This document shows, piece after piece, positions 1 through 64,000 of a stretch of 64,000 nucleotides of DNA (position 1 is its first letter; every line of letters begins with the position of its first letter). The translations under genes and the position numbers were made by a program. Below the pieces are notes generated by a model, which was not told where the DNA came from, made no database searches, and worked only from the letters and a program-made list of their open reading frames with translations. The stretch is from Candidatus Dojkabacteria bacterium (GTDB taxonomy: Bacteria; Patescibacteriota; Dojkabacteria; SC72), in assembly GCA_050950165.1 (NCBI GenBank), contig JBMNHC010000001.1, forward strand, positions 124,673 to 188,672. The letters are read 5' to 3'.

Positions 1-1790
1 GTAAGTTAGTATTTGATAGAAATGGGAATCCTTCTTCTACTAGATTTGCTATTCAAGATAGCATTAGTGGTAAGTATATAGACTACAGTACGAAAACATT
101 GGTTGACAATGTTGTGTGGGGGACATACAACTCATGGGGAGCAACAAATGGGTTACTAATATCTACTTTGGATCCAGGAGTACAGTATACATTTAGGATA
201 AAGGCTATAAACGGTGCAAATGTAGAAACGAACTTCGTAGAAGGAAATACAGGAGCTACATACTCAATAATATTAAATAAAGCAGAGGGCATTGAAACAG
301 TTTTAGTAGATGATAAGGATGTAGATGTTAGCAATACAAGTGGAGCACAAACAGGAGAGCAAAAGATCAGAGTATTACAAGAAAATTACATAGTAGCAGA
401 CGTTCCAATATCTTTTAGTCAAAACAGAGATTGGAGTAATGCTGTTATAGAGAGTTCCATCTTGGAAGGTAAGTCTGTAGTAAAGTTAGATGATTCCCAC
501 GGTCTTTCAGGAACATTTACAATGTATGTTATAAAGAAAGAAAAGGATAACAGTTTTAGAATATGTCCTCATGCAAAAACATTAGCAGAGGTAAACAATA
601 CATGTCCAGAAGGAGTACTTTATACTGGTACTTTCCCCCAAAAGCTTAAAGTATTAAATAATGAGGTGACTGTATCTCAAGCATCACTTTCAGGAACTAC
701 ATATTGGATAGCAGATGGAATTAGTGGAACTGGTGGACAGGGAGAGTTTATTGACAAGACTACTACATCAACCACTAGTAGTAATCTCGTAACACAAGTT
801 ACTACATCAGTACAACAATTCTTCTCAAACACTCAAGTTCTATTAGATAAAACTGTATTGGGGAATATATCGGAAAAAGAACTAACTACAGTATCTGCAA
901 CTACTGCAGCAGTTACTGTTTCCGTTGGAGTTGTATCTGCACTAAGTGGTATACAACAAATCGGATATGGAATTTCTCAAATCTTTATTAATTTGTTTAG
1001 CTCTTTAGGCTTCAGAAGAAAGAGACATAACGCGGGATATGTTTATGATTCTGTCACAAGATCTCCAATCCAACAAGCTATAATTAGAATATATGATTCC
1101 AATCATAAGTTAATAGACACATCCGTAACAGATGGATTTGGATATTGGAGAAGTTCTGCTCCTACTGGAGAGTACACTCTTGATATTAAAAAGAGAGAGT
1201 ATATATTCCCTTCCTCTCTGATACCAGGTAAACAAGACTATCCTCTTACAAATATATACCATGGTGGCAAAATACATATGAAAGAAGGAGAGACAAATAT
1301 TGTGATTCCACTAGATCCTAACAAAGAAGTAATAGGGAAAAAGGTCTTAACTTTCTCAAGAGGGGTCTTCTCTGTTACCTTACCAATACTTAATATTGCA
1401 CTCTTTACAGCAGGTATTACAATAGCTATCTATGTATATCAAAAGAATACAAGTGTTGTTAATCTCATTATTTTACTTCTTTACATCCCAACAATATTTA
1501 CTCTAGTTCAAAGTATTTTAAACCTAAGAAGTAAAAAGGGGACTGTAAAATATTCTGATGGCACTCCTGCAACAAATATCACCTTACTTCTTAAGGAAAA
1601 GGATTTTGATAAAGTAATTTCTAAGAGGGTAACAGATGAGAAAGGTAAGTACTCTTTTGATATTCTAGAGGAAGGAAAGTACGCAATTGAAAGTGCAGAT
1701 AGTAAGATACAAATTATTGAAGGAGAAACAGAAATTATTGCTAAAAAGAGGAAAATCGTCTATAATAGGCTTATAGTAAAAAAGGTGTAA
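1..1790 (+). CDS. 5'-truncated surface protein. It has an FN3-like beta-rich N-terminal region, a TM segment, a carboxypeptidase-regulatory-like (transthyretin-like) domain, TM helices and a second CarbopepD_reg-like domain. It is a paralog of 8184..10268.
   Basis: The frame stays open back to base 1, and an FN3-like motif (YTFRIKAINGANVETNF) is present. The C-terminal half carries GYVYDSVTRSPIQQAIIRIYD...VTDGFGYW...GEYTL and GTVKYSDGTPATNITLLL...RVTDEKGKYSF motifs with hydrophobic helices between them. It aligns clearly with the C-terminus of the 8184..10268 product. Confidence 0.6.
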   Translation, partial: KLVFDRNGNPSSTRFAIQDSISGKYIDYSTKTLVDNVVWGTYNSWGATNGLLISTLDPGVQYTFRIKAINGANVETNFVEGNTGATYSIILNKAEGIETVLVDDKDVDVSNTSGAQTGEQKIRVLQENYIVADVPISFSQNRDWSNAVIESSILEGKSVVKLDDSHGLSGTFTMYVIKKEKDNSFRICPHAKTLAEVNNTCPEGVLYTGTFPQKLKVLNNEVTVSQASLSGTTYWIADGISGTGGQGEFIDKTTTSTTSSNLVTQVTTSVQQFFSNTQVLLDKTVLGNISEKELTTVSATTAAVTVSVGVVSALSGIQQIGYGISQIFINLFSSLGFRRKRHNAGYVYDSVTRSPIQQAIIRIYDSNHKLIDTSVTDGFGYWRSSAPTGEYTLDIKKREYIFPSSLIPGKQDYPLTNIYHGGKIHMKEGETNIVIPLDPNKEVIGKKVLTFSRGVFSVTLPILNIALFTAGITIAIYVYQKNTSVVNLIILLLYIPTIFTLVQSILNLRSKKGTVKYSDGTPATNITLLLKEKDFDKVISKRVTDEKGKYSFDILEEGKYAIESADSKIQIIEGETEIIAKKRKIVYNRLIVKKV

Positions 1791-1829
1791 GCCCCATACA
1801 CTAGCACTTAATTGTAAAGTACAATAAAG

Positions 1830-3785
1830 ATGAAGGCTTCCAAGCTATTTGGGGTAGCTACAGCGTTTACTCTGTTAGGTTCCACTATATCTGGATGTGT
1901 AGAACCTAAATCTACTGAAAAAGAATCATCAGCAGAGAGTTCTTCTACAAAAGAATCTCCCATTGTAGAAACCTCTCCTATTCCTAATAATATAGGTGAA
2001 GACTTATTACCAACTATAGAGCCAGTAGATTTCTTCAACGACACGGAATTAAAATGTGAGATTCCTAAGACTGATCTTGAGCAAAAGGAATTTAACTATG
2101 AAATATTAAATATTGGAGAGTGGGCAAACTTTGAATTAGAAAATGTTGAGAAAAAAGAACCTGGTTACGGAGTAGAAATCTCAGAACAAACATCTCTCTT
2201 TATGATTCCATATAAAAGGGAAGACTATTTCTTAAATCAAAATGGAAAACTCAAAGAAATTTTTGCTCAAGAGGGAACCCCTTTTGAAATAGCAGAGATA
2301 AGGACACTCGCAGGACAAAATGGGGAGAAAGTAAATATTGGAATAATTGCAAATACATATGGTGCGGAAGTCGTTGCTGCAGTAGTTCTTGGAGCAGAAG
2401 ATAAGAATGGTACTCAGAAAAGTTTCTCTGTAGAAAGAGAGCAAAAAGACGCAAAAATTGTCACATACATTGCTACTGAAGATTTTATCTACCCTAATAA
2501 AGTAGAAAATATTCTTACTGCATTAAAAAATATCTCCATCTATCAAGATCAAAATGGTAAATTAAAAGCAGGAGAAGAGTATTCATATATAAACCTAACT
2601 GGTATTAGAGACTCTCGAACATACCAATACAAAACAGGGTTAACAAGCTTAGGTGCAGAAGTAAGAAGTGGAGGCGTATGTGCTATGTCTACAGGGATAT
2701 CATCTTTACTCTACACACAAGAAGCTGAGTACAAAATACTCGAGAGATGGGCAGAACCTAATAGATATGCACAGGGACCTTTCAGTCCGTCAGAGCAGAT
2801 TGTAGATTCTAGTGTAGATTATGACGGGAAAACCGTATACGACTTAAGATGGATACAAGGAGAAGACAAATATCTAAATGTAAATATCGCTATGTCTCCA
2901 ACAGATATACCATTTAGTCAAACATCTACTAATGGAATCGGGGGAATTTCAGATATATTTATGATTGTTTCTTTATCTTTTGAAGATAATGTTAGAGATA
3001 ATCAAACAAAATATATTGAGGATAACCTAAAAACATACCAAAACTACAGAGAATCTCAGCATTATATAAAAGTAAATAAGAATCAGATGGAAGTTAATGT
3101 TCTTAATCATGAACTATCAGAAGACTTAATTCATACTATCAACAACTTGTACAACTTTAAAGATCTTTCTCTGTTTAAAGAGAAAATTAATGAAAGCAAA
3201 GAACTACAAAGTATTCTTAAATTACAAGAAGAAGTTAACAACTACACTTCTAACTCTGGATTCCGATTAATGAACTATTTACAAATTGGAGAATGGTACA
3301 AAAATTTCCCTGAAGAGAAAGAAATTAGTAGAATATTAGAGTCATCTATTGTTGTAGGTTTAAAGTCACAACCTCTACAATGTGTTGAGTTTGTATCTAT
3401 GTTAGCAAAGCTATTTCCTAATCTCTCTATACCACACGCAGGAGCAGCTTCTGCAACAACAGCAAAGGAATTGATTCCCATAATTTTAAAGGAAGAGCGA
3501 TACACAACTGTAGCACAAACAGAGTATGGAGCTACTGCATTTGCCGGTAAATTCTCAGTTGATCAATATCAACCTGGAGATCTCTTTGTAAGAGAAGAGA
3601 GGCCTTGCGGCCATGTAGGAGTAATACTAGATAAAATCATAACAGAGAATGGCGAAGCTGTTCTTTTAGTTGCTGACTCAAACAGAGATAGTGATGGGAA
3701 AATACAAATCTTTATCGTTGATAAAAGGAATATAGAGAAAATTTTTGGAGCTGACAGAAGATATCTTATCAGAAAGAATCAGTAA
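1830..3785 (+). CDS. Putative lipoprotein, 651 aa. The C-terminal end carries a weak NlpC/P60- or CHAP-like His motif (GDLFVREERPCGHVGVIL).
   Basis: The N-terminus has a signal peptide with a lipobox (LLGSTISGC). The C-terminal motif resembles the GDLVFF...HVGIY motif of papain-like peptidoglycan hydrolases, but no clear catalytic Cys partner is seen. Confidence 0.4.
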   Translation: MKASKLFGVATAFTLLGSTISGCVEPKSTEKESSAESSSTKESPIVETSPIPNNIGEDLLPTIEPVDFFNDTELKCEIPKTDLEQKEFNYEILNIGEWANFELENVEKKEPGYGVEISEQTSLFMIPYKREDYFLNQNGKLKEIFAQEGTPFEIAEIRTLAGQNGEKVNIGIIANTYGAEVVAAVVLGAEDKNGTQKSFSVEREQKDAKIVTYIATEDFIYPNKVENILTALKNISIYQDQNGKLKAGEEYSYINLTGIRDSRTYQYKTGLTSLGAEVRSGGVCAMSTGISSLLYTQEAEYKILERWAEPNRYAQGPFSPSEQIVDSSVDYDGKTVYDLRWIQGEDKYLNVNIAMSPTDIPFSQTSTNGIGGISDIFMIVSLSFEDNVRDNQTKYIEDNLKTYQNYRESQHYIKVNKNQMEVNVLNHELSEDLIHTINNLYNFKDLSLFKEKINESKELQSILKLQEEVNNYTSNSGFRLMNYLQIGEWYKNFPEEKEISRILESSIVVGLKSQPLQCVEFVSMLAKLFPNLSIPHAGAASATTAKELIPIILKEERYTTVAQTEYGATAFAGKFSVDQYQPGDLFVREERPCGHVGVILDKIITENGEAVLLVADSNRDSDGKIQIFIVDKRNIEKIFGADRRYLIRKNQ

Positions 3786-4788
3786 TATATTCCATTCCCA
3801 TTGTTTTTCTTACCTCTTTTAATGTGTCTTGTGCATTTTTCTTAGCAATTTTACTATCCTCCTCTATTTTTTTAAGAATCTCTTCCTCATCTAATGATTT
3901 TTTCTTACTCTGAAATTCTTCCAAATATTTTTTAAGTAGAGCTCCTATAAAAGATTTTAGCTCTCCCATTACATTCTCACCAGCATAATGTCTTTGCATA
4001 ATAGCGGAGATATTACTACGCTCTTCCTCTTTTGAAAGAAATTCTCCAATTAATACTAAGGTTTCTAATGTTTCTGATCTCTCACCAGCAAATGCCGTTT
4101 GTGCCTTTTTGATTTTCGAAAGAGATATCTCGATAGGGTCATCTAGTAAAATAGCACCATTTGGATCCGTCTTACTCATCTTGCCACTTCCATTTAAAGA
4201 TTTTACTCTGATAGGCTCTCCAAGTGATAAAGTTTTAGGTATAGGAAATACATCTCCATATCTTTTGTTAAACTTCTGTGCCAAGAATCTTGTCATCTCC
4301 ATATGAGCTAACTGGTCTTCTCCAACAGGTACATACTCTGTTCTTTGCAAGAGTATATCTGCTGCCATCATAATAGGATACATAGCAAGTAAGACATTAG
4401 CACTAGTCTCACTCTGTCCATGCTTAATCTTCTCTTTTAGAGTAGGAACCCTCAAAAGTTCAGCTACAGAAACAAGTCTACATAGATATATTGTCAATTC
4501 TGCTACTTCTTCTACTAACATAGATTGTATAAATATTTTGTTTTTCTTAGGATCTAGTCCTAGAGATATGTAATCTTTTACAACATCGATAACTGCCTTT
4601 TGACTATCTTTAGCCTCAGTATCAGTTAAGGCATGCAAATCAGCAACAAAAACCATACTACTTTTAATTTTTCCACTTTCTTGAAGCTTTACTATGGGAT
4701 TTACACCTCCAATTGCATTTGCAATAGTTAGACCTCCAGTAGGTCTAATACCTGTAAAAGCTTCAACTTTGTAGTCTGAATTTCCCAT
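3769..4788 (-). CDS. trpS: Tryptophan--tRNA ligase.
   Basis: Class I aaRS motifs are present: GIRPTG..LTIANA, VPVGEDQLAHMEMTRFLAQKFNKRYG and KMSKTDPN. The length (339 aa) is typical of TrpRS. Confidence 0.9.
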   Translation of the reverse strand: MGNSDYKVEAFTGIRPTGGLTIANAIGGVNPIVKLQESGKIKSSMVFVADLHALTDTEAKDSQKAVIDVVKDYISLGLDPKKNKIFIQSMLVEEVAELTIYLCRLVSVAELLRVPTLKEKIKHGQSETSANVLLAMYPIMMAADILLQRTEYVPVGEDQLAHMEMTRFLAQKFNKRYGDVFPIPKTLSLGEPIRVKSLNGSGKMSKTDPNGAILLDDPIEISLSKIKKAQTAFAGERSETLETLVLIGEFLSKEEERSNISAIMQRHYAGENVMGELKSFIGALLKKYLEEFQSKKKSLDEEEILKKIEEDSKIAKKNAQDTLKEVRKTMGMEYITDSF

Positions 4789-4850
4789 ATTAATAATCTT
4801 AAACTAACTCCCCATTATATCATTAATTTAAATTGATATAATATAGATGT

Positions 4851-5495
4851 ATGAAATTTGAAGATTTTAAAAGTTTACAAGAAATTCATGAATATTTTGC
4901 TGTTCATAATAGTTGTAAGCTAAAGAAAAGTGCTACCCAACCTGTATATGAGATAAACCCTCCTAAAAAAGGGATTGTCTTCATTGGAGAAGCTCCTGGA
5001 CAAAATGAAGACAAGCAAGGAAAACCTTTTGTTGGTGCAGCAGGAAAACTTCTTAATGAATTACTCGAAGGTTCGGGACTTAAACGAGATGATGTCTATG
5101 TTACGAATACAGTAAAATACAGGCCACCAGCTAACAGAGAGCCTCTACCAGAAGAGAAAGAGGCATGTAGAGTATGGGTTAACTATGAACTGCTTTTCAT
5201 TAAACCAAAAGTTATTATCCCTCTTGGTAGGCATGCACTTGAGAGTTTCATTCCTGGTCTAAAAATCTCCTCTGCTCATGGACAGGTATATGAACATAAA
5301 AGTGGAATTCCCATTTTTGCCATGTATCATCCAGCTGTAGCACTTTACAATCCTACTCTGAAAGCTACCTTGATTGAAGATTTCAAAAGGTTAAAGAGAT
5401 TCCTTCAAGGAAAGATAAAGGTTGTAAAACAAGAAGATGAGGGAGATTTCTCGAAAGAGAAAGAGTCTCTTGTTGATGCTTTGCTAAAGCTTTAA
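4851..5495 (+). CDS. udg: Uracil-DNA glycosylase, family 4.
   Basis: Motifs GEAPGQNEDKQGKPFVGAAGKLL and the C-terminal HPAVALYNP match the family-4 UDG signature. Confidence 0.8.
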   Translation: MKFEDFKSLQEIHEYFAVHNSCKLKKSATQPVYEINPPKKGIVFIGEAPGQNEDKQGKPFVGAAGKLLNELLEGSGLKRDDVYVTNTVKYRPPANREPLPEEKEACRVWVNYELLFIKPKVIIPLGRHALESFIPGLKISSAHGQVYEHKSGIPIFAMYHPAVALYNPTLKATLIEDFKRLKRFLQGKIKVVKQEDEGDFSKEKESLVDALLKL

Positions 5496-6088
5496 TTACT
5501 CCAGCCTACATCATAAAAAATCTTTTCTGCTGCGGTTTCATACTCCATAATCTCTGTTGCGTTAAACCAAAGTCCTATTTCTCTCTCAGCATTTTCTACA
5601 CTATCCGATGCGTGAAGCATAGATCTCGTAACCCTCTTTTGCTCATCTGCCAACGCAAAAGAATCTAGCGAGAAATCGGCTCTAATTGTTCCAACATCAC
5701 CATCTGCAGGACTTGTACTACCAAGCATTTTACGAACACCACTAATAACTCCAAAGCCTTGTAGCACAACAGCAATTACAGGTCCACATGTAAGATAGCT
5801 AATATTAGATTCTCTTACCCATTTACCTCTTGCTAAACTATCCCAATTAGTTACATCCTCTCCTCTTGCGATTGCACCTTTTTTTGCTTTCTCTCCTACC
5901 TCTATCAAATACTCTTTTTTATCCTCATAGTGCTTGCCTACTAGTTCTGGGCTAGGTCTTAACATCTTCATTCCTACAATCTTAAAACCTTTTCTCTCAA
6001 ACCTGCTCACTATCTCACCAACAATCTGTCTCTGGACCACATCTGGCTTGAAAATAACTAACGTCTTCTCTTTATTTTTTGCAAACAT
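5492..6088 (-). CDS. ndk: Nucleoside diphosphate kinase with insertions/extension (198 aa).
   Basis: N-terminal TLVIFKPDVVQR..GEIVSRFERKGFKIVGMK and active-site LHASDSVENAEREIGLWF are present. Confidence 0.85.
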   Translation of the reverse strand: MFAKNKEKTLVIFKPDVVQRQIVGEIVSRFERKGFKIVGMKMLRPSPELVGKHYEDKKEYLIEVGEKAKKGAIARGEDVTNWDSLARGKWVRESNISYLTCGPVIAVVLQGFGVISGVRKMLGSTSPADGDVGTIRADFSLDSFALADEQKRVTRSMLHASDSVENAEREIGLWFNATEIMEYETAAEKIFYDVGWSN

Positions 6089-6162
6089 ATGACTCCTACT
6101 TAATTTATTTACCCATATCTTACAACCTCTCCATTCTAAATGAAACCACTCTCGTTAATAAG

Positions 6163-6443
6163 GTGTGTCCCAGGTATGTCCCCCTGTTTTGCTTGAATAA
6201 GACCATCCTACCACGTTCGTGCGTTGTTTTCTGTTCGGTCTATCCTCAAAAAAACGGTCGGAATCGGGAATAAACTTTGTTGTCCTGCGATTTCGTGGGG
6301 ACAGACCTAGGACAGACCTGCGGTATGGGAATTGGATAAACTTTCGGGAGGGGACAGAGTTGGGACAGACCTGCGATGCGAGGAATCGGGGAAGCGATCG
6401 AAGAGGGACGGACCTGGGACAGACCTGGGGTAGCTGGTATAAT
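6163..6443. promoter_or_regulatory. GC-rich divergent promoter region containing eight GGGACAGACCT-like 11-bp direct-repeat half-sites. Three tandem ~54-bp units sit at 6298-6320, 6351-6373 and 6405-6427. One inverted copy sits at 6163-6185. The array ends in an extended -10 box TGGTATAAT (6435-6443), 5 nt before the elp3 ATG.
   Basis: The repeats were read directly: GGGACAGACCTAGGACAGACCTG, GGGACAGAGTTGGGACAGACCTG and GGGACGGACCTGGGACAGACCTG, with reverse-complement GGGGGACATACCTGGGACACAC upstream of ndk. Local GC is ~50% against ~32% background. Confidence 0.55.
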
Positions 6444-6448
6444 ACGGG

Positions 6449-8047
6449 ATGGATGATTTTAAAAAGATTTTTGGGGAGATAGGGAGGTTGAGGTGTTGGC
6501 GGGAGGAGAGTTTGCAACGGATTTTGAAGCGGTTTCCGAAGGAAGGTAGGGGTTTGTACAGGCATGATGAGTTGGTAGAGGCATATAGGAGGTTGGTTAA
6601 GCAAAATGTGTTGGTGAGAGATGAGGTGGTAGAGAAGCAGATTAGGATGAAGCCGACAAGGACGCTTTCGGGTGTTGCTACGGTAGCGGTGTTGATGAAG
6701 CCGTTTGGGTGTCCTGGGCAGTGCATATTCTGTCCAAATGAGCCGAATATGCCCAAATCATATATTGCTAGCGAGCCAGGAGCTCAAAGAGCTTCAAAAC
6801 ATGGTTTTGATCCTTTTGCTCAGGTATACAACCGTATTAAAGCACTACAAAATATTGGGCATAATACGGATAAGGTGGAGTTAATAATTTTGGGTGGTAC
6901 ATGCTCTGTATATCCAGAACGATATATTGTCTGGTTTGTTAAAAGATGTTTTGATGCGATGAACAGTTTTGGTACATCCCGCTATAACACCGAAGACGAA
7001 GGAATTGAGGCAATAACATGGGAAAAACTTCTTGAAGTCCAAAAAATAAACGAAACAGAAGTTTGTAGAAATGTAGGGGTAGTCTTAGAAACAAGGCCTG
7101 ATTACATAACGGAGGAAGAAGTCAGAAGACTACGAAGACTAGGAGCAACAAAAGTACAGATAGGGATACAAAGCCTCAATAACAAAATACTAAGAGAAAA
7201 TAGGAGGGGGCACACTACTAAAGAAACGAAAGAGGCATTTAAACTGCTTAGATTGGCAGGTTTCAAGATACACGCTCACTGGATGCCTAATCTCTTCGGT
7301 TCTACTGTTAAAAAAGATATAAGGGATTTCAAACGGCTATGGAAAAAAGAGTACCTTCCTGATGAACTAAAAATCTACCCTACTTCGATAATAAAAAATA
7401 CATTACTAGAACAATATTACCAAGATGGTAAATACAAACCATATACAAAAGAAGAGCTACTCTCTCTTTTTGTAAACATACTACCTAAAACTCCAAGATT
7501 TGTTAGGTTAACCAGAATCATTAGAGATATTCCTTCTAATGAGATAGTGGATGGAAATAAACTTACTAACTTCAGAGAGATAGCCGAAAAAGAAATCAAA
7601 AAACTTAATAAAAAGATTCAGGATATTAGAAGCAGAGAGATAAGGGGAGAGAAAATTACATGGAATAATATAGAATTGGAAACTATCAAATACAAAACGA
7701 CAGTATCAACAGAGTACTTCATTTCATACAAAACAAAAGATACAGATAAGATATGTGCTTTCCTAAGACTCTCCATACCAAAAGTTAAACCTTTTATAAA
7801 AGAGATATCGGACTCTACCATGATTAGAGAGGTACATGTATATGGGCCTCTTGTTAATATAGGGGAAGATGGTGGTGGGCAATCACAACATTCAGGGCTA
7901 GGTAAAAGAATGATAGAGATAGCTCAGCAGATATCTTTAGATAGAGGTTTTCAAAAGATGTCAGTAATATCTGCAGTAGGTACTAAGGAGTATTACAGAA
8001 AGAGAGGGTTTAAGGATAATGGTCTTTACATGACCAAAGAAGTCTAG
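6449..8047 (+). CDS. elp3: Elp3-like radical SAM plus GNAT acetyltransferase (tRNA uridine(34) carboxymethyl/acetyltransferase homolog).
   Basis: The radical SAM cluster motif is VAVLMKPFGCPGQCIFCPN. The Elp3-type spacer reads KVELIILGGTCSVYPERY. The C-terminal GNAT reads HSGLGKRMIEIAQQISLDRGFQKMSVISAVGTKEYYRKRGF. Confidence 0.85.
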   Translation: MDDFKKIFGEIGRLRCWREESLQRILKRFPKEGRGLYRHDELVEAYRRLVKQNVLVRDEVVEKQIRMKPTRTLSGVATVAVLMKPFGCPGQCIFCPNEPNMPKSYIASEPGAQRASKHGFDPFAQVYNRIKALQNIGHNTDKVELIILGGTCSVYPERYIVWFVKRCFDAMNSFGTSRYNTEDEGIEAITWEKLLEVQKINETEVCRNVGVVLETRPDYITEEEVRRLRRLGATKVQIGIQSLNNKILRENRRGHTTKETKEAFKLLRLAGFKIHAHWMPNLFGSTVKKDIRDFKRLWKKEYLPDELKIYPTSIIKNTLLEQYYQDGKYKPYTKEELLSLFVNILPKTPRFVRLTRIIRDIPSNEIVDGNKLTNFREIAEKEIKKLNKKIQDIRSREIRGEKITWNNIELETIKYKTTVSTEYFISYKTKDTDKICAFLRLSIPKVKPFIKEISDSTMIREVHVYGPLVNIGEDGGGQSQHSGLGKRMIEIAQQISLDRGFQKMSVISAVGTKEYYRKRGFKDNGLYMTKEV

Positions 8048-8064
8048 AGAATTATAAGGAAATA

Positions 8065-8137
8065 TGGGTGTACAGGGGCTCGAACCCTGAACCTAACGGT
8101 TAAGAGCCGTTTGCTCTACCAGTTGAGCTACACACCC
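8065..8137 (-). tRNA. tRNA-Lys, anticodon CUU, 73 nt, CCA not encoded.
   Basis: The reverse complement is GGGTGTGTAGCTCAACTGGTAGAGCAAACGGCTCTTAACCGTTAGGTTCAGGGTTCGAGCCCCTGTACACCCA. It folds as a cloverleaf with anticodon loop CTCTTAA and T-loop TTCGAGC. Confidence 0.85.
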
Positions 8138-8183
8138 ATTTCAGTTAAGCATAATATCATATAGAAAGGAGATTTTTCAATAC

Positions 8184-10268
8184 TTACACTTTTAAGACAA
8201 TATCTTTCGTAATCAATATCTCTTTCTTAGCAAATACCTCGTTACCACCTTTAATATCCTCAACTATATAAGTAGGATCTAAAATCTCTACATAGTAACG
8301 ACCCTCACCAACAAAAAATCTGTATCTACCATGTGCATCTGTGACTCTCTTTGCAATAATCTTGTCAAACTCCGCCTCCCTTAAAGCAACAGATATGCCC
8401 TCTAAACGATTACCATCTGTATCTTTAACAATCCCATATATATCTCTACTAAAGAATATATTGCGTAATATTAGGAAGAAGGTTGGAACAAACAGAAGTA
8501 AAACAAGAAGAGATAGTGTGGATGGTTGACTGTAATATGTATAGAAAGCCAAAGTGATACCTACCAAGAACAACAGAACATGTAGCAAATGAACAAGAAA
8601 CTTTGTTCTCGTCCAAAATGCCTCTAACTTTATTCTTAACTCTGATACCTCTAGTGGATCCATAGGGATAGCGAAATTAATCTCAGTATCACTTTTAATA
8701 TCAAAAAAGTCTCCATGATATACATTAGTAATAGGGGGGTCCTCACTACCAAATACTACCTTAGAAGGAAAAACATACCTCGCTGCTCTCGCCTCTATCC
8801 TGTATCTACCATCCGTTAGTTTCGCAGTAAAGTACCCTTTACTATCCGTCACATCAGTCCAAACCATTCTATTCTCTTCCGTAAATATCCTAACTATCGC
8901 TTGAGATATCGGCTCTTTACTAACTGCATCATATACATACCCAACAGGCTTAGCACCCTTCCTAAACCCAAACAGAGAAAGAATATTTAGTAGGAACTGT
9001 AAAAGAAAATATGGCATAGATGCTAAAGTACCAGCTGCAACTACAACAGCAGAAGTAGCCGTCACAACAGACGTAGCAGTTGTAACTCTCTCTAAATCCT
9101 TTGCATCTAACTTCCCAACGGTATCATCTAAAATAACGGTAATATCATCAATAACTTTCTCTACCCTATCAATAATTGAAGGCACAGGCGGTACTGGAGG
9201 AGTTGGCTTATCAGGAGGCCTTACTTCCTCTACAGGAATAACTAAACTAATATCACAAAACCTAGTTAGATTACCTGCAGAATCAGTAGCCTCTACACAA
9301 AATTTGTACCTCTCTTTCAAGTAAGTATCAGATACCCTCTCCAAATCCCCTAACCTAATCTTTACCGTCATTAACTCTCCCTCCAAGTTATAATTGGTTG
9401 TACAAGTAACTAAACTCTGTTCTGAATTAAGACAGTAAAACTTCGCTTCATTAATCTGCAAGTTATCCTTTACCCTAATTAAAAATGTTAATTCATAATT
9501 ACTCTCCCAAGAAGTAGTAGTATTCTCACCAATATCTCCCATATCTAATACCTCTACCACAGGAGATTGAGCATCCTGTACACTGTAAACTACATTCGAC
9601 CAAGCACTAACCCCACCATATGCATTGTGAGCCCTAACTCTATAAAAATACATCTTCTCATTTTCCAAATTTGTAAAATTAAAAGATGTAGCAGATATCT
9701 GCGTTGCCTGTGCCTTCAACACACTAAAATCTGAATACTCACTAACCTGTACAGTATACTTGTAGTTAGGACCTAGGCTATCCCACATAACCATATTACT
9801 AAAATCCTTAGTATACTGAGGCTCTGCAAGCATGTTAGGAACAGGAACAGGAACTACATACAATGTCTTACAACTCTGAATAAAAATATCATATCCAAAA
9901 GTAGTATCCTTAGCACAAACAGTATATGTCCCTGGTACAGAAGCAGATACACTACCAGATGTTCTACCAGTAGCATCTGTTAATGACAAAGGCTGAACTA
10001 TATTCAAACCACTACCATATATCACTATCTGACGACCAGCAATTCCCACACCACCTGAAGAGAGAACCCTAACCTCAACAATAGCGGGCTGATATATCTC
10101 AACAGTATTAGGAGTAACTGTAACAGTGGAATACAAATCTACATTAATATTTGCAGAAACCACAACCGAGTTATTAGACGGATCTAAAGGCTGTGCAAAA
10201 GAAACAGATACTAAACCAGTAGTCGTTAGAAAAAGAAACAATATTATTAAGGCAGTTTTAATTTTCAT
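8184..10268 (-). CDS. Surface protein (694 aa) with signal peptide, FN3/Ig-like beta-rich ectodomain, a Pro-rich linker, a TM segment, a CarbopepD_reg-like domain, TM helices and a second CarbopepD_reg-like domain. Paralog of 1..1790.
   Basis: The N-terminal signal is MKIKTALIILFLFLTTTGLVSVSFA, an FN3-like motif (YFYRVRAHNAYGGVSAWS) follows, and a PPDKPTPPVPPVPS linker precedes the TM region. The C-terminal ~260 aa align with the 1..1790 product (GYVYDAVSKEPISQAIVRIF..VTDSKGYF; GIVKDTDGNRLEGISVAL..RVTDAHGRYRF). An RBS (GAGGGGA) lies upstream. Confidence 0.6.
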   Translation of the reverse strand: MKIKTALIILFLFLTTTGLVSVSFAQPLDPSNNSVVVSANINVDLYSTVTVTPNTVEIYQPAIVEVRVLSSGGVGIAGRQIVIYGSGLNIVQPLSLTDATGRTSGSVSASVPGTYTVCAKDTTFGYDIFIQSCKTLYVVPVPVPNMLAEPQYTKDFSNMVMWDSLGPNYKYTVQVSEYSDFSVLKAQATQISATSFNFTNLENEKMYFYRVRAHNAYGGVSAWSNVVYSVQDAQSPVVEVLDMGDIGENTTTSWESNYELTFLIRVKDNLQINEAKFYCLNSEQSLVTCTTNYNLEGELMTVKIRLGDLERVSDTYLKERYKFCVEATDSAGNLTRFCDISLVIPVEEVRPPDKPTPPVPPVPSIIDRVEKVIDDITVILDDTVGKLDAKDLERVTTATSVVTATSAVVVAAGTLASMPYFLLQFLLNILSLFGFRKGAKPVGYVYDAVSKEPISQAIVRIFTEENRMVWTDVTDSKGYFTAKLTDGRYRIEARAARYVFPSKVVFGSEDPPITNVYHGDFFDIKSDTEINFAIPMDPLEVSELRIKLEAFWTRTKFLVHLLHVLLFLVGITLAFYTYYSQPSTLSLLVLLLFVPTFFLILRNIFFSRDIYGIVKDTDGNRLEGISVALREAEFDKIIAKRVTDAHGRYRFFVGEGRYYVEILDPTYIVEDIKGGNEVFAKKEILITKDIVLKV

Positions 10269-10271
10269 CCT

Positions 10272-10928
10272 TTATATCCCCTCAATTACTTTTTTAACAT
10301 AATTATCCAAAACCTTAGTAAAAAATTCTTCACCATACGGATTACTCCCTAACTCTAAGCATTTTACACCTCTACTGTAGCAGTTTTTACACAGAAGGGC
10401 AAAGCGAGAAACATCAATATATCTCAACCCCTCTTTACTACCACACACTCTACACTCAGAGAAATCCTCCAAAAAACCCATCTCTTTCAAAAAAATAACC
10501 CTAAACCTGTTAGTAGACTCTAAATCAAAATCTCTCTCCAATACACTCCTTAACATATCAAAAACCTTCTCATTAGCATCATACTCTGCAAGCATACGAT
10601 TAAGCATATTCAACACCCTCTTCATATTCTCAACCCTTCCTTTCAACACATCCGTATTAGGAGCATATACCAATGAAGATTCAGTAAGAAGAGGCAAACC
10701 CTTACCCTCATAGAAAGATATCTCACTAATACACAAAGTCTGCATATTACCCCTATTCTTACTATTAATCTTTCTAATACTCTTTGCAAACAGAGCAAAC
10801 TTTCCCAAATTCCTACCAAAAACAGTCAACACCTTATCTGCCTCCGAGTAATTAACCGACTTTATTACAACAACTAAATCCTTCATTAAAGTATAATAAT
10901 AGATATTAAAAACCTCTCTTCTCAACAC
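10272..10928 (-). CDS. recO: DNA repair protein RecO (compact form).
   Basis: An N-terminal OB-fold-like pattern is present (VVVIKSVNYSEADKVLTVFGRNLGKFALFAKSIRK). The C-terminal zinc finger reads CRVCGS...CKNCYS. Confidence 0.6.
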   Translation of the reverse strand: MLRREVFNIYYYTLMKDLVVVIKSVNYSEADKVLTVFGRNLGKFALFAKSIRKINSKNRGNMQTLCISEISFYEGKGLPLLTESSLVYAPNTDVLKGRVENMKRVLNMLNRMLAEYDANEKVFDMLRSVLERDFDLESTNRFRVIFLKEMGFLEDFSECRVCGSKEGLRYIDVSRFALLCKNCYSRGVKCLELGSNPYGEEFFTKVLDNYVKKVIEGI

Positions 10929-11535
10929 CCTTTCTTGTAATAACTACCCAAGGAGTCTTAAGAAGAATATATACCTCATTAAGTATACTAGGATTCTTTG
11001 CAAAATGACTCTCCATTACTAACCTCTTCCTAAAAGGAATACTGTTTCTACCAGACACCTGCCATACCCCCGTTATACCAGGCTTAACCTTAAAAATATC
11101 CTCCATATATCTGCTATCCGATGGATATAACTTAAAGTGTCGCTCAAGCTCACTACTGTAATATGGCCTAGGACCTACCAAACTCATCTGCCCCAACACC
11201 ACATTAATTAACTGAGGAAGCTCATCCAAATCTGTATTTCTCAATACCCTGCCAATCCTTGTCACTCTAAAATCATTCTCTAATTTATGACTCCTAACAA
11301 ACTCCCCATCAGTAACTAACATATCATGAGCATTAGGAACCATAGTTCTAAACTTGTACATAAAAAACTCCTTACCACCCAACCCACACCTAACAGGAGT
11401 ACCTACAAACACCTCTCCACCATCAGAAAACTTAATTAGAAGAGCAATAGCTAACATTAAAGGAGAAAACAAAATCCAAAGGACAGTAGCAATAACAAAA
11501 TCCATTATCCTTTTAACAACTCTGTACAACATCAT
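10906..11535 (-). CDS. Polyprenyl-phosphate hexose-1-phosphate transferase (bacterial sugar transferase, WbaP/PglC-like).
   Basis: It has a single N-terminal TM segment followed by KFRTMVPNAHD, RVTRIGRVLRNTDLDELPQLINVVLGQMSLVGPRP and SGRN motifs. Confidence 0.8.
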   Translation of the reverse strand: MMLYRVVKRIMDFVIATVLWILFSPLMLAIALLIKFSDGGEVFVGTPVRCGLGGKEFFMYKFRTMVPNAHDMLVTDGEFVRSHKLENDFRVTRIGRVLRNTDLDELPQLINVVLGQMSLVGPRPYYSSELERHFKLYPSDSRYMEDIFKVKPGITGVWQVSGRNSIPFRKRLVMESHFAKNPSILNEVYILLKTPWVVITRKGVEKRGF

Positions 11536-12694
11536 CTACATACCTTTGTAGTTTATAGATAAAAATCTCAACTGCAAAATTGTTAGACTGCTTCCTACAA
11601 TTATCTGCCTTGTACTTCCTACTATCAAAATTCTTAAGAACCTTTGCTAAAGACTGATACGTATACTTATCAAAAAATTCACCACTCTTAGGATTAATAT
11701 CAGATATACTCTCCACTACACCACCACCTCGATAAGCAATAACTGGAGTACCAGCAGCATTAGCCTCTACAGGAACAATACCGAAATCCTCCCCCTTAAC
11801 AGGAAATATTAACGCCTTTGCCTTAGAAAGCAGATCCAATTTCTCCTCCTCAGAAACAAAACCTAGAAACTTAACATACCCCTTCGCATTTAACTCCTTA
11901 ACTAACTCTTTCATCCTTTCCAAATCATCTCCAATACCAGCAACCTTCAAAGATACCCTAGCACTATGTGCTGCCCTAATGGCAAGCTCTACACCCTTGT
12001 AGGTCTCTACCCTACCCAAATAGAGAAACCAATTCTCTTTTTTGTTAATCTTAGTTACCTCCTGTATAGCCTTAACCTCTACTGGAGGATAGATTACATC
12101 ACTCTCTCTCTTGTAATATTTCTTAATCCTCTTCTGTACAACCTTAGAGATAGCAATCATTTTGTCTATCCTCTGTGCTGCTCTCCTATCCAACCACCTC
12201 CATATATCCTCCACAAAAGTATTCATAAAAAGAGAGTAAATAGAATACAACACCCTGTTTATACCACCCAACCTTTTACCATCCTTTAATGATCTACCTT
12301 CCTTCTCCCAAAGAAATTTAGGAGGAGACATACAGATATTTACATGAGGAATCTTACCATTAGCATATTTAGCAAAAGCTATAGAAAGAGAAAGAATTAC
12401 ATCAAAGTCATTAAATCTAAACAACCTATACGCAAGAGGCTGAAATAGATTTAGAAAATATCTAAACTTAAACTTACCAGGAATATATTGCATAAAAGAA
12501 GTCCTTACCTCAATATCAGGAAAATACCTCTTAACAAAATCCCTATCACAAAAAGCAGTAAAAAGAACACTACCAGGAAACGCCTTAAGCATATCACTCA
12601 AGTGCTTCTCAGCACCACCATATTTGTATAAAGGATCAGCAACTACTGCCACCCTGTATTTACGACTCTCGTTTCTCTCTTTCATAAACCTCAT
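11513..12694 (-). CDS. Glycosyltransferase, GT4 family.
   Basis: The C-terminal GT-B motif is EDFGIVPVEANAAGTPVIAYRGGG. Confidence 0.8.
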   Translation of the reverse strand: MRFMKERNESRKYRVAVVADPLYKYGGAEKHLSDMLKAFPGSVLFTAFCDRDFVKRYFPDIEVRTSFMQYIPGKFKFRYFLNLFQPLAYRLFRFNDFDVILSLSIAFAKYANGKIPHVNICMSPPKFLWEKEGRSLKDGKRLGGINRVLYSIYSLFMNTFVEDIWRWLDRRAAQRIDKMIAISKVVQKRIKKYYKRESDVIYPPVEVKAIQEVTKINKKENWFLYLGRVETYKGVELAIRAAHSARVSLKVAGIGDDLERMKELVKELNAKGYVKFLGFVSEEEKLDLLSKAKALIFPVKGEDFGIVPVEANAAGTPVIAYRGGGVVESISDINPKSGEFFDKYTYQSLAKVLKNFDSRKYKADNCRKQSNNFAVEIFIYKLQRYVDDVVQSC

Positions 12695-13811
12695 TAATAA
12701 ATTTCTCTAGATTAATTAAAAACCTCTCCTCACTAAATACCCTTGCCCCCTTAACAATCTCTCTAGGATTATACATCCTCTTACTAAATTTCTTAAGTAA
12801 AGAAACCAACTCTTTTTCACTACTAAAAAACTCCCCAGAAACACCACCCTTAACAGTCTCTAAAACACCACCCTCACCATATGCAAAAACAGGAGCTCCC
12901 TGTGCCATAGCCTCAACAGGAACTAATCCAAAATCCTCTACACCACAAAAAAGCAACAGATCTGCCATACTGTAAAACACCCTTACCTCAGCATCATCCT
13001 CAAGAAAACCTAAAAACCTAATCAACGGATTACCATTAGCAACCCCCTCCAAATATTTCAAATCAGGACCCTCTCCAATAACTAATAATTGACGATTAGT
13101 AGCAATAGCGGCACGTATAGCCCAATCTACCCTCTTGTAATCATACAAACGAGACACAACAAGAACAAAATCACCCTCCACACCATACCTCTCTCTAACC
13201 TCTCTCTTTCTACTCTCAGACACACTCTCAAAACTCTCTTCTAGAACACCAGGGTATAAAACAGTAGCATCTACCCCATATCTTTTCTTAATCTTTTCAG
13301 CAATATATTTAGAATTAGCTGTCCAGTAATCTACACGCTTAGATATACTTAAATCCCACATACGCATATATGTATTCAAAACAGTAGAAAGAGGCTTGTA
13401 TATCCTCTTAAACCTAGACGCCCTAATATTCATCTCATTGTCCCAAAGACTCCTAGGAGGAGTCATTACCATAGCAATATGAGGCTGATTAATACCAGTA
13501 ATCACACCCTTTGCTGGACCAGCAGATATACTAATTACTAAATCATACCCTCTCAAATCAAAACTCTCATACGCAAAAGGTGTTAAAACTTTAAAGTGTC
13601 TATAAAAACTTCTTACCTTAGGAATCCTCTGTACAAAACTAGTAAAAACCCTCTGCTTTAGCATAGGATATTTTTTAGAATCAAAAAACATCGTAAAAAT
13701 ATCAGCCTTAGGAAAAAGTTTTAACATTGAAAACATCTCTCTATCAGCACCACCAAACGCAACCATCTGATCTGCAACAATAGCAACCCTCTTGAAATAT
13801 TCCCTCTGCAT
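12660..13811 (-). CDS. Glycosyltransferase, GT4 family.
   Basis: The motif is EDFGLVPVEAMAQGAPVFAYGEGG. Its start overlaps the stop of the upstream gene by 1 nt (TAATG). Confidence 0.8.
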   Translation of the reverse strand: MQREYFKRVAIVADQMVAFGGADREMFSMLKLFPKADIFTMFFDSKKYPMLKQRVFTSFVQRIPKVRSFYRHFKVLTPFAYESFDLRGYDLVISISAGPAKGVITGINQPHIAMVMTPPRSLWDNEMNIRASRFKRIYKPLSTVLNTYMRMWDLSISKRVDYWTANSKYIAEKIKKRYGVDATVLYPGVLEESFESVSESRKREVRERYGVEGDFVLVVSRLYDYKRVDWAIRAAIATNRQLLVIGEGPDLKYLEGVANGNPLIRFLGFLEDDAEVRVFYSMADLLLFCGVEDFGLVPVEAMAQGAPVFAYGEGGVLETVKGGVSGEFFSSEKELVSLLKKFSKRMYNPREIVKGARVFSEERFLINLEKFINEVYEREKRES

Positions 13812-14290
13812 TAAAGCTCTGGAAGACCATCTTCCCCTAACTCATCCACTAGTGGAAAATCGTCATCCTCTTCCTTATCTAATTCTGCAACGATATCATC
13901 TAGATCAACTAGACCCTCTGGGGCAGAAGAGGTACTCTTTTCTTCATCATCTGGATAAATCTCTCCTAACGAATCAATACCATCATCAACAACAGCTCCA
14001 TCATCTAATGACTCTTCATCACTAAGAACAATAACATTAGGTCTCTCATCATCCTCAACACTACTAGACTCTTCTTTTACTACACTCTTTTTCTCCTCTA
14101 TCTTCCTCAGAAACTCCTCAGCCTCTTCTCCAAACTTCTCAACAACATCAATTACTCTCATTGGTTTAGAACAATCTCCACAAAGCTCAATATGTTCTGT
14201 TTCCTCACCACAATCAGGACAAGAGAAGAAAACCACATGTACACTTTGTCTTGGAATCACAACCTTCTTTGTATTTTCTCTGTTCGCCAT
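13811..14290 (-). CDS. Zinc-ribbon protein with a highly acidic C-terminal tail (159 aa). Function unknown.
   Basis: The zinc ribbon reads CPDCGEETEHIELCGDCSKPM (C-x2-C-x10-C-x2-C) and is followed by a long D/E-rich tail. It is translationally coupled to the downstream GT4 gene. Confidence 0.45.
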   Translation of the reverse strand: MANRENTKKVVIPRQSVHVVFFSCPDCGEETEHIELCGDCSKPMRVIDVVEKFGEEAEEFLRKIEEKKSVVKEESSSVEDDERPNVIVLSDEESLDDGAVVDDGIDSLGEIYPDDEEKSTSSAPEGLVDLDDIVAELDKEEDDDFPLVDELGEDGLPEL

Positions 14291-14523
14291 AATTATTAAC
14301 CGATAACTGATTACAGTAATCTAGAATAGTACAATTGATGGATATAGGTCAAGAATCCCATAATAATAGCTATTCAAACTTAAAGTAATAACACCACTCA
14401 TACTCTCTACCTTTACCCCTTCTTTACACCCTTTCTAATATATTTCTTTAAAAAGAAAAACACTTCACAAAAAAGAAATTTTTATGATACTATTTACTGT
14501 AATTAATTTTGTATAAAGAATAA

Positions 14524-15204
14524 ATGAAGAATTTTAATAAAGTCTTCTGGGGAATAGCTTTAATTGCTATCGGAGTAATATATGGCCTTAAAACATTAGA
14601 AATTGTCAACATTAATATTTTCTTTAACGGATGGTGGACACTATTTATCATTATCCCTGGCTTAGTAGGCTTAATAAAAGGAAAAGATATAACTGGTAAC
14701 CTAATAGTTATACTAATTGGATTCTCCATATTACTTCTTGCACAAGGACTTATCTCCTTTGACAAACTAAGCCGTTTAATCATCCCCATTATCCTCGTTA
14801 CTACTGGTCTCATTGTACTGTTCAAAAACAAAGACAATACTACAACAACTAAAAAGATTAAAGAAATTAATAAAGATGGAAAACCTTTAGAATATTTCTC
14901 AACCTTCAGTGGTCAAAAGATTGTTTTAGAAGAAGAAGTAAAAAATTTAGAACTAAGTGCTATCTTCGGAGGAATTACCTGTGATTTAAGAAATGCCATT
15001 ATCAAAGAAGATGTTGCAATGGATACAACAGCAATATTTGGAGGTATAGATATATTAGTTCCAGATGACGTAAACGTTAAAGTAGTACAAACAGCTATGT
15101 TTGGTGGTGTGGATAATAAGAGAGAAGGTAAAAAAGAAGATAAAAGTAAAAAAACAATATATATAAATTCAACATGTATATTTGGAGGAGTAGAAATAAA
15201 ATGA
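14524..15204 (+). CDS. LiaF-like membrane protein: N-terminal TM helices plus a C-terminal LiaF/DUF2154-type beta domain.
   Basis: Four N-terminal TM helices are present. C-terminal repeats FGGITCDLR, FGGIDILVPDDVNVKVV, FGGVDNK and FGGVEIK resemble B. subtilis LiaF (IGDVDIYVPYDMEVSV). Confidence 0.5.
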   Translation: MKNFNKVFWGIALIAIGVIYGLKTLEIVNINIFFNGWWTLFIIIPGLVGLIKGKDITGNLIVILIGFSILLLAQGLISFDKLSRLIIPIILVTTGLIVLFKNKDNTTTTKKIKEINKDGKPLEYFSTFSGQKIVLEEEVKNLELSAIFGGITCDLRNAIIKEDVAMDTTAIFGGIDILVPDDVNVKVVQTAMFGGVDNKREGKKEDKSKKTIYINSTCIFGGVEIK

Positions 15205-16016
15205 AAACCTTTCAAACAATAATAAAATACACTGCTCTTGTATTTGCAATTACTTTGATTGTAGTAATATTTAAGTTAACAATAGATAGCTTACTCTTTG
15301 TTGGTAATCTTTTTGATAAAAACCCAAGAGTAGAATCTTTAGTTGAGAGAGAGATTACCTTTGACTTTAATGACTACAAGAACTTAGACATCCAAACTAT
15401 GGCAAGTAGATTAACTCTAAAAACAGGAGATCGCTTCTCTGTAACTACTAACAACAAAGATATAACAGTACAGGAGAGTAAAGATACAATTATTATTAAT
15501 GATAACAATAGAGAAAGCATCTACTTCTATAACGAAAATTTGGAGTTAATCGTTGTTCTACCTACTAACACAACATTAGATTCAATTAGAATAGATACAG
15601 GTGCAGGAAAGATGTTAATTGAGGAATTAAATTGCAAAAATGCAACAATTAATCTAGGTGCAGGTGGATTAGAAGTAAATAAAATAGATGTTACTAACGA
15701 AATTAAAATATCTGGAGGTATAGGTAAAATAACTATTCATCATGGAAGTCTTAATAACCTAGAAGCAGATTTGGGAGTTGGGAAATTAAGTGCAATACTC
15801 TCTCTAACAGGAAAAAACAATATTAACACAGGTATAGGAGGATTAGATTTAGAACTTTTAGATAGCTCTACTAACTATACTTTTAACATCGAAAAAGGCA
15901 TAGGTGATATTGAACTTAACGAAGATAGTATACAAACAGGAGCATATGGAAATGGTTTACATACAGTTGATATATCTGGTGGTATAGGGGAGATAGAGAT
16001 AACTACACTAGATTAA
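15201..16016 (+). CDS. DUF4097/YvlB-like beta-helical 'putative adhesin' domain protein with an N-terminal TM anchor. The start was chosen at the ATGA overlap; an alternative upstream start lies at 15174.
   Basis: Repeated GAGxL/SGGIGxIxI beta-helix motifs occur: LGAGGLEVN, ISGGIGKITI, LGVGKLSA, TGIGGLDLEL, ISGGIGEIEI. Confidence 0.45.
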   Translation: MKTFQTIIKYTALVFAITLIVVIFKLTIDSLLFVGNLFDKNPRVESLVEREITFDFNDYKNLDIQTMASRLTLKTGDRFSVTTNNKDITVQESKDTIIINDNNRESIYFYNENLELIVVLPTNTTLDSIRIDTGAGKMLIEELNCKNATINLGAGGLEVNKIDVTNEIKISGGIGKITIHHGSLNNLEADLGVGKLSAILSLTGKNNINTGIGGLDLELLDSSTNYTFNIEKGIGDIELNEDSIQTGAYGNGLHTVDISGGIGEIEITTLD

Positions 16017-16019
16017 TTA

Positions 16020-16763
16020 CTACCTTCTACACTTACGAACTTTTGTGGCAACTTTCTTATTATATGGCCATGTTTTAATTACTCTATCTACTAAATCCTC
16101 ATCACTAAATGTTATTTCATTCTTGTTTAATAATTTTAATGGCTTACGCAATGCATATGCCACTCCTAAATCAAATACACTTCCGACACTCGATTGATCA
16201 TAATATATGTCAACTTCCTCAGACGTAGCAACTGCCTCAGCATTCTGTTTACATATGGCATATCCACCAAACAAATCTACTTGTCTTGTATGAAGATGTG
16301 GAGCATGAATGATATATCCTTCTTTGTACTTTTCACTAACAAACCTCTCTATCCATTTTCTTTGCTCTTCTGTTGCATTCCTTACTGGACATATTAAAAA
16401 TATTTTATTATCTATTGGGGTATTAACTATTTTATTTAACTTTATACCTATACGCTTAACATTCTCAATTCTTCCATCCATTTCAGTTCTAACATCTGAA
16501 TAGTCTAATAATGGGAATGTCTCATCACCAATTTTACTCCATACATATGGCATCATAGTAAATGATTTACTATTTTCTTCAAAATCCAAATCTCTCTCAT
16601 TTATAATTTTTATCTTTACTCCATTTACAAACAGCATTCCTAAAATAAATAAACATTCCTTATTACTTGGCTCAAGTATTATTTCTGCTTCCTCACAGCA
16701 TTCAATCTTTTCTAGCTCCTCATCTATATTCAAATTGTCGTATTTTAAGTATCTTAACATCAA
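16020..16763 (-). CDS. Hypothetical protein whose C-terminal domain weakly resembles nucleoside 2-deoxyribosyltransferase / DNPH1 (Rcl).
   Basis: IFLICPV resembles the NDT IYLAGPF motif. DQSSVGSVFDLGVAYALRKPL resembles D.GT.fE.GyA.A.gKPv, but has Asp in place of the catalytic Glu. Confidence 0.3.
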   Translation of the reverse strand: MMLRYLKYDNLNIDEELEKIECCEEAEIILEPSNKECLFILGMLFVNGVKIKIINERDLDFEENSKSFTMMPYVWSKIGDETFPLLDYSDVRTEMDGRIENVKRIGIKLNKIVNTPIDNKIFLICPVRNATEEQRKWIERFVSEKYKEGYIIHAPHLHTRQVDLFGGYAICKQNAEAVATSEEVDIYYDQSSVGSVFDLGVAYALRKPLKLLNKNEITFSDEDLVDRVIKTWPYNKKVATKVRKCRR

Positions 16764-16801
16764 AAACCCTCCTTAAACTCTATCATCATTTTATTAAAAA
16801 T

Positions 16802-19753
16802 TTATCTCCCACAACACTTCTTGTACTTCTTGCCACTACCACATGGACAAGGATCATTGCGTCCTACCTTTGTTGCCCTTCTAACAGTCTGTTGCTTACT
16901 AACATTACCAGGCCTACTATCCGAAATACTCTTAACCTCCTCTTTTTCTGTCTGCATAGCATCAACAACAGAAGGATTCTGAACAACCCTAACCTTAAAG
17001 AATCTACCTACAGTATTCTCATCAATACTTCTTAACATACTATCAAACAACCTAAAACCCTCATTCTTGTACTCTACTAAAGGATCTCTCTGTGCAAGAT
17101 TACGAAGAGATATACCCTCTCTTAAATCCTGCATATTATCCAAATGCTCCATCCAATACCTATCAATACCCTGCAGTATGAGAATCTTAGAAAGCTCTCT
17201 CATCGGGAGGAAACCTATGGAGTAAATATGATAAACAAAACAAACTAACACCAATCTCTTTAACTGCTTACCAATCTCAGTAGAACTCTTACCATCTAAA
17301 CTTCTAAAAAACTCTACACTACTCTTAAAACCCAAAGCCTTAACACCCTGCTCAAACAGTTCCTCTGTTAACAAATTCTTCACCTGAATATATAAATTCC
17401 TCTCCTCAACATTATCTATCTCCATATCATCCTCTAACTGAGACATGATGAGCATATCTATATACTCCAAAAGCTTCTTCAAAATTGAAGTATCAAGAGG
17501 ACTTAATTTAAACCTCAAACCATCCAAATACTCAATATGCCAACTCTCTGCCTTAGTCACTGCAAAACCATCCAACATATCCTGCAAACCATCAATATCT
17601 AAATCCAAAACATACTTAATATCATCCTCAAGAGAAATATCCTTACTCTCACTAACCTCCTGTGCAATCTCTAAAACCTTTGTTCTAAGATCGTAGATAA
17701 TATTTCTCTGCTTATTCAACACATCATCATACTCAACAAGCCTTTTACGAATATCATAGTTATGAGACTCTACCTTCTTCTGTGCATTCTCAATAGTTTT
17801 ACCAAGAATACCCATGGATATTGGAATATCATCCTCTAAACCCACCTGAGACATAATCGTTTGCATTCTCTCACCACCAAATAACCTCATAAGCTCATCC
17901 TCAAAAGAAACAAAAAACTTACTCTCACCAGGATCTCCCTGTCTTCCCGCTCTACCTCGTAGTTGATTATCAATCCTTCTTGACTCATGCCTCTCTGAGC
18001 CAATAATGTACAACCCTCCTAACTCTTTAACACCATCCTCCAATGCAATATCTGTTCCTCTTCCTGCCATATTAGTAGCAATCGTCACTGCACCCTTCTT
18101 ACCCGCCTGTGAGACGATCTTAGCCTCTCTCTCGTGATACTTAGCATTAAGTACCTCATGAGCAATACCCTCCTTAGAAAGCATCGCAGAGAGCGCCTCA
18201 GACTTCTCTACAGATGTAGTACCAACTAACACAGGCTGTCCCTTCTTACTCTTCTCCTTAATCTCTTCTACAATTGCTTCAAATTTACCAACCATAGTTC
18301 GGTAAACAACATCATTGTAATCCTTTCTCACAACAGGCTTGTTAGTAGGAACAACGATAGTATCTAAATTATATATTGAAGAAAACTCTTCAGCCTCAGT
18401 AAGAGCCGTACCCGTCATACCAGAAAGATACGAATACAACCTAAAGTAATTCTGCAAAGTAATTGTTGCCATAGTGCGACTCTCACGATTAACCTCCACA
18501 CCCTCCTTAGCTTCAATAGCCTGATGCAAACCCTCACTATACCTTCTACCAGGCAAAGCCCTACCCGTAAACTCATCAACAATTAACACCTCACCATCTC
18601 TTACCATATATTCATCATCTAGTTTGTAAAGCTCTTTAGCCTTAAGTGCATTATCCAAATGATATGCAAGCTGTGCATTCTCATAGATATTCTTAACTTT
18701 CAAAATCTTCTCTACCGCATCTATACCCGCATCATTTAGAGACACAGAATTTGATTTTTCATCCACGGTATAGTGTTTCTCAACCTCCAAAGACTTAACT
18801 AAAGTAGCAAACTGCTTATACATATCATTGGAAGCCTGTGCACTAGTAGAAATTATTAAAGGAGTACGAGCCTCATCAATTAAAATTGAGTCAGCCTCAT
18901 CTACAATTGCAAAATATCTAGGACCCTGAACCCTCTCATCTAAAGAAGCAACCATATTATCCCTAAGATAGTCAAAACCATACTCATTGTTAGTACCATA
19001 TACAACATCACACGCATACGCCTCTTTCTTACTACACTCAATGAGATTAACACCACTCATATGATCATACTTAAGCCTACCAGCTTCTTTTGCTCTAATA
19101 TCTCTCTCTTTAATCAGCTCCTTACCCTCATCTCCCTTAAGCTTTACTACCTCTTCATCAGTAATATATCTGTACTGAATACCAGAGTTAATAGCTGATA
19201 CACTTATTCCCAAACTACCCAAAATATGCCCATTCCACTCAGCATCTCTTCTTGCAAGATAGTCGTTTACAGTCACTAGATGAGCTCCCCTCCCTGTTAA
19301 TGCATAAAGATAAAGGGGCATATTAGCAGCCAATGTCTTACCCTCTCCAGTAAAAAGCTCAGCTATCTTGTTATCAAACAGAACATACCCTGCCATTACC
19401 TGTACATCAAAATGCCTGTGATTCGCAACTCTCCTGGATGCCTCCCTTACTACAGCAAAAGCCTCTGGCAATATCTCTCTTAACACCTTCTTCTCATCAT
19501 CAAGTCTCTTTTTTAATTCCTCCTTACCATATCTATCAAACTCTTCTCTAACAGAATCTAAATCTACATTCAAAATCTTTCTAAAATAGGTACTCTTCTC
19601 TCTTAATTCTTCATCAGATAACTTCTTAATCTCCTCTTCAAAAGAGTTAACTTCATCTACAACAAGCTGAATCTTCTTTATTTGTTTCTCATTAGAGTCA
19701 AAAAGACTCTCAAGTAGCTTAAGCATATCCTCGATTATATCACAGAAATTCAA
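16802..19753 (-). CDS. secA: Preprotein translocase ATPase SecA. The true start is probably the internal Met at 19723 (MLKLLESLF...).
   Basis: DEAD-like motor motifs are present ([32 protein letters not shown]) together with the C-terminal zinc-binding tail [14 protein letters not shown]. Confidence 0.95.
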
Positions 19754-19794
19754 CCTTTAAGGATTTATTCATCTTTAATTGAAACAATATATAT

Positions 19795-20295
19795 ATGGAC
19801 GCAATGCCTACATACTACAATCTAGAAGTACACACGCAGTGGCAATCCCCAGTACAAAATTTACCATGCATAGTAATATTCATCGATGAAGAAGAGAGAA
19901 GTCATATAACAGCGCCAACAAAAGACTCTCATATTACATGGATAGCTCCAGATGAAGGAATATATTACAGATATGTATCGTGTCTTGTAGATGAAGCAAG
20001 TGGAAGAAACCAGATTATAAATATAGGGTACTTCCAAGTCCTCTATACTTCCCCACCCCAAGAAGAAACCCCTAAACCACCAGATCCACCTACTAGCACA
20101 GAAGAGAAACCCATCATAAAGAAGAAAAAATCTCTACCTAAAAAAACATATCCTGATACAACCATCTTTAATGAGAAGCCTAACCTAAATACATCTGTAT
20201 TAGGAGTAGAAGAAGACACTACGAAAAGTGCAAAATTGAAATTCTCAAAAAGAAACGGTATGAGGTTATCAACTGGCAGTGTGATATCTCTCTAA
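19795..20295 (+). CDS. Hypothetical protein with a Pro/Lys-rich low-complexity C-terminal half. It may be the N-terminal part of a frameshifted fusion with the M23 peptidase downstream.
   Basis: ORF only; it carries no signal peptide. The downstream reading frame is open from 20184 to 20519 without a start codon. Confidence 0.35.
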   Translation: MDAMPTYYNLEVHTQWQSPVQNLPCIVIFIDEEERSHITAPTKDSHITWIAPDEGIYYRYVSCLVDEASGRNQIINIGYFQVLYTSPPQEETPKPPDPPTSTEEKPIIKKKKSLPKKTYPDTTIFNEKPNLNTSVLGVEEDTTKSAKLKFSKRNGMRLSTGSVISL

Positions 20296-20519
20296 ATATA
20301 TCAGAAGCAACATATACTGACTTTAATAGTTACTCTTCAATTACCATATCAGGTAGGTATAGAGAGAGTATAAAGGCAGAAGTTTCAATATATCAATGTA
20401 CTCCATTTAATCTCTTCAATATTGATACATGGGGTAAATGTAAATTAAAACTAGTAACTAAAATAGAGAAAGACATTACCCCCATATACTCAGGATATAT
20501 TCAAACAAATAACAGAGTT

Positions 20520-21194
20520 TTGGAAAATAGTAACTTCTCTTTTACAAAAAACTCTTTCTTTATCAACTCCTACACCAAAGAGAAACCTCAAAATACAAAC
20601 CTACTTTTAAATATATATCTCTCCTTTAAAAGTAAGGAGTGGATAGACTTAAAATATCTTCTTAAACAGAAAGTAGAATTAAAAAGAGCCACTGCTATAC
20701 AAAAACCATTCTCTTTTCCACTAGATAGACTGATCGGTGTGACACAGTGGTACGGCTGTACCCAGTATCAGTGTCCTCACAAAGGTATAGACTTTGGAGC
20801 TAGACTAAACAAAGTCATCAGCGTAGGAGATGGAATAGTAGTAAAAAATGGATATGACAGATATGGCGGAGAGTGTAATCAAGGAGGAAATTACATCATA
20901 GTGAAACACACCAACAATATGTACTCCACATACTTCCATCTAAACTCTTACAACAAGTCTGTTGGAGATAGCGTAAAGAGAGGAGAGGTATTAGGGATTA
21001 GTGGAAATAGTGGGAAGTGGAACTGTCAAAAACTAGGATACCATTTACACTTTGAGATAAGGAAACAACTAAGTTCTTCCACTCATACTAATCCCACACA
21101 ATACATAGATATAGATTGGAATCTAATTCCCACCTTAGGTAAAGAAAAATATCCAGCAAGGCTTTCAGGAGAAAATCCTCATCCTAATTTTTAA
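20520..21194 (+). CDS. M23 family metallopeptidase (LytM/lysostaphin-like). The start is uncertain: the ORF begins at a TTG, and the upstream frame is open to 20184.
   Basis: M23 motifs are present: HKGIDFGA (HxxxD), GNYIIVKHTNNMYSTYFHL and GYHLHFEI (HxH). Confidence 0.75.
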   Translation: MENSNFSFTKNSFFINSYTKEKPQNTNLLLNIYLSFKSKEWIDLKYLLKQKVELKRATAIQKPFSFPLDRLIGVTQWYGCTQYQCPHKGIDFGARLNKVISVGDGIVVKNGYDRYGGECNQGGNYIIVKHTNNMYSTYFHLNSYNKSVGDSVKRGEVLGISGNSGKWNCQKLGYHLHFEIRKQLSSSTHTNPTQYIDIDWNLIPTLGKEKYPARLSGENPHPNF

Positions 21195-21203
21195 ATATTA
21201 AAA

Positions 21204-21800
21204 ATGTTAAACTTTCTACTCACAACTCTACTATCTCTCTTTGTACAGATAGAGTATGACTTTGTCATATATTCAGACACCATTCCATTAAACATATACT
21301 GGATATCTGAGGATAATATTTTACTTTCATACATAAATAGAGCAGAGATATTTAATCTAGAGAACAGAGATAGAAACTCCCTTAGTAACTGTACAAACTG
21401 TATATATGGATATGAAGGAGAGATACTTAGATGTGAGTATATACACAGAGAGATACAAAGTAGTAAAGAATTTAGTACAACCATATCTGTATATGATTCT
21501 AAAGACAAATTAATCTTCCAAAAAGATCTCTTCCCTACCCTAATACCCACCATATGTAAAAAAGAATATATCATTCTTAAAAATGCATACCCTTTTCTAG
21601 AAGAAAAAACATATATTCTAGACACAAAAACTCAAAATCTCTCTGAACAGAAAATTAAGAAAGCAATACCTAAGATTAAAGGATTGGAGTATAAGAATAT
21701 TTCAATTGGAGAAGGTAGAATTATAATAGAAACAGGAAATAATATTCTAGAAGTTTACAAGCTTACCTCTTTAAACCTAATCTCTCGAACATATCAATAG
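21204..21800 (+). CDS. Hypothetical protein.
   Basis: ORF only; Cys-containing, no recognisable motif. Confidence 0.35.
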   Translation: MLNFLLTTLLSLFVQIEYDFVIYSDTIPLNIYWISEDNILLSYINRAEIFNLENRDRNSLSNCTNCIYGYEGEILRCEYIHREIQSSKEFSTTISVYDSKDKLIFQKDLFPTLIPTICKKEYIILKNAYPFLEEKTYILDTKTQNLSEQKIKKAIPKIKGLEYKNISIGEGRIIIETGNNILEVYKLTSLNLISRTYQ

Positions 21801-24018
21801 AACTCTCTGCATATACCTTTTGACCTTTGTAAATAGGAAGAGAGATTGTAAATCTACTACCCCTATCTAACTCACTCTCTACAGTAATCTCACCACCCAT
21901 TAACCTAACAAGACCGAAGGTTACATAAAGACCTAAACCTGTACCACCAGGTCTAACAATATCACTACTTAAGTAGTTATCTATTCTATAAAACTTCTCT
22001 CCAAGCTTAGGTATATTTTCCTTAGAGATACCCTTACCTGAATCCTCTATGCTAATTATCACACGATCACCTTCAGTAGTAGCAGAGATTGTCACATGAC
22101 CTCTCTCTGTATACTTTACTGCATTACTAACTAAGTTATTCAATATCTCTACAACCCTAACCCTATCTGCATATACATATGGAATATCCTTAGGTACATT
22201 ATTTATCATCCTTAAACCCTTCTCCTTTGCCTCTTGTTCATGACCATGGAATGTAAGCTCCACCTCAGAGTAAACATTAACTTTAGTCTTTCTAATCTCA
22301 ATCCTATCTCCTTCCAACTTAGCAGAAGTAAGTAAAGTATTAATCAGATCTATCTCCGTTTCTACAGAGTGCTTTATCCTATCCAAACATCTCTTAAACT
22401 CCTCAGGATTACTACTAATATATTTCTCTAAAAGCTCTACATTGAGCTTAGCAACAGTAGCAGGAGTCCTTAACTCATGCCCCATGATATCTATCATATC
22501 TGCCTCTTTCCTTCGAGCATCCTCCAATTCAGAAATCTTAACCTGTAACTCCTTAGTCTGTTCATTTACCTTCTCTTGCAAAGACCTATTAAACATCTGT
22601 ACCTCTTGATACAAAATTGCACGACCAATGGACACACTAATACTAGCTGTAATCTTTTCCAAAAGATCTATATCCTCAACAGTAAGTGGATACATATCAC
22701 TCCTATACCCCAAAAGTAAAACCCCATCTAATTGCGTCCTACTATTAAAAGGTATTACTGTAGAAATCTCTGACTTACTTAACTCATCCATTACTTCTAC
22801 CAATCTTCTATCTATACTCTTCCCCTCCAAAATTAAACCTCTTGTTATCTCATCTGACACTATAACCTGATCTAAAGATATATCTTTCCAACCTCTTACA
22901 AGTTGAAGTAAAAAGTCCAAAGAAAACTCTTTAAAATCATCTAAATATTTATACCTTACAGAAAAATCTCTCTTATCAAAAAGCACTATACCAACCTTCT
23001 CTACCATAAATACCTGCTTTATTGTCCTCTTTACATTGATAACAATCCTATCCACAGTCAATTCAATATTGCTAACCTGTGTAAAGTTATTCAATATCTT
23101 CTCTCTACTCTTTTCATCTGGAGAGAATGTATTTAGTAGAAGATTAACTAAAGGTTTGAAGATAAGTTGGTATATTCCTATAGATATACCAACAAAGAGT
23201 ATGGTGTTGATAAAACTATTATTCTGATTCAATACCAACTCCTCGTAAGAATCAATAAAAAGAAGTAATGCTAAAACTACATATACCAAACTAAATAGAA
23301 AGAATAAACCCCTCCTTAATACTATCTTAATAGTCAAAAACCTGTTCTTAAGAATAGAGTAAGCAACAGCTACTGAAAATGGAATTGCAAAGAGAGGACC
23401 ATATACAAAATATTTAGTATCACCTGTTAATAGAGGAATACCGTAATCCACTATTACAAGAGGTACCATCATAAAAAGAGCTCCTAGCATATAGAAGTGA
23501 ACCTGAGCTTTCTCATAACCGATAAAATTTCTACTCTTGTATAAAAAGTACACCGCTATTAGAAAGATACCCAACACATTAGGCAATGTATATACAAAAT
23601 ATCCTGGTCCCATCTGTGCAATAGAGGCAAACTCTTTAGAGAAATATGTTGCAGAGATAACTACACTATCCTCAATCATCAATACATAGAAACTAGGAAC
23701 AAGAGCGATGAGTATAGGTATAGCGTAGAACCAGAAATTCTTCTTCTCTACTTTAGGAAAGTAATATACAAAAATTAATTGTGCAATTAACATACCGTAA
23801 GACGAAAGATAGACTATCTTTAACCACACAGCTGGTTCTAGAAAGATAGGGTTGTTATAAAAGAAAGTAAAGAGAGCCCACAGTGCAATAGAGAATACAC
23901 TAAAAGCATATACTATGTTGTTAGCTCTTTTAGGATTTTTAAGGAAAACAATTAAACCTAACACTATGTTCAGTAATACAATCAACAGTGATATTACTCC
24001 TATTGCATTAATATGCAT
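21763..24018 (-). CDS. Sensor histidine kinase with a polytopic (about 8 TM) N-terminal membrane domain.
   Basis: The HisKA H-box is MGHELRTPATV. HATPase_c motifs are NLVSNAVKYT, DSGKGI and GGTGLGLYV. The first ~280 aa contain multiple hydrophobic helices. Confidence 0.85.
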   Translation of the reverse strand: MHINAIGVISLLIVLLNIVLGLIVFLKNPKRANNIVYAFSVFSIALWALFTFFYNNPIFLEPAVWLKIVYLSSYGMLIAQLIFVYYFPKVEKKNFWFYAIPILIALVPSFYVLMIEDSVVISATYFSKEFASIAQMGPGYFVYTLPNVLGIFLIAVYFLYKSRNFIGYEKAQVHFYMLGALFMMVPLVIVDYGIPLLTGDTKYFVYGPLFAIPFSVAVAYSILKNRFLTIKIVLRRGLFFLFSLVYVVLALLLFIDSYEELVLNQNNSFINTILFVGISIGIYQLIFKPLVNLLLNTFSPDEKSREKILNNFTQVSNIELTVDRIVINVKRTIKQVFMVEKVGIVLFDKRDFSVRYKYLDDFKEFSLDFLLQLVRGWKDISLDQVIVSDEITRGLILEGKSIDRRLVEVMDELSKSEISTVIPFNSRTQLDGVLLLGYRSDMYPLTVEDIDLLEKITASISVSIGRAILYQEVQMFNRSLQEKVNEQTKELQVKISELEDARRKEADMIDIMGHELRTPATVAKLNVELLEKYISSNPEEFKRCLDRIKHSVETEIDLINTLLTSAKLEGDRIEIRKTKVNVYSEVELTFHGHEQEAKEKGLRMINNVPKDIPYVYADRVRVVEILNNLVSNAVKYTERGHVTISATTEGDRVIISIEDSGKGISKENIPKLGEKFYRIDNYLSSDIVRPGGTGLGLYVTFGLVRLMGGEITVESELDRGSRFTISLPIYKGQKVYAESSIDMFERLGLKR

Positions 24019-24037
24019 GTTGGTACAACACCCAAAA

Positions 24038-25441
24038 TTATTTCTTCACAAGTATTCTAGATATTCTCAATACCAAAGGATCCCTCTCCTTACAAAGTCT
24101 CATCATTGTTCCACCATCTACCCTCTCCTTACCATTACTATACATATCATCTCCTACCTGTACCCAACTGTACTTTTCAAACTCAAGAGGTCTTTCTAAT
24201 ATCTCTATCTTTTTTTCTTGAGACTCTAGTGTATCTACAATCACATTGTGATAGTCAAATGGGGTAGTCTCTACTGCTTGGTTTGCTTTAGATAGATCGG
24301 TTGCAGATTTAATTGCCTTCATTACTTCTTTAAACCTAGGTCTGTTCTCGAAGAATAGCTTACCAAGCCAAGTATACATCCTTGCAGCACCATCAGATAT
24401 TACACCGTGAATTAAAATCCCTCCTGTATCCCTATTCACTCTAAAATTATATGTATGAGGATATCCATACGGAGCCTCATACTGACTCCTTCTTGCATAC
24501 TCTTCTCTTAAATCTTTAAACCTAGAATTAATTATCTGTGCCAAATGAAACGATTTAGAAATCTCTACCTTAATATGTGAGTCTAGACCTAATGAACCAA
24601 TATACATACCATCATCACCAACATTCTCTGAGATATTAGAGATTAACTCTCTAGTAAACTCCTGACTAACATACTGCAACCCATTATCCAAAACTAATGC
24701 ATCATATGTAAAATCTAAATCCTTCTCCTCCTCAGATGCCCTTATCGCATCGTCTACTTGTAGTACAATCGCTCTATCTTTTCCATAAAGTTCTCTAGGT
24801 ACCGAACCTTTTACAATATGAATCTCATATCTATCACTTTCAGGAAGTAGTTCATTCCAAACAGCGAAGTTTAAAGCAGCAATAGCTATAGAATCTGCAG
24901 CTATATCAGTAGCTATTAAGTTTGCTGTCACTCCAGACTCATACAATCTAGTAAGCAAACTTTTATCTGCTACTCCTGCACCACAGAAAAAAGATCTAAT
25001 ATTTAATATCTTAGAAGGATTCTTCTCCTTAATACCCTTTAGATGATTAGCAATACTATCTGTATATGTAAGTATCGGCTCTATTGTATCCGTTACCATC
25101 ACTCTTCTTAAAACACCCATTACATAAGGTTCTTCATCAACTCCTACCTTCCACGGATCTATCTGAAACCCAACTTTAGACATCTCTTTCTTAAGCTCTG
25201 TAGACTGAGATGCTATCAATTTGGAAGTTTTAGGAGACATTGTATATGGATAGTTAGGTCCAACATTCTTTCTAAAATCCTCATCCCAAGCTTTATCATA
25301 CTCATAGCACTCCTGTACAAACTGAGGATCAACCTTTATCATAAAGCTAGAATATCCAGATTCAAACTCTTGCTTGTGTAAACTAACTACACCATTCATT
25401 TCACTCTCTTTACCATTTGTATAATAGGACTCATTCTCCAT
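24038..25441 (-). CDS. Hypothetical protein with a possible class-I SAM methyltransferase core.
   Basis: A motif-I-like ILNIRSFFCGAGV, an acidic beta2 end (IATDIAAD) and a motif-IV-like DALVLDNG are present. The assignment is weak. Confidence 0.3.
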   Translation of the reverse strand: MENESYYTNGKESEMNGVVSLHKQEFESGYSSFMIKVDPQFVQECYEYDKAWDEDFRKNVGPNYPYTMSPKTSKLIASQSTELKKEMSKVGFQIDPWKVGVDEEPYVMGVLRRVMVTDTIEPILTYTDSIANHLKGIKEKNPSKILNIRSFFCGAGVADKSLLTRLYESGVTANLIATDIAADSIAIAALNFAVWNELLPESDRYEIHIVKGSVPRELYGKDRAIVLQVDDAIRASEEEKDLDFTYDALVLDNGLQYVSQEFTRELISNISENVGDDGMYIGSLGLDSHIKVEISKSFHLAQIINSRFKDLREEYARRSQYEAPYGYPHTYNFRVNRDTGGILIHGVISDGAARMYTWLGKLFFENRPRFKEVMKAIKSATDLSKANQAVETTPFDYHNVIVDTLESQEKKIEILERPLEFEKYSWVQVGDDMYSNGKERVDGGTMMRLCKERDPLVLRISRILVKK

Positions 25442-25553
25442 TTTAAACTTTCATTAAGATTATTCTCTCTCATTGTACTTTACACAGAGAAACATGTACA
25501 TAGTTATCAATTCACTTCTTCAAAAGATAGGATAATAATGTATACTTTGTAAT

Positions 25554-27014
25554 ATGAAAAAATATCTTCTTCTAATCCCATTTATACTAATAATCATATC
25601 TATCTGTTTACTTGGATTAGAAAAACAATATATGTGGAGTGATGAAGTTTTCTCTTTTCATGCTGCTAAGATGATAATAGAGAAAGGAGAAGCAGTATAT
25701 GATTCTGGGTTAATATATGGAAGAGCACCAATATACCATCACCTATTAGCATACTCTATGAAAATTTTTGGTGTAAACGAGTTCGGTAGTAGAATCCTAA
25801 ACATTCCTTTCTGGTTAGGAACATCTACAGTAATCTTTCTCTTTGTTAAAGAAGCGATAACATTTATAAAAGGAGAGAAAAGATATATGACTGCTCTCTC
25901 TGTTTCACTTTTCTACCTCATCAGTAACTTTGCAATAGCAATGCTAAGAGAAACTAGAATGTATGGAATGAGTACTTTCTTTTTAATACTTGCAACATAC
26001 CTTCTATACAAAGCTATCATTAATCCACAGAAAAGATACAAGATATTTAATATAGAAGTGGATATAAGATATGCAATAGCTTTCTTACCAATAATGTATA
26101 TTGCATACAATACCCAACCTATAAATATATTACTCGGTTTAGGAATAGCAATATACTATCTTCTCTCTGGCTTCCTACATAAGCAGAGATCTAACTTCTT
26201 AATATTTGTATTACTAATACTTGCAGGATTAGGACTTATGTATCTAAGATATGACTCTTTAAATATTGTAAATGTCTTCTCTGAACTTTCACCTGATTGG
26301 GCAAAAAGTGCAAATATACCCTACTATTCATTCTTAACAGTAAGGAATTTACCAATAGTGGTAGTAGCCTTAGTCGCAACACTGTATATCCTCTACAAGA
26401 AAAGAGACAGAACTATACTTCTTTTAACAAGCATAATATTAGGTTTTCTTACATTCCTCTCACTACAACCTGCACAACAAGAAAGATATTGGCAAGCAGT
26501 TATCCCTCTCATTGTAATACTCTCCTTCCTTTCAATATTTCTTGCTACTAAGGAGATAAAAGCGAGTAATTTAAAAAAGGTATTAATAGCTACAACTGTT
26601 CTTTCTCTACTTGTTCATCTTCCCCTATCTATAAAAGAGATAGTTGAGATAGATACATATACAAAGAGTTCACTGTCTATACACAAGAAATTAGAATATA
26701 ACAAACTTTCTTCATATCTAAAAAACAACCTAAAAGACGAAGAGATATTAATTGCTGACTCTCATAGTGCATACACCCTCTATGCTAAAGGCTTTGATGT
26801 TGATTTCCTTCTACTACCAGATGATAGTGTAGATTGGAGATGGGAAGAAAAGGACATCTACTTTAACATACCCCTTATCAATGATGATCAACTGGACTCT
26901 CTACTTGAGCAAGAGAAGGACGGTTTTCTTGTAGTAAGAGATCCAGAAGGATTAAAGAAGATTGAGTATAGCAGAGTACCAACCTTTAACAGACCAACAC
27001 TCTATAGATTCTAA
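25554..27014 (+). CDS. GT-C fold glycosyltransferase (PMT_2/ArnT-like), 486 aa, with 10+ TM helices.
   Basis: The first loop carries a DE motif (MWSDEVFSFHAAKMI), followed by many TM helices and a C-terminal soluble domain. Confidence 0.6.
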   Translation: MKKYLLLIPFILIIISICLLGLEKQYMWSDEVFSFHAAKMIIEKGEAVYDSGLIYGRAPIYHHLLAYSMKIFGVNEFGSRILNIPFWLGTSTVIFLFVKEAITFIKGEKRYMTALSVSLFYLISNFAIAMLRETRMYGMSTFFLILATYLLYKAIINPQKRYKIFNIEVDIRYAIAFLPIMYIAYNTQPINILLGLGIAIYYLLSGFLHKQRSNFLIFVLLILAGLGLMYLRYDSLNIVNVFSELSPDWAKSANIPYYSFLTVRNLPIVVVALVATLYILYKKRDRTILLLTSIILGFLTFLSLQPAQQERYWQAVIPLIVILSFLSIFLATKEIKASNLKKVLIATTVLSLLVHLPLSIKEIVEIDTYTKSSLSIHKKLEYNKLSSYLKNNLKDEEILIADSHSAYTLYAKGFDVDFLLLPDDSVDWRWEEKDIYFNIPLINDDQLDSLLEQEKDGFLVVRDPEGLKKIEYSRVPTFNRPTLYRF

Positions 27015-27979
27015 AATAGGGATAATGATAGAATAGCTCTCTTAATATACTTACCTGTAGATAATAGACCTCCTCCTAAAAATGTATCTATAAAATAGAA
27101 ACCATTTTTTATACTAAATCCATACTCCTTAATAATCTTAATCATTCTCTTTCTAGCATCTTTAAAATCTTTATGAGTAAACGATTGTAAAAAATAGAGA
27201 AAATCTAAATCTTTTTTAGGAAACCTATCATACATATACTCCCTATCTACATCTTCGTGAGAATCTTTTCCATATCTAAGTTTCTGCTTACACAACTTCC
27301 GTACCGTATATGAAAACACTAACTGATCTATAAGGTACTCATCATAAAGAAGATCTTTCTTACTTCTGTATTCAACTAACACATTAGAGAGAAGATGTAC
27401 TAAATAACCATTAGCAACAATCTGTAAATATAAATCATAGTCCTCAGCATGAAGAAACTTCTCTCTATAGAAGAACTCTTTACTATTCCTAAACATTATA
27501 GATGAATGAACTAAAACATTATTCTCTATTAACTTCATAGTAACATCCACAGGTACTCTCTTGCCCCATGATATCCCTATCTTCCTACCTGATTCATCTA
27601 AGATATTTGCTCTTCCTCCAACAAGGTATACTTCTGGATTAGATTCTAAATATTTAACTTCTGTCTCTATCCTATGAGGGAAAGAGATATCATCAGCATC
27701 ATTTACTGCAATATATTTACCCTTACTAGCCTCAATCGCGATATTTCTCGATACACATCTTTCTAATCTTTTCTTGTTAGTAATTACTTTTACTCTATTA
27801 TCTTTCTTAGCAAATTCATCTAATATTACCTTAGTTTTATCCACAGAAGCATCATTAACAATAACTATTTCAATATTTGTGTATGTCTGTCTAAGAAGTG
27901 AATTTAGTGTTTTTCTTAAACTCTTCTCTCCATTTCTTACTGCCATTATTACCGAAACCAAAGGCTTACTACTTCTCAT
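27011..27979 (-). CDS. Glycosyltransferase family 2.
   Basis: GT2 motifs: VSVIMAVRNGEKSLRKTLNSLLRQTY..IEIVIVNDASVDKT and VNDADD. Confidence 0.8.
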   Translation of the reverse strand: MRSSKPLVSVIMAVRNGEKSLRKTLNSLLRQTYTNIEIVIVNDASVDKTKVILDEFAKKDNRVKVITNKKRLERCVSRNIAIEASKGKYIAVNDADDISFPHRIETEVKYLESNPEVYLVGGRANILDESGRKIGISWGKRVPVDVTMKLIENNVLVHSSIMFRNSKEFFYREKFLHAEDYDLYLQIVANGYLVHLLSNVLVEYRSKKDLLYDEYLIDQLVFSYTVRKLCKQKLRYGKDSHEDVDREYMYDRFPKKDLDFLYFLQSFTHKDFKDARKRMIKIIKEYGFSIKNGFYFIDTFLGGGLLSTGKYIKRAILSLSLF

Positions 27980-29246
27980 CTCTGTATTCTTTTAACTTAG
28001 AATAATATACTAAATACAACACTATTACAGATATTAACTGAACAACCAATGTCACCCATACTACTCCAATATATCCATACTCTCTTACTGCCCATATATT
28101 TAGTACTACATTAATGATACCAGAAACAACATTAAGTACTGCCATAATACTTGCATGACCAGTAGAGGTAATAATGCCAGAGTTAATAGTTGCACCAGGT
28201 ATAACATTTGCATAGGTTAAAGCAATTGGAAAGAGTAAGCTCATTAAAATAGCACCAGAGTACTGAGGTAGAAGAATATGTATTGCTACTTTACTTACAA
28301 TTATGGATATCGGTATAAAGAGAATAGCTAAGAGAGAGAGATAGAGGAGTAACTTCTTAAATGCACTACGTATACTCTCATATTTTCCAGTAGAAAAAAG
28401 TTCAACAACATTAGGAGCAAGAACCTGACCAAGTACTGTAAAGGGTATTAGATACACAATATACATCTTATTAAGCAACTCATACACTGCAATCTCTTCT
28501 AGTAGATCATACTGTCCTAATATTAAGATATTTACTTTAGAAAAAAGGTAATAGCCTAAGGTAGCAATACCGAAATATATTGAATATGTACCAACATCCT
28601 TAAGTATCTTTTTATCAATTCTAAACTCTATCTTCCCATTAAAGATAAAAAGCAATGTTGTCATTATGAAAAAAAGTACAATCTGAGCAAGTATTGCACC
28701 TGTTAATCCATATGTAGAAACCAAAAGATACGATGCTAATATAGAGACAAAGCCACTAGCTAAGGTGATAATAGAAAGAATTTTAAATTTCTTTAACCCC
28801 CTATACACTCCATCAAGCAGAGATGACATAGGAGAGAGAAATACTAACGGTAGAGATACCAGAAGATATTGATAGTAATCTGGAAAGAAATTCTTACCAA
28901 AAAGCAGTGTTAAAACAAATGCTAAGGTAGATATGATTAATATAATAGTGCCAGAATTAAACAGTACTCTCTTTACTCTCTCTTTCTGCACACTATTGTA
29001 CTCCGCTATATACCTAGATGTAGCTGTAGATATTCCGAAATCTGAAAACATTACCAACAGAGTAAGAACAGAAAATACATAGTTGTAAATACCCATATCT
29101 TCTTTAGCAAGAAAGTATGCTGATATAAAAAACATTATTCCACTAGCACCTTGTTTACCAAGAATCTGAACTAATCTCCATACAAAAGATTGAGATAGTT
29201 CTCTATTTTTCTTAAATTTATGTAAAAATAACTCTATTAGATTCAT
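27969..29246 (-). CDS. Polysaccharide flippase (Wzx-like, MOP superfamily).
   Basis: It has about 12 TM helices, and its N-terminal region is typical of the Polysacc_synt family. Confidence 0.65.
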   Translation of the reverse strand: MNLIELFLHKFKKNRELSQSFVWRLVQILGKQGASGIMFFISAYFLAKEDMGIYNYVFSVLTLLVMFSDFGISTATSRYIAEYNSVQKERVKRVLFNSGTIILIISTLAFVLTLLFGKNFFPDYYQYLLVSLPLVFLSPMSSLLDGVYRGLKKFKILSIITLASGFVSILASYLLVSTYGLTGAILAQIVLFFIMTTLLFIFNGKIEFRIDKKILKDVGTYSIYFGIATLGYYLFSKVNILILGQYDLLEEIAVYELLNKMYIVYLIPFTVLGQVLAPNVVELFSTGKYESIRSAFKKLLLYLSLLAILFIPISIIVSKVAIHILLPQYSGAILMSLLFPIALTYANVIPGATINSGIITSTGHASIMAVLNVVSGIINVVLNIWAVREYGYIGVVWVTLVVQLISVIVLYLVYYSKLKEYRDEK

Positions 29247-30240
29247 ATTTAGGTGGTACTAATTTCAGTATATATCTATCAGATATCTTACGTTTACTCT
29301 GTATTACTGCTCTCTTAGAGAGTGTATCTGAAAAATCCTTAAAAAAGATATATACAGAGTAAATATATGAAAAGAATATACCAATGTAGCAAAGTTGTAT
29401 AGAGTGATATATAGCTTCAAGGAATGCTTTAAATGCAAAAAGTGTTCCCATATATATATTAGTTAATATACTAAAGTTTTTTAATATTGATTTAGCCTTA
29501 CCACTATAGTATGTTCTTTCATTCCATGCATATCTCTTACCTTCTTGTCTTCTAGCAAAGCCTAAATGGAGTATATATTCTTTATTGTAAAGATAGTTTT
29601 TATAACCATATATATTAGCTCTAGTAGAGATATCATCATCATCAAGATTAAACATCTGAGATTCATCAAATCCTCCTAATATATCCCACACAGTTTTTTG
29701 AATAAACATGGCTCCTCCTTGTGCAATGGCTATCTCTATTACATCTGTATATGCCATTATATCTTTAAAATGAATCTTAGGTTTTTTCTTCTTAACACCA
29801 AAGGGATAGTAATATGTACCGTATGTTCTAGTATATCCGTCTTTAAGTTCTTCTCTGTCTAAAAAGAATGGCATAAGGAATGCAGGATTATCTAATTTTT
29901 TATAATATTGAACAATATTAGATACAAAGTTAGGATTCTCTATTAACATATCGTCATCCAATATTAGTATGTATTTTCCTGTACTTGCTTTTACTCCTTT
30001 ATTCTTTGCTTTACTTATTCCTAAGTTTTTACCATTTTCTATTAACTTAATATTTTTCTCTTTATTCTTCTCTATTTGTTCTTTAATGTATTTAATAGTT
30101 CCGTCTGTAGATCCATTGTCTACATATATATATTCAATATCTTTATATTTTTGGTTTAGTAATGCTGGAAGAGTTTCAGTAATATATTTCAAAGAATTCC
30201 AGGTTATTATTATTAAGGATGTTTTGGTGTTCCTATCCAT
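29218..30240 (-). CDS. Glycosyltransferase family 2.
   Basis: GT2 motifs: SLIIITWNSLKYITETLPALLNQKY..IEYIYVDNGSTDGT and ILDDDM. Confidence 0.8.
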   Translation of the reverse strand: MDRNTKTSLIIITWNSLKYITETLPALLNQKYKDIEYIYVDNGSTDGTIKYIKEQIEKNKEKNIKLIENGKNLGISKAKNKGVKASTGKYILILDDDMLIENPNFVSNIVQYYKKLDNPAFLMPFFLDREELKDGYTRTYGTYYYPFGVKKKKPKIHFKDIMAYTDVIEIAIAQGGAMFIQKTVWDILGGFDESQMFNLDDDDISTRANIYGYKNYLYNKEYILHLGFARRQEGKRYAWNERTYYSGKAKSILKNFSILTNIYMGTLFAFKAFLEAIYHSIQLCYIGIFFSYIYSVYIFFKDFSDTLSKRAVIQSKRKISDRYILKLVPPKYESNRVIFT

Positions 30241-30280
30241 AAGGAATATTATATATGGCTCAATAAATAATATAAAGCAA

Positions 30281-31975
30281 CTAGTTTGCTTTCAACATTT
30301 TCTTTATTTTACCATTCCCATCTTTAACAATTTCTATATTGTTTATTAAATGTGGGACACAGATAGACTCACTATTCCAGCATCTATCACCCTCTTTAGG
30401 TTCACAAATCTCAATTTGTTGATCCACAAATACACAGTTAGTTTCAGGACTCTTATCCATCAAATTATTCCTTATTTCACTTGTCCTAACATACTGAAAT
30501 CCACTACCACTTATCACTGTAAATACAATCGCTATAAAAAATATAATAAAGATTGAGTAATCCTTCTGCTTGTAAACTTCAATGGAAACAAGAACCGATA
30601 AAATGAAAAATGTCCATATTACAGAGAATGCAAACCTTATATCTGGAGCCGTGACAAACCAAAATACTAACGAACTAATAGGTATAATTAATAGTGGAAG
30701 AAACTTATTCTTCAGTTTTGATGATACTAAAGTAAAAAGAGAAAGAATTAAACCAAAAAACAAAGGGAAAACAAAATTCAAAAATTCTAGCTTTTCTTTA
30801 ATCCACACCCTAAGCCATGCATTGTTAGATAGTACCTCTACTGGAGTCCTATGTGGCATACGAGCCCAACTTTTTATCCAGTTACTTTCCGAAGTTGCCT
30901 GATCAATTCCAACACTCCATTCAGTATTAAACCCTAATTTCGGGAAAGGATAGAGCGGAAACCCTGTTAATAGTACTCCACGAAAGACCCAAACTAACAC
31001 ACAAAAAGCTACAAACAGACCCACTAACCAGAAGCGCTTTTCTTTTAATAATGGGACCAAATTATGACTCCTAAATAGAAAATATATTCCTACTATTAAC
31101 GAAAACAATACAAACACAGCAGCACTTAACTTTATACTAAATAGCCCTCCAGATAATAAGAGTAATAATATAAATTTATCCAAAAACCTTCCTTTATTCT
31201 CAATTATTTCTATAAATATACCAATAATGACAAATTGTAATAATACAACAAATGTATCGGGGCTAGAACTTACAAGATATACTCCCTTCTTATAGAATAC
31301 AAAAGGAATTAAGAAGACAAAGACTAAAGACCAATATATATTGTAGCTAGTATTTTCCCGTTTCCATACAAGACTCCATAATTTATAACCTGTGTAAATT
31401 ACTGAAAAAACAAGCATCCCACTAGACACTATCCTAAAACTTTGAGGGATAATGTTAAGATGATCATATACTGAAACTAAAAGAAAAGAAGAATTATTAT
31501 AACCAAATCTACCATGTATATTTGCTAAGCCAAGAATTAACTCTGAACTTTGAAGCCATTTTATTGTTTGTTGATAATAGAGTCCAAAATCATATAATAA
31601 GTTTTCTGAGAATGTTTGATTAGATATCAAAATAATTAAAACTGTAGAACTTAATAAGAAAAGGTAATTTTTCTTAATCCTAGAAATTGTATACTTAACT
31701 ATTTTGGTATTTGCTAATTTAACACAAAACATCACAATTCCTATAAAGACAATCAATAAAGAAAGCACTTTACTAATAGGTAAAAACAAATGAGTTATTT
31801 GCATTAAAAAAATAAGTAATACAAACCCTATCCATAATTTGCTCCAAATAGTATCTATATCGTTCTTGCTGAATTTTTTAATAAAAATAGATCCTATACT
31901 TCCCCAACCCACCAAAGAAGTAAATAAAATAGACCATCCAAATAATAACCTAATGTATAAAAATAATATTTCCAT
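30281..31975 (-). CDS. Polytopic membrane protein (564 aa) with a C-terminal Cys-containing extracytoplasmic domain. It may be a Wzy-type polymerase/ligase or a GT-C enzyme.
   Basis: It has at least 12 hydrophobic helices with no diagnostic motif. The call rests on its position inside the glycan island. Confidence 0.35.
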   Translation of the reverse strand: MEILFLYIRLLFGWSILFTSLVGWGSIGSIFIKKFSKNDIDTIWSKLWIGFVLLIFLMQITHLFLPISKVLSLLIVFIGIVMFCVKLANTKIVKYTISRIKKNYLFLLSSTVLIILISNQTFSENLLYDFGLYYQQTIKWLQSSELILGLANIHGRFGYNNSSFLLVSVYDHLNIIPQSFRIVSSGMLVFSVIYTGYKLWSLVWKRENTSYNIYWSLVFVFLIPFVFYKKGVYLVSSSPDTFVVLLQFVIIGIFIEIIENKGRFLDKFILLLLLSGGLFSIKLSAAVFVLFSLIVGIYFLFRSHNLVPLLKEKRFWLVGLFVAFCVLVWVFRGVLLTGFPLYPFPKLGFNTEWSVGIDQATSESNWIKSWARMPHRTPVEVLSNNAWLRVWIKEKLEFLNFVFPLFFGLILSLFTLVSSKLKNKFLPLLIIPISSLVFWFVTAPDIRFAFSVIWTFFILSVLVSIEVYKQKDYSIFIIFFIAIVFTVISGSGFQYVRTSEIRNNLMDKSPETNCVFVDQQIEICEPKEGDRCWNSESICVPHLINNIEIVKDGNGKIKKMLKAN

Positions 31976-32092
31976 TACTAAAATATATTATATTTATAAT
32001 AGTTTTGAGACCATCACCATACCTCGTTTCCTTATCTTGTTCAATTATTCGCTATATTCACAACCTCCAAAGATATGATACACTAATGAGGT

Positions 32093-32677
32093 ATGAATCA
32101 AAATACCCGAGGCACAGGAATTCTTGAAGGTTTCCTTTCAACACAAAGAGCAAAACTAGCAAATAGCAAGATACCTAGTAAATATCGTAAAGGGAAAATT
32201 TTAGATATTGGGTGTGGTACAGTTCCATACTTTCTTCTTAATACAAAATTTAAAGAAAAATATGGAATCGATTATTCATTACAGAAAGATAAAAAGTATA
32301 AAGATATCTCACTCAAAAAAGAATCTATAAACTCTGGACTGCCATTTCAAAGCAATTATTTTGACATTGTAACAATGTTAGCTGTATTCGAACATATAGA
32401 GCCAGATGATCTACAAAAGCTTTTATCCGAGATACACAGAGTTCTAAAAAAGGATGGTCTATTAATCTTAACTACACCATGTGTATGGACAGACCGATTA
32501 CTCCGTTTTCTTGCAAGTTTAAATTTTGTTAGCAAGGAAGAAATAGAGGAACACAAAGGTGCATATTCTCACAAAGATATAAAGAGATACCTTAAACTAG
32601 GTAACTTTAAAGACGAAGATATTGAGCTTGGCTATTTTGAGCTATGGATGAATAATTGGGCTATTGCAAAAAAGTAA
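32093..32677 (+). CDS. Class I SAM-dependent methyltransferase.
   Basis: Motif I is KILDIGCGTVPYF. Motif post-II is IVTMLAVFEHIEPDD, as in Methyltransf_11/23-like families. Confidence 0.7.
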   Translation: MNQNTRGTGILEGFLSTQRAKLANSKIPSKYRKGKILDIGCGTVPYFLLNTKFKEKYGIDYSLQKDKKYKDISLKKESINSGLPFQSNYFDIVTMLAVFEHIEPDDLQKLLSEIHRVLKKDGLLILTTPCVWTDRLLRFLASLNFVSKEEIEEHKGAYSHKDIKRYLKLGNFKDEDIELGYFELWMNNWAIAKK

Positions 32678-32719
32678 AATATAAAACATATCCTGTACAA
32701 TAAAAATAGGCAAAGCCTC

Positions 32720-33454
32720 CTAAAACATATTATATTTAATTATTTCTATAATAGCTTTTAAACCATCACTGTATCTTATTTTCTTACCTTGTTCAATTGT
32801 TCTCGGATAATATCTGATTGGTACTATCCCCCATTTAAGAGGTTTCCCTTTTCTACTATATCTCGCTAACCTTGCCGTTATCTCTGGCTCTAATCCAAAA
32901 GAAGATTTAGCCGTTATTTTTGGAGCTATTTTTCTAACTACACTTCCTTTTATTAATTTGTAACAAACTTCCATATCTGGAATCCATTTTTTAGTTCTAG
33001 GAAAAGTAAAAATGTTAGAAACAAAACTTACAATTTTATTCCCAAGAAAGAAAGAAAGGTACAACAAGCCATTGTCTCCACCAAATCTATCCCCATATAC
33101 TACATCTAAATCCTTCGTTAATGCCCAATCTAACATATGAGATAAATCTTCTGGTTCATATTCTAGATCAGCATCTTGTATTACCACCCAATTCCCTGTT
33201 GTTTGTTGCAAACCTTTTTTAACAGATTGTGTCTTTCCCAGATTTTTTTCATTACTAATAAGGGAATACCCTTTTCTCCGTTTTATATATTCCTTGACTA
33301 TTTGCTCAGTTTTATCTTTAGAACAATCATTTATGATGATTATTTCTTTTTTATATCCATCTGGAAGAACAAAAGTCGTAACTTTCTCAAGAAGTTTCTT
33401 TATTGTCTTTTCTTCATTATATGCAGGAATAACTATTGAAAGAACTTTACTCAT
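32720..33454 (-). CDS. Polyprenyl-phosphate glycosyltransferase (GT2, DPM1/GtrB/ArnC-like).
   Basis: Motifs: LSIVIPAYNEEKTIKKLLEKV, IIIINDCSKDKT and VIQDADLEYEPEDL. Confidence 0.8.
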   Translation of the reverse strand: MSKVLSIVIPAYNEEKTIKKLLEKVTTFVLPDGYKKEIIIINDCSKDKTEQIVKEYIKRRKGYSLISNEKNLGKTQSVKKGLQQTTGNWVVIQDADLEYEPEDLSHMLDWALTKDLDVVYGDRFGGDNGLLYLSFFLGNKIVSFVSNIFTFPRTKKWIPDMEVCYKLIKGSVVRKIAPKITAKSSFGLEPEITARLARYSRKGKPLKWGIVPIRYYPRTIEQGKKIRYSDGLKAIIEIIKYNMF

Positions 33455-33869
33455 TATATTCTCTAAATAAGATTAGCTTTCTTGCAAGAAAATTATATAT
33501 CATAACAATACCAGCAGACATTGTATTTGAAAATATACTCCATATATCTAATTTATCTACCATGAAGTATACAAGAAAGGTATGCAATCCCAACCCTACT
33601 AGACTAATCATCGTAAAGATATAAAAACCTTTTGAAAGAAATTGAAGCCTGTTATCTCCTCCCTTAAATATATATTTCATACTTAAAATATAATTAAAGA
33701 TTAGAGCAGTAACAAAAGCTATTATTGTAGATATTATATAATTAACAAAGAAGATATTTTCTAAAACATAAAATAGTATAATATTAAGAAAAAATGCTAC
33801 AACCCCAACAATAAAGAAACGATAAAATTGTACAATAAGAATATTCTTTCTAAGTTTTTGAAACTCCAT
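33447..33869 (-). CDS. GtrA family membrane protein (polyprenyl-phosphate-sugar flippase-like).
   Basis: 140 aa with 4 TM helices. The N-terminal YRFFIVGVVAFFLNIILFYVL is typical of GtrA. Confidence 0.65.
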   Translation of the reverse strand: MEFQKLRKNILIVQFYRFFIVGVVAFFLNIILFYVLENIFFVNYIISTIIAFVTALIFNYILSMKYIFKGGDNRLQFLSKGFYIFTMISLVGLGLHTFLVYFMVDKLDIWSIFSNTMSAGIVMIYNFLARKLILFREYNE

Positions 33870-33958
33870 TTACCAAATTTTTCATAAATAATATCATTCT
33901 CATAATTCAATAAACTTCTCTATTTTTATCAGAATATGGTAAACTTTTCCAGAAAAAT

Positions 33959-36013
33959 ATGAACGTCTTAACTACAGAATTTTCAAAGAACAAAATAATT
34001 ATTAAAAAGAGTAGTAAAATTGCATTTATAATATCAGTTCTACTCTGCCTAATAACAGTGATTGACAAGATATCCCTTTATGGTGCTATAAACTTCTATA
34101 TTCACACTCCTGTTATATATACTCTAATATTTTTCCTTCACTTGGCAGTAGTAAAAGATGAATGGAAAAATATACAGATACTTTTCAAAGAATTACAAAA
34201 AAAGATAACAAAGGAGGATACTATAAAAATATTTTTAATTTTGTTCCCCTTTTTACTTGTAGTATTACTAAAGAATAAATTAAATGAAATCATAATAAAT
34301 CAAAACATTTTATCCTTAGAATACGATTATTTACTTATTATTATTAAAATAAAATTCTTTGCTAAAACCTTTGTTCTCTTTGTTGGTTCTATTCTTACAG
34401 CATTATTTGCAAACTATCTTAATTATTCAATTACTACTAATAAACAGAAGGAAAAAAGTAAAAAGAAGACACTTATACTATTTATCCTTCTAATAGCTCT
34501 ATTTTTATTCGTAAAAGCCTTTTTCATCTTTAACTATGACGGTAATTACCAGGATGATTGGTATCATATTGTAGCAGGGCAAAACTTTTTTCAAGATGGA
34601 ACATTTACAAAAGTAAACCAATATTTTGGTGAAGATGGATATCAAAGAGGTGCATATATGACGATTTTAACAAACTTCTTTATGTTTCTATTTGGAAGAA
34701 GTGTTGATATTGCACAGCTAGCCCCAGCGTTTATAGGATTAATAAATTTCATATTACTATTAACAATTGCAAGAGAAGTCTTTAAGAATAATATTTCTAT
34801 AATATTATTTTCATTCTTATATATTTTTAATCCCTATGTGATATTCAATCATTTATTTATAAGAATGTATGTTTTTTATGAACTTTTCTTTCTTTTAATA
34901 ATCTTTTTATCAACCTCTCTCTATAGGAGTTTGCTAGCAAAAAAGAATACTAAGATAGTCTTAGTCTTCTCAGCACTACTTCTTCTTAATTTTTTTATTT
35001 GGAAATACACAGAAGATAGGAGCACTATACTATTCCCTGTCTATTCTACGATAGGAATTTTCCTTGCTTTTTATAAAGCAATAAATCTAAAAAATTTCTT
35101 TTCAAAAATTTCACAATATATAAATAAAAATAAAAAAGTAATGATACCTATCTTGTTACTTCTTTTTGTATCCATTCTCCTTTTATTAACAGAACTCTCT
35201 TTGTTTACTGAATTGCTATGGCTAATAACACAAGGAACGAATGATGGATCAAATAGAGCTTCTTTAATTAAATTGATTTGTTATAGATTTGCACCCTTAA
35301 TGATGTATGTATTTCTCAGTTTCGTCACGATTAAAAAACATTCTGTATCAAAACAAATTTTTATTATCTTTGCTTTTGTTTCTTTAGTTTTACATATTGC
35401 ACTACCTGAAAGTTATCAGGTGATAAGAGGTTTCAATTATACATGGGGAGTACTTCTAATTGCTACAGTAATAATGATTGAGGAATTAATAAAACAAGCC
35501 GTTACATTAAAAAAGAGTTTACTACTCTTACCTTTGATATTTACATTTTTACTTTCATCATTATTAATTCCAACTATAAAAAGTTATCACAAGACTTTCC
35601 TTTCCACTGGTCCTAGTATTTTAGGAGAAGTAGCATATTATGAATTTGATAAAACATTCTCTTATTTACAAAAAGAGCACAGTAAAGATACAATTATTAG
35701 TATAACTTACAATGTTGTCCCAGATATGTATTATGGTCTACCTTCAAAATATGTTTTTAATGCTAATGGAAAAATCAGTAATTACTACTTTCCTGAAGAA
35801 ATAACTATCTTAAATACTTTAGATGAAGTAGAGTCACTAGCAAGAAAAGAGAATGTTTGTTTTTTATTAAGAGACTATACTTTTGGTGTTTTGGCTGGTT
35901 TCGATGTCGGTACATACATCATTAACAATTACTCTATCGAAAAAATTTATGAGGGGTATAGTATCTGGTGTGAAAGAACACTAGAGAATAAATTGCCCAA
36001 ATCTCTATATTAA
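33959..36013 (+). CDS. Large GT-C-like polytopic membrane glycosyltransferase (684 aa), a presumed partner of the adjacent GT2/GtrA genes.
   Basis: It has more than 12 TM helices and a C-terminal soluble domain. The call rests on the GtrA-GT2 neighbourhood; the motif evidence is weak. Confidence 0.45.
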   Translation: MNVLTTEFSKNKIIIKKSSKIAFIISVLLCLITVIDKISLYGAINFYIHTPVIYTLIFFLHLAVVKDEWKNIQILFKELQKKITKEDTIKIFLILFPFLLVVLLKNKLNEIIINQNILSLEYDYLLIIIKIKFFAKTFVLFVGSILTALFANYLNYSITTNKQKEKSKKKTLILFILLIALFLFVKAFFIFNYDGNYQDDWYHIVAGQNFFQDGTFTKVNQYFGEDGYQRGAYMTILTNFFMFLFGRSVDIAQLAPAFIGLINFILLLTIAREVFKNNISIILFSFLYIFNPYVIFNHLFIRMYVFYELFFLLIIFLSTSLYRSLLAKKNTKIVLVFSALLLLNFFIWKYTEDRSTILFPVYSTIGIFLAFYKAINLKNFFSKISQYINKNKKVMIPILLLLFVSILLLLTELSLFTELLWLITQGTNDGSNRASLIKLICYRFAPLMMYVFLSFVTIKKHSVSKQIFIIFAFVSLVLHIALPESYQVIRGFNYTWGVLLIATVIMIEELIKQAVTLKKSLLLLPLIFTFLLSSLLIPTIKSYHKTFLSTGPSILGEVAYYEFDKTFSYLQKEHSKDTIISITYNVVPDMYYGLPSKYVFNANGKISNYYFPEEITILNTLDEVESLARKENVCFLLRDYTFGVLAGFDVGTYIINNYSIEKIYEGYSIWCERTLENKLPKSLY

Positions 36014-37114
36014 TTAAAGATTTTTATATACAAACGACAATTTTTCTGCTGATTGTTTCCAAGAAAAAGCTTTGGATCTTTTTATCCCTTTCTTAATCAT
36101 TTCTTTCCTTAACTTATTATTATTTAAAATTTTTGTTAATTGCTTTTTTAAGTCTTCTATAGAGGAAGGATCAAAATATAATGCTGCCTCAGCACAAACT
36201 TCTGGGATAGAGCTTACATTACTTGCAACAACAGGACAAGAATTTTCCATTGCTTCAAGAGGAGGTATTCCAAACCCCTCATAAAGGGAAGGATAAACAA
36301 AAACCTCTGCATTTCTGTAGGCAGAAATTAATTCGGAATCAGATAAACGACAAGCTAAAACTTTTTCTTCTAAATTATATGAACTGATATGTTGCATTTC
36401 CTCTTTCGAAAAATCTCCTCCAACACAAAAGAGAACAAACTCTTCATACTGAGGACTCAACTGCATAAAAGCCTCTAATAAAGTTACAAAATTCTTATAT
36501 CCCCCTCTCTGCCCTACATATAAAATGTATTTCTTGGGTAAAGTAGATACACCACTTTTAGAGCTGCTTTTTGCGGAAGATAAAGATGAAGGAATATACA
36601 CAACAGAAATCTTCTTTTCATTGATACCTAATATTCTCATAATATCCTTCTTTGTATTTTCAGAGATCGCAATAATATGATTAGCTTTATTTGCAAGATA
36701 TTTTTTCCATTCTATTGTTTTGTCCATCAACCCTCGATTTTCAGGATAAATCTCATGTATCATATCGTAAATTGTTAAAACAAAGGGCATTTCGCTGAGA
36801 TATTTAATAAAATAAGGATCAAAGTATGTTGGATGAAAAATATCATATTTTTTACTCTTTATCTCTTCAATGTTTTTTAGAGAATTGATAAAACTAAAAA
36901 TTTTGCGATGAAACACAGTATTCTTCGATGGGAGAAATTGTTGAGTCTGATAAAGATCTCTCAGATAGATATTATTAGAGATTTTAACTGAAATATCTGC
37001 TTCAATTTCAAATTGAGGATTATTACGAAACTCTTTTACTAATTCAACAAAAAGCCTTGAAACTCCACCTACTACCTGTCTGGAAAATATTTGATGGTCA
37101 AAAAGGACTCGCAT
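36014..37114 (-). CDS. Glycosyltransferase, GT4 family.
   Basis: EGFGIPPLEAMENSCPVVASNVSSIPEV. Confidence 0.8.
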   Translation of the reverse strand: MRVLFDHQIFSRQVVGGVSRLFVELVKEFRNNPQFEIEADISVKISNNIYLRDLYQTQQFLPSKNTVFHRKIFSFINSLKNIEEIKSKKYDIFHPTYFDPYFIKYLSEMPFVLTIYDMIHEIYPENRGLMDKTIEWKKYLANKANHIIAISENTKKDIMRILGINEKKISVVYIPSSLSSAKSSSKSGVSTLPKKYILYVGQRGGYKNFVTLLEAFMQLSPQYEEFVLFCVGGDFSKEEMQHISSYNLEEKVLACRLSDSELISAYRNAEVFVYPSLYEGFGIPPLEAMENSCPVVASNVSSIPEVCAEAALYFDPSSIEDLKKQLTKILNNNKLRKEMIKKGIKRSKAFSWKQSAEKLSFVYKNL

Positions 37115-37126
37115 AAATAAAATTTT

Positions 37127-38050
37127 CTAAATCTTAATTAATATACCAATTTTTGAATACAACTTTTTCTTTATATACACCCACCCAAAAGAATTGACAG
37201 CTCTATATCTTTTGATAATCTCCCATGTTGGAACACCTGAATATTTATATAAATCCAGTCTCTTTTTTGATGCAAGACTCTCCTGCCTGAATAATAGGCT
37301 CTCATCTTTACTATGAATTCCTGAAGAATCATACCCAATATTATCTACATATGATTTTGTGGTTTGAACACAAACAAGACCTTTCTTAAATTGATGATAG
37401 CTCCATCTAATAGCCCAAGAATCTATTTTCCCTTCTATTTGGGCTTTCAACATCTTTGTTAAATCTTTTCCTCCCTTATTAAACTGTTTCTGTGCATATT
37501 TATTCTCAGAAAAAGAGAGATAATCCTGCACCTCCCAGTCAACCTCGTCCCACCTATCTTTCCAAGTCCCCCAACCAGTTGAACATGGTCTAACATTAAA
37601 AAAGATATCTTCTATATAATACTTGGGGACTTTTACTTGCCTAGTTGTTATCATAAATGCTGTAACAGACCCAATTTTTTTATCATTAGAATAATAATCC
37701 AGCATTTGATTCATTACATTTAGAAAATACTTTTGAGTCAATAAATCATCCTCAAGAACTATAACCTTTCCATACTTGTTTATTACCTCTGTAACACCAC
37801 CTATCACAGAATTTGCCAAACCCTTATTTTTTTCAGAAGCTGTAATTGTTACTTTTTTAAAACCTTTAATTTCTTTTAGTACATTTCTTACTTCTTTAAT
37901 CTTTTCAATATCTGATTCTCTCTTTGGTCCATCAGAATAAATAAATAACTCTGAATCTTTTGCTAACTCATTCTCACTCAATTTAGTAAGCACTTCTTTA
38001 GTGTGCTTTGCCCTATTGTATACAAATAACACTATTGGTGCGTATTCCAT
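37127..38050 (-). CDS. GT-A fold glycosyltransferase (GnT-I/GT13-like N-terminal motif).
   Basis: PIVLFVYNRAKHTKEVLTKL resembles the GnT-I PILV..CDR motif. A DxD-like VLEDDLL is also present. Confidence 0.45.
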   Translation of the reverse strand: MEYAPIVLFVYNRAKHTKEVLTKLSENELAKDSELFIYSDGPKRESDIEKIKEVRNVLKEIKGFKKVTITASEKNKGLANSVIGGVTEVINKYGKVIVLEDDLLTQKYFLNVMNQMLDYYSNDKKIGSVTAFMITTRQVKVPKYYIEDIFFNVRPCSTGWGTWKDRWDEVDWEVQDYLSFSENKYAQKQFNKGGKDLTKMLKAQIEGKIDSWAIRWSYHQFKKGLVCVQTTKSYVDNIGYDSSGIHSKDESLLFRQESLASKKRLDLYKYSGVPTWEIIKRYRAVNSFGWVYIKKKLYSKIGILIKI

Positions 38051-38054
38051 ATTT

Positions 38055-39383
38055 TTATTTCTTTATAAATAATTCTTTAATCTTGAAATAATTCCAAGGT
38101 ACTATCCCTCTAATTATATATAATACTTGCTCTCTTGTATCCTTAAATAGTAATGGGAGAATAAACATATAAAATATCTGGGAAATAATCATAGCTATAG
38201 GAGCTCCTATCGCTCCATACTTTGGAATTAATACATAAAAAAGTATTAAACTAATTGTAGAAGAAAGAATCGAGAAAAAGATTAGATATTTCTGAATATT
38301 CTCCAATATATATATTCTTTGATTTAAAGTTTTTAATGAAACGAAAATACCAATAAATACGTAAACATTAAAGATAGGAATAGATTGAAGATAGCTGGAA
38401 TCAAATATCAATCGCATAAAAGGATCGATAAACAATAAAGTCGCAAGAATTATTAGAAGCGGAACAATAAATAATATACTATAGAAAGTTGGTAAGAGTT
38501 TTTTATAATGTACTCGATCTTGATTATAAACTTTTGTAATCTTGGGGAAAAGTGCAATACAGATTGTTACAGGCAAGAAATACCATATCTCTCCTAGTTT
38601 TGCGGCTACAGAGTAAATTCCAACTTCCGAAAAACTTAATACCTCCTTTATGACAACAACTGCATATCTTGTATAAAAAGTATCAGCTATAAGAGTAATA
38701 AGAATAGGCAATAACGCAAGAAACAACATTTTAGCAACTTTAATATCCACCTCCCAATCCTTAAGATTTCCATACTTTTTTATGTATAGAATCAAAGAGC
38801 CAATCATTATCAATACAAATTCTAAACTATATATAAACAAGAATACTTTTAAACCAGCTCCTAGATAAATAGCAAGTAATTTAAAAACAATTAAAACAAT
38901 ATATACAATCATTCTAATGATAGAAATCTCTCGAGATTGCAACTCCGCTTGAAAGTATTCGTCAATTACTTGCAATGAGGAAAAGATATAGGACCAAGAC
39001 ATAAGAAGAGATAGCATTACAAAGACCAAATTGCCGTCCACCAAATACAGAAAAAGTGCATTCCCAAGTATTGCAATTATTGCCCCAACTAATCTCATAA
39101 CAGCTGCTGTTCCAAGTATTTTCCCCTTCTTAGCATTCTTTTCCAACAACTTTGCCACAACAATATTACTCAATCCAAGAGAGGCTAGAGGTAAGAAAAT
39201 ATTATATACTCCTAAAACATAATTAAATTGACCAAAGACCTCCGTTCCTAAATAAGATGCAACCCTAGCATAAACAAATAGACCAGAAATTAATAATAAT
39301 ATTTTCTCTGCAAGACCCCAGAAGACATTCTTAAATATCTTTTTGCGATCTTCTGTTTGTAGGATAAGATTTCTTAATTGCAC
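38055..39383 (-). CDS. Polysaccharide flippase (Wzx-like, MOP superfamily).
   Basis: About 12-14 TM helices with a Polysacc_synt-like organisation. Confidence 0.65.
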   Translation of the reverse strand: MQLRNLILQTEDRKKIFKNVFWGLAEKILLLISGLFVYARVASYLGTEVFGQFNYVLGVYNIFLPLASLGLSNIVVAKLLEKNAKKGKILGTAAVMRLVGAIIAILGNALFLYLVDGNLVFVMLSLLMSWSYIFSSLQVIDEYFQAELQSREISIIRMIVYIVLIVFKLLAIYLGAGLKVFLFIYSLEFVLIMIGSLILYIKKYGNLKDWEVDIKVAKMLFLALLPILITLIADTFYTRYAVVVIKEVLSFSEVGIYSVAAKLGEIWYFLPVTICIALFPKITKVYNQDRVHYKKLLPTFYSILFIVPLLIILATLLFIDPFMRLIFDSSYLQSIPIFNVYVFIGIFVSLKTLNQRIYILENIQKYLIFFSILSSTISLILFYVLIPKYGAIGAPIAMIISQIFYMFILPLLFKDTREQVLYIIRGIVPWNYFKIKELFIKK

Positions 39384-40135
39384 TAGTAATAAAAAACACT
39401 TAAAAATAATTTGAAGTAAGTAAATAATTTATAAACACAAAAGAATAGTATTCCATATCTATCTTTTATTACAACACTTGTATCCCCATAAGATCTTCTC
39501 AAATCTGAACTTACTCCATCACCATCATAATCACATATAACTAAATCTATCTTTTTTACTTTATAATTACCTTCAAAAACCTTACACAATAAATCAAAAT
39601 CTGCTGCAATTCTATACTTCTCATTTAACCCTCCAACCTTATCAAATATCCTTTTCTTAATAAAAACAGCCTGTTGACTCACCTTATTACCCAATTTAAG
39701 ATTAAACTTTGTTAAAGTTCTATCTCTTATATAACTCTTCTCTCCATTTTTACTAACAACCCTGATCTTTCCATAAACAAGATCATCATCCTCTATAGAT
39801 TCTGTAACATTCTTAAGAACATATTTATTATAAAAAACATCTCCAGCATTTAGAAAATATAAATACTCTCCTCTTGCAACCTTAGCACCCTTATTCATTG
39901 CATTATATATACCTTCATCTCTCTCTGATACCCAATAGCTAATTTTATTATCATATCTTTTTAAAATCTCCTTCGTACCATCTGTAGAATCCCCATCTAT
40001 AACGATATATTCATAATCTTTAAAAGATTGAGTAGAAACACTCTTAATAGTTTTTTCTAAATCATCCTTAGCATTATACGAAACAGTTATTATTGAAAAT
40101 TTTGGACTACTCTTCATAAAAATAGTTCTTATCAA
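39383..40135 (-). CDS. Glycosyltransferase family 2.
   Basis: FSIITVSYNAKDDLEKTIKSVSTQSFKDYEYIVIDGDSTDGT. Confidence 0.8.
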   Translation of the reverse strand: MIRTIFMKSSPKFSIITVSYNAKDDLEKTIKSVSTQSFKDYEYIVIDGDSTDGTKEILKRYDNKISYWVSERDEGIYNAMNKGAKVARGEYLYFLNAGDVFYNKYVLKNVTESIEDDDLVYGKIRVVSKNGEKSYIRDRTLTKFNLKLGNKVSQQAVFIKKRIFDKVGGLNEKYRIAADFDLLCKVFEGNYKVKKIDLVICDYDGDGVSSDLRRSYGDTSVVIKDRYGILFFCVYKLFTYFKLFLSVFYY

Positions 40136-41204
40136 AATATTCTTGACTCCAAATCTCTCTTATCTCCTCCTGAGACTCTAATATTCCTTTCTCTAAATCT
40201 CTTCCTTCTATCTTGCCTCCATCTATTTCCTTTAATATAGTGATTAACTCTTTTTCAGTAGAATATAACAAACTATTATACCCATTTTTTAATATCTCTG
40301 TATTAGCTGATATATCTGTTGCAATAGAAGGTTTACCTAACATAATATGATGAATCATTTTTAAACTAGGTTGGTCACCACTTATTCTAGGAATCAAACA
40401 ATACATGGCCTTACTAAGGATATAGTTAGACCTTTCTATATCTAATACTCCAGTAAAATGAATCTTCTCCTTCATCTCCAATCTCTCAACTAAAGAGCTA
40501 ATCTCCTGCGTAAACTCTCCTATTAAAACTAAATCATAACTAGGATTAACCTTAGAATATACCTTAATAAATTCCTCTACTCCTTGATACTTTTTAAAAT
40601 TACCACTATATGCTAAATATCTATTCTTTGTAGGAATAGATGTCTCTTTTAATTCTAAATTTGATTCATCGTATAGAAGGAATGTTTTCTTCTTATTAAT
40701 ATTTTCATATATTTTCCAGTTTGCAATTATTAAATCAAAACGAGAATAAACAAATTTTGCTATTAATCTAAATATATTGATTAATAACTTCGGTTTATTA
40801 GTAATTCTTAAATTATCTACAATTGTGTTATGTAAATCATATACATACCTAGGTTTTCTAAAAAAGAGAGAGAGTATAGAACCTACAAAAGCAGCTTCAA
40901 AATCTTCACAATGAATAATATGGTATTTATTTTTTCTAACTAAAGAAAAAGCTTTAAGTAATATCTGTAAATCTAATTTTAATTTCTTAAAGCTAATCTC
41001 ACTAACTCCAAGTTTAATATCTTCTCTACCATTAACTCTAATAACATTAACATTGATATATTTCGGATCTTTTCCAACAGGGTATACTAACAGATCAACT
41101 ATATTATTCTTTGAAAGTTTCTTTAATACAGAATCTACTCTCAAGGAGGAACCCTTCGGAATCAAATATGGAGTTGTGACTATATCAAGGATTCTATTTT
41201 CCAT
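40107..41204 (-). CDS. Glycosyltransferase (GT-B, GT4-like).
   Basis: The C-terminal motif is GDQPSLKMIHHIMLGKPSIATDISANTEIL, and the N-terminal half is Rossmann-like. Confidence 0.55.
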   Translation of the reverse strand: MENRILDIVTTPYLIPKGSSLRVDSVLKKLSKNNIVDLLVYPVGKDPKYINVNVIRVNGREDIKLGVSEISFKKLKLDLQILLKAFSLVRKNKYHIIHCEDFEAAFVGSILSLFFRKPRYVYDLHNTIVDNLRITNKPKLLINIFRLIAKFVYSRFDLIIANWKIYENINKKKTFLLYDESNLELKETSIPTKNRYLAYSGNFKKYQGVEEFIKVYSKVNPSYDLVLIGEFTQEISSLVERLEMKEKIHFTGVLDIERSNYILSKAMYCLIPRISGDQPSLKMIHHIMLGKPSIATDISANTEILKNGYNSLLYSTEKELITILKEIDGGKIEGRDLEKGILESQEEIREIWSQEYFDKNYFYEE

Positions 41205-41212
41205 GAATGCTT

Positions 41213-42170
41213 TTATAAACTATAATACCCTTTATACCACTCCACAAATTTACCTATACCCTCGTCTAATGTAATCTTAGGGTCATAACCTAACATCTCT
41301 TTTGCTTTACTAGTATCTGAATATGTTATCAATACATCACCCTTTTGCATAGGTAGTAATTTTTTCTTAGCCTTAATACCCATATGCTTCTCTAATATAG
41401 ATATCATCTCTCCTAAATCATCAGGACTACCCTTACCTAAATTAAAGATTTCATTCTCATATTCACAATCAATAGCTCTAACTACACCATCTACAATATC
41501 ATCTACATATGTAAAATCTCTCTTCAAATCCTTACCGTAGTTAAATACAGGAATCTCCTCTCCTTTTACTCATCTGATTAGCAAACTTAAATATTGCCAT
41601 ATCAGGTCTGCCCCACGGTCCATATACTGTAAAGAATCTTAACCCTATCGTCTTTAATCCAAACAGATGATGATATGTATACGCTATTAACTCATTAGAC
41701 CTCTTACTAGCTGCATACAGTGATATTGGACTATTTACATCCTGTATCTCAGTAAATGGTATATCTGCTGTATTACCATATACACTACTTGATGATGCAT
41801 ATATAAAGTGTTTAATACCTTTATCTTTGGTTAAGTTAATCATATTAACAAAACCAACCATATTACTATCTGCATATACATATGGATTCTCTATTGAATA
41901 TCTAACACCTGCTTGTGCTGCTAAATGACATACTCTATCTATATCATTCTCATCAAATACTTCCTTTAAATCATTAAGTTTAGATATATCTACTCTATAC
42001 AGTTTAAAGTTAGAATATTTCTCTAACTCTTTATTCCTATCTTCTTTTAAACTTACCTCATAGTAATCATTAAAATTATCTACACCTATTACAGTATCAC
42101 CCCTTTCTAGTAATACCTTTGCTAGACTATGTCCTATAAATCCTGCTGTACCTGTTACTAATATTTTCAT
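41213..42170 (-). pseudogene. NAD-dependent nucleotide-sugar epimerase (UDP-glucuronate 4-epimerase-like). It is split into two ORFs (41541..42170 and 41213..41527) by a +1 frameshift in an A4 run on the coding strand, seen on the plus strand as TTTT at 41564-41567.
   Basis: The N-terminal part carries KILVTGTAGFIGHSLAKVLLERGDTVIGVDNFNDYY and YAASKRSNE (YxxxK). Deleting one A restores ...AIFKFANQMSKGEEIPVFNYGKDLKRDFTYVDDIVDG..., which matches the conserved epimerase core. Confidence 0.8.
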
Positions 42171-42262
42171 TGATAAAAATCAATATATTAACCTTTTAAA
42201 TATACTATAATTCCTTACTCTTTTGTATTAGAATATAAAAGATTAGATTATATAGAAATCAA

Positions 42263-42949
42263 ATGAATACCTTAAATATCAAAAAATTCTTAAAAGATTT
42301 AAAAGAGAACCCTTATGAGTACAAAAAAGTACTACAATTTGTCAAAGACAATACTCCTCAAAATGGAAAAATTCTTGATGTTGGATGTGGATACGGTCGA
42401 TATTTAAAACCTCTAAGTAAAGAATTTAAAAACATAGTCGGTGTTGAGGCAAATAAACTAATAAGAGATACTCTCATACAAAAGGGACTAAAAGTGGTCT
42501 CTCCAGAGAAGTTAGATAGAAAAGAGAGATTTGACACTATTATTATGTCACATATTATAGAACATTTTCATCCTGAAGAACTTATAGAAATGATGGATCG
42601 TTATTTAGATCTCTTAAAGGTAGGAGGATGCATAATTATAGCAACACCAACTCTTACAGAGACTTTCTATATGGATCTTGACCATAAAAGACCATATTAT
42701 CCTCAATCAATAGAAGAAGTTTTTGATGGAAATAACCAACAAATAAAATCTTATTCAAAGAATAGATTGAGAACAGAAAAAATACACTTCAGAAAATCTA
42801 GATTTCAATTGTTCAAAAACTCGCTTTTATTTAACAACACAAAGAATTTGGGAATTGCTATTAATATCCTCCTTGCATTAATATTTAGAATTTCTTTCGG
42901 ATTAATAGGCTATAAAAGTGGATGGATAGGGATATTCAGAAAATTTTAG
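42263..42949 (+). CDS. Class I SAM-dependent methyltransferase.
   Basis: Motif I is KILDVGCGYGRYL, and IIMSHIIEHFHPEEL is also present. Confidence 0.7.
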   Translation: MNTLNIKKFLKDLKENPYEYKKVLQFVKDNTPQNGKILDVGCGYGRYLKPLSKEFKNIVGVEANKLIRDTLIQKGLKVVSPEKLDRKERFDTIIMSHIIEHFHPEELIEMMDRYLDLLKVGGCIIIATPTLTETFYMDLDHKRPYYPQSIEEVFDGNNQQIKSYSKNRLRTEKIHFRKSRFQLFKNSLLFNNTKNLGIAINILLALIFRISFGLIGYKSGWIGIFRKF

Positions 42950-42958
42950 TTCTTTAAT

Positions 42959-44020
42959 CTAAAAAAAGTTAGCATGCCCATCCCTTTCCAATTTCTCAAG
43001 ATCACTCTCTACCATAATATCTACTAATTCTTCTAAAGAAGTTTTAGCTTTCCAACCAAGCTCTCTCTCCGCTTTAGAAGGATTTCCCAAAAGTAAATCA
43101 ACATCTGTAGGTCTAAAATATCTAGGATTAATTCTTACTAATACCTTACCAGTCTTTTTATCCTTACCTATTTCATCTACACCCTTACCCTCCCATACAA
43201 TTTCAAAACCTAATTTCTTACATGTTAACTCTACAAACTCCCTTACGGTATGTGTCTTTCCCGTTGCTATTACATAATCATCTGGTTTCTCTTGTTGAAG
43301 CATTAACCACATTGCCTCTACATAGTCTTTAGCATAACCCCAGTCTCTCTTGGAATCCATATTACCTAACTCTAATACATCCTGCATACCTAACTTAATC
43401 TTACAGAGAGCAGTTACTATCTTTCTTGTTACAAAGTTATGTCCTCTTCTCTCTGATTCATGACTAAACATTATTCCGTTACAAGCAAAGAATCCCTGCA
43501 CATCTCTATAGTGCTTAATCATTAAATGTGCAAACAATTTAGCTATAGCATAAGGACTGTGAGGTCTAAATTCTGTCAATTCAGTTTGTGGAGTCTCTAC
43601 AACTTTACCATACAAATCTGCGGTTGAAGCCTGAAACATTTTGCATTCTTTTTCAATCCCACTTTTTTTGACTGCCTCTAAAATTCTCAAAACCCCCAAA
43701 CCGTTGACATCAGAAGTTAGAATAGGTTGTTCAAAAGAGAGACTAACCTGACTCTGTGCCGCAAGATTATATATCTCATTAGGGGAAATCTCTTTTATAA
43801 TACTTATTAACCCTTCTTCATCTAGTAAATTGCCATAATGTAAAAACAGTCTCTTATTTATAATATTACTATCATTACAAAGATGATCTATAGAAAGTAG
43901 TTTCTTATCTTCTTCAAATATCAAACCATGTATCTCGTAATCTTTTTCTAAAAGAAGTTCTGTAAGAAAACTACCATCTTGACCATTTATTCCTGTAACA
44001 AAAGCTCTATTATTTGACAT
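42959..44020 (-). CDS. GDP-mannose 4,6-dehydratase-like SDR. It is a mosaic copy: the N-terminal half is divergent, and the C-terminal ~160 aa are identical to the downstream gmd.
   Basis: Motifs: [25 protein letters not shown] and SPYAIAKLFAH (YxxxK), then [23 protein letters not shown]... identical to the neighbouring gene. It lacks the canonical RRSS motif. Confidence 0.75.
   Translation of the reverse strand: MSNNRAFVTGINGQDGSFLTELLLEKDYEIHGLIFEEDKKLLSIDHLCNDSNIINKRLFLHYGNLLDEEGLISIIKEISPNEIYNLAAQSQVSLSFEQPILTSDVNGLGVLRILEAVKKSGIEKECKMFQASTADLYGKVVETPQTELTEFRPHSPYAIAKLFAHLMIKHYRDVQGFFACNGIMFSHESERRGHNFVTRKIVTALCKIKLGMQDVLELGNMDSKRDWGYAKDYVEAMWLMLQQEKPDDYVIATGKTHTVREFVELTCKKLGFEIVWEGKGVDEIGKDKKTGKVLVRINPRYFRPTDVDLLLGNPSKAERELGWKAKTSLEELVDIMVESDLEKLERDGHANFF
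42987..43463. repeat. About 477-bp near-identical (1 mismatch) direct repeat shared with 44109..44585, covering the 3' halves of the two tandem gmd genes.
   Basis: Compared directly by eye. The offset is 1122 bp. Identity starts at tccaatttctcaag and ends at ctctgattcatga. Confidence 0.85.
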
Positions 44021-44083
44021 AGTTATGTAGTATATGATTTATCTATTTTTAACATCAGAGAACTATTTTACACCTAAAAGACT

Positions 44084-45145
44084 TTAAAAATAAATCTCTT
44101 CATCCTTCTCCAATTTCTCAAGATCACTCTCTACCATAATATCTACTAATTCTTCTAAAGAAGTTTTAGCTTTCCAACCAAGCTCTCTCTCCGCTTTAGA
44201 AGGATTTCCCAAAAGTAAATCAACATCTGTAGGTCTAAAATATCTAGGATTAATTCTTACTAATACCTTACCAGTCTTCTTATCCTTACCTATTTCATCT
44301 ACACCCTTACCCTCCCATACAATTTCAAAACCTAATTTCTTACATGTTAACTCTACAAACTCTCTTACGGTATGTGTCTTTCCCGTTGCTATTACATAAT
44401 CATCTGGTTTCTCTTGTTGAAGCATTAACCACATTGCCTCTACATAGTCTTTAGCATAACCCCAGTCTCTCTTGGAATCCATATTACCTAACTCTAATAC
44501 ATCCTGCATACCTAACTTAATCTTACAGAGAGCAGTTACTATCTTTCTTGTTACAAAGTTATGTCCTCTTCTCTCTGATTCATGATTAAACAATATACCA
44601 TTACAAGCAAATATATCGTATGCTTCTCTATAGTTTTTTATTATCCAAAAACCATATAACTTAGCTACTCCATATGGACTACGAGGATAGAAAGGAGTTG
44701 TTTCCGATTGAGGAGTTTCTACAACTTTACCATACAACTCTGATGTAGAAGCTTGATAAAACTTTACCTTCTTCTCCATACCCAATGTACGTATAGCCTC
44801 TAGAAGCCTTAATGTCCCTAAAGCATCAATATTAGCAGTAAACTCTGGTAACTCAAAAGATATCTGTACATGACTCTGTGCTGCAAGATTATATATCTCA
44901 TCTGGTTTAATCTGATTTATTATCCTTGTTAAACTCGCTCCATCAGTAACATCACCATAGTGTAAAAACATTCTTTTATCTAATATCTCAGGATTATCAT
45001 AGAGATGATGAATTCTCCATGTATTTACAGTACTTGCCCTTCTAATTAACCCATGTACTTCATAGCCTTTCTCTAAGAGTAACTCTGTTAAAAAGGACCC
45101 ATCTTGACCAGTAATACCAGTTATTAATGCTTTTTTCATAAACAT
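44084..45145 (-). CDS. gmd: GDP-mannose 4,6-dehydratase.
   Basis: Canonical GMD motifs: [47 protein letters not shown] and [12 protein letters not shown]. Confidence 0.9.
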
Positions 45146-45209
45146 TTAGATTAAATTTATATCTTCTTTAGTACAAAGTAATTTAGAACCTGTACCTCAT
45201 ATCGCATAG

Positions 45210-46595
45210 CTATGCCCCTAAGTTATCAAACTTAAATATATTACTCATATATTCTACATCTAAATAGTTTCTAGCATCTAATAACCTTTTCTCTTTCATA
45301 AGAGTAGAAAGATATTCAAAATCTAACTCTTTAAACTGAGGCCAATCTGTAGCCACTACCACTATCTCACTACCTTTAAATACCTCATCTACATCCTCTG
45401 AATACACTAAACCCTTCTCCTCTGGAAATTCTAGCTTTGCTTCTTCTATAGCCTCAGGATCATAACCAACTACACTATATCCCTTCTTTACTAAAGCCTT
45501 ACACAATCTACCTGCAGGAGACATTCTCATATCACTAGTACCTGGCTTAAATGACAATCCCAGTACACCTACCTTGCTTTTTGGAGAAGTCCCCATATCT
45601 TCTATCTTCTGTAAAACAAAATCTACCTGTTCCATATTAACCTGCAAAATAGCCTTAAACAGAGTAGCATCTACATCATGCTCCTCTAAAGATTTAATCA
45701 AACCATTCACATCCTTTGGAAAACAACCACCTCCAAAACCAATACCTGCATACAAAAAAGACCTATTTATCCTTCTATCCATACCAACACCATCCATAAC
45801 CTCTGTAACATTTGCATCTACCTTATCACAAATTCTAGCTATATTATTCGCATATGATATTTTCATAGCCAGCATAGTATTGGAACACACCTTTATTAAC
45901 TCTGCACTCTCTAGTTTAGTACTCATGCACTTCTTGTTAAACTCTACATCTTTTCGGTTGTTATTATGCACATTATTACTAGCATACATACTAATCTCTG
46001 GATTTTTACTAATAATATCGTCTGCTAAAAACTCTATCTTTTCAAATATCTTAAAAACCTTCCTCTTAGCCTCTCTATCATCACCACCAATTACAATACG
46101 ATCTTGGATAATAGAGTCAAGAACCGCTGCACCCTCTCTTAGAAACTCAGGAGATGAAAGATATGCAAATTTAAGTTTAGGATTTACCCTTTTTATCCTT
46201 CTCATAGCTTCTCTACCTGTACCTACAGGAACTGTACTTCTCTGTACAAAAATAGTTCCATCTTTAATATATTTAACTGCACCCTCTACAGCTTCAAATA
46301 TATATCTCAAATCAAAACCACCACTAGGACCACTAGGAGTACCTACACAGAGAAATACAACATCCACATCACTTAACCCTTCTTTATAATCTAAAGTCGG
46401 AATTAAATTACCACTCTGAATACCATACTTAACTAAAGTATCCAACCCTAACTCATAGAAATATGATTTACCCTTCTTGATAGTATCTATCTTCTTCTTA
46501 TCTACATCTATACAGTATGTTTTATACCCTACCCTTGCTAGTAAAGCTGAAAGTGTTAATCCCACATATCCTGTCCCTATTATCGCTATCTTCAT
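45210..46595 (-). CDS. ugd: UDP-glucose 6-dehydrogenase family nucleotide-sugar dehydrogenase, with a ~50-aa insertion.
   Basis: The N-terminal motif is MKIAIIGTGYVGL. The catalytic motif is GFGGGCFPKD. The C-terminal UDPG_MGDP_dh_C-like motif is GLSFKPGTSDMRMSPA. Confidence 0.8.
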   Translation of the reverse strand: MKIAIIGTGYVGLTLSALLARVGYKTYCIDVDKKKIDTIKKGKSYFYELGLDTLVKYGIQSGNLIPTLDYKEGLSDVDVVFLCVGTPSGPSGGFDLRYIFEAVEGAVKYIKDGTIFVQRSTVPVGTGREAMRRIKRVNPKLKFAYLSSPEFLREGAAVLDSIIQDRIVIGGDDREAKRKVFKIFEKIEFLADDIISKNPEISMYASNNVHNNNRKDVEFNKKCMSTKLESAELIKVCSNTMLAMKISYANNIARICDKVDANVTEVMDGVGMDRRINRSFLYAGIGFGGGCFPKDVNGLIKSLEEHDVDATLFKAILQVNMEQVDFVLQKIEDMGTSPKSKVGVLGLSFKPGTSDMRMSPAGRLCKALVKKGYSVVGYDPEAIEEAKLEFPEEKGLVYSEDVDEVFKGSEIVVVATDWPQFKELDFEYLSTLMKEKRLLDARNYLDVEYMSNIFKFDNLGA

Positions 46596-46661
46596 ATTCC
46601 ACGATATTTCTAACTTAAATTCTTAGAGTAAGTATATACATTAAGAATATATGTTTCAATT

Positions 46662-47669
46662 TTGAGAAAATTACTTAAATGTGGTAAAAATATTGTAATT
46701 AATTTTCTTTTAAAAACAATGTTTAACAAACCAAAACTCTCTATCGTTATACCCGTATACAATGAAGAAGAGAACATCCCATTAGTTAATGAGAAGATAA
46801 AGGAAGGATTGAAAGGTAAAATAGACTATGAGGTAATCTGGGTAGATGATGGTAGTACAGATAAAACTAGTAAGAAACTTAAACAAGCATCTCTTAAGGA
46901 TACTAATGTTCACGCTATTAGATTAATGAGTAGAGTTGGTCAAAGCGGTGCATTAATGGCTGGAATAGATAAGGCTGATGGACAATATATAGCTACAATA
47001 GATGGAGACAACCAAAATGACCCTGCAGATTTTTTAAAGATGATAAAGAAACTAGAAGAGGATGATTTAGATGCAGTTGTAGGTTGGAGAAAAAACAGAT
47101 GGAGTGGAAATATATTGAGGAGATTACCTTCATTAGTTGCGAATAAGATGATGAAAATTGCCTTTGGAGACTTAGGTATTCATGATACTGGATGTATGGT
47201 AAAAGTTGTTAAATCTTCCATAATGAAAGACATTAGACTCTATGGAGAACTACACAGATTTATGTCCTATCTTCTAGGGATGTATGGAGCAAGAATAGGT
47301 GAAGTAGAAGTCTATCATCAGAAGAGAGAGCATGGTAAAAGCAAATATGGATTTGGTCGAACATTAACAGTTATATTTGATATCCTCAATGTAAAATTTT
47401 TAACAATGAGAAGAAAAACCCCTATTCAATTTATGGGACCACTAGCTCTCTTTACATATTTTTTAAGTCTAGTAAGTTTTACTGTAGCTATAGTTGAGAA
47501 AGTAGTAAATCAAGCAGACCTCACAGAGAATCCACTACTACTAATAACAGTATTTGGAGTAATTATGGGAACACAATTTTTCTCATTTGGATTGTTAGGA
47601 GAGTTAATTCTAAGGTCATACTACGAGAACGGAAACAGAAAAACTTACGCTATTAGAGAAGAATATTAA
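46662..47669 (+). CDS. Polyprenyl-phosphate glycosyltransferase (GT2, DPM1/GtrB-like) with a C-terminal TM anchor. An alternative start lies at 46719 (MFNKPKLSIV...).
   Basis: Motifs: LSIVIPVYNEEENI, YEVIWVDDGSTDKT and DGDNQNDP. The C-terminus has two TM helices. Confidence 0.8.
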   Translation: MRKLLKCGKNIVINFLLKTMFNKPKLSIVIPVYNEEENIPLVNEKIKEGLKGKIDYEVIWVDDGSTDKTSKKLKQASLKDTNVHAIRLMSRVGQSGALMAGIDKADGQYIATIDGDNQNDPADFLKMIKKLEEDDLDAVVGWRKNRWSGNILRRLPSLVANKMMKIAFGDLGIHDTGCMVKVVKSSIMKDIRLYGELHRFMSYLLGMYGARIGEVEVYHQKREHGKSKYGFGRTLTVIFDILNVKFLTMRRKTPIQFMGPLALFTYFLSLVSFTVAIVEKVVNQADLTENPLLLITVFGVIMGTQFFSFGLLGELILRSYYENGNRKTYAIREEY

Positions 47670-48613
47670 TCATCGTATCTCTCTTTTTTAAGCTCGTATA
47701 GTATTCTTTCTTGATTCTCTCTTACCCTATTTATCATATTCGCTAACAACCCTACTATTAGTAATAGCAGACCAAAAATTAAGAATCCGAATCCAATAAA
47801 ACCAATAAACTTAAAAGGTGTAAAATCTCCCGTATTCAAAAAATATATACCCAAGAATATCTCCATTATTAAACCGAGAGTAACAAAAATAGCCCCCATA
47901 CCACCGAAGAAGAGGAAAGGTTTGTAATTTTTTAATGTATTTATAATTATCTTTAATGTTCTAAAACCATACTTAAAAACATTACTAGCTACTCTTGATT
48001 TTCTCTCTTTAAAATATATTACACTAACGGGAACCTCTACTATCCTTAATCCCTTAAAAGCCATATCTAAAATACTCTCTTGGGTATATGTAAAACTACC
48101 AAAAAGATTAAGTCTAAGTAGTGCCTCTCTACTGTATGCCCTAAAACCACATGATACATCTACAAATTTATATCCCGTTAACAGAGATATTATCCTAGAC
48201 ATCTGTACATTACCCCAATACTTGTTCTTAGGCATATTCTCTGGAATACCATTACCAAACCTATTACCTACAACCATATCAGCCTCTCCTTTAAGAACAG
48301 GCCTAATTATATTAGGTATCTCACTACTATCAAACTGCCTGTCTGCATCAATACTCACTAATATATCTATCTCCTCTTCTAGAGCATACGAAACAGCACT
48401 CTGAAATGCACTACCTACACCCCTATTTCTACCATGACTAATTACATCTGCACCACACTTCTTAGCTATCTTAGCAGTGCTGTCTGTACTACCATCATCT
48501 ATAACTAAGATATTAACTTCTTTAATACCTTCTACACTTTTTGGTAAAGAAGTTATTACATCGGCAATACTCTCTTCTTCATTTAATGCAGGTATATATA
48601 TAGTTAGCTTCAT
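47666..48613 (-). CDS. Polyprenyl-phosphate glycosyltransferase (GT2, DPM1/GtrB-like) with a C-terminal TM anchor.
   Basis: Motifs: LTIYIPALNEEESIADVI, ILVIDDGSTDST and SIDADRQF. The C-terminus has two TM helices. Confidence 0.8.
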   Translation of the reverse strand: MKLTIYIPALNEEESIADVITSLPKSVEGIKEVNILVIDDGSTDSTAKIAKKCGADVISHGRNRGVGSAFQSAVSYALEEEIDILVSIDADRQFDSSEIPNIIRPVLKGEADMVVGNRFGNGIPENMPKNKYWGNVQMSRIISLLTGYKFVDVSCGFRAYSREALLRLNLFGSFTYTQESILDMAFKGLRIVEVPVSVIYFKERKSRVASNVFKYGFRTLKIIINTLKNYKPFLFFGGMGAIFVTLGLIMEIFLGIYFLNTGDFTPFKFIGFIGFGFLIFGLLLLIVGLLANMINRVRENQERILYELKKERYDD

Positions 48614-48749
48614 CTTCTTTATATACTTGTTTTATATCACTCAATTATACTAATCTTAACAACCTCTTATCAACAAAATATTTTTATCTATATCTCTTTA
48701 TCCAATATATGGTATAGTTTAAGTAAGAATAATTTTTTAATTTATTTAA

Positions 48750-49877
48750 ATGACTAAGAAACATTTTTTAGTTCCAATATTAGCCATTTTAATATCTGCA
48801 CTATTTCCAATACATACACATGCTGCAGAATTTCATGATGGTAATTACATCTTAGAGGCAGAGACAATAGTAGAAGATGACCTCTATATAGCTGGAGATC
48901 ATGTAATGATCAAAGGGGTTGTAGATGGAGATGTAGTAATATTTGGACAGAATATCTCAGTAGATGGAACTGTTACTGGAGATCTATACATTTTTGGTAA
49001 TTCCATTAGTATAGGTGGTAGTTCATATGGAAATATTACTGCACTAGGATCAAATGTTAGTATAAAGGGTGCAACTGTAGGACAGAATGTCTTTATCCTA
49101 AGTGGTATGACAGATGTAGATGCTAATATCGGTAAAGATTTAAATGTTGCATCTGGTACAACAAAGATACTAGGAAGTATAGGAGATGATGCTAGAATAC
49201 TTTCAGGGCAGGTTTCTTCTGAAGCTACTGTTGGAGGAGATTTCTTACTCTCTAGTGAAAGTCATAATGTAAATAAAGAGAATGTAAAAGGTCAGTTCAT
49301 ACTCTCTACAGAAGCTCACGATAAGTCACTTGATAAAGATTCTAAGTTCCAACTTAGAAGAGGAGAGCTTCTAGGATTTAATTTAGGGATGGCAATTTTA
49401 TCCTTTGTAGGTATGTATATTGTTGGTGTATTACTAATCTATGTAGCTCCAGTAAAGACACTCTACATTGGTAAAAAGGTTACTAGCTCATGGGAAGATC
49501 TACTAAAAAGCTTTGCTATCGGATTATTAACCTTCATAGCAGTCCCGCTTCCACTTCTAATTCTTGTACTAACAATTGTTGGAGCACCATTAGCAATATT
49601 AATAACAGGAATATTAATATTCTTAGCTACTTTCGGAACCCTCTGGACAGAGATAGCTGTAGGACACAAGGTATTAGAGTTAGTTAAGTACAAAGATGAC
49701 TACAGATTCCTCTCTCTACTAGTAGGAAGATTCCTATCCTCTATTATCAAACTGATACCTCTTGTTAACACCTTCTACGGTCTCTCTCTTAGCATGATCT
49801 CTGTAGGAGCTGTAGTAAGAATGAAGTATGACAACTTTAAATCTAGTAAGAAAGCGAAAAGTAAAAAGAGTAAGTAA
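48750..49877 (+). CDS. Secreted protein with a bactofilin-like beta-helix repeat region, a C-terminal 3-4 TM anchor and a Lys-rich tail.
   Basis: A signal peptide is present (..PIHTHA/AE). The repeats VVDGDVVIFGQNISVDGTVTGDLYIFGNSISIGGSSYGNITALGSNVSIKGATVGQNVFI resemble the bactofilin/DUF583 pattern. Hydrophobic helices span 49350-49800. Confidence 0.4.
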   Translation: MTKKHFLVPILAILISALFPIHTHAAEFHDGNYILEAETIVEDDLYIAGDHVMIKGVVDGDVVIFGQNISVDGTVTGDLYIFGNSISIGGSSYGNITALGSNVSIKGATVGQNVFILSGMTDVDANIGKDLNVASGTTKILGSIGDDARILSGQVSSEATVGGDFLLSSESHNVNKENVKGQFILSTEAHDKSLDKDSKFQLRRGELLGFNLGMAILSFVGMYIVGVLLIYVAPVKTLYIGKKVTSSWEDLLKSFAIGLLTFIAVPLPLLILVLTIVGAPLAILITGILIFLATFGTLWTEIAVGHKVLELVKYKDDYRFLSLLVGRFLSSIIKLIPLVNTFYGLSLSMISVGAVVRMKYDNFKSSKKAKSKKSK

Positions 49878-49879
49878 AC

Positions 49880-49912
49880 AAAAAAGGGAGCATTAGCTCC
49901 CTTTCTCTTTTC
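49880..49912. terminator. Bidirectional intrinsic terminator between convergent genes.
   Basis: The sequence is AAAAAAGGGAGC-ATTA-GCTCCCTTTCTCTTTTCT. A 7-bp GC-rich stem is flanked by an A-run upstream and a T-run downstream, so it should work on both strands. Confidence 0.6.
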
Positions 49913-49923
49913 TAGTTCCTTCT

Positions 49924-50673
49924 TTACTTAAGATACTCATCTAGAACCTCAACAAAAGACTCATATGGGTATGCCCCCGCTATTAACTTACCTCTAACAT
50001 TTCCATCCTTATCCAATACACCTACAATGAATCCTGGAGTACCCTGAACACCAGCAGCTGTTCCATCTGTAAAACCTTTATCAACCTGAGCCTTATATTT
50101 AAGAGAGCTCATACATGTTTCTAGCTTACCTATATCTATTCCACCAATATCCTTAGCTACACTAGCTAATTGCTCATTAGATGTTAACATATATGCCTTA
50201 GATATATACTCCGCAAACTTCTCTAGACCCCCTATCTCATTCACACACAGTACTGCATTAGCTGTATCTATAGCTAGCTGACCATGAAAATCTAAAGGAA
50301 AACTCCTAAATACATATATTGCCTTATCCTTATTTACATAGTTATCAATTAATTTACCCTTAACCTCTTGACTATGTCTTTGACAGAAAGAACACTGATA
50401 ATCTGTAAACTCAACAATAGCTACCTTAGCCTTCTTAATATTACCCAAATATGGATCATCTCCAATTACAGTCTCTGCTGCAACAAACTCATCTTGTGCA
50501 ACAGCTCCTTTATTTTCAGGATCTTGTATTTCAGAAGTTTTATCCTTCTTATTCGAAATCAATATTGCTCCTGCTATCAATAAACCCGCTACTATAATAG
50601 CGAAGGGGATAACAAATGAACCTAAATCAATCACTATCTCATCGTTCTTTTCTACTTCCTTGCTTTTTGCCAT
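49924..50673 (-). CDS. DsbA-like thiol:disulfide oxidoreductase with an N-terminal TM anchor.
   Basis: The CxxC motif is FTDYQCSFCQRH. A single N-terminal TM helix is present, and the thioredoxin-fold length fits. Confidence 0.7.
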   Translation of the reverse strand: MAKSKEVEKNDEIVIDLGSFVIPFAIIVAGLLIAGAILISNKKDKTSEIQDPENKGAVAQDEFVAAETVIGDDPYLGNIKKAKVAIVEFTDYQCSFCQRHSQEVKGKLIDNYVNKDKAIYVFRSFPLDFHGQLAIDTANAVLCVNEIGGLEKFAEYISKAYMLTSNEQLASVAKDIGGIDIGKLETCMSSLKYKAQVDKGFTDGTAAGVQGTPGFIVGVLDKDGNVRGKLIAGAYPYESFVEVLDEYLK

Positions 50674-50769
50674 TAGATAAAGAATAAAATATTAAGTATA
50701 TAGAACGGTTAGATAATATTTTAATTATCTAACTATGTCAAACTAAAAGATATGATATACTAAAAACAG

Positions 50770-51600
50770 ATGAAACAGTACAACAGAAGTGAGAAAAGAA
50801 GCACTATTATAAACCTACTACTATCCATAGCACTTATCTTTGTACTCTTAACTCTTGTATATCTCTCATACAAAATCTTTTTTACAAAAACAGAAACTTC
50901 GGAAGAACAAACAGTAGAAACTTCTGTACAACAGACAGAAGAGATTCCTGAACCTGAAGAGAAATATTTAGAATTCTTTCCGATAATAGAGGGACAACAA
51001 GCATATGTTGGAGTATCAGATAGGATAGATGAAAAGAAACCCCCTACATTAATCATCTATAGCCACGGATCAAATACTACTGTTACACAGAATATGCAAG
51101 ACCCATTCATGCTAGATTTACAAGCATATGGTCAATATTTTACAAAACACAACTATATATTCGCAGCATCTAATCAACATGGAGTAAACTGGGGAAACCA
51201 AGCATCTATAAAAGATACATTACTTCTTAAAGAGTGGGTTGATCAAAACTATTCAATAAAATCGAAGATATATCTAATAGGGTTTAGTATGGGAGGATTA
51301 CCTACAATAAATTTTACAACACAGTATCCCGAACTAGTATCTAAAGTAGCTCTACTTGCTCCTACAACTAAAGTTCCTACTTGGAATCAAGCTAGAGCAG
51401 ATAAAATAATGGATATAGATATAAAGATATGGCATGGGAATGCAGATGTTAATGTCCCATACAACTATACTGCAAACTTTGTAAAAAGATTAAAAACATT
51501 GGGTAAAGAGATACCACTAATCACACTTGAAGGCAAAGGGCACTTTGATATAGATACAGAATATATGGAAGATATTTTAACTTTCTTTGATAGCAAGTAA
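50770..51600 (+). CDS. Alpha/beta hydrolase (esterase/lipase-like) with an N-terminal TM anchor.
   Basis: The GxSxG nucleophile elbow is LIGFSMGGL. HGS...HG motifs are present and the spacing is compatible with a Ser-Asp-His triad. Confidence 0.65.
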   Translation: MKQYNRSEKRSTIINLLLSIALIFVLLTLVYLSYKIFFTKTETSEEQTVETSVQQTEEIPEPEEKYLEFFPIIEGQQAYVGVSDRIDEKKPPTLIIYSHGSNTTVTQNMQDPFMLDLQAYGQYFTKHNYIFAASNQHGVNWGNQASIKDTLLLKEWVDQNYSIKSKIYLIGFSMGGLPTINFTTQYPELVSKVALLAPTTKVPTWNQARADKIMDIDIKIWHGNADVNVPYNYTANFVKRLKTLGKEIPLITLEGKGHFDIDTEYMEDILTFFDSK

Positions 51601-51957
51601 ATCCTCAACCTCATCTAAAGAGAGATTCTTTGAACTATCATATACAGGTACAATATGTGCATGATAGTGAAACACTACCTGACCAGCTGCCTCCCCATTA
51701 TTCTGTCTAATATATATACCATCAGGTTTAAGTATCTCCTTTACTCTCGTAGAAACTATCTTTATTACCTTACCAATATCTCCCATCTCTTTTTCGGATA
51801 TCTCAAAAACATCACTAGAGTGCTTCTTAGGAACTACCAAAATATGACCAGCAGATATTGGATTAATATCTAAAAAAGCTAATACCTTTTTATCCTCATA
51901 TATCTTCTTAGAAGGAACCTCTCCCTCTACTATCTTACAAAAAATACATTCATTCAT
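51577..51957 (-). CDS. HIT family (histidine triad) protein.
   Basis: CIFCKIVEGE..., with the HxHxHxx motif VVFHYHAHIVP. Confidence 0.85.
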   Translation of the reverse strand: MNECIFCKIVEGEVPSKKIYEDKKVLAFLDINPISAGHILVVPKKHSSDVFEISEKEMGDIGKVIKIVSTRVKEILKPDGIYIRQNNGEAAGQVVFHYHAHIVPVYDSSKNLSLDEVEDLLAIKES

Positions 51958-51961
51958 ATTA

Positions 51962-52552
51962 CTAAAGATGATATATTACTACTCTACTCCAAAAAGTTAG
52001 AGTCTCACTATTCGTCTTAAGGTAATCTAAACTAACAAACCCTATCTCTTCTAACCCTTCTTCCTTAATATGTACATCTACTCCATCTAAATCGTAGAGA
52101 TAGAAGAGACCTACATGTACATGATTAACAGGATTACTATCTTCAATATATACTAAACCCAAAAACTCTTTATCAACAATATTTGACCTTAAATCTACCT
52201 CCTCATTCAATTCTCTATCTAGACCAACCTCAAAAATATTTTTACCTTTTACTAAATCAAACTCTTCAATATGACCACCTAATGCTAAAGGACAGAGAGA
52301 ATTTAACCTCTTTTCAGATTTATCTACCTGTTTATGTAAAAAATATTTATCCTTGTACCTCAATATTACTTGAGCAATAATTTGCTTGTAGGAAGGATCT
52401 TCTTCTAGCTCTTTTCTAACTCTAAATTCACTCCCCTCATTTAAAATCTTTACATACTCATCCAGATTCTCACTCTGAAGACCACTCCATTTACCCAAGC
52501 TAAATAGCTTCCCACTACTTATACAAAGTATCTTTTCATCAAGTTTAGCCAT
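51962..52552 (-). CDS. Hypothetical protein with a degenerate Nudix-like box.
   Basis: GGHIEEFDLVKGKNIFEVGLDRELNEEVDL loosely fits Gx5Ex7REUxEExGU. Confidence 0.3.
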   Translation of the reverse strand: MAKLDEKILCISSGKLFSLGKWSGLQSENLDEYVKILNEGSEFRVRKELEEDPSYKQIIAQVILRYKDKYFLHKQVDKSEKRLNSLCPLALGGHIEEFDLVKGKNIFEVGLDRELNEEVDLRSNIVDKEFLGLVYIEDSNPVNHVHVGLFYLYDLDGVDVHIKEEGLEEIGFVSLDYLKTNSETLTFWSRVVIYHL

Positions 52553-52554
52553 AG

Positions 52555-52764
52555 TTATTCCTCTATCTCAATTGCAATTACAGAACATAGATCACGAGCT
52601 TCTAATACCTTAGCTTCTAGTTCTGCAGGAATATCTTTTCCTTTCCACTCCTCCTTTACATCTACTGTGCCATCTTCTTTAAGTTCAAAAACTTCAGGAC
52701 ATATGGCTACACATGAACCACATGCTACACATTTACTTTGATCTATAGATACTTTCATAACCAA
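52555..52764 (-). CDS. Small ferredoxin (single 4Fe-4S/3Fe-4S cluster). The ORF begins at a TTG; the next ATG is at 52758.
   Basis: CVACGSCVAICPE ... DLCSVIAIE, 69 aa. Confidence 0.75.
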   Translation of the reverse strand: MVMKVSIDQSKCVACGSCVAICPEVFELKEDGTVDVKEEWKGKDIPAELEAKVLEARDLCSVIAIEIEE

Positions 52765-52831
52765 AATTATTAACTTAGATATATTTCATTTTTTCAGATA
52801 TTAGAGAATATATCAACCGTTAGGAAATGGA

Positions 52832-53017
52832 GTATGTATCGATACATACCCCATATCAGTGGAAATGCCTTTCACACTGCCTAACAGGTTGTTCGACTAA
52901 AGAAAACGTCTTTTCTTTAGTACTTTGTACTAGCGATCAACTAGTACAAAGGTTCTATTTAGGTCGGTTCAAGAAAAAACCGACCTGTGCTGGCCGGTTG
53001 TAATTCGTCATATGACG
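52832..53017. repeat. Cluster of perfect inverted repeats. An 18-bp palindrome lies at 52832-52849. Three consecutive stem-loops lie at 52896-52921, 52923-52951 and 52961-52986, with 11, 11 and 9 bp stems. A 12-bp palindrome lies at 53006-53017.
   Basis: Read directly: GTATGTATC/GATACATAC; CTAAAGAAAA-cgtc-TTTTCTTTAG; CTTTGTACTAG-cgatcaa-CTAGTACAAAG; AGGTCGGTT-caagaaaa-AACCGACCT; CGTCATATGACG. None carries a flanking U-tract. Confidence 0.5.
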
Positions 53018-53070
53018 CAAGGCGTTGTTGCTATACCCATTTATACCAAATTTTACTCTTTTTATCAACT

Positions 53071-53490
53071 TTAACTCCTAAACCTCACCAACCCTCTCTC
53101 TCCAACAATATCAAAGCCAAACTCTTCAGCAAGATCAGTAAGTAAGATACCTGAAGATGCTAACATCTCAGATGGCTTAGTTCCTCCATCTAACGCTTCT
53201 TTAACTTCAATAGCTGGAATCCCTAAGGTAATACTTAGCATATTAGCCATTTTAAACCCTTCCTCTTCAACTTCTACATATTCATCTCTTACCCTTAACG
53301 AATCTTCTAAATTAAACTCTTCACCTAAGAAAGACTCAGAAGAAATATATTCAGAAAAGATTGCAGAAGGGGCATCATTAGAAAACTTTAATGGGTTAAT
53401 AGCAGTAAAAAGCGCAAACCCAAAAACCGAAACGAAGATAGAAAGGATAATAACTCTCTCTTTGTTTGTCATATTAAATATACATGACAA
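53071..53490 (-). CDS. Hypothetical membrane-anchored acidic protein.
   Basis: ORF with one N-terminal TM helix and no recognisable motif. Confidence 0.35.
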   Translation of the reverse strand: MSCIFNMTNKERVIILSIFVSVFGFALFTAINPLKFSNDAPSAIFSEYISSESFLGEEFNLEDSLRVRDEYVEVEEEGFKMANMLSITLGIPAIEVKEALDGGTKPSEMLASSGILLTDLAEEFGFDIVGERGLVRFRS

Positions 53491-53745
53491 TTTATCTCTA
53501 TTAAATGTTAAGTAAAAGAAGAGGCAAAATCTACTATAATTATGTTATAGCCTAGTTATATACACATCTTAAAACGGACTACAGACCTTTAAGGGAGAGG
53601 ATTACTCTTAAACAAGAGTAGACTATAAGACAGGGAGGCAACAGAGTATGTTATAAACTATAAAATCGTTAGTAATTTTACCTTTATTGTAACAATAATT
53701 TTTACCAACTGATTAAAGAGATTCTCCATGTCTACCAATTTCACC

Positions 53746-56256
53746 TTATTCATACCTCAAAACTTCACTTGGCTTTGTCTTTAATGAATTCTTAGAAACA
53801 AAATACACAATCAACATAACTAAGGTAACGATTATGATATTCCATATAATAGAACCGTTCACATCAAAGAAGAATCTCTTTCCATTTATATCAAAAAGCT
53901 TCTTTCCAAACCTCCTGGCAAATAGAACAACACCGTAAACTGTAGATGTAGCAAATATAGAGGTGATTACAGACATAATAGAGTATTCAAAAATAACCAT
54001 AGAAGTAACCTCACCCTGCTTAAAACCAATAGTCTTCAAAATTGCAAAATCCCTTTTCTTTGAAACTACATCTAAAATTGTAACTGTAGCTATCAATATA
54101 ATACCTGCAAGAAGAGCTAAAGAAGCTATACTTGTTGTAAATTTAATTGTTAGATTTAGGACAAGATTTGTTATATTCTCAATATCCTTTTCTGTGAATA
54201 TATATCCATCTTGCATATCAGCTAAACTCTTCGTAAATTCGTCCATCTTAGACATATTAATACCTACCCAGCTCTCTTCAACAAACTTCTCAGAAAAATA
54301 TTTATCGAAGGTACTCCTAGTGACAACAAGAAAGCCACTATTTGCAGATGTTTCTGAAACAACTAAAGACTCATAAATATTCTTTTGATCAAATTGATAG
54401 TATCCTTTTACAGGCAAGACAACCTCTCTATCCATGTAAGGAATATTAATTATGTCACCAAAAGAAAGCATATCTTTGTAATCCTCTGGAATCAAGACAC
54501 CTTCATCTGTTAAGCTACCTTCTACAATATTGAATACTTCAGATGCAGACATCACTCCAGTATGAGGGAATGTCTCTGAATACTTCATTGGAACGAACCT
54601 AAATACAGTAGTACTCTTTTTAATATCTGCAGAGAAAGAATTAATCTTCTCTTCTACTAAATTATCTTTAGGTGTATGCCTTTTAACAACAAGATTGTAA
54701 TCTCCACCATCAACATGTTCGTATTCATCAGTAGAATACTTCTTCGATGAATATATCATTGTACCAATCATAAGAACTGCAAACATTCCAATAAATATAG
54801 CAATCATTGGTAATACGGTCTTTTTGTAATTCAATCTTAAATTACCCCAAGCCAACTCTATACCGTTTCTTGTCCTAACAGGAATTTTTACAATTAAGAA
54901 GAATATTAATCTGAATATTAAGGAGAAGATCACTATTCCAACAGCAACAAGAGCAACTGCTCCTACTCCATACTCAACAGATTTTGTTAAGAAGATACTA
55001 ATACCAGAGAATATAACTGTAATTACTAAGAACCTAAGGAAATTTCTTCCTTTCTGATCTATCTTTTCAGTATATTCTAAATCTTTCAATGCATACACTG
55101 GTTTAATCTCTGCCACCCTATTTATTGTAATAAATGCAAAGAGAATTGAAGATACAATACTAACAACAAATGAAATTAGTGCCTCAACAATTGAGAAGCT
55201 GTTATCTAGATATATTGCTTCAGCTCCAGCTAGAGATAAAGATGAAATGATATCTACCAAATAGTAGAAGAAGAAATACCCTATCCCTATACCTAAAATA
55301 CTTCCTAAAACCGCAATCAGAAAGATTTCAGAAAGAAGCATCTGCATTATATCCATCTTTTTAAAACCAATGGATTTCAATATACCAATCTCTCTCTTTC
55401 TCTTTGTTACAATTGCATTTACAGAATTAGCAATACCAAAACTTCCTACAAAAAGTCCAATGATACTTAAACCTCTGATTAGACCAAAAGCCATCTTATT
55501 GCCTTTCTCTATTCTCTCCTCTGTATCAGTAGCTGTATCAACATTTCCAAATTCAGAGAGTCTACTCTTAATTTCTTCTTCATCTCCATCCATAAATACA
55601 GTATATATAAAGCCTACAGCTTCAATACTACCTTTATTTATAAAAACGTTTGTATAATTCCCTACATATTCACTTAGAAGACCTACAATTTTGAATGTAT
55701 ATTTATCAAAAAGAGTTTCTGAAGCAAAACTAATCTCATCACCTATCTTAACTCCTAATGTCTTTGCAAATGCTTCTGTAATAATTATCCCATCCTGATA
55801 TTTTGGTAAATCTTTTAGTGTAACTCCTTCCTTAGATGAAACTGCACTACTCTCTACAAGAGGATACTTTGTATCTTCATATACATTAATTTGTACAAAG
55901 TAATCTCCCAAATATCTTTTCAAACTCTCAGAATATATGTAGAAAGAACCGAATGGATTAGAAAGATATGTATACTGCTTAACCTTACCTTCCTTTTTTA
56001 ATTCCTCAACAACAGAAAGAACCTCATTCATATTACTTGGGGTCATAAGACTAGCATCACCTCCTACTGTCTCTCTAGCTGTTCCCATTTCAATTTGCTC
56101 AGAGACTGTATTAGAAAGAGAAAGTAAAGACATCAGACATATAGCAGAAAACATTACTGAGAGTGATATGACTACTCCCGTTACTCCAAGATATTTAAGA
56201 GAAGCTTTTGTTTTCTCTACTAAAAATTTAACCTTATTCATATTTGATAATTCCAT
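53746..56256 (-). CDS. ABC transporter permease, MacB/FtsX-like, with duplicated FtsX domains (836 aa, about 10 TM).
   Basis: Two repeats of a 4-TM FtsX-like module are present, each preceded by a large extracytoplasmic domain. It overlaps the upstream ATPase gene. Confidence 0.8.
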   Translation of the reverse strand: MELSNMNKVKFLVEKTKASLKYLGVTGVVISLSVMFSAICLMSLLSLSNTVSEQIEMGTARETVGGDASLMTPSNMNEVLSVVEELKKEGKVKQYTYLSNPFGSFYIYSESLKRYLGDYFVQINVYEDTKYPLVESSAVSSKEGVTLKDLPKYQDGIIITEAFAKTLGVKIGDEISFASETLFDKYTFKIVGLLSEYVGNYTNVFINKGSIEAVGFIYTVFMDGDEEEIKSRLSEFGNVDTATDTEERIEKGNKMAFGLIRGLSIIGLFVGSFGIANSVNAIVTKRKREIGILKSIGFKKMDIMQMLLSEIFLIAVLGSILGIGIGYFFFYYLVDIISSLSLAGAEAIYLDNSFSIVEALISFVVSIVSSILFAFITINRVAEIKPVYALKDLEYTEKIDQKGRNFLRFLVITVIFSGISIFLTKSVEYGVGAVALVAVGIVIFSLIFRLIFFLIVKIPVRTRNGIELAWGNLRLNYKKTVLPMIAIFIGMFAVLMIGTMIYSSKKYSTDEYEHVDGGDYNLVVKRHTPKDNLVEEKINSFSADIKKSTTVFRFVPMKYSETFPHTGVMSASEVFNIVEGSLTDEGVLIPEDYKDMLSFGDIINIPYMDREVVLPVKGYYQFDQKNIYESLVVSETSANSGFLVVTRSTFDKYFSEKFVEESWVGINMSKMDEFTKSLADMQDGYIFTEKDIENITNLVLNLTIKFTTSIASLALLAGIILIATVTILDVVSKKRDFAILKTIGFKQGEVTSMVIFEYSIMSVITSIFATSTVYGVVLFARRFGKKLFDINGKRFFFDVNGSIIWNIIIVTLVMLIVYFVSKNSLKTKPSEVLRYE

Positions 56257-56908
56257 CAGAGATTTTAATTATTCGGTCTGCAAGTGATGCAACTTCTTTA
56301 CTGTGTGTTGCCATGATAATAGTTAGTTGCATTTCTTTGCTAATTTTCTGAATAAGGTCTAGAATCGCTTTCCCTGTTTTACTATCAAGATTTCCTGTTG
56401 GTTCATCTGCAATTAGTATCTTAGGCTTATTTATTAAAGCTCTTGCAATTGCTACTCTCTGTTGTTCACCTCCTGACATCTCACCTGGTCTATGTTTCTC
56501 CCTTTCAGAAAGTCCCACAAGTTCTAACATTTCTCTTGCTTTCTCATCCATTACATTTGATGAAAGTCTACTTCTTCCTGCATACAGTGGTGCTTTTACA
56601 TTCTGTATTGCATCTAGACTTGGGATTAGATTATACGCTTGAAACACTATTCCAATATTTTCATTCCTAAATACAGAGAGTTCATCTTCTGTTTTCTTAG
56701 ATATATCTTCAGTATCTATGATAATTTCACCAGATGTTGGAGAATCTATACCTGCTAGTATTCCTAGTAATGTTGATTTACCTGATCCTGAAGAACCCAT
56801 AATTGCAACGAATTCATCATCTTTAATTTCAAGATCTATTCCTTTTAATACTTCAACTTTTTCTTTGTTTAGTTGAAAGTCTTTTTTAATGTTTTTTAGT
56901 ATTATCAT
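56234..56908 (-). CDS. ABC transporter ATP-binding protein (MacB/LolD-like).
   Basis: Walker A is GSSGSGKSTLL. The ABC signature is LSGGEQQRVAIARAL. Walker B is ILIADEPTGNLD. Confidence 0.9.
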   Translation of the reverse strand: MIILKNIKKDFQLNKEKVEVLKGIDLEIKDDEFVAIMGSSGSGKSTLLGILAGIDSPTSGEIIIDTEDISKKTEDELSVFRNENIGIVFQAYNLIPSLDAIQNVKAPLYAGRSRLSSNVMDEKAREMLELVGLSEREKHRPGEMSGGEQQRVAIARALINKPKILIADEPTGNLDSKTGKAILDLIQKISKEMQLTIIMATHSKEVASLADRIIKISDGIIKYE

Positions 56909-57062
56909 TATATTTTTTGTTTAAGTTATTTACCAATTTAGGAACAATAGTTACTCTAGCATAAATTGAAAAAACAACCATCACTTTATAGTTGCAGCTT
57001 GTAAACTCGTGGTTGCCCTCTGTACAAAACTTTGTAGGATATTTCTAAAAATTGCATTGTTC

Positions 57063-57139
57063 TGGTCGGGGTGACACGACTTGAACGTGCGACCTCTTGC
57101 ACCCCATGCAAGCGTTCTAGCCATCTGAACTACACCCCG
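57063..57139 (-). tRNA. tRNA-Pro, anticodon GGG, 77 nt with encoded 3' CCA.
   Basis: The reverse complement is CGGGGTGTAGTTCAGATGGCTAGAACGCTTGCATGGGGTGCAAGAGGTCGCACGTTCAAGTCGTGTCACCCCGACCA. It folds as a cloverleaf with a 7/7 acceptor, anticodon loop ATGGGGT and T-loop TTCAAGT. Confidence 0.85.
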
Positions 57140-57156
57140 TACACAAAGACATTATA

Positions 57157-57735
57157 CTAAAGCCCTATTTCACCAGCAATACTATTCATCTGCTCAAGAG
57201 CAATCTCTATAAATCTCTCAAGAGATATACCTGCTTTTTCAATATCATAAATATACTCTCTGTTAACAGCCTTAGCAAAATCTTTCTTTTTAAGTTTCTT
57301 AATTACACTCTCTACAGATACACTACTAATCTTTTTATCTGGTTGTACTAATGCACAAGCTACTAAGAAACCACTTAAATTCTCTGATGCTGATAAAGCA
57401 AAATCTAATTTACTCTCTCTCCTTTGCTCTATCTTAGGATGCTCCTCATAGTGAGATTTAATAGCATGATAGACTTCGTTAGAAATATCTCTCCCAACCT
57501 CTATACCTTCTTTCTTCAAGAGGATATCAAACTCTACTACATGCCTCTGTGGATCTTTCTCGACATAGTCATAGTCTAAATCATGTAGTAGCCCTGCAAT
57601 ACCCCACTCATCTTCATTTTCACCTAACTCTTTTGCTAAACCTCTCATGATAACTTCTGTTTCCCTCATATGAAGTTTTAACCAAGGAGTAGTAATATAT
57701 TTGTTTAACAGTTTTTCTGCTGTATCTCTATTCAT
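57157..57735 (-). CDS. HD domain phosphohydrolase.
   Basis: The HD motif is IAGLLHDLDYDY, with upstream His (KLHMRE). Confidence 0.7.
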   Translation of the reverse strand: MNRDTAEKLLNKYITTPWLKLHMRETEVIMRGLAKELGENEDEWGIAGLLHDLDYDYVEKDPQRHVVEFDILLKKEGIEVGRDISNEVYHAIKSHYEEHPKIEQRRESKLDFALSASENLSGFLVACALVQPDKKISSVSVESVIKKLKKKDFAKAVNREYIYDIEKAGISLERFIEIALEQMNSIAGEIGL

Positions 57736-57738
57736 ATA

Positions 57739-58740
57739 CTATCTTGTCTTAATCTCAACTAACACCTGGTTAGGACTCTGAGATGCACTTAATTTAAAAG
57801 GCTTACTTCCTCCAATACCACCAAACTTGTATACAGATTCTTTTCCTACTCTAGATACAGAAGCCTGTATTCCTGCAGGTAGAGAAATTGTAGATGCCCA
57901 ACCAGACACCTTATCCGATTCTAAAGAAGGAAATCTTACTACCAAGATATTTTCTGAATCATATTCTGCTTCAACAGAAGGTATTGGATTAGAAGTACCA
58001 CTTGCTACTGAAAAAACAAACTTCAATACCCCACCAGAGAAACTGTAAGAGTAAGAGGATATCCTAGCACCATCTGAAGCCTGCATACCAGATATTTTCT
58101 GAATATCACTTCCAAACTCTGTACTACCGAAATCTACAGTAGGTGGAGAATATTTAAAATCGTAAGAAACCTTAACTGATATATTCCATACACCACTATC
58201 CACTTCCTCTTGCTCTAATTTAAGAAGATTACTACCTAAAAACCCTACCTCATATATTGATGTCTTTTCTTGAGATGTCACAGCCCTATATATTCTTGTA
58301 ATGGCTCCCTTATCAACCTCTATACTCTTTTGATATCCCAAATTACTGTTATCCTTTACAACCCCCTTTATACTAACCCTATACACCCCTCTATCCAATA
58401 CTGGCTCTACTAACACATATGGAACTGGAGACTCTGATGTAGAAGATATCTTAAAAAGGAAAAGATGATACCCACTCTCCTGACTATCTTCTAACCCATC
58501 TATCGTATACTCTCCATCAGATATCTCTCCTACACTCTGTTTACTTTTACTAAACTCCTCTGGATTAGAAAGATATCCCAAGTCATCACTTTTAGGTGTA
58601 TCTACTTTCTTCTCAGTTTCTTTCTTCTCCGAACCAACAAATTCTATCTTAGAAGAGTCATAGTCTGTTTTTTTAGTACAACCTGTTAAAAGAAGAGAAG
58701 CTAGTATTAACAACGGAATGTATAGTAGATATCTTTTCAT
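57739..58740 (-). CDS. Putative lipoprotein, function unknown.
   Basis: A signal peptide with lipobox is present (LLILASLLLTGC). Confidence 0.45.
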   Translation of the reverse strand: MKRYLLYIPLLILASLLLTGCTKKTDYDSSKIEFVGSEKKETEKKVDTPKSDDLGYLSNPEEFSKSKQSVGEISDGEYTIDGLEDSQESGYHLFLFKISSTSESPVPYVLVEPVLDRGVYRVSIKGVVKDNSNLGYQKSIEVDKGAITRIYRAVTSQEKTSIYEVGFLGSNLLKLEQEEVDSGVWNISVKVSYDFKYSPPTVDFGSTEFGSDIQKISGMQASDGARISSYSYSFSGGVLKFVFSVASGTSNPIPSVEAEYDSENILVVRFPSLESDKVSGWASTISLPAGIQASVSRVGKESVYKFGGIGGSKPFKLSASQSPNQVLVEIKTR

Positions 58741-58831
58741 AAAGATATTATTTAAAACTTAATATATTAGAATGTTAACATTATACAAATCTAATGGTAA
58801 ATTATACTAACTAAATATATATCTATAAAGA

Positions 58832-60085
58832 ATGGCAAAAGAGATTAATATTTCAGAACAACCTACAGTCGTTAAGAGTGAGAAGAAAGAAACACCTATT
58901 GTACAACAGAAAGAACCGAAAGGATTTTTTAAGCTACCTAAAAAAACTCAAACTATCATACTAATATCTCTTGCTACAGCACTACTGTTAGGAATAGCTG
59001 CTTTCTACTACTTCGGTATATACAAAGCTAAACCTTTTAAGATTGCTTCTGAGGTTATTAATCTGAATAGTGAATATCTAATATCAAAGACCAAAGGTCA
59101 CTGGCTCTTTAATCTTGCCAACATTATGCCTGAAGAACCTAGAACAGAGGTAAGTCCAATTAATGGATTACTTTTTACTAAAACAGAGATAGATAAACTT
59201 AGGAAAAGAAGACCTGTTGCAGTAATGATAAATAACCATTCTGCAGCAAGACCCCAGTCAGGACTTAATAGTGCAGATATTGTATATGAGACATTAACTG
59301 AATCAGGAATAACTAGATACTTAGCAATATTTTGGAGTCAAGTACCTGACAAAGTAGGACCGATACGAAGTGCAAGACAATATTTTCTAGAGTTGCTAAA
59401 CCCATATGACCCTCTCTACATATATGATGGTTGTGCAAATACAAATAATCCTAAAACAGATGCCTGTGGTAATCTATACACATACAATATTAAAAAGATT
59501 GCAACAATTGGTGCATGGAGATTCAATGATGGACGAAGATATGCACCTCACAATGAATACTCTTCATTAATCTCAGCATGGGATTATGCAGAGAAAATGA
59601 ATTGGGGTTCTTTCTCTACAATTGAAACATGGAAGTTTAAAAGTGATGCTCCTGTAGAAGAGAGAGGAGAGAAAAGTAAGGTTAATATTGTATTTCACAC
59701 AAGAATAAATAACAGTGGTATGTATGATGTAATATGGACATATGATGCTAAAACAAATAGCTACCTAAAAGAGACTGGTAAGAAAATAGATATAGATCAA
59801 GAGATGAATACCCAAGTATATGCTAAAAGTTTAGTAATACAAGAAGTTAATATGCATCCAGCATACGATGATGCTGGGAGAATAATACAAGATATAATAG
59901 GAGAAGGTAAGGCTGTATTTCTAATGGACGGAAAAATCTTCGATGGTACTTGGAAGAAAGCTACTAGATTAGATAGAACTACATATTTCGATAATGAGGG
60001 AAATGAGGTACAATTTAATAGAGGGAGAGTGTGGATTAGTATACTTGCTCGTTCAGAAGGAAAATTTGCTATAATTGAACAATAA
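58832..60085 (+). CDS. Membrane-anchored DUF3048-like (YerB-like) protein.
   Basis: An N-terminal TM helix is followed by RPVAVMINNHSAARPQSGLNSADIVYE..GITRYLAIFWS, which is reminiscent of DUF3048. Confidence 0.4.
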   Translation: MAKEINISEQPTVVKSEKKETPIVQQKEPKGFFKLPKKTQTIILISLATALLLGIAAFYYFGIYKAKPFKIASEVINLNSEYLISKTKGHWLFNLANIMPEEPRTEVSPINGLLFTKTEIDKLRKRRPVAVMINNHSAARPQSGLNSADIVYETLTESGITRYLAIFWSQVPDKVGPIRSARQYFLELLNPYDPLYIYDGCANTNNPKTDACGNLYTYNIKKIATIGAWRFNDGRRYAPHNEYSSLISAWDYAEKMNWGSFSTIETWKFKSDAPVEERGEKSKVNIVFHTRINNSGMYDVIWTYDAKTNSYLKETGKKIDIDQEMNTQVYAKSLVIQEVNMHPAYDDAGRIIQDIIGEGKAVFLMDGKIFDGTWKKATRLDRTTYFDNEGNEVQFNRGRVWISILARSEGKFAIIEQ

Positions 60086-60135
60086 AATGCCCCATGGTCA
60101 ACAGACCAATCTAATATATATTTATATTAAGGGCT

Positions 60136-60708
60136 ATGTTAAAAAATCTTTTTATCTCAAAAGTCAGAATTAGAATACTAGAGCTGTACATGAGTAATAT
60201 TAAAGCTTCTTACCATGTAAGAGGTTTAGTTCGTGAAATAGGTGAAGAGATTAATGCTGTTAGAAGAGAGTTATTAAATCTTAAAGATGCAGGTATTCTT
60301 AAATCTACCAAAGAGGGAAACAGGATTGTATATATGATAGATAAGAAGTGTCCAATAATTGGAGAGTTAAGATCTATGTTCTTTAAGGAATCTGAAGTAG
60401 GAAAGATACTAAGAACTAAACTCTCTGCAGTAGAAGGTATTACTGTCGCTATAGTCACAGAAGCATTCTTAAAAAATAAACATGATAATCCTTTAGATAT
60501 AGATATGCTCTTTATTGGAACTATGAAAATTAAAGATTTAACATCTACTATGAATGCACTAGAGAAAGAGATAGATAGATCTATGAAGTATGCCGCTATG
60601 AAGCTAGAAGATTTTGAGTTTGGTAGAAGAAAGAGAGACCCAATTCTAATGAATGTTTTAGAGAATGAAAATGTAATGATACTAGGTAAAGACTCAGACC
60701 TCATATGA
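60136..60708 (+). CDS. Putative winged-helix DNA-binding protein.
   Basis: The N-terminal segment RIRILELYMSNIKASYHVRGLVREIGEEINAVRRELLNLKDAGIL is ArsR/MarR-like. Confidence 0.35.
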   Translation: MLKNLFISKVRIRILELYMSNIKASYHVRGLVREIGEEINAVRRELLNLKDAGILKSTKEGNRIVYMIDKKCPIIGELRSMFFKESEVGKILRTKLSAVEGITVAIVTEAFLKNKHDNPLDIDMLFIGTMKIKDLTSTMNALEKEIDRSMKYAAMKLEDFEFGRRKRDPILMNVLENENVMILGKDSDLI

Positions 60709-61937
60709 AAAGAATAAGGATTGCTAAGATAAATATTAACTGGAAGAACTTTTTTACATATATCTTTTTAATTCTTCTCTCTTCCTTAATTCTAGTAAGT
60801 ATATTAATTGCTCTTCCTCTAACTGAAACAATTTCATCTAAAGCTACATACGATCTTAGAGTAAAAAACAATCTGTATTGGTCAAAAGAATATACATTAG
60901 AGTTAGAAAGTTCTCAAAAAGAACATATTGAAAAAACAAAATCCATACTTTACAGTAGGCTAAAGAAGATGGGTGTTGAAAAGATTAGTACTAGAGTATC
61001 TTCTAAAGATGAGAAAACTTTTCTCCATGTTGAGGTAGAATCTTCACTCTCTCCAGACTATGTTCAAGAGTTAATTAGGAATCCTTTTGATATTCATATC
61101 GTTACAAAAAATCCTGACGTAGACTTTGAAAATGAAGAAGATCCTTATGCAATATATCTTGCACAAAACTACATTGAAACAGAATTTAGTAGGAAGGATT
61201 TTAGGAATGTATATTTAACTCAACTTAGAAATGCAGCAAATCAATATTCATACTTTGCTCTCTTTAAAACATGGCCTTGGGACAGTAAATGGGATGAGTT
61301 TCTTAAAGATAATCAAGGTGCACAGGTTGGTGTCTCCATAGACGGATTTGTGACACCAGTACAGATTCCTACTTCACAACCTCTTCTTTTTGCCACTCCT
61401 GTGTCTTCTACTGAGAAAGAAGAGATAAAGTTGATAGATATACTTTACAATTCAGGAGTAGTACCTTCTGGATTTACTTTAGTAGATGTAAATGATAAAG
61501 AGGTAAAAGATAAGAATGTAGATTACATAAAACTAACAGCAGGGGTAATAGTGGCTGTCATAGTCATATACGCTTACTTATTACTGATAGATAAGACTCC
61601 AAAGAGGATATTAATAGAGTCTGCTTTAGCAACCGTAATTACCATCTCCTGTTGGATCTCATATCTTAAGATTTACAGTATTCCAATAGACATCTCTATA
61701 CTGGCAATAGAGGTAATAGCAATAATTGCAATACTGCGTATTACATCCGAAAATAAAGAGTCTAAGGTATTGGTAAATGTATTACTAGTACTAATAGCTT
61801 CTCTTGCCATACTACTAGGTTCTGGTTTTGCCAAAATATTTGCTTCTAATCTCTTTATCCTCATACTTCTAGGTCTAATTGCACAAGAGATATCGAAGAT
61901 ATATATAGATAAAGTAAGAGAGATGACAAAAATATGA
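60705..61937 (+). CDS. Hypothetical membrane protein with an N-terminal TM helix, a soluble domain and about 5 C-terminal TM helices.
   Basis: ORF overlapping its neighbours by 4 nt. Only the hydrophobicity pattern supports it. Confidence 0.35.
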   Translation: MKRIRIAKININWKNFFTYIFLILLSSLILVSILIALPLTETISSKATYDLRVKNNLYWSKEYTLELESSQKEHIEKTKSILYSRLKKMGVEKISTRVSSKDEKTFLHVEVESSLSPDYVQELIRNPFDIHIVTKNPDVDFENEEDPYAIYLAQNYIETEFSRKDFRNVYLTQLRNAANQYSYFALFKTWPWDSKWDEFLKDNQGAQVGVSIDGFVTPVQIPTSQPLLFATPVSSTEKEEIKLIDILYNSGVVPSGFTLVDVNDKEVKDKNVDYIKLTAGVIVAVIVIYAYLLLIDKTPKRILIESALATVITISCWISYLKIYSIPIDISILAIEVIAIIAILRITSENKESKVLVNVLLVLIASLAILLGSGFAKIFASNLFILILLGLIAQEISKIYIDKVREMTKI

Positions 61938-62446
61938 ATTTAATAACAAGAGTATGGACAAACTGGAGTAACTCAGAAAAGATAGAGAATATTTCTCTCT
62001 TTCTTGCAATATTCTTTTTACTTCTGCTTTTAATATACCTGTTCTCAAAAAATAGAAAGATTACACTTCTTTCTGCAATATCTTTAATTCTTGTAGCCAT
62101 ATTTAATACATTAGGAATCATCATTACAAACACTCTCTTTAGAATAGAGATAGTAGAAATATTTAAAATAGTTCCAATACTAACACTGCTCATTCTTGCA
62201 AGTAATATAGGTGTTCTACTAGGCACATTTAATGAGCAGAAGAACAGGAAAGGATTTAATATCTCTAATATTAGAGTAGAATATTTCTCAGATACTTTTA
62301 AACAGACTATATTCCTTCTACTTCTTGGAAGCAGTATATTTCTTTTCTTACCAGTCTTACTACAGTCCATATTAGCTATCTCCATTCTCTCTGCTTTACT
62401 AGCTATCTGGAGTATATACTGGATATCAAAATATCTACTTAAATGA
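61934..62446 (+). CDS. Hypothetical small membrane protein (about 5 TM).
   Basis: ORF that is translationally coupled (4-nt overlaps on both sides). Confidence 0.35.
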   Translation: MNLITRVWTNWSNSEKIENISLFLAIFFLLLLLIYLFSKNRKITLLSAISLILVAIFNTLGIIITNTLFRIEIVEIFKIVPILTLLILASNIGVLLGTFNEQKNRKGFNISNIRVEYFSDTFKQTIFLLLLGSSIFLFLPVLLQSILAISILSALLAIWSIYWISKYLLK

Positions 62447-63324
62447 TTAACTATACAGGTAAGATAATTGTAATTGCTGGTCCTACAGCATCTGGTAAGA
62501 GTTCACTTGCTATTAAACTAGCAAAGCAGTTAGGAGGATATATAATAAATGGAGATTCTAGACAGGTATACAAGTATTTAAATATAGGGACAGCAAAACC
62601 TACTCCACAAGAGATATTAGATAACAATGTATGGGTAATAGATGGTATAAGGCATTACCTTTTTGATTTTGTAGACCCTAAAGAAAAGTTTACTCTTTTT
62701 AACTACCAATTTAATACTTCTCAGATATTAAAGAGAGAGAAAGGTATACCCATCTTAGTTGGAGGTAGTGGATTGTATATAGATAGCGTAATATTTAACT
62801 ACAATCTTAAAAAGAATATTAAGAGAGAAGACCTTACTACCCTTACCTTAACACAACTTCAGAAGAAAGCTTCTAAATATCTAGAACATATGACAGAGAG
62901 TGATAGGAAGAATAGGCATAGATTAATTAGAGTAATTGAGAGAGAGAGCTTAGGGAAAGAGAGAGGTAAAACACTAAAACATATATATTTTGTCATTGAT
63001 ATTGATAAAGAGATACTTAAGGAGAGAATAAAAGAGAGAATAGATGAGATGTTTAACAGTGGACTTCTAGAAGAGAACAAGAAGTTGTTAGAGATGGGGT
63101 ATAGATATAGTGATCCTGGATTAAATAGTATTGGGTATAAAGAATTTGAAGAATATTTTAATAATAATCAAACTACTGAGCAGGTAAAAGAGAGTATATA
63201 TAAAAATACAGTAGCGTATGCTAAAAGACAGAGGACTTGGTTTAAGAGAAACAGAGAAAGTATATGGACAGATAGCTATGAGGATATTTATGAATTAGCA
63301 TCAAACTTCATTACTGGGAAATAA
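62443..63324 (+). CDS. miaA: tRNA dimethylallyltransferase.
   Basis: The P-loop is IIVIAGPTASGKSSLAIKLAK. The GDSRQVYKYLNIGTAKPT motif is also present. Confidence 0.85.
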   Translation: MINYTGKIIVIAGPTASGKSSLAIKLAKQLGGYIINGDSRQVYKYLNIGTAKPTPQEILDNNVWVIDGIRHYLFDFVDPKEKFTLFNYQFNTSQILKREKGIPILVGGSGLYIDSVIFNYNLKKNIKREDLTTLTLTQLQKKASKYLEHMTESDRKNRHRLIRVIERESLGKERGKTLKHIYFVIDIDKEILKERIKERIDEMFNSGLLEENKKLLEMGYRYSDPGLNSIGYKEFEEYFNNNQTTEQVKESIYKNTVAYAKRQRTWFKRNRESIWTDSYEDIYELASNFITGK

Positions 63325-63851
63325 TCACCCTCTTTACTTCTAACAAGATATATCTCAGTAACAATAAAAGATATCTCTTCTACATTCAAGCTCTTGGAGA
63401 TATTATGAATATCTCTAACTAAATTCCTATACTCTTGTTCAGACAGCTCTTTGCTAACCCTACCTATTGTTAGATGAGGAACAAATGTAGAAGCTTGCCT
63501 ACTCTTAATATTCTTCCCTATTTCCCAAAAAAGATTCCTAATCTCTTCACCACCCTTTTCAATATCGATATATATTAACTCCCTATACTTTCTAGAGATA
63601 CCTAACTTTACCTGTCTAAAAGAAATCTCAAAAGGCTTAAATATTATCTTCTCCATCTTTCTTCTAAGCAGAAATCTGTCCAAGAGAGAAACTCTTTTGC
63701 CAACTATATGTAAACTAATATGCAGTGATTCAGGACTAGACCATCTAACAGGAATACCGAAGTCTTTAAAAATTCTACCTACTTCTCTTACAACCCTTCG
63801 TATCTTGTAATTGGACTTCTGGTCAGGAAAGATTCCTAAAAAGTAATTCAT
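63288..63851 (-). CDS. 2H phosphoesterase (ThpR/LigT-like RNA 2',3'-cyclic phosphodiesterase).
   Basis: Two HxT/Sx motifs are present: HISLHIVG and HLTIGRV. Confidence 0.6.
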   Translation of the reverse strand: MNYFLGIFPDQKSNYKIRRVVREVGRIFKDFGIPVRWSSPESLHISLHIVGKRVSLLDRFLLRRKMEKIIFKPFEISFRQVKLGISRKYRELIYIDIEKGGEEIRNLFWEIGKNIKSRQASTFVPHLTIGRVSKELSEQEYRNLVRDIHNISKSLNVEEISFIVTEIYLVRSKEGDYFPVMKFDANS

Positions 63852-63855
63852 TTAT

Positions 63856-64000
<145 letters not shown>

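Follow-up and report, generated by a model that had tools for sequence, protein, structure and literature searches.

A candidate polytopic membrane-anchor module at the C-terminus of paralogous surface proteins from a Dojkabacteria bacterium

Several well described systems provide a frame of reference for the proteins analyzed here. The MSCRAMM and Cna-type adhesins and pilins of Gram-positive bacteria, for example SdrD, Cna and SpaA, are built from prealbumin-like stalks of CnaB or SdrD_B domains and carry a LPXTG sortase signal. Intimin and invasin present arrays of Big_1 domains on an outer-membrane beta-barrel. NOMO, a member of the BOS complex, and SlaB, the S-layer anchor of Sulfolobus, consist of beta-sandwich stalks with one C-terminal transmembrane helix and have their domains all on one side of the membrane. 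Finally, the M13 procoat protein is known for membrane insertion as a helical hairpin. The CPR bacteria (Patescibacteria) are believed to live in attachment to host cells, yet knowledge of how they retain their large surface proteins is scant. In this study we analyze a 64,000-nt stretch of DNA from a Candidatus Dojkabacteria bacterium, referred to as the window, that encodes two proteins, A and B, which are paralogues in a large, unnamed envelope-protein family of the Dojkabacteria (Patescibacteria/CPR).

Translated open reading frames place the genes for A and B on opposite strands (Table 1), as a preliminary description of this DNA had proposed, with the two genes convergent, tail to tail, and 6.4 kb apart. 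The N-terminus of A is cut by the edge of the window, and the product called on a matching contig (L001) indicates a protein of at least 1438 aa. Protein B is identical to an NCBI entry, 'hypothetical protein ACOX0X_00695 [Candidatus Dojkabacteria bacterium]', that is encoded on a 724,554-nt contig, and sequencing runs SRR31061295/6 of the source sample contain identical contigs. The preliminary description had also given both proteins a common C-terminal module of about 260 aa, with the significance of that similarity set beforehand as a test capable of overturning it. BLASTP aligns residues 270-593 of A with residues 369-693 of B at 36% identity over 329 aa (E 2e-47). Thus, the common module stands, but its length is about 330 aa. 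A tblastn search of the 64-kb window shows that the copies in A and B are the only two present.

Table 1. Features of the A and B genes and of the segment between them (window coordinates; residue ranges refer to the encoded protein)
Feature	Position	Strand	Basis or remark
Protein A gene	3-1790	+	open from window left edge; stop at 1788-1790; N-terminus cut
A, last part of exported region: FN3 repeat and Cys-containing domain	3..788	+	translation
A, pre-membrane helix, H1 (nt 882-956), H2 (nt 957-1013) and basic tether RRKRH	789..1034	+	hydropathy, alignment to B
A, D1, CarboxypepD_reg / transthyretin-like beta-sandwich	1035..1322	+	Pfam, family alignments
A, basic amphipathic helix into H3, short loop, H4, second basic tether	1323..1535	+	hydropathy, charge profile
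A, D2, second CarboxypepD_reg beta-sandwich, then stop	1536..1790	+	Pfam best stretch, residues 512-562
Lipoprotein-like ORF, 651 aa	1830-3785	+	
trpS (-), udg family 4 (+), ndk (-), elp3 (+), tRNA-Lys CTT (-)	within 1830..8138		not part of module
Protein B gene	8184-10268	-	694 aa
B, D2, second CarboxypepD_reg beta-sandwich, then stop	8184..8435	-	Pfam, hhalign
B, helix 543-580 (basic amphipathic plus H3), 3-residue loop, H4 (584-606), basic tether	8436..8642	-	AlphaFold2
B, D1, CarboxypepD_reg beta-sandwich	8655..8942	-	
B, H1 (392-416), conserved Pro turn, H2 (418-435), basic tether RKGAKPV	8943..9095	-	AlphaFold2 helices, hydrophobicity
B, Pro-rich linker and acidic amphipathic pre-membrane helix	9096..9233	-	sequence; low pLDDT
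B, exported region, three beta-sandwiches: Big_1-like 40-141, FN3 148-235, Ig-like 236-345	9234..10151	-	Pfam, AlphaFold2
B, signal peptide, MKIKTALIILFLFLTTTGLVSVSFA	10194..10268	-	sequence, hydropathy, model helix 2-18

The exported regions that precede the module agree with an earlier proposal of divergent FN3/Ig-like ectodomains. Contig L001 encodes a longer copy of A, of which 1201 aa were read, and there fn3 reaches 102.3 bits over four stretches. In B, the N-terminal part matches Big_1 above threshold (38.4 bits; cut-off 34.9) and fn3 just short of it (24.8 bits; cut-off 25), and the sandwiches of its exported region are modeled by AlphaFold2 with pLDDT values mostly above 90. This region contains three Cys pairs, with five of the six cysteines kept in at least 90% of 59 orthologues, and Foldseek matches it to the Ig/FN3 arrays of adhesins such as InvD, SiiE, FdeC and SdrD. 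Across the family, a signal-like N-terminal segment is present in 78 of 92 full-length members, and the N-terminal domains include fn3, Big_1, Glug, Flg_new_2, cadherin-like and NHL. Cysteine makes up 1.12% of the exported regions versus 0.18% of the modules, and exported regions with an even number of cysteines outnumber those with an odd number by 69:33. Overall, these regions resemble variable stalks of adhesins.

The module itself is an internal tandem duplication of a unit in which a hydrophobic helix pair is followed by a basic tether of 8-9 residues and then by a transthyretin-like beta-sandwich. We refer to the helices as H1 to H4 and to the sandwiches as D1 and D2. An hhalign comparison of H2 plus D1 with H4 plus D2 returns a probability of 98.7% (E 2.7e-16). 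The two transthyretin-like domains per protein that had been suggested earlier are recovered by an HMM search with Pfam CarboxypepD_reg (PF13620), which matches two stretches in each protein and scores 45.7 bits for A and 54.8 bits for B against a gathering threshold of 32.3; the domains display the seven-stranded transthyretin-like fold. D1 of A additionally bears a conserved extension that family alignments show to be family-specific (FPS, DYP, NIYHG, IPLDP). Spacing within the module is tightly constrained, as the H1-H2 stretch is near-constant at about 44 aa and contains a conserved Pro turn, the H3-H4 span is fixed at 49-52 aa with a loop of 3-5 residues, and the Lys/Arg-rich tether measures 8-12 aa in the family. 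The family charge profile also shows an acidic stretch preceding H1, with a net charge of -4 to -7.

Hydropathy analysis locates the hydrophobic segments of B at residues 392-416, 418-435, about 557-580 and 584-606, with counterparts in A. Structure prediction had been put forward as a check on whether such segments are helices or buried strands, and both AlphaFold2 runs model all four of them as helices of 15-38 residues. In H3 and H4 (22-23 aa), 19-residue Kyte-Doolittle means reach about 2.3-2.5, and median Hessa values, calculated as crude sums, are below 0; both helices have the length needed to span a bilayer and are clearly transmembrane-like. In A, the stretch comprising H3, the loop and H4 is the putative transmembrane hairpin. 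H1 and H2 are marginal by the same measure and are only marginally hydrophobic (crude Hessa sums of +2.6 and +5.1), and in B the AlphaFold2 confidence is low for these helices (pLDDT 42-57) and higher, at about 72-83, in the H3/H4 region. The marginal Hessa sums and low pLDDT of H1 and H2 would suit a reading in which the hydrophobic segments are buried strands or cores of soluble domains, leaving the shared region as just two adjacent CarboxypepD_reg repeats. This is nevertheless very improbable given the helices modeled for all four segments, the hydrophobicity of H3 and H4, a flanking charge pattern that is kept in 133 sequences and the occurrence, in the same profile search, of CarboxypepD_reg-only arrays that do not have these segments.

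An exhaustive profile search retrieved 7370 cluster representatives with E<=1e-3, of which 1077 have E<=1e-30, counts that take in proteins that are CarboxypepD_reg repeat arrays alone. Among the 159 best proteins, 131 contain the whole module as a single stretch, and in every case it lies at the far C-terminal end, followed by a median of 4 residues. Proteins that bear the module span 237-4258 aa and have very different adhesin-type exported regions ahead of it, and CarboxypepD_reg is matched by 44 of 48 diverse family members. Members that have a name are from the Dojkabacteria (CPR), in which a 1.04-Mb contig carries WKZ31380.1. Two apparent stand-alone short modules (P0146 and P0100), which might have settled the topology, were rejected as gene-call fragments because their reading frames extend further upstream, across either a scaffold gap or a linker rich in Pro. 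The unit of helix pair, tether and beta-sandwich is not covered by any model in Pfam or NCBIfam, and a full-text literature search found no description of the module architecture.

Judging by its C-terminal position and its composition, we infer that the module has an anchoring role, and the A/B-type module probably serves variable surface proteins as a polytopic membrane anchor. A variable stalk composed of Ig-like, FN3, cadherin-like, beta-helix or Cys-rich repeats would be exported first, mostly after a signal-like segment, with the conserved C-terminal module of about 330 aa retaining the protein in the cytoplasmic membrane. The helix pairs would sit in the bilayer and the very short, length-invariant tethers would keep both beta-sandwiches against one membrane face. 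As to which face, two lines of evidence point in opposite directions. Lys plus Arg average 9.0 in the three flanks adjoining D1 and D2 versus 0.75 in the H1-H2 turn and H3-H4 loop (133 sequences), a distribution of charges that would place D1 and D2 in the cytoplasm. On the other hand, a signal peptide followed by four apparent helices, an even number, would place them outside. Loop insertions that would reveal sidedness do not occur among the family sequences, in which lengths are invariant. We lean slightly toward the cytoplasmic side for D1 and D2. The chain would then make one crossing in the H1/H2 region, and H3-H4 would be an inserted hairpin with its short loop outside. Such an arrangement demands an odd crossing count within the 44-aa H1-H2 stretch, and it is counted against by the resemblance of H1-H2 to the H3-H4 hairpin, as seen in the conserved Pro turn and in the alignment of H2 with H4.

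A serious alternative, to which we give somewhat less than an even chance, is a four-helix topology in which each pair (H1-H2 and H3-H4) forms a complete transmembrane hairpin with a tiny turn on the cytoplasmic side. The stalk, D1 and D2 would all be outside with the sandwiches forming a membrane-proximal pedestal, and the basic tethers would perhaps bind cell wall or anionic lipids. This topology accommodates an H1-H2 stretch of 44 aa that has an H3-H4-like, Pro-containing turn, as well as the alignment of H2 plus D1 with H4 plus D2, which suggests duplication of a hairpin-plus-domain unit. The transthyretin-like and CnaB domains of bacterial surface proteins are normally extracytoplasmic, and so are the domains structurally closest to D1 and D2, which come from pilins, adhesins, carboxypeptidase D, NOMO and SlaB. 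Additionally, the parity suits a cleaved signal peptide without special pleading. However, three Lys/Arg clusters with a mean of 9.0 would be outside and 0.75 inside, which reverses the positive-inside rule. Basic residues located right after a translocation-starting helix are known to hinder export, and here they would follow the very helices that must start translocation. The marginal hydrophobicity of H1 and H2 also argues against two full hairpins, as does the contrast between modules with almost no Cys and exported regions that, within the same proteins, use paired cysteines.

The placement of A and B on either side of a housekeeping block had led to the suggestion that the block might be inverted by recombination between the two genes. 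The genes reported in the block (trpS, udg, ndk, elp3 and tRNA-Lys) are all present, but the preliminary description had missed the 651-aa ORF, and an Rfam search of positions 1-11000 found nothing but the tRNA. Inverted paralogous 3' regions that act as recombination substrates to flip the 6.4-kb block are suggested by geometry alone, namely by convergent paralogues at this distance. At the DNA level, the two copies are not homologous. The longest exact word common to the two module-coding regions is 12 nt, aligning them in register yields at best 38 nt with 76% identity, and the best inverted repeat between the A and B genes is 30 nt with 73% complementarity; inverted repeats adequate for recombination are therefore lacking. 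No recombinase is present among the neighboring genes tested. The related loci, which were recovered with two peptide patterns from a 5-sequence alignment and are mainly B-type orthologues, do not show both orientations of the block. In these loci, the order elp3-ndk-udg-trpS relative to B is conserved and the orientation relative to B seen in the window is kept wherever a gene is present (elp3 in 36 loci, ndk in 23, udg in 22 and trpS in 3), with elp3 retained in 36 of 55 related loci. Furthermore, the two A-type orthologues recovered (L053 and L058) do not adjoin this block. We give inversion next to no chance, and the convergent arrangement of the two genes seems to be a chance product of gene order, not a device for recombination.

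It had also been proposed that the proteins constitute a family of envelope or S-layer-like anchoring proteins. The large family retrieved by the profile search bears out the first part of this proposal, an envelope family with a common anchoring module. An S-layer identity does not follow, as Pfam and NCBIfam searches found no SLH or other recognized S-layer domain in A or B. A variant of the idea would make B a conserved structural component of the envelope, for example the stalk or anchor of an S-layer-like lattice, with A-type proteins and other paralogues as variable adhesins. We regard this as unlikely because, apart from the missing S-layer domain, the match to SlaB involves one generic beta-sandwich, and the conserved gene order of B near recO is without functional implication.

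The module is a candidate lineage-specific anchor. Its carriers make up several hundred protein clusters or more, some of them with proteins exceeding 4000 aa. It could become a new domain family with which to catalogue the surface proteins encoded by Dojkabacteria genomes. If D1 and D2 are outside, the module would be an odd but ordinary pedestal-type anchor. If they are cytoplasmic, a fold that is typically extracellular would be in unusual use, and the module might act as a coupling device across the membrane. It is conceivable, though distinctly unlikely, that cytoplasmic D1 and D2 couple a giant variable adhesin, mechanically or by signaling, to the interior of an ultra-small episymbiotic cell. 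A subfamily (P0079, P0084 and P0135) also has an N-terminal cytoplasmic receiver (REC) domain, which hints at phosphorylation-controlled, inside-out control of surface adhesion. If true, bacteria would have a counterpart of integrin-type coupling, and we know of no such role for the transthyretin-like fold.

When compared with the systems described above, the A/B-type module has a different construction. A regular-expression search found no LPXTG-type motif in A or B, and both proteins end in a folded beta-sandwich and not in the hydrophobic stretch and basic tail of a sortase substrate. In contrast to MSCRAMM and Cna-type proteins, A and B have hydrophobic and basic elements that alternate twice with folded domains and do not sit at the extreme C-terminus, and retention would involve a polytopic membrane anchor in place of covalent attachment to the cell wall. 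B resembles intimin and invasin in its above-threshold Big_1 match (38.4 bits) and in Foldseek matches to the stalks of InvD, InvE and FdeC. However, the Pfam hits for B include no N-terminal beta-barrel anchor; the protein starts with a plain signal peptide, continues with beta-sandwiches and has its putative helical anchor at the C-terminus. NOMO and SlaB differ in that A and B alternate two helix pairs with two domains; comparison of the sequence profile with the PDB gave generic domain-level matches only, and homology of NOMO and SlaB to the module extends no further than the generic fold. By analogy, H3-H4 may be likened to M13 procoat, as its two hydrophobic helices are joined by a loop of 3-5 residues and flanked at both outer ends by basic residues. 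In contrast to procoat, each hairpin of A and B is joined to a folded beta-sandwich as well as to an exported region of giant size.

The C-termini of proteins A and B are joined by a single significant BLASTP alignment (36% identity over 329 residues, E 2e-47), and no third copy of this module occurs within the 64 kb window. The shared module claimed in a preliminary description is therefore real, at about 330 residues in place of the roughly 260 given there. Its two CarboxypepD_reg domains per protein are likewise borne out, with both beta-sandwiches (D1 and D2) above the Pfam threshold in A and B alike. The four hydrophobic segments (H1 to H4), which had been read as helices, are modelled as helices and not as strands by AlphaFold2, both for the module alone (pLDDT 68.5) and for full-length B with 59 orthologues (pLDDT 79.4), with low confidence at H1 and H2; both runs return D1 and D2 as beta-sandwiches. 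Ahead of the module, B contains three confidently modelled beta-sandwiches whose Foldseek matches are the Ig/FN3 stalks of adhesins. The called product of A is 1438 aa on L001, a Logan contig identical over the A region, where the 1201 aa examined comprise a long FN3 series (fn3 102.3 bits, 4 stretches) and then the portion visible in the window. B has an identical NCBI entry on a 724,554-nt contig, 'MAG: hypothetical protein ACOX0X_00695 [Candidatus Dojkabacteria bacterium]', which assigns the window to Dojkabacteria (WS6, CPR/Patescibacteria).

Features of the window and parts of the module as numbered in protein B
Feature	Position	Strand	Remarks
Protein A	nt 3 to stop 1788-1790	+	frame already open at window edge
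Lipoprotein-like ORF	1830-3785	+	651 aa; between A and B, 40 nt downstream of A
trpS	between A and B	-	
Uracil-DNA glycosylase, family-4 (udg)	between A and B	+	
ndk	between A and B	-	
GGGACAGACCT copies	6161, 6172	-	
GGGACAGACCT copies	6298, 6309, 6362, 6405, 6416	+	
elp3	6449-8047	+	between A and B; TIGR01211 500 bits
tRNA-Lys CTT	between A and B	-	
Protein B	8184-10268	-	694 aa, complete
recO, then GT4-GT4-Bac_transf cluster	beyond B		
Pro-rich linker and acidic amphipathic helix	B 346-391		
H1	B 392-416		followed by conserved Pro turn
H2	B 418-435		
Basic tether RKGAKPV	B, between H2 and D1		
D1 beta-sandwich	B 443-538		
Long helix including H3	B 543-580		first third basic amphipathic, remainder hydrophobic (H3)
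Loop	B, H3 to H4		3 residues
H4	B 584-606		followed by second basic tether
D2 beta-sandwich	B 612-694		

The module is an internal duplication, as a profile of H1-H2-D1 matches one of H3-H4-D2 with 98.7% probability (E 2.7e-16) in an alignment that pairs H2-tether-D1 with H4-tether-D2; some members (P0147, P0148 and P0155) still carry the D1-type extension on D2. Among 133 sequences, H1-H2 has a median length of 44 aa, the tethers measure 8-12 aa, H3-H4 49-52 aa and the stretch spanning the H3-H4 loop (B 577-588) 12-13 aa. These lengths are near-invariant, which keeps D1 and D2 close to where H2 and H4 end.

Searched exhaustively with HMMER, 1.84 billion cluster representatives yielded 7370 matches to the module profile at E<=1e-3, of which 1077 also pass E<=1e-30, totals that include proteins consisting only of CarboxypepD_reg repeat arrays. 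The complete module was present in one stretch in 131 of the 159 best-matching proteins, with a median of 4 residues downstream of it; the remaining 28 either lack hydrophobic segments, being repeat arrays, or are fragments with a partial module. Module-complete proteins range from 237 to 4258 aa, and the regions that precede the module vary widely (fn3, Big_1, Glug, Flg_new_2, cadherin-like, NHL propellers, beta-helix and Cys-rich repeats). A signal-like N-terminus was found in 78 of 92 members that have a Met start and at least 150 aa ahead of the module. The short 'stand-alone' modules P0146 and P0100 proved to be truncated gene calls and not genuine small proteins. Where source organisms are named, they are Dojkabacteria or MAGs labelled generically as Patescibacteria, Saccharibacteria or Microgenomates that share the same gene order. 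All member names are automatic ('hypothetical protein', 'carboxypeptidase regulatory-like domain-containing protein', 'tandem-95 repeat protein', 'cysteine-rich repeat protein'). Neither the hairpin regions nor the whole unit is represented by a Pfam or NCBIfam model, and a full-text literature search found no description of this architecture. About 85 clusters of proteins near 690 aa make up the B-type orthologues, a tight group; on one JGI contig (L003 8858-10927) the B orthologue is called as two ORFs of 374 and 308 aa (compare L059 and L060).

It had also been suggested that the A and B genes could mediate inversion of the block between them, which the DNA does not support. Their module-coding sequences share no exact word longer than 12 nt, with a best in-register match of 38 nt at 76%, and no inverted repeat linking the two genes is better than one of 30 nt with 73% complementarity, far short of what homologous recombination needs. 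The order GT4-GT4-Bac_transf-recO-B-...-elp3-ndk-udg-trpS recurs across 55 loci of other species-level genomes (recO in 50, elp3 in 36, ndk in 23, udg in 22 and trpS in 3), and none of these genes, where present, deviates from the window's orientation relative to B. These loci spanned 6 kb downstream of the module, such that a second copy 6.4 kb away would escape detection; the orientation evidence is independent of this span. The neighbouring genes tested include no recombinase, and the A-type loci L053 and L058 lack the B-block neighbourhood. B lies in an old, stable syntenic block, with A at its far end in this genome, apparently by chance. The B gene order (window 8184-13811 and L003-L057) is kept in about 50 species-level Dojkabacteria genomes. 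In closer relatives (L004-L007), B and elp3 are separated by 2.7-3.5 kb of additional genes; in the window, tRNA-Lys alone occupies this interval.

All of the intervening genes listed in the preliminary description are present, together with the 651-aa ORF that it lacked. This ORF has a lipoprotein-type signal (…LLGSTISGC), weak matches to VanW, CHAP and DUF4846 (E 0.0008-0.025) and no tblastn match in the related loci, L053 and L058 included. The Elp3 homologue, to our knowledge uncommon among bacteria, is full-length (radical SAM and GNAT): the public gene call on an identical contig is 432 aa only, and the 532-aa ORF matches the Elp3 model over 56-531. An extended -10-like sequence, TGGTATAAT (6435-6443), ends only 6 nt upstream of its ATG, which would fit a leaderless mRNA or, alternatively, a true start at the following ATG (6453). 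The divergent ndk-elp3 intergenic region (6089-6448) holds seven copies of the 11-nt motif GGGACAGACCT (at most 1 mismatch) within 6161-6426, mostly as tandem dimers about 54 nt apart; the rest of the window has one match (41604), with 0.56 in total expected by chance. The cluster has no Rfam match and looks like a putative regulator-binding array. Elsewhere in the window, where GC is low (about 27-40%), a long minus-strand cluster at about 24000-47000 (GC down to 27-31%) contains two Polysacc_synt flippase-like genes, a UDP-glucose/GDP-mannose dehydrogenase and several 467-684-aa ORFs without Pfam match, and has the look of a locus for variable surface glycans. The window also encodes SecA, a histidine kinase and an FtsX/MacB-type permease.

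The side of the membrane on which D1 and D2 reside can be approached through charge, as basic flanks mark the cytoplasmic side under the positive-inside rule. Mean Lys+Arg counts in the 133 sequences are 3.56 after H2, 2.59 before H3 and 2.85 after H4, and 0.10 in the H1-H2 turn and 0.65 in the H3-H4 loop; the 12 residues ahead of H1 are acidic (Asp+Glu 2.5 versus Lys+Arg 1.0). Under this pattern D1 and D2 would be cytoplasmic and the H3-H4 loop external, with H3-H4 resembling a classical inserted helical hairpin, and we lean slightly towards such a placement. However, B has a signal peptide, so cytoplasmic D1 and D2 would require an odd number of crossings in H1-H2, a region that resembles a hairpin equivalent to H3-H4. 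A four-helix topology with D1 and D2 both extracytoplasmic, the location known for related folds in bacterial surface proteins, avoids this and has somewhat less than an even chance of being correct. It would put basic flanks next to outside domains, contrary to the rule, and would rely on H1 and H2, which are marginal by a crude Hessa free-energy sum (+2.6 and +5.1); the medians for H3 and H4 fall below 0, supporting both as membrane helices. Additionally, modules are nearly Cys-free (0.18%, usually 0 or 1 each) whereas the exported regions of the same proteins contain 1.12% Cys with an even-number bias, which hints weakly that the two occupy different compartments.

Three proteins of other Dojkabacteria, P0079, P0084 and P0135 (NCBI WKZ31380.1), have an N-terminal segment like a response-regulator receiver (in P0135 the Pfam match exceeds the threshold, in P0079 it is weak, and P0084 shows sequence resemblance only), followed by a hydrophobic stretch at about 216-250, a giant beta-helix/Big_9/cadherin region and the C-terminal module. 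A receiver domain in the cytoplasm, as predicted here, is an unusual feature for a giant surface protein, and a cytoplasmic location of D1 and D2, if true, would raise the interest of the module, particularly given this subfamily.

Membrane anchoring is the most economical reading of the module's role, since it invariably stands C-terminal to exported, fast-varying adhesin-type regions, appears to possess bona fide membrane helices and is accompanied by no sortase-type signal in A or B. The earlier idea of a family of envelope anchoring proteins holds broadly; its S-layer-like label finds no support. Because its orthologue group is tight, B may be a conserved structural component of the envelope, with A-type and other paralogues as variable adhesins. 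The module is best regarded as a novel anchor, carried by surface proteins that are otherwise of a familiar adhesin type.

Follow-up and report, generated by a model that had tools for sequence, protein, structure and literature searches.

The open reading frame at positions 6449-8047 of the window (the whole 64-kb stretch of DNA analysed here) encodes a genuine, intact bacterial Elp3, a member of the family that initiates cm5 modification at the wobble uridine of tRNAs by carboxymethylation. Taken as a whole, the locus is best explained as the gene of a cm5U34-forming Elp3 enzyme behind a probable leaderless promoter, with an inserted repeat element upstream that is not conserved as a part of its regulation, a reading to which we assign a probability of about 85%. 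As an annotation, the identification is correct but ordinary, given that the protein matches the family model and that its relatives are already named Elp3 by NCBI (GenBank) and JGI (IMG). The relevant features are given below, with MinElp3 and DmcElp3 (Min and Dmc in residue numbers) denoting the enzymes of the archaeon Methanocaldococcus infernus and the bacterium Dehalococcoides mccartyi, respectively:

6161..6426, no strand assigned: repeat element of 266 bp without ORF, with 22-bp tandem 11-mer dimers at both ends
6435..6443, plus strand: predicted extended -10 element TGgTATAAT (10/12 with the TG in a consensus scan), ending 5 nt before the ATG
6449..8047, plus strand: elp3 (ORF, TIGR01211 profile, alignments to solved Elp3, AF2 model compared with the PDB)
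6449..6649, plus strand: N-terminal extension, residues 1-67, with residue 68 aligning to Dmc residue 3
6707..7600, plus strand: radical-SAM domain (Pfam Radical_SAM and Radical_SAM_C), holding the tunnel/active-site residues K142, E214, K273, K308, and Y310
6710..6733, plus strand: [4Fe-4S] cluster motif C88-x3-C92-x2-C95 (CPGQCIFC), aligned to Min C90/C95/C98 and Dmc C23/C27/C30
7613..7636, plus strand: central linker, residues 389-396 (KIQDIRSR), in which the CxCxxC of Min and Dmc (CRCIRC) is replaced by I390, D392, and S395
7646..8044, plus strand: C-terminal KAT (GNAT-fold) domain, residues ~400-532, from continuous alignment to the Min and Dmc KAT domains and from the fold match
8064..8138, minus strand: tRNA-Lys(CUU), convergent with elp3 and a conserved neighbour

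The reading frame occupies exactly 6449-8047 on the plus strand, stop codon included, starts with ATG, and encodes 532 amino acids. Concerning family membership, the product scores 500.4 bits against the NCBIfam model TIGR01211 (ELP3, cutoff 350) over residues 56-531 (model positions 46-521/522), whereas the runner-up NCBIfam family reaches 64 bits and HemN-like models reach at most 40 bits, far under their own cutoffs. The bacterial Elp3 homolog proposed in a preliminary description of this DNA is thus borne out by the profile search, and a HemN-like or other radical-SAM identity, for which no model exceeds 64 bits, is rejected. Solved Elp3 sequences align to the protein with E=2e-98 to 9e-77, those of MinElp3, DmcElp3, and human and mouse Elp3 (E=2e-98 to 1e-84) over almost the full length. 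Both radical-SAM models of Pfam lie above their gathering thresholds (GA), with 60.9 bits for Radical_SAM (residues 87-276) and 70.2 bits for Radical_SAM_C (residues 304-384). For the C-terminal domain, the Pfam GNAT model alone is weak (Acetyltransf_10, 17.2 bits at residues 479-524, GA of 23.6 not reached); the same region aligns without a break to the KAT domains of the solved Elp3 sequences at the E-values given above, and the predicted fold agrees. It carries E461, H463, K486, and Y515 as well as the acetyl-CoA motif (QxxGxG; family form Q/RxxGxG) in the form Q480-H-S-G-L-G485 (nt 7886-7903), such that the acetyl-CoA-binding GNAT motif, which had been stated to be kept at the C-terminus, is indeed present.

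The AF2 model of the 532-aa protein (pLDDT 85.6, pTM 0.82) displays the two domains of the Elp3 fold and the cleft between them. In a Foldseek comparison with the PDB, the best 11 matches are all Elp3 chains (E=5e-42 to 3e-33, target-normalised TM 0.80-0.91), the closest of them being tRNA-bound human Elp3, and the next matches are HydE and BioB with E ~3e-7 and TM ~0.3.

The three cluster cysteines C88, C92, and C95 are invariant among 78 bacterial Elp3. A radical-SAM cluster of the form CxxxxCxxC had been described beforehand; the three Fe-S cysteines are present, but their spacing is CX3CX2C and thus one residue shorter. The longer spacing CX4CX2C is that of archaeal MinElp3 (CPHGKCIFC), whereas DmcElp3 (CPGKCIYC) shares the spacing of the window protein. 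Apart from the cluster, K142, E214, K273, K308, Y310, E461, H463, K486, and Y515 align to mutationally tested Elp3 residues (Min K150, E207, K266, K302, Y304, Q461, H463, and Y517; Dmc K77, K193, E386, H388, R411, and Y441), and by this alignment the tested catalytic positions are kept in nine of nine cases. They are invariant in the 78 bacterial homologs as well as in 41 close homologs, and most of the Min and Dmc residues, when mutated, leave the enzyme unable to modify tRNA or to hydrolyse acetyl-CoA (PMC13315578, PMC6367351). The CxCxxC zinc/disulfide motif of the linker, on the other hand, is absent from the window protein when aligned to DmcElp3 and MinElp3, and it is also missing in the whole Dojkabacteria clade and in most other bacterial Elp3, a subset of which has the motif. 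Since human Elp3 likewise lacks it (IQCRDVRTRE), the motif does not define the Elp3 family.

The N-terminal extension comprises 17 K/R and 12 D/E residues (net charge +5) and four predicted helices, with a pLDDT of 73-86 in the AF2 model. Its residues W17, L22, I25, K31, D40, E41, L42, and Y46 are invariant in 41 homologs, and an extension of 65-109 aa was found in 78 of the 78 bacterial homologs examined. Archaeal and eukaryotic Elp3 possess such an extension as well and bind tRNA with it, whereas DmcElp3 does not have it. In MinElp3, the N-terminus takes part in tRNA binding (PMC6367351), and by homology the basic extension of the window protein may likewise help to bind tRNA.

Concerning expression, TATAAT followed by 5-6 nt and the ATG is conserved in four sister species (L045, L001, L002, and L003), and no SD motif is found upstream of elp3; the gene is probably transcribed from the TGnTATAAT promoter as a leaderless mRNA. 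Hexamers resembling a -10 element are common in the AT-rich genome of the window. In the 360-bp spacer, no known riboswitch or structured leader was matched in Rfam at gathering level or at E<=1, and the folding of the spacer is no better than that of shuffled sequences (z -1.24). The suggestion that the spacer is the remnant of a flavoprotein gene, which is present there in relatives, was discarded, as tblastn gave a blank result in the spacer; the sole match in the window lies outside the spacer and has E=0.21.

The repeat element is situated between the divergent promoters of ndk and elp3, where it has been inserted, and has no conserved role in elp3 regulation. It contains an inverted dimer (6161-6182) and three direct dimers (6298-6319, 6351-6372, and 6405-6426) spaced 53/54 bp. 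The unit GGGACAGACCT occurs in eight copies with at most two mismatches within 6161-6426, whereas the rest of the window holds seven matches at chance level, six with two mismatches and one (41604) with a single mismatch; there is a single repeat cluster in the 64-kb window. An array of this kind might be a functional operator or iteron array, bound by a protein that regulates elp3 and/or ndk, and some features would fit: The three 22-bp sites lie regularly about five helical turns apart and are accompanied by an inverted one, the final copy and the predicted promoter's -35 position overlap, and in other contigs the direct dimer likewise ends 10-60 nt upstream of a gene start. The distribution of the repeats, however, makes this rather improbable. 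The 11-mers are absent upstream of elp3 in 22 of 22 other related genomes or loci checked, and among the strains compared the element is found only in one that is 98% identical. Moreover, the same inverted 22-bp dimers bound ORF-less elements in other low-GC contigs with unrelated gene contexts, and they flank an ORF of 144-148 aa (L092 4165-4683, L095 8770-9277, and L101 788-1295), as is characteristic of a mobile element rather than of a regulon. This ORF reaches 35-40 bits with Pfam Y1_Tnp (GA 23), and its top-scoring family by far is NF047646, the REP-associated tyrosine transposase (71.1 and 76.1 bits, cutoff 80).

To judge from these matches, the 266-bp element is a strain-specific, non-autonomous relative of a RAYT-like Y1-transposase element. 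Internally it resembles the element of contig L097, and the 22-bp dimer is carried by four low-GC contigs of one metagenome (Ga0209416), which differ in their gene contexts. No transposase gene is found in the 64-kb window, and no target-site duplication is visible at the elements. Most of the 41 metagenome matches to the 22-bp pattern are single ones in high-GC contigs, at about the number expected by chance for an 18-base pattern, and these were disregarded. Of the unusual repeat-laden promoter noted earlier, the repeats themselves are therefore real, but they represent a strain-specific insertion, and their interpretation as a conserved regulatory feature of elp3 is abandoned. Homology of the last repeat copy to the -35 region of the sister species (AGACTAGGG...) was considered and dropped, as the same repeat forms the ends of transposase elements elsewhere. 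Expression can still be affected by the inserted element.

From the characterised homologs we infer what the window protein catalyses, which tRNAs it acts on, and which modified nucleoside results in the end; it would act as a stand-alone, catalytically competent Elp3. A tRNA with U34 would be held in the cleft between the two domains, aided by the basic N-terminal extension, and once bound would cause the C-terminal KAT domain to hydrolyse acetyl-CoA. The product, acetate or an acetyl unit, would then move to the radical-SAM site. There, SAM would be split into a 5'-deoxyadenosyl radical by the [4Fe-4S] cluster with its cysteines C88/C92/C95; the methyl group would lose a hydrogen atom to this radical, and the radical so formed would add to C5 of U34, yielding cm5U.

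DmcElp3, the sole bacterial enzyme studied, exhibits weak activity in vitro (PMC6367351), and a review from 2020, which credits Elp3 to Dehalococcoides as a single bacterial clade, states that xcm5U34 has not been directly demonstrated even there (PMC7663514). This absence of in vivo evidence in the only Elp3-bearing bacterial clade of the review would be compatible with an Elp3-fold enzyme of another substrate or end product (another RNA position, another acyl donor, or free acetate), for which the label cm5U34 would be wrong. The ability of MinElp3 to use free acetate in vitro (PMC13315578) and the product name of TIGR01211, which reads 'carboxymethylaminomethyl' and not cm5, point in the same direction, as does the fact that known downstream enzymes are not seen nearby: No Trm9/Trm112-like, MnmE/G, MnmA, or Ncs6-like (thiolation) partner was recognised among the approximately 40 of 59 predicted window ORFs scanned. 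We nevertheless regard another substrate or product as unlikely, because every residue by which characterised Elp3 enzymes position acetate, SAM, acetyl-CoA, and U34 is kept, the N-terminal extension that binds tRNA there is present and conserved, and the top structural match is an Elp3 with bound tRNA; formation of cm5U34 is the preferred reading. One small methyltransferase is encoded at 32093-32677, inside a glycosyltransferase cluster 25 kb from elp3.

Concerning the genomic neighbourhood, the gene block TrpRS-UDG-NDK-Elp3-tRNA-Lys(CUU)-RecO is conserved across Candidatus Dojkabacteria, and with TrpRS, family-4 UDG, NDK, RecO, and SecA as its neighbours in the window, elp3 lies in the housekeeping context that had been ascribed to it. 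The tRNA-Lys(CUU) follows elp3 in 15 of the 20 related loci compared; as it has C34, it is not a substrate of Elp3. Some 20 Dojkabacteria species retain the gene order at protein identities of 58-74%, and relatives of the protein are encoded in at least 557 species genomes. The earlier statement that Elp3 is sporadic in bacteria hence holds across Bacteria overall, but not in Dojkabacteria, where elp3 is a conserved, syntenic core gene of the lineage, vertically inherited and under strong purifying selection. In a rough tree, which the preliminary description had proposed as a check, Elp3 clades follow phyla, and the window protein falls within the Dojkabacteria clade; a bacterial clade unites it with 77 other bacterial sequences, and outside this clade branch first Dehalococcoides Elp3 and next the archaeal enzymes.

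That the gene was recently acquired from archaea by horizontal transfer, on a mobile island beside the tRNA gene, is very improbable against this background. The GC content at 6001-8000 is the maximum of the window (0.398 vs 0.27-0.37 elsewhere), the tRNA-Lys and the mobile-element remnant adjoin elp3, and the identity to archaeal MinElp3 (41%) is slightly above that to bacterial DmcElp3 (37%); however, the synteny is shared by the Dojkabacteria species down to 58% identity, the clades of the rough tree track phyla, and no integrase was seen, nor any direct repeat of the 3' end of the tRNA. Still less credible is a protein lysine acetyltransferase without a role in tRNA, as in the historical label 'histone acetyltransferase, ELP3 family', for although the molecule name given to MinElp3 by the PDB depositors and the GNAT fold of the C-terminal domain would suit it, bacterial, archaeal, and eukaryotic Elp3 hydrolyse acetyl-CoA only upon addition of tRNA and not of histone or tubulin peptides (PMC6367351), and the radical-SAM half, for which a plain protein acetyltransferase has no need, is fully conserved.

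It might constitute a more general pattern that Patescibacteria and several other phyla have inherited full-length Elp3 of the archaeal/eukaryotic type, complete with the tRNA-binding N-terminus, vertically as a core enzyme and make xm5U34 mainly or solely by it, in place of the MnmE/MnmG pathway that is canonical in bacteria; we propose this tentatively, considering the odds to be somewhat against it. If true, the view of bacterial Elp3 as a Dehalococcoides curiosity, truncated and weakly active, would be unrepresentative, and proteins like the window Elp3 would be the better bacterial model. Should Elp3 stand in for MnmEG in these ultra-small, host-dependent bacteria, their wobble decoding would resemble that of archaea and eukaryotes. 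While the Elp3 literature consulted here confines the bacterial enzyme to Dehalococcoides (PMC7663514), at least 557 species genomes are concerned here, and the extension whose absence is blamed for the weakness of DmcElp3 is present in all 78 bacterial sequences examined. No papers on Elp3 in Patescibacteria were found, the sole co-mention dealing with Thorarchaeia. A soluble, full-length bacterial Elp3 could serve as a biochemical model. The upstream repeats record a family of RAYT-like Y1-transposase elements in genomes of the candidate phyla radiation, which is a small addition without a new principle.

Compared with known systems, the upstream element is similar to REP/RAYT and IS200/IS605-derived non-autonomous elements in that an HUH/Y1 transposase is flanked by inverted repeat copies and in that ORF-less derivatives lie in intergenic regions, target-site duplication not being visible. 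It differs in that the repeat is a tandem direct 11-mer pair without the typical REP hairpin (a classic hairpin is not supported, the folding of the 22-bp dimer being on a par with that of shuffled sequences, z 0.7 to -0.5), in that the RAYT model score of 71-76 bits is just below the cutoff of 80, and in that the 64-kb window holds a single cluster and no transposase gene.

DmcElp3 (PDB 5L7J/5L7L/6IA6; E=2.5e-87) is bacterial like the window protein and shares with it the cluster spacing and the equivalents of E386, H388, Y441, K77, and K193. It lacks the whole N-terminal extension, an absence that has been linked to its weak tRNA binding and weak activity (PMC6367351), whereas it possesses the Zn-binding CxCxxC that the window protein does not have, and in the rough tree it branches outside the clade formed by the latter and 77 other bacterial sequences.

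MinElp3 (PDB 6IA8/6IAD/6IAZ) is likewise a stand-alone two-domain enzyme of radical-SAM and KAT domains with an extended basic N-terminus, and it is 41% identical to the window protein over 454 aligned columns (E=2e-98). All tested active-site residues are shared except for Min Q461, which is E in the window protein as in DmcElp3. Further differences concern the CX4CX2C spacing, the three-Cys linker (CRCIRC vs IQDIRS), and a 15-residue insertion at 176-190 of the window protein. Formation of cm5U by MinElp3 has been demonstrated in vitro, whereas the window protein is known from its sequence and model.

Eukaryotic Elp3 functions only within the six-subunit Elongator; to our knowledge, Elp1, Elp2, and Elp4-6 are not to be expected in this bacterium, and none of them was seen in the window. 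The loop spacing of human Elp3 is of the CX9CX2C type (CPhisftgNICVYC) vs CX3CX2C in the window protein. Both have the same catalytic residues and a linker without CxCxxC, and it is eukaryotic Elp3 (human 8PTX_C, yeast 8ASW_C) that provides the best structural match, covering the full model, N-terminal region included, with a TM of 0.81.

Concerning its identity, the open reading frame at 6449-8047, which the preliminary description had taken for a bacterial Elp3 (radical SAM plus GNAT), has exactly these coordinates and is assigned to Elp3 by profile search: the NCBIfam model TIGR01211 (ELP3) scores 500.4 bits against a cutoff of 350, and model positions 46-521 of 522 are covered. The second-best family, MnmL/YtqA, reaches 64 bits (cutoff 180). 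A HemN-like enzyme without GNAT domain, named at the outset as the alternative, is ruled out, since all HemN/HemW/HemZ-type models stay at or below 40 bits. In Pfam, Radical_SAM matches residues 87-276 (60.9 bits) and Radical_SAM_C residues 304-384 (70.2 bits); the GNAT match (Acetyltransf_10, residues 479-524) scores 17.2 bits, below the cutoff of 23.6. Among the sequences of solved structures, Elp3 is the only protein matched, i.e., that of Methanocaldococcus infernus (MinElp3; E=2e-98, residues 61-531 to Min 47-517), of Dehalococcoides mccartyi (DmcElp3; E=2.5e-87), and of human, mouse and yeast (E=1.7e-85 to 1.6e-80). An AlphaFold2 model built with 41 homologs (mean pLDDT 85.6, pTM 0.82) finds Elp3 chains as its first eleven PDB matches in Foldseek (E=5e-42 to 3e-33, target-normalised TM 0.80-0.91), followed by HydE, BioB, HemN and LipA only at E values more than 25 orders of magnitude higher (around 3e-7; TM around 0.3-0.5). 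The highest query-normalised TM values, 0.81 and 0.79, belong to human and yeast Elp3 solved with bound tRNA and with an ordered N-terminal region. The features of the locus are as follows:

99-1790, forward strand: large predicted surface/membrane protein, CarboxypepD_reg/SdrD_B-like domains
5492-6088, reverse strand: nucleoside-diphosphate kinase (NDK), 198 aa
6435-6443, forward strand: predicted -10 box TGgTATAAT, directly 3' of the last repeat copy, with the ATG 5 nt on
6449-8047, forward strand: elp3, ATG start, 532 codons plus stop
8064-8138, reverse strand: tRNA-Lys(CUU), downstream of elp3, a position it also occupies in 15 of 20 related loci
8184-10268, reverse strand: large predicted surface/membrane protein, CarboxypepD_reg/SdrD_B-like domains
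around 10900-46600: polysaccharide cluster with GT2 and GT4 glycosyltransferases, two Wzx-type flippases, a polyprenyl-phosphate sugar transferase, a UDP-glucose dehydrogenase and a small methyltransferase

Open reading frames overlapping elp3 on the minus strand or in other frames (e.g., 6155-6604, 6307-6756 and 6219-6482) cross the repeat region, have low-complexity translations and were taken as spurious. The GC content of 6001-8000 (0.398) is the maximum of the window, the remainder lying at 0.27-0.37.

For the comparison of catalytic residues, the Min and Dmc sequences were reconstructed from printed HMMER alignments, and the numbering offset was set by demanding identity at published residues (eleven of Min, six of Dmc); both sets matched in full. 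The three Fe-S cysteines expected from the preliminary description are present (C88, C92 and C95 in CPGQCIFC); their spacing is, however, CX3CX2C and not CxxxxCxxC. This is the spacing of Dmc (CPGKCIYC), whereas that of Min (CPHGKCIFC) is one residue longer. The C-terminal acetyl-CoA-binding motif is kept as described (Q480-HSGLG-485). Mutation of Min K150, K266, Q461 and Y517 or Dmc K77, K193, E386 and Y441 abolishes tRNA-induced acetyl-CoA hydrolysis (PMC6367351), and that of Min E207, K302 and Y304 abolishes formation of 5-carboxymethyluridine (cm5U; PMC13315578). The counterparts of the former (K142, K273, E461, Y515) and of the latter (E214, K308, Y310) are all conserved, and the pattern CCC-K-E-K-K-Y...E-H-Y is invariant in 78 of 78 bacterial Elp3 extracted from related genomes, each at least 45% identical to the window protein.

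To the architecture, fold, catalytic residues, conservation and vertical inheritance established here, a mechanism is added by analogy with characterised Elp3 (PMC6367351, PMC13315578, PMC7663514). The tRNA would be held in the inter-domain cleft, aided by the basic N-terminus, and its binding would lead to acetyl-CoA hydrolysis in the C-terminal GNAT-fold (KAT) domain. Acetate would then reach the radical-SAM site through a tunnel of around 20 Å lined by E214, K308 and Y310, where a 5'-deoxyadenosyl radical would abstract a hydrogen atom, and the resulting radical would react with C5 of U34 to give cm5U. Neither MnmE, MnmG, MnmA, Trm9/Trm112 nor a thiolation enzyme was recognised among the around 40 of 59 predicted window ORFs scanned. 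That Elp3 serves these bacteria in place of MnmEG, the canonical bacterial route to xm5U34, is a tentative proposal, to which we give roughly one chance in three.

The housekeeping context claimed for the gene was confirmed, as genes for tryptophan-tRNA ligase (TrpRS), a family-4 uracil-DNA glycosylase (UDG), NDK, RecO and SecA adjoin. The only tRNAs of the window, Lys(CUU) and Pro(GGG), both lack U34, and the adjacency of elp3 and tRNA-Lys(CUU) is therefore a matter of synteny without substrate link. The gap between these two genes measures 16 nt in the window and is filled in relatives by 0.4-4 kb of variable small ORFs (e.g., 7599-8781 in the sister-species locus L002). In at least 16 relatives, a flavoprotein gene (408 aa; TIGR00275, aminoacetone-oxidase family, HI0933-like, FAD; 439 bits) and thus in most of them, is situated between ndk and elp3 (4711-5937 in L002, and correspondingly placed in 15 or more further Dojkabacteria loci), its end often lying no more than a few bases from the start of elp3, as if co-transcribed. 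It is missing from 6089-6448, and was lost or moved in the lineage of the window. NDKs are typically around 140 aa long; the window NDK matches its HMM in two stretches (around residues 7-59 and 86-190), from which an insertion of around 30 residues is deduced. Close Dojkabacteria relatives share 82-92% identity with this NDK, more distant relatives 65-68%. The genes for the two predicted surface/membrane proteins flank the housekeeping block holding elp3, and the protein at 8184-10268, which additionally contains Big_1 and fn3 domains, is syntenic across Dojkabacteria at 40-67% identity. From around 11 to 46 kb, glycosyltransferases, flippases and a UDP-glucose dehydrogenase predominate; since GC falls to 0.27-0.31 over 28-44 kb, against 0.33-0.40 elsewhere, the cluster (especially 28000-44000) hints at a variable surface-polysaccharide island.

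When GTDB species were scanned with one genome each, relatives of the window Elp3 occurred at no fewer than 557 loci. The closest among the matches listed (68-74% identity) are Candidatus Dojkabacteria/WS6 MAGs, with which some records titled 'uncultured Candidatus Saccharibacteria' group; at 45-60%, the matches listed comprise other Patescibacteria (WWE3, Paceibacterota), Anaerolineae and other Chloroflexota, Thermoanaerobaculia and other Acidobacteriota, and a few others. The earlier description of bacterial Elp3 as sporadic is fair when all Bacteria are considered (at least 0.3% of species), but does not fit the class Dojkabacteria. The order TrpRS(-) UDG(+) NDK(-) Elp3(+) ... tRNA-Lys(CUU)(-) TM694(-) RecO(-) sugar transferase(-) is shared by around 20 related genomes and retained down to 58% Elp3 identity. 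In a rough neighbour-joining tree (529 columns, without bootstrap), the window protein falls within the Dojkabacteria clade, Anaerolineae and Acidobacteriota sequences cluster by phylum, and Dmc, then Min, stand outside the remaining bacterial set. By this gene order and tree position, elp3 is a vertically inherited core gene of the Dojkabacteria lineage and not a recent import. That bacteria have Elp3 is already known, as are the family itself and its mechanism. Thousands of homologs are present in the protein database, including one with 98% identity (ENA contig), and several at around 70% identity carry the name 'tRNA uridine(34) ... radical SAM/GNAT enzyme Elp3' (NCBI) or 'elongator complex protein 3' (JGI). 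Dojkabacteria homologs are already labelled by annotation pipelines; our literature search found no paper on Patescibacterial Elp3. The product name of TIGR01211, 'tRNA uridine(34) 5-carboxymethylaminomethyl modification ... Elp3', differs from the cm5U of the biochemical literature, such that annotations propagated from it may mislead.

The sequence TATAAT precedes the elp3 ATG by 5-6 nt in five species (window 6435-6449 and the sister-species loci L045, L001, L002 and L003), the four nearest sister species with their own promoter there showing the same arrangement (gTATAATacacgATG, gTATAATacaggATG, gTATAATacggaATG, aTATAATtcgggtATG). With a -10 box ending so close to the start codon, initiation is predicted at the A of the ATG or an adjacent base, which suggests a leaderless elp3 mRNA. 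Shine-Dalgarno-like motifs occur at 5 of 59 predicted window starts and -10-like hexamers 4-9 nt upstream at 11 of 59; the close -10 box may be usual throughout the genome, although such hexamers arise easily in AT-rich DNA.

The ndk-elp3 spacer (360 bp) is the second-longest intergenic gap of the window, the longest being 52553-53070 (518 bp). The ndk-elp3 spacer contains eight copies of GGGACAGACCT, grouped as 22-bp tandem dimers, and has no match to an Rfam family. Of the 'repeat-laden promoter' proposed previously, the repeats are thus real; the array is nevertheless found upstream of elp3 in none of 22 other related genomes, the ndk-elp3 spacers of which measure between 57 bp and 1.4 kb. 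A 98%-identical strain carries the same array with five substitutions. The repeats and related elements on other contigs are the following:

6161-6182: inverted dimer
6298, 6351 and 6405: direct dimers, spacing 53/54 bp
L092 4165-4683, L095 8770-9277, L101 788-1295: elements with an ORF of 144-148 aa between inverted dimers
L097 2070-2262, L104 2177-2336, L108 2077-2291 (L108/L084): ORF-less elements with the same ends, 160-215 bp
L002 around 5938-5990: different short inverted repeat at the elp3 promoter, CCCTAGTCTAC ... GTTAGACTAGGG
L001: different short inverted repeat upstream of elp3, TAGACTAGAGTCTA

A metagenome-wide scan found the degenerate dimer in 41 contigs, mostly as single matches in high-GC DNA at about chance expectation. 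Around ten low-GC contigs (0.33-0.37) share the window architecture (inverted dimer, 150-500 bp, direct dimer) and have no genes in common with the window, except one with the repeat adjoining a TrpRS gene. The end repeats of this family of small elements are inverted 22-bp tandem 11-mers (AGGTCTGTCCTAGGTCTGTCCC ... GGGACAGACCTAGGACAGACCT) on low-GC, Dojkabacteria-like contigs. The 144-148-aa ORF exhibits the HUH-type motif 'ETHFHLVI', scores 35-40 bits for Y1_Tnp (Pfam, GA 23) and has REP-associated tyrosine transposase (RAYT) as its best NCBIfam family (71-76 bits, cutoff 80). The L097 element has internal sequence in common with that of the window. No Y1 transposase gene was found within the 64 kb of the window, and no target-site duplication is visible. 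We read 6161-6426 as a non-autonomous element derived from a RAYT-like Y1 transposase element, with two additional copies of the end repeat in its interior; in the recent ancestry of the window strain it would have entered the DNA separating the divergent promoters of ndk and elp3. Classic REPs are hairpin repeats, whereas the dimer does not fold into a hairpin; the element is therefore only likened, in its working, to a REP/RAYT or IS200-derived miniature element, of which it is no proven member. Short inverted repeats unlike those of the window lie at the elp3 promoter position in the sister species L002, L045 and L001, such that the spacer may be a place where species-specific repeats or operators recur.

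Compared with Dmc, the one CHARACTERISED bacterial Elp3, the window protein differs in three ways, none of which touches the catalytic positions. First, it possesses an N-terminal extension of 67 residues (residue 68 aligns to Dmc residue 3) with 17 K/R against 12 D/E, four predicted helices (pLDDT 73-86 in the AlphaFold2 model) and 8 positions invariant among the 41 homologs. Such an extension is tied to around 30-fold stronger tRNA affinity and inducible activity (PMC6367351, PMC7663514). As 78 of 78 bacterial homologs, all at least 45% identical to the window protein, have one of 65-109 residues, Dmc is the exception among bacteria. Second, an insertion of 15 residues (around 176-190) is found relative to both Min and Dmc. 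Third, I390/D392/S395 stand in place of the three-Cys linker of Dmc (C310/C312/C315, a Zn site) and Min (CRCIRC). This CxCxxC Zn/disulfide motif occurs in around 14 of the 78 bacterial Elp3 (e.g., those of L021, L023, L026-L030, L032, L034, L038, L039, L063 and L066) and is lacking in the entire Dojkabacteria clade and most others; at the linker (residues 389-396, 7613-7636), the homologs in L001-L080 elsewhere show motifs such as I/L-x-D/E-x-x-S/A. Human Elp3 is likewise without the three-Cys motif.

Follow-up and report, generated by a model that had tools for sequence, protein, structure and literature searches.

A predicted locus for lipid-linked cell-envelope glycosylation in a Candidatus Dojkabacteria bacterium

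The analyzed stretch of DNA (64,000 nucleotides, hereafter the window) carries the main surface-sugar gene cluster of a Candidatus Dojkabacteria (CPR/Patescibacteria) bacterium with a tiny genome. The cluster is a locus of an ordinary type, predicted to specify a cell-envelope glycan, and its mode of action is probably that of the multi-component transmembrane glycosylation systems known from Gram-positive bacteria. On the best reading, wall polymers or surface proteins would be the targets of extracytoplasmic glycosylation. This interpretation builds on the families or folds to which the proteins were assigned, on how the genes are linked and conserved, and on their fusions. The co-occurrence of polyprenyl-phosphate-sugar synthases, GtrA and GT-C enzymes agrees with the preliminary description of the locus, which proposed lipid-linked extracytoplasmic glycosylation and not a plain O-antigen. 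CPR bacteria are not known to have LPS or lipid A, and an O-antigen is thus inapplicable to this host. Three membrane sugar-transferases encoded in the locus escape standard annotation.

The genes had been described as a contiguous island of ~38 kb, but they are split by SecA and other housekeeping genes (~10 kb) into two blocks, one of 2.9 kb with the initiator (10906-13811) and a main one of 24.6 kb (24038-48613) (Table 1). The locus is conserved and chromosomal: related Dojkabacteria-type MAGs keep the order phosphoglycosyl transferase, two GT4, SecA, histidine kinase and then the GT-C cassette. A tRNA-Lys gene is located at 8064-8138. The proposed inventory was largely recovered, i.e. one polyprenyl-phosphate phosphoglycosyl transferase, six GT2, one weakly matched GT-A enzyme, two Wzx-type flippases, GtrA, two gmd and one ugd. 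Five GT4 had been counted, but four were found, with no fifth GT4 ORF in the range. Two of the three reported class-I methyltransferases are firm (32093 and 42263; genes are named by their first coordinate), while for the third the sole candidate is 24038. The gene reported as UDP-GlcA-4-epimerase-like does encode an SDR epimerase, but only of a generic GalE/TviC-like kind.

Table 1. Features of the surface-glycan locus (start positions only where a single number is given).
Position	Strand	Product	Remarks
10906-11535	-	Phosphoglycosyl transferase, 209 aa	Pfam Bac_transf 6e-55
11513-12694	-	GT4, one operon with 10906	Glycos_transf_1 1e-31
12660-13811	-	GT4, one operon with 10906	Glycos_transf_1 2e-19
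13811-24018		Interrupting stretch	LiaF-like, DUF4097 protein, SecA, M23 peptidase, histidine kinase, several unknown ORFs
24038-25441	-	Soluble protein, 467 aa	Very small family
25554-27014	+	GT-C glycosyltransferase 1, 486 aa	PMT_2/ArnT-like; first cassette gene
27011-27979	-	GT2, EpsE/TuaG-like	Pfam, NCBIfam
27969-29246	-	Wzx-type flippase 1	Pfam (Polysacc_synt), NCBIfam
29218-30240	-	GT2	Pfam, NCBIfam
30281-31975	-	GT-C glycosyltransferase 3, 564 aa	DUF8201/LIC_10190 family
32093-32677	+	Class-I SAM methyltransferase MT1	Methyltransf_11 1e-15
32720-33454	-	DPMS/GtrB-like GT2, TM-less	GT2 6e-34
33447-33869	-	GtrA-family small membrane protein	GtrA_DPMS_TM 3e-20
33959-36013	+	GT-C glycosyltransferase 2, 684 aa, ~16 TM helices	Rare family, no Pfam model
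36014	-	GT4	Pfam, NCBIfam
37127	-	GT-A-like	Weak GT2/GT-A match, 3e-5
38055	-	Wzx-type flippase 2	Polysacc_synt
39383	-	GT2, WcaE-like	Pfam, NCBIfam
40107	-	GT4	Pfam, NCBIfam
41213-42170	-	Extended-SDR NDP-sugar epimerase/dehydratase	Epimerase 4e-45 (N-terminal part), GDP_Man_Dehyd (C-terminal part)
42263-42949	+	Class-I SAM methyltransferase MT2	Methyltransf_23 1.5e-15
42959-44020	-	GDP-mannose 4,6-dehydratase (gmd), tandem copy
44084-45145	-	GDP-mannose 4,6-dehydratase (gmd), tandem copy
45210-46595	-	NDP-sugar (UDP-glucose-type) 6-dehydrogenase (ugd)	All three UDPG_MGDP_dh domains
46662-47669	+	ArnC/GtrB-like polyprenyl-phosphate-sugar synthase, membrane-anchored
47666-48613	-	AglJ/DPMS-like polyprenyl-phosphate-sugar synthase, membrane-anchored

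A Pfam search of the three GT-C candidates (25554, 30281 and 33959) gave no significant match, the PMT_2 hit of 25554 (E 0.0018) being below the cut-off. All three can nonetheless be classified as GT-C, including 30281, previously listed with a "perhaps", and no GT-C or GT2 candidate was reassigned to an unrelated family. The assignment of 25554 comes from comparisons of its sequence family, in which PMT_2 was matched by 5 of 23 members (best 2e-8), PMT by 3 and GT22 by 2. The protein has about 9 or more TM helices followed by a soluble C-terminal domain, and W28, D30 and E31, located after TM1, are invariant in the family. Comparison with the 33959 family by hhalign revealed a relationship with 98.8% probability (E 6.5e-17). 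The 33959 protein has an extra membrane region at the N-terminus, and its structure model is of medium confidence (pLDDT 65, with the N-terminal 167 residues poor). Its sequence is 100% identical to that of a Candidatus Dojkabacteria MAG protein encoded on a contig of 724,554 bp. The nearest structures to the models of 30281 and 33959 were GT-C enzymes using polyprenyl-phosphate-sugars (ALG12, Pmt4 and ArnT), with Pmt2 also among the best. The GT-C assignment of 30281, a DUF8201/LIC_10190 protein, is new for a family that had no assigned function.

The cassette composed of 25554, GT2, Wzx and GT2 is kept in 9 of 11 related loci (L003-L013) from several phyla, with two further loci retaining part of it. 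It was found on MAG contigs of Dojkabacteria, "Saccharibacteria"-labelled bacteria, Cloacimonadota, Deltaproteobacteria and Woesearchaeota. According to NCBIfam, its two GT2 (27011 and 29218) do not look to be of the DPMS/GtrB type, and therefore 25554 may use a flipped oligosaccharide instead of a monosaccharide.

Three other GT2 (32720, 46662 and 47666) had been described as DPM1/GtrB-type, and their best PDB relatives are indeed GtrB, DPMS and ArnC. For 32720 these are GtrB sll0501 (4e-14), DPMS 5mlz and ArnC, and the longest NCBIfam match is AglJ; no TM segment was predicted in this protein. The genes 46662 and 47666 are convergent and each product has two C-terminal TM segments. Full-length alignments were obtained for 46662 with ArnC structures (5e-38) and for 47666 with ArnC/DPMS structures (3e-14/3e-11), as well as with NCBIfam ArnC (1e-46) and AglJ (8e-46), respectively, both below the equivalog cut-offs.

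The gene of the GtrA-family protein overlaps the following GT2 gene (32720) by 8 bp, and their products are a predicted polyprenyl-phosphate-sugar synthase pair. GtrA, GT2 and DUF8201 point in the same direction in the window and lie side by side in locus L014, and the same module was found in unrelated metagenome loci, as separate genes (L053) or with a GT2-GtrA fusion (L075, L081 and L091). Orthologues of MT1 adjoin DUF8201 in L014 and L091, and one is fused to GtrA in L056. The linkage suggests that 30281 is the probable transferase of the GtrA and GT2 (plus methyltransferase) module, and it, not necessarily 33959, would be the most natural partner of the pair. Among the 45 DUF8201 loci whose upstream sequence was long enough, only ~7 have the orthologous GT2 gene, so members of the family also occur outside this module. 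At least one generic glycan gene accompanies DUF8201 in 21 of 34 larger loci, and a WcaE-like GT2 in 12 of 35.

The initiator block encodes a polyprenyl-phosphate phosphoglycosyl transferase, the likely initiator, whose match to the NCBIfam EPS_sugtrans/WbaP C-terminal domain (4e-66) is under the equivalog cut-offs. It is syntenic with the GT4 pair in L006 and L007, where the GT4 orthologues are 55-71% identical and their order is unchanged. The genes between positions 36014 and 41204 constitute a variable cytoplasmic assembly block, which most relatives lack within their 10-kb flanks but which L014 has. The GC content drops to 0.26-0.30 in this block and, more broadly, between ~29 and 42 kb, vs 0.33-0.38 in the flanks. 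SNPs between the window and the 99.7%-identical contig L001 cluster at 39.4-41.2 kb.

In this assembly a 1-base insertion (an extra T near 41570) splits the SDR gene into ORFs of 209 and 104 aa, and in L001 the gene is intact (318 aa); its matches to GalE (4e-49) and TviC (6e-41) pass no NCBIfam equivalog cut-off. Both Gmd proteins exceed the TIGR01472 equivalog cut-off (474 and 585 bits vs 415) and share 75% amino-acid identity overall, with identical C-terminal halves; at the DNA level the 3' halves are ~99.6% and the 5' halves ~65% identical, with a nearly identical 3' tract of ~490 bp. The ugd product scored 400 bits against NDP-sugDHase (cut-off 190), with a TuaD-like match under the equivalog cut-off. 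No enzyme completing a 6-deoxyhexose downstream of the Gmd step was identified in the locus, and manC had no match among the window ORFs scanned.

The 24038 product is possibly a divergent class-I methyltransferase, as yet an unproven candidate. It had no Pfam match even at E<=10 and none in a PDB sequence search, and just 30 relatives were found in a set of 1.84 billion representative proteins. The family has a conserved TGAGVAE...TD motif, Methyltransf_25 was matched by 2 of 19 members (E 0.004), and the PDB "methylase" 2fhp was hit with E 0.098; hhalign comparison with the two window methyltransferases was not significant.

In the pathway that we infer, donor sugars, synthase/GT-C pairings, flipping activity and acceptors included, the two gmd, ugd and SDR epimerase products would make nucleotide sugars, and the three GtrB/DPMS/ArnC-type GT2 would put single sugars on polyprenyl phosphate at the cytoplasmic face, with the TM-less 32720 acting paired with GtrA. 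Soluble GT2 and GT4 probably also assemble oligosaccharide units on a lipid carrier, starting from the product of the small phosphoglycosyl transferase or from a polyprenyl-phosphate-sugar, and MT1 probably methylates a lipid-linked sugar. GtrA and the two Wzx-type proteins would carry lipid-linked sugars across the membrane, and on the outer side the three GT-C enzymes would attach them to surface proteins, wall polymers or lipoglycans. None of the window ORFs that were scanned matched Wzy_C/O-antigen polymerase, Wzz/CpsCD or LCP, which could be encoded elsewhere in the genome. With no gene for Wzy, Wzz, LCP or WaaL in the window, polymerisation and ligation, if they occur, probably also fall to the GT-C enzymes, a role proposed for lactococcal WpsH/WpsJ.

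The strongest alternative, possible though unlikely, is a conventional Wzx/Wzy-type heteropolysaccharide cluster (capsule, EPS or secondary wall polysaccharide), in which the phosphoglycosyl transferase would prime on polyprenyl-PP, GT2 and GT4 extend, Wzx flip and 30281 or 25554 polymerise, with the polyprenyl-phosphate-sugar synthases adding just side-branch decorations. The initiator with two GT4, the two Wzx and seven cytoplasmic GTs are consistent with it, but the initiator block lies 10 kb off, beyond SecA, and the window has none of the polymerase, Wzz/CpsCD or LCP matches named above. Likewise, DUF8201 genes are frequent among generic glycan genes and the 25554 cassette combines Wzx with two non-DPMS-type GT2, but the modelled "polymerases" most resemble ALG12, Pmt4 and ArnT, which use polyprenyl-phosphate-sugars. 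The central block, GC-poor and variable, is reminiscent of O-unit regions, while three synthases plus GtrA exceed the usual need for side-branching. This alternative overlaps multi-component transmembrane glycosylation rather than excluding it.

It is rather improbable that the locus serves dedicated, PMT/Pgf-like protein O-glycosylation, with the GT-C enzymes mannosylating or glycosylating Ser/Thr-rich linkers of secreted or surface proteins, e.g. the flanking large Ig-like proteins. The PMT and PMT_2 matches of the 25554 family and the presence of Pmt4 and Pmt2 among the top structural matches point this way, but teichoic acids, rhamnans and lipid A are further targets of PMT_2-type GT-C (PMC8035078), and neither a MIR domain nor any other acceptor-peptide domain was observed. 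Short Ser/Thr-rich stretches of modest enrichment (12-14 per 30 residues) occur in the surface proteins that flank the locus (99-1790, 1830-3785 and 8184-10268). The similarity of 46662 to streptococcal PgfS (NCBIfam 3e-36, below the equivalog cut-off) recalls the Pgf system of a GT-A, an epimerase and two GT-C (PMC12041528); monosaccharide O-glycosylation, however, needs neither seven cytoplasmic GTs nor two Wzx. Acquisition as a mobile genomic island, to which the GC drop, the tRNA-Lys gene and the occurrence of the 25554 cassette on contigs assigned to other phyla and an archaeon might point, is very improbable, given the kept gene order in related MAGs, the interrupting housekeeping genes, an exchangeable-looking part limited to the central block, and no integrase, transposase or flanking direct repeats in the window (Pfam scan of ORFs, repeat check).

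The closest known counterparts are multi-component transmembrane glycosylation systems, i.e. GtrA/GtrB/GtrC, CsbB-GtcA-YfhO and GacI/J/K/L, three-component systems comprising GT-A, GtrA/Wzx and GT-C (PMC8035078). Common features are a linked GT-A/GT2 polyprenyl-phosphate-sugar synthase, a GtrA/Wzx-type flippase and a polytopic GT-C with an acidic loop motif, and the pairing of a TM-less synthase with a small membrane protein resembles GacI/GacJ. Unlike in those systems, three synthases and three GT-C occur here in one locus of a ~0.7 Mb genome, the host is a CPR bacterium, two GT-C are from families undetected by any Pfam GT-C model, and a methyltransferase belongs to one module (GtrA-fused in a related locus). 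In the lactococcal scheme for rhamnose-rich wall polysaccharide/pellicle (PSP; WpsA/B, WpsG, WpsH and WpsJ) (PMC10821137), a variable GT block also adjoins conserved genes, a likeness drawn from gene content; here, rhamnan genes (rmlABCD, rgp) were not seen, the nucleotide-sugar genes are gmd and ugd, and the phosphoglycosyl transferase block is separate. With Pgf (PgfS, PgfE and PgfM1/M2; PMC12041528) the locus shares the PgfS-like GT2 46662, an epimerase and more than one GT-C, but it has far more GTs as well as Wzx flippases, and no adhesin genes inside the cluster. Finally, in contrast to ArnC/ArnT lipid A modification, ArnA, ArnB and ArnD genes are absent here and the NCBIfam ArnC score of 46662 is 159 (cut-off 529), while the resemblance to this system lies in the full-length alignment of 46662 with ArnC structures and in the presence of ArnT among the top structural hits for both GT-C models.

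A scan against Pfam and NCBIfam models of almost all open reading frames (ORFs) of at least 100 aa located outside longer ORFs in the window (GC content of approximately 0.33, strongly negative GC skew) revealed that the glycan genes between positions 10906 and 48613 form two groups. The preliminary description had assigned them to a single island of approximately 38 kb; its account of the gene content was largely right, while its account of the shape was wrong, as a block of non-glycan genes, including the one for SecA, lies between the groups. Surface-glycan genes occupy approximately 27.5 kb, i.e. approximately 4% of the 724-kb contig, and the locus is also present in two further assemblies, with 99.67% and 99.99% identity. 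The product of 33959 is 100% identical to a hypothetical protein encoded on a 724,554-bp contig of a Candidatus Dojkabacteria MAG, to which the product of 25554 has a match as well; no record was retrieved with the exact sequence of SecA. The features are listed in the table, in which genes are named (as in the text) after their start coordinates.

Glycan-related features and the genes between them
Feature	Position	Strand	Remarks
Left group	10906-13811	minus	209-aa Bac_transf phosphoglycosyl transferase (6e-55) and two GT4 genes
Between groups	13811-24018		approximately 10 kb, non-glycan: zinc-ribbon protein, LiaF-like, DUF4097, SecA, M23 peptidase, histidine kinase
SecA	16802-19753		between the two glycan groups
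Main group	24038-48613		22 genes, closely packed
GT4	11513, 12660, 36014, 40107
GT2, strong	27011, 29218, 32720, 39383, 46662, 47666
GT-A, weak	37127		E 3e-5
Wzx-type flippases	27969, 38055		Polysacc_synt 1e-21 and 2e-13
GtrA	33447		GtrA_DPMS_TM 3e-20
Class-I methyltransferases, firm	32093, 42263

The single phosphoglycosyl transferase, the six GT2 enzymes, the one GT-A enzyme (a weak match), the two Wzx-type flippases and the one GtrA were all found as previously listed, as were two gmd genes and one ugd gene (NDP-sugar 6-dehydrogenase). Four GT4 enzymes were found instead of five, and two of the three proposed class-I methyltransferases are firm, while the third could only be the gene 24038-25441, which has weak matches only. 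Its product is a soluble protein of 467 aa with no Pfam match (even at E<=10), no sequence match in the PDB and only 30 relatives among 1.84 billion representative proteins. Within this family, a Methyltransf_25 match (E 0.004) was obtained for 2 of 19 members and a match to 2fhp had an E-value of 0.098 (both weak), a TGAGVAE...TD motif (with the GxGxG-like TGAGVAE) is conserved and D178 is invariant. The motif and the sub-threshold matches of the relatives are suggestive of a methyltransferase, although they are not a proof.

The region is flanked by housekeeping genes, encoding RecO, large Ig-like surface proteins, a DsbA-like protein, a hydrolase, a HIT protein and an FtsX/ABC transporter, and by a tRNA-Lys gene. 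Two of the large surface proteins (99-1790 and 8184-10268) have a common C-terminal architecture, i.e. a membrane segment, a CarboxypepD_reg/SdrD_B-like domain, further membrane segments and a second such domain. Both carry Thr/Ser-rich linkers, and they may be adhesins or targets of glycosylation. Directly after the cluster, the gene 48750-49877 encodes a protein of 375 aa in which a signal peptide, a repetitive region rich in Gly, Asp and Val (with only faint matches of the beta-solenoid type) and 4–5 C-terminal membrane segments were recognised, and to which no family could be assigned. The zinc-ribbon protein (13811-14290; 159 aa, N-terminal CxxC...CxxC, very acidic tail) is encoded by a gene with a stop/start overlap with the second GT4 gene of the left (initiator) group, and a weak nucleoside-deoxyribosyltransferase-like ORF is also located between the two groups. 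A gathering-threshold Rfam scan of the whole window reported tRNA-Lys (8065-8137) only, and tRNA-Pro(GGG) at 57063-57139 was found by ARAGORN. Promoter and terminator scanning of the window gave fewer sites than, or no more than, shuffled sequence.

None of the large membrane proteins 25554, 33959 and 30281 has a significant Pfam match. Single-sequence and profile searches of the PDB with these proteins gave nothing useful, and their folds were therefore compared. Protein 25554 (486 aa) scores 18.9 bits against PMT_2 (gathering threshold 26.1). Some of its 40 homologues have PMT, PMT_2 or GT22 matches; of the 23 aligned members scanned, five match PMT_2 (E<=0.01, best 2e-8), three PMT and two GT22. 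Since its own score is below the threshold and only five of the 23 members match, 25554 is a GT-C relative, but its membership of PMT_2 itself is not demonstrable. Residues W28, D30 and E31 are invariant and lie right after the first membrane helix. Protein 33959 (684 aa) has only 10 homologues among 5.8 billion proteins. Its profile aligns with that of the 25554 family over 523 columns (probability 98.8%, E 6.5e-17), with its YQDDW motif matching the DE motif of 25554. Its AlphaFold2 model has a pLDDT of 65 (70–90 in the core; the extra N-terminal 167 residues are poorly modelled). The family matches of 25554 and this profile-profile alignment confirm the earlier assignment of both proteins to GT-C.

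The third protein, 30281 (564 aa), had been listed with a "perhaps" and is a real GT-C enzyme as well. It matches the NCBIfam model "LIC_10190 family membrane protein" with 194 bits (curated cut-off 100; model positions 3–423 of 424), and Pfam DUF8201 (PF26626) is recorded on a product identical to it and on all of its 32 homologues. Its model is confident (pLDDT 88, pTM 0.91), and neither D128 nor D239 varies among 23 diverse members. Alignment (hhalign) of DUF8201 with the 25554 and 33959 families was not significant, and DUF8201 is therefore a separate family. The window thus holds three GT-C enzymes, i.e. polytopic transferases of GT-C fold with a conserved acidic motif, and the placement of DUF8201/LIC_10190 and of the rare 33959 family in this fold is new. 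The name LIC_10190 presumably refers to a Leptospira member; a literature search for LIC_10190/DUF8201 returned no papers.

Three of the GT2 enzymes (32720, 46662 and 47666) had been described as DPM1/GtrB-type synthases, and GtrB, DPMS and ArnC are indeed their top relatives in the PDB. Protein 46662 matches ArnC structures over its full length (24–332; 5e-38) and GtrB sll0501 (4e-23), while 47666 matches ArnC (3e-14) and DPMS 5mlz (3e-11) over nearly its full length and the NCBIfam model AglJ over its full length (8e-46). Both have two C-terminal transmembrane (TM) segments. Protein 32720 lacks membrane segments and is closest, among PDB entries, to GtrB sll0501, DPMS 5mlz and ArnC; the AglJ model spans nearly its whole length, and the first 8 bp of its gene are shared with the end of the GtrA gene. 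The assignment of all three as polyprenyl-phosphate-sugar synthases is well supported by these sequence matches. None of them passed an equivalog cut-off, and their sugars are therefore not readable.

The genes for GtrA (33447), the TM-less GT2 (32720) and the DUF8201 protein (30281) have the same direction, with the methyltransferase gene 32093 between them on the other strand. This linkage of synthase, flippase and GT-C (33869 to 30281 in the window) was also found in six metagenome loci, identified with a metagenome scan seeded with an alignment of close DUF8201 proteins (more than 511 relatives, 80 loci kept). In locus L014, the GtrA, TM-less GT2 and DUF8201 genes are directly contiguous and the methyltransferase gene follows just after, while L053 carries gmd, GT2 (237 aa), GtrA (Pfam 1.5e-19) and DUF8201 in a row. 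In three loci (L075 6865-7989, L081 2671-3795 and L091 6193-7317), a 374-aa fusion of GT2 and GtrA_DPMS_TM is encoded directly upstream of DUF8201, in L091 with a gene for a 32093-like methyltransferase in between. In L056 (2933-3892), a 319-aa fusion of GtrA (residues 3–123) and a 32093-like methyltransferase domain (130–312) lies between GT2 and DUF8201. The fusions, which occur in unrelated metagenome contigs, speak for joint action of GT2, GtrA and methyltransferase, and the position of DUF8201 argues that it would be their transferase. Of the 45 loci in which at least 1.5 kb of sequence precedes DUF8201, seven carried an orthologous short GT2; three of these seven loci had been used to build the search profiles, and the independent matches are L014, L040 and L056 only. 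The recurring GT2-GtrA-methyltransferase-DUF8201 module is new. The uses of the DUF8201 family are wider than this module, since many other DUF8201 genes are located in generic glycan clusters without it.

We tentatively propose, as a reading that falls somewhat short of probable, that DUF8201/LIC_10190 is an unrecognised, widespread GT-C family which, in a subset of loci including the window, would act as the transferase of a four-part module (TM-less DPMS-like GT2, GtrA, SAM methyltransferase and DUF8201) bringing a (methylated) sugar linked to polyprenyl phosphate to the cell surface. With it and the rare 33959 family, a CPR bacterium would be able to dispense with Wzy and LCP, its surface glycans being polymerised and attached solely by GT-C enzymes.

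One or more of the GT-C enzymes may function in O-glycosylation of proteins, as in the Pgf/PMT type (PMC12041528); the flanking surface proteins contain modest Ser/Thr-rich stretches. A Wzx/Wzy cluster would comprise the initiating phosphoglycosyl transferase and the Wzx flippase, both of which are present; among approximately 60 long ORFs of the window, no match to Wzy_C, Wzz, CpsC/D, LytR_cpsA_psr or WaaL was found. The main point of the preliminary interpretation, cell-surface glycosylation rather than a simple O-antigen, is right. Dojkabacteria are members of the CPR/Patescibacteria, have very small genomes and are not known to make LPS, so the second half of this statement is true almost by definition. 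A cluster for LPS O-antigen was rejected on account of the CPR host and of the lack of WaaL and Wzy matches among the window ORFs scanned.

The suggested comparison of synteny with relatives was performed by scanning GTDB species genomes with the 25554 family, which gave 11 loci, compared with the window proteins by tblastn. The cassette 25554-27011-27969-29218 (GT-C, GT2, Wzx and GT2) is kept together in nearly every one of them, while the genes to the right of it differ; relatives still carry large polytopic proteins there, one of which is a clear PMT_2 match. Because Dojkabacteria-type relatives (some labelled Saccharibacteria) retain the gene order (phosphoglycosyl transferase, GT4, GT4, SecA, histidine kinase, cassette), the region is a stable chromosomal locus. 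A mobile genomic island was dismissed, as synteny, including the flanking order, is conserved in relatives and no integrase, transposase or flanking repeats were found in the window. GC content is lowest (0.26–0.30 at 29–42 kb) in the variable part, where most of the SNPs relative to the 99.67%-identical contig L001 are also located; metagenome contig L014 (50–80% amino-acid identity) has the same set, from 25554 through 39383. The cassette (25554-29246) was also observed, with 32–43% amino-acid identity, in bins of an archaeon (Woesearchaeota MAG contig CAYOYN010000003.1), Cloacimonadota and Deltaproteobacteria, which points to horizontal transfer between phyla and between domains, or else to errors in binning.

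Only part of the sugar chemistry can be read from the genes: a GDP-6-deoxyhexose is indicated by gmd and a uronic acid by ugd, and neither a clear post-gmd enzyme nor a gene for GDP-mannose synthesis was found in the window. Both gmd products exceed the TIGR01472 equivalog cut-off of 415 (474 and 585 bits). Inspection by eye revealed STADLYG in 42959 versus STSELYG in 44084, and GLIFEEDK versus GLIRRAST, the RR motif being missing from 42959, which may differ from 44084 in cofactor or activity. The tandem gmd genes (42959-45145) are mosaic, with approximately 99.6% DNA identity in the 3' approximately 490 bp and only approximately 65% in the 5' halves; the near-identical 3' part looks like a gene-conversion tract. 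The independent contig L001 terminates inside this repeat. The proposed UDP-GlcA-4-epimerase-like gene is present as an extended-SDR epimerase (GalE/TviC-like), while the name UDP-GlcA 4-epimerase is only a guess, because no equivalog model was passed. It is broken in the window (41213-41527 and 41541-42170) by one extra base near 41570, and intact (318 aa) on the ENA contig L001; an alternative genetic code was rejected as the cause in view of this 1-base indel. Single-base indels at approximately 41570, 33243 and 30716 differ among the three near-identical assemblies, each breaking a different gene for glycan synthesis: in the window it is the SDR epimerase, in L001 the DPMS-like GT2 (within a T7-8 run) and in L002 DUF8201. 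Errors of assembly or on/off variation between strains may account for them.

Attachment to other cells is the mode of life of CPR/Patescibacteria, and very little is known of their surface chemistry; a literature search on glycosylation in Dojkabacteria or CPR returned nothing specific. Loci of this kind are ordinary, and what is added here are the GT-C assignments and the recurring module. The extracytoplasmic enzymes in question are the ones that routine annotation calls "hypothetical". With DUF8201/LIC_10190 and the 33959 family placed in GT-C, and with the recurring module, functions that can be tested become available for families present in hundreds of metagenome contigs.

Among described systems, the nearest are the multi-component transmembrane glycosylation systems of Gram-positive bacteria. 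There, a C55-P-sugar is synthesised by a GT-A enzyme and flipped by a protein of the GtrA or Wzx type, after which a GT-C enzyme transfers the sugar to teichoic acids or wall polysaccharides (PMC8035078). Some of the synthases have no membrane segments and depend on a small membrane protein as partner, and sequence models often miss the GT-C enzymes because these have diverged too far (PMC8035078). The window resembles GtrABC-type systems in its GT2 enzymes of polyprenyl-P-sugar synthase type, its putative GtrA/Wzx-type flippases, its GT-C enzymes and their gene linkage. By analogy, the GT2 synthases would load a sugar on polyprenyl phosphate, the GtrA- and Wzx-type proteins would flip it and the GT-C enzymes would transfer it to an extracytoplasmic acceptor. 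In the lactococcal pellicle scheme, which is an extension of the former, an oligosaccharide is built on GlcNAc-P-C55 and flipped by a Wzx-type protein, after which one GT-C enzyme polymerises it and another ligates it to rhamnan (PMC10821137); with three synthases, one GtrA, two Wzx proteins, seven cytoplasmic glycosyltransferases and three GT-C enzymes, and with no match to Wzy, Wzz, LCP or WaaL among its scanned ORFs, the window fits this scheme well.
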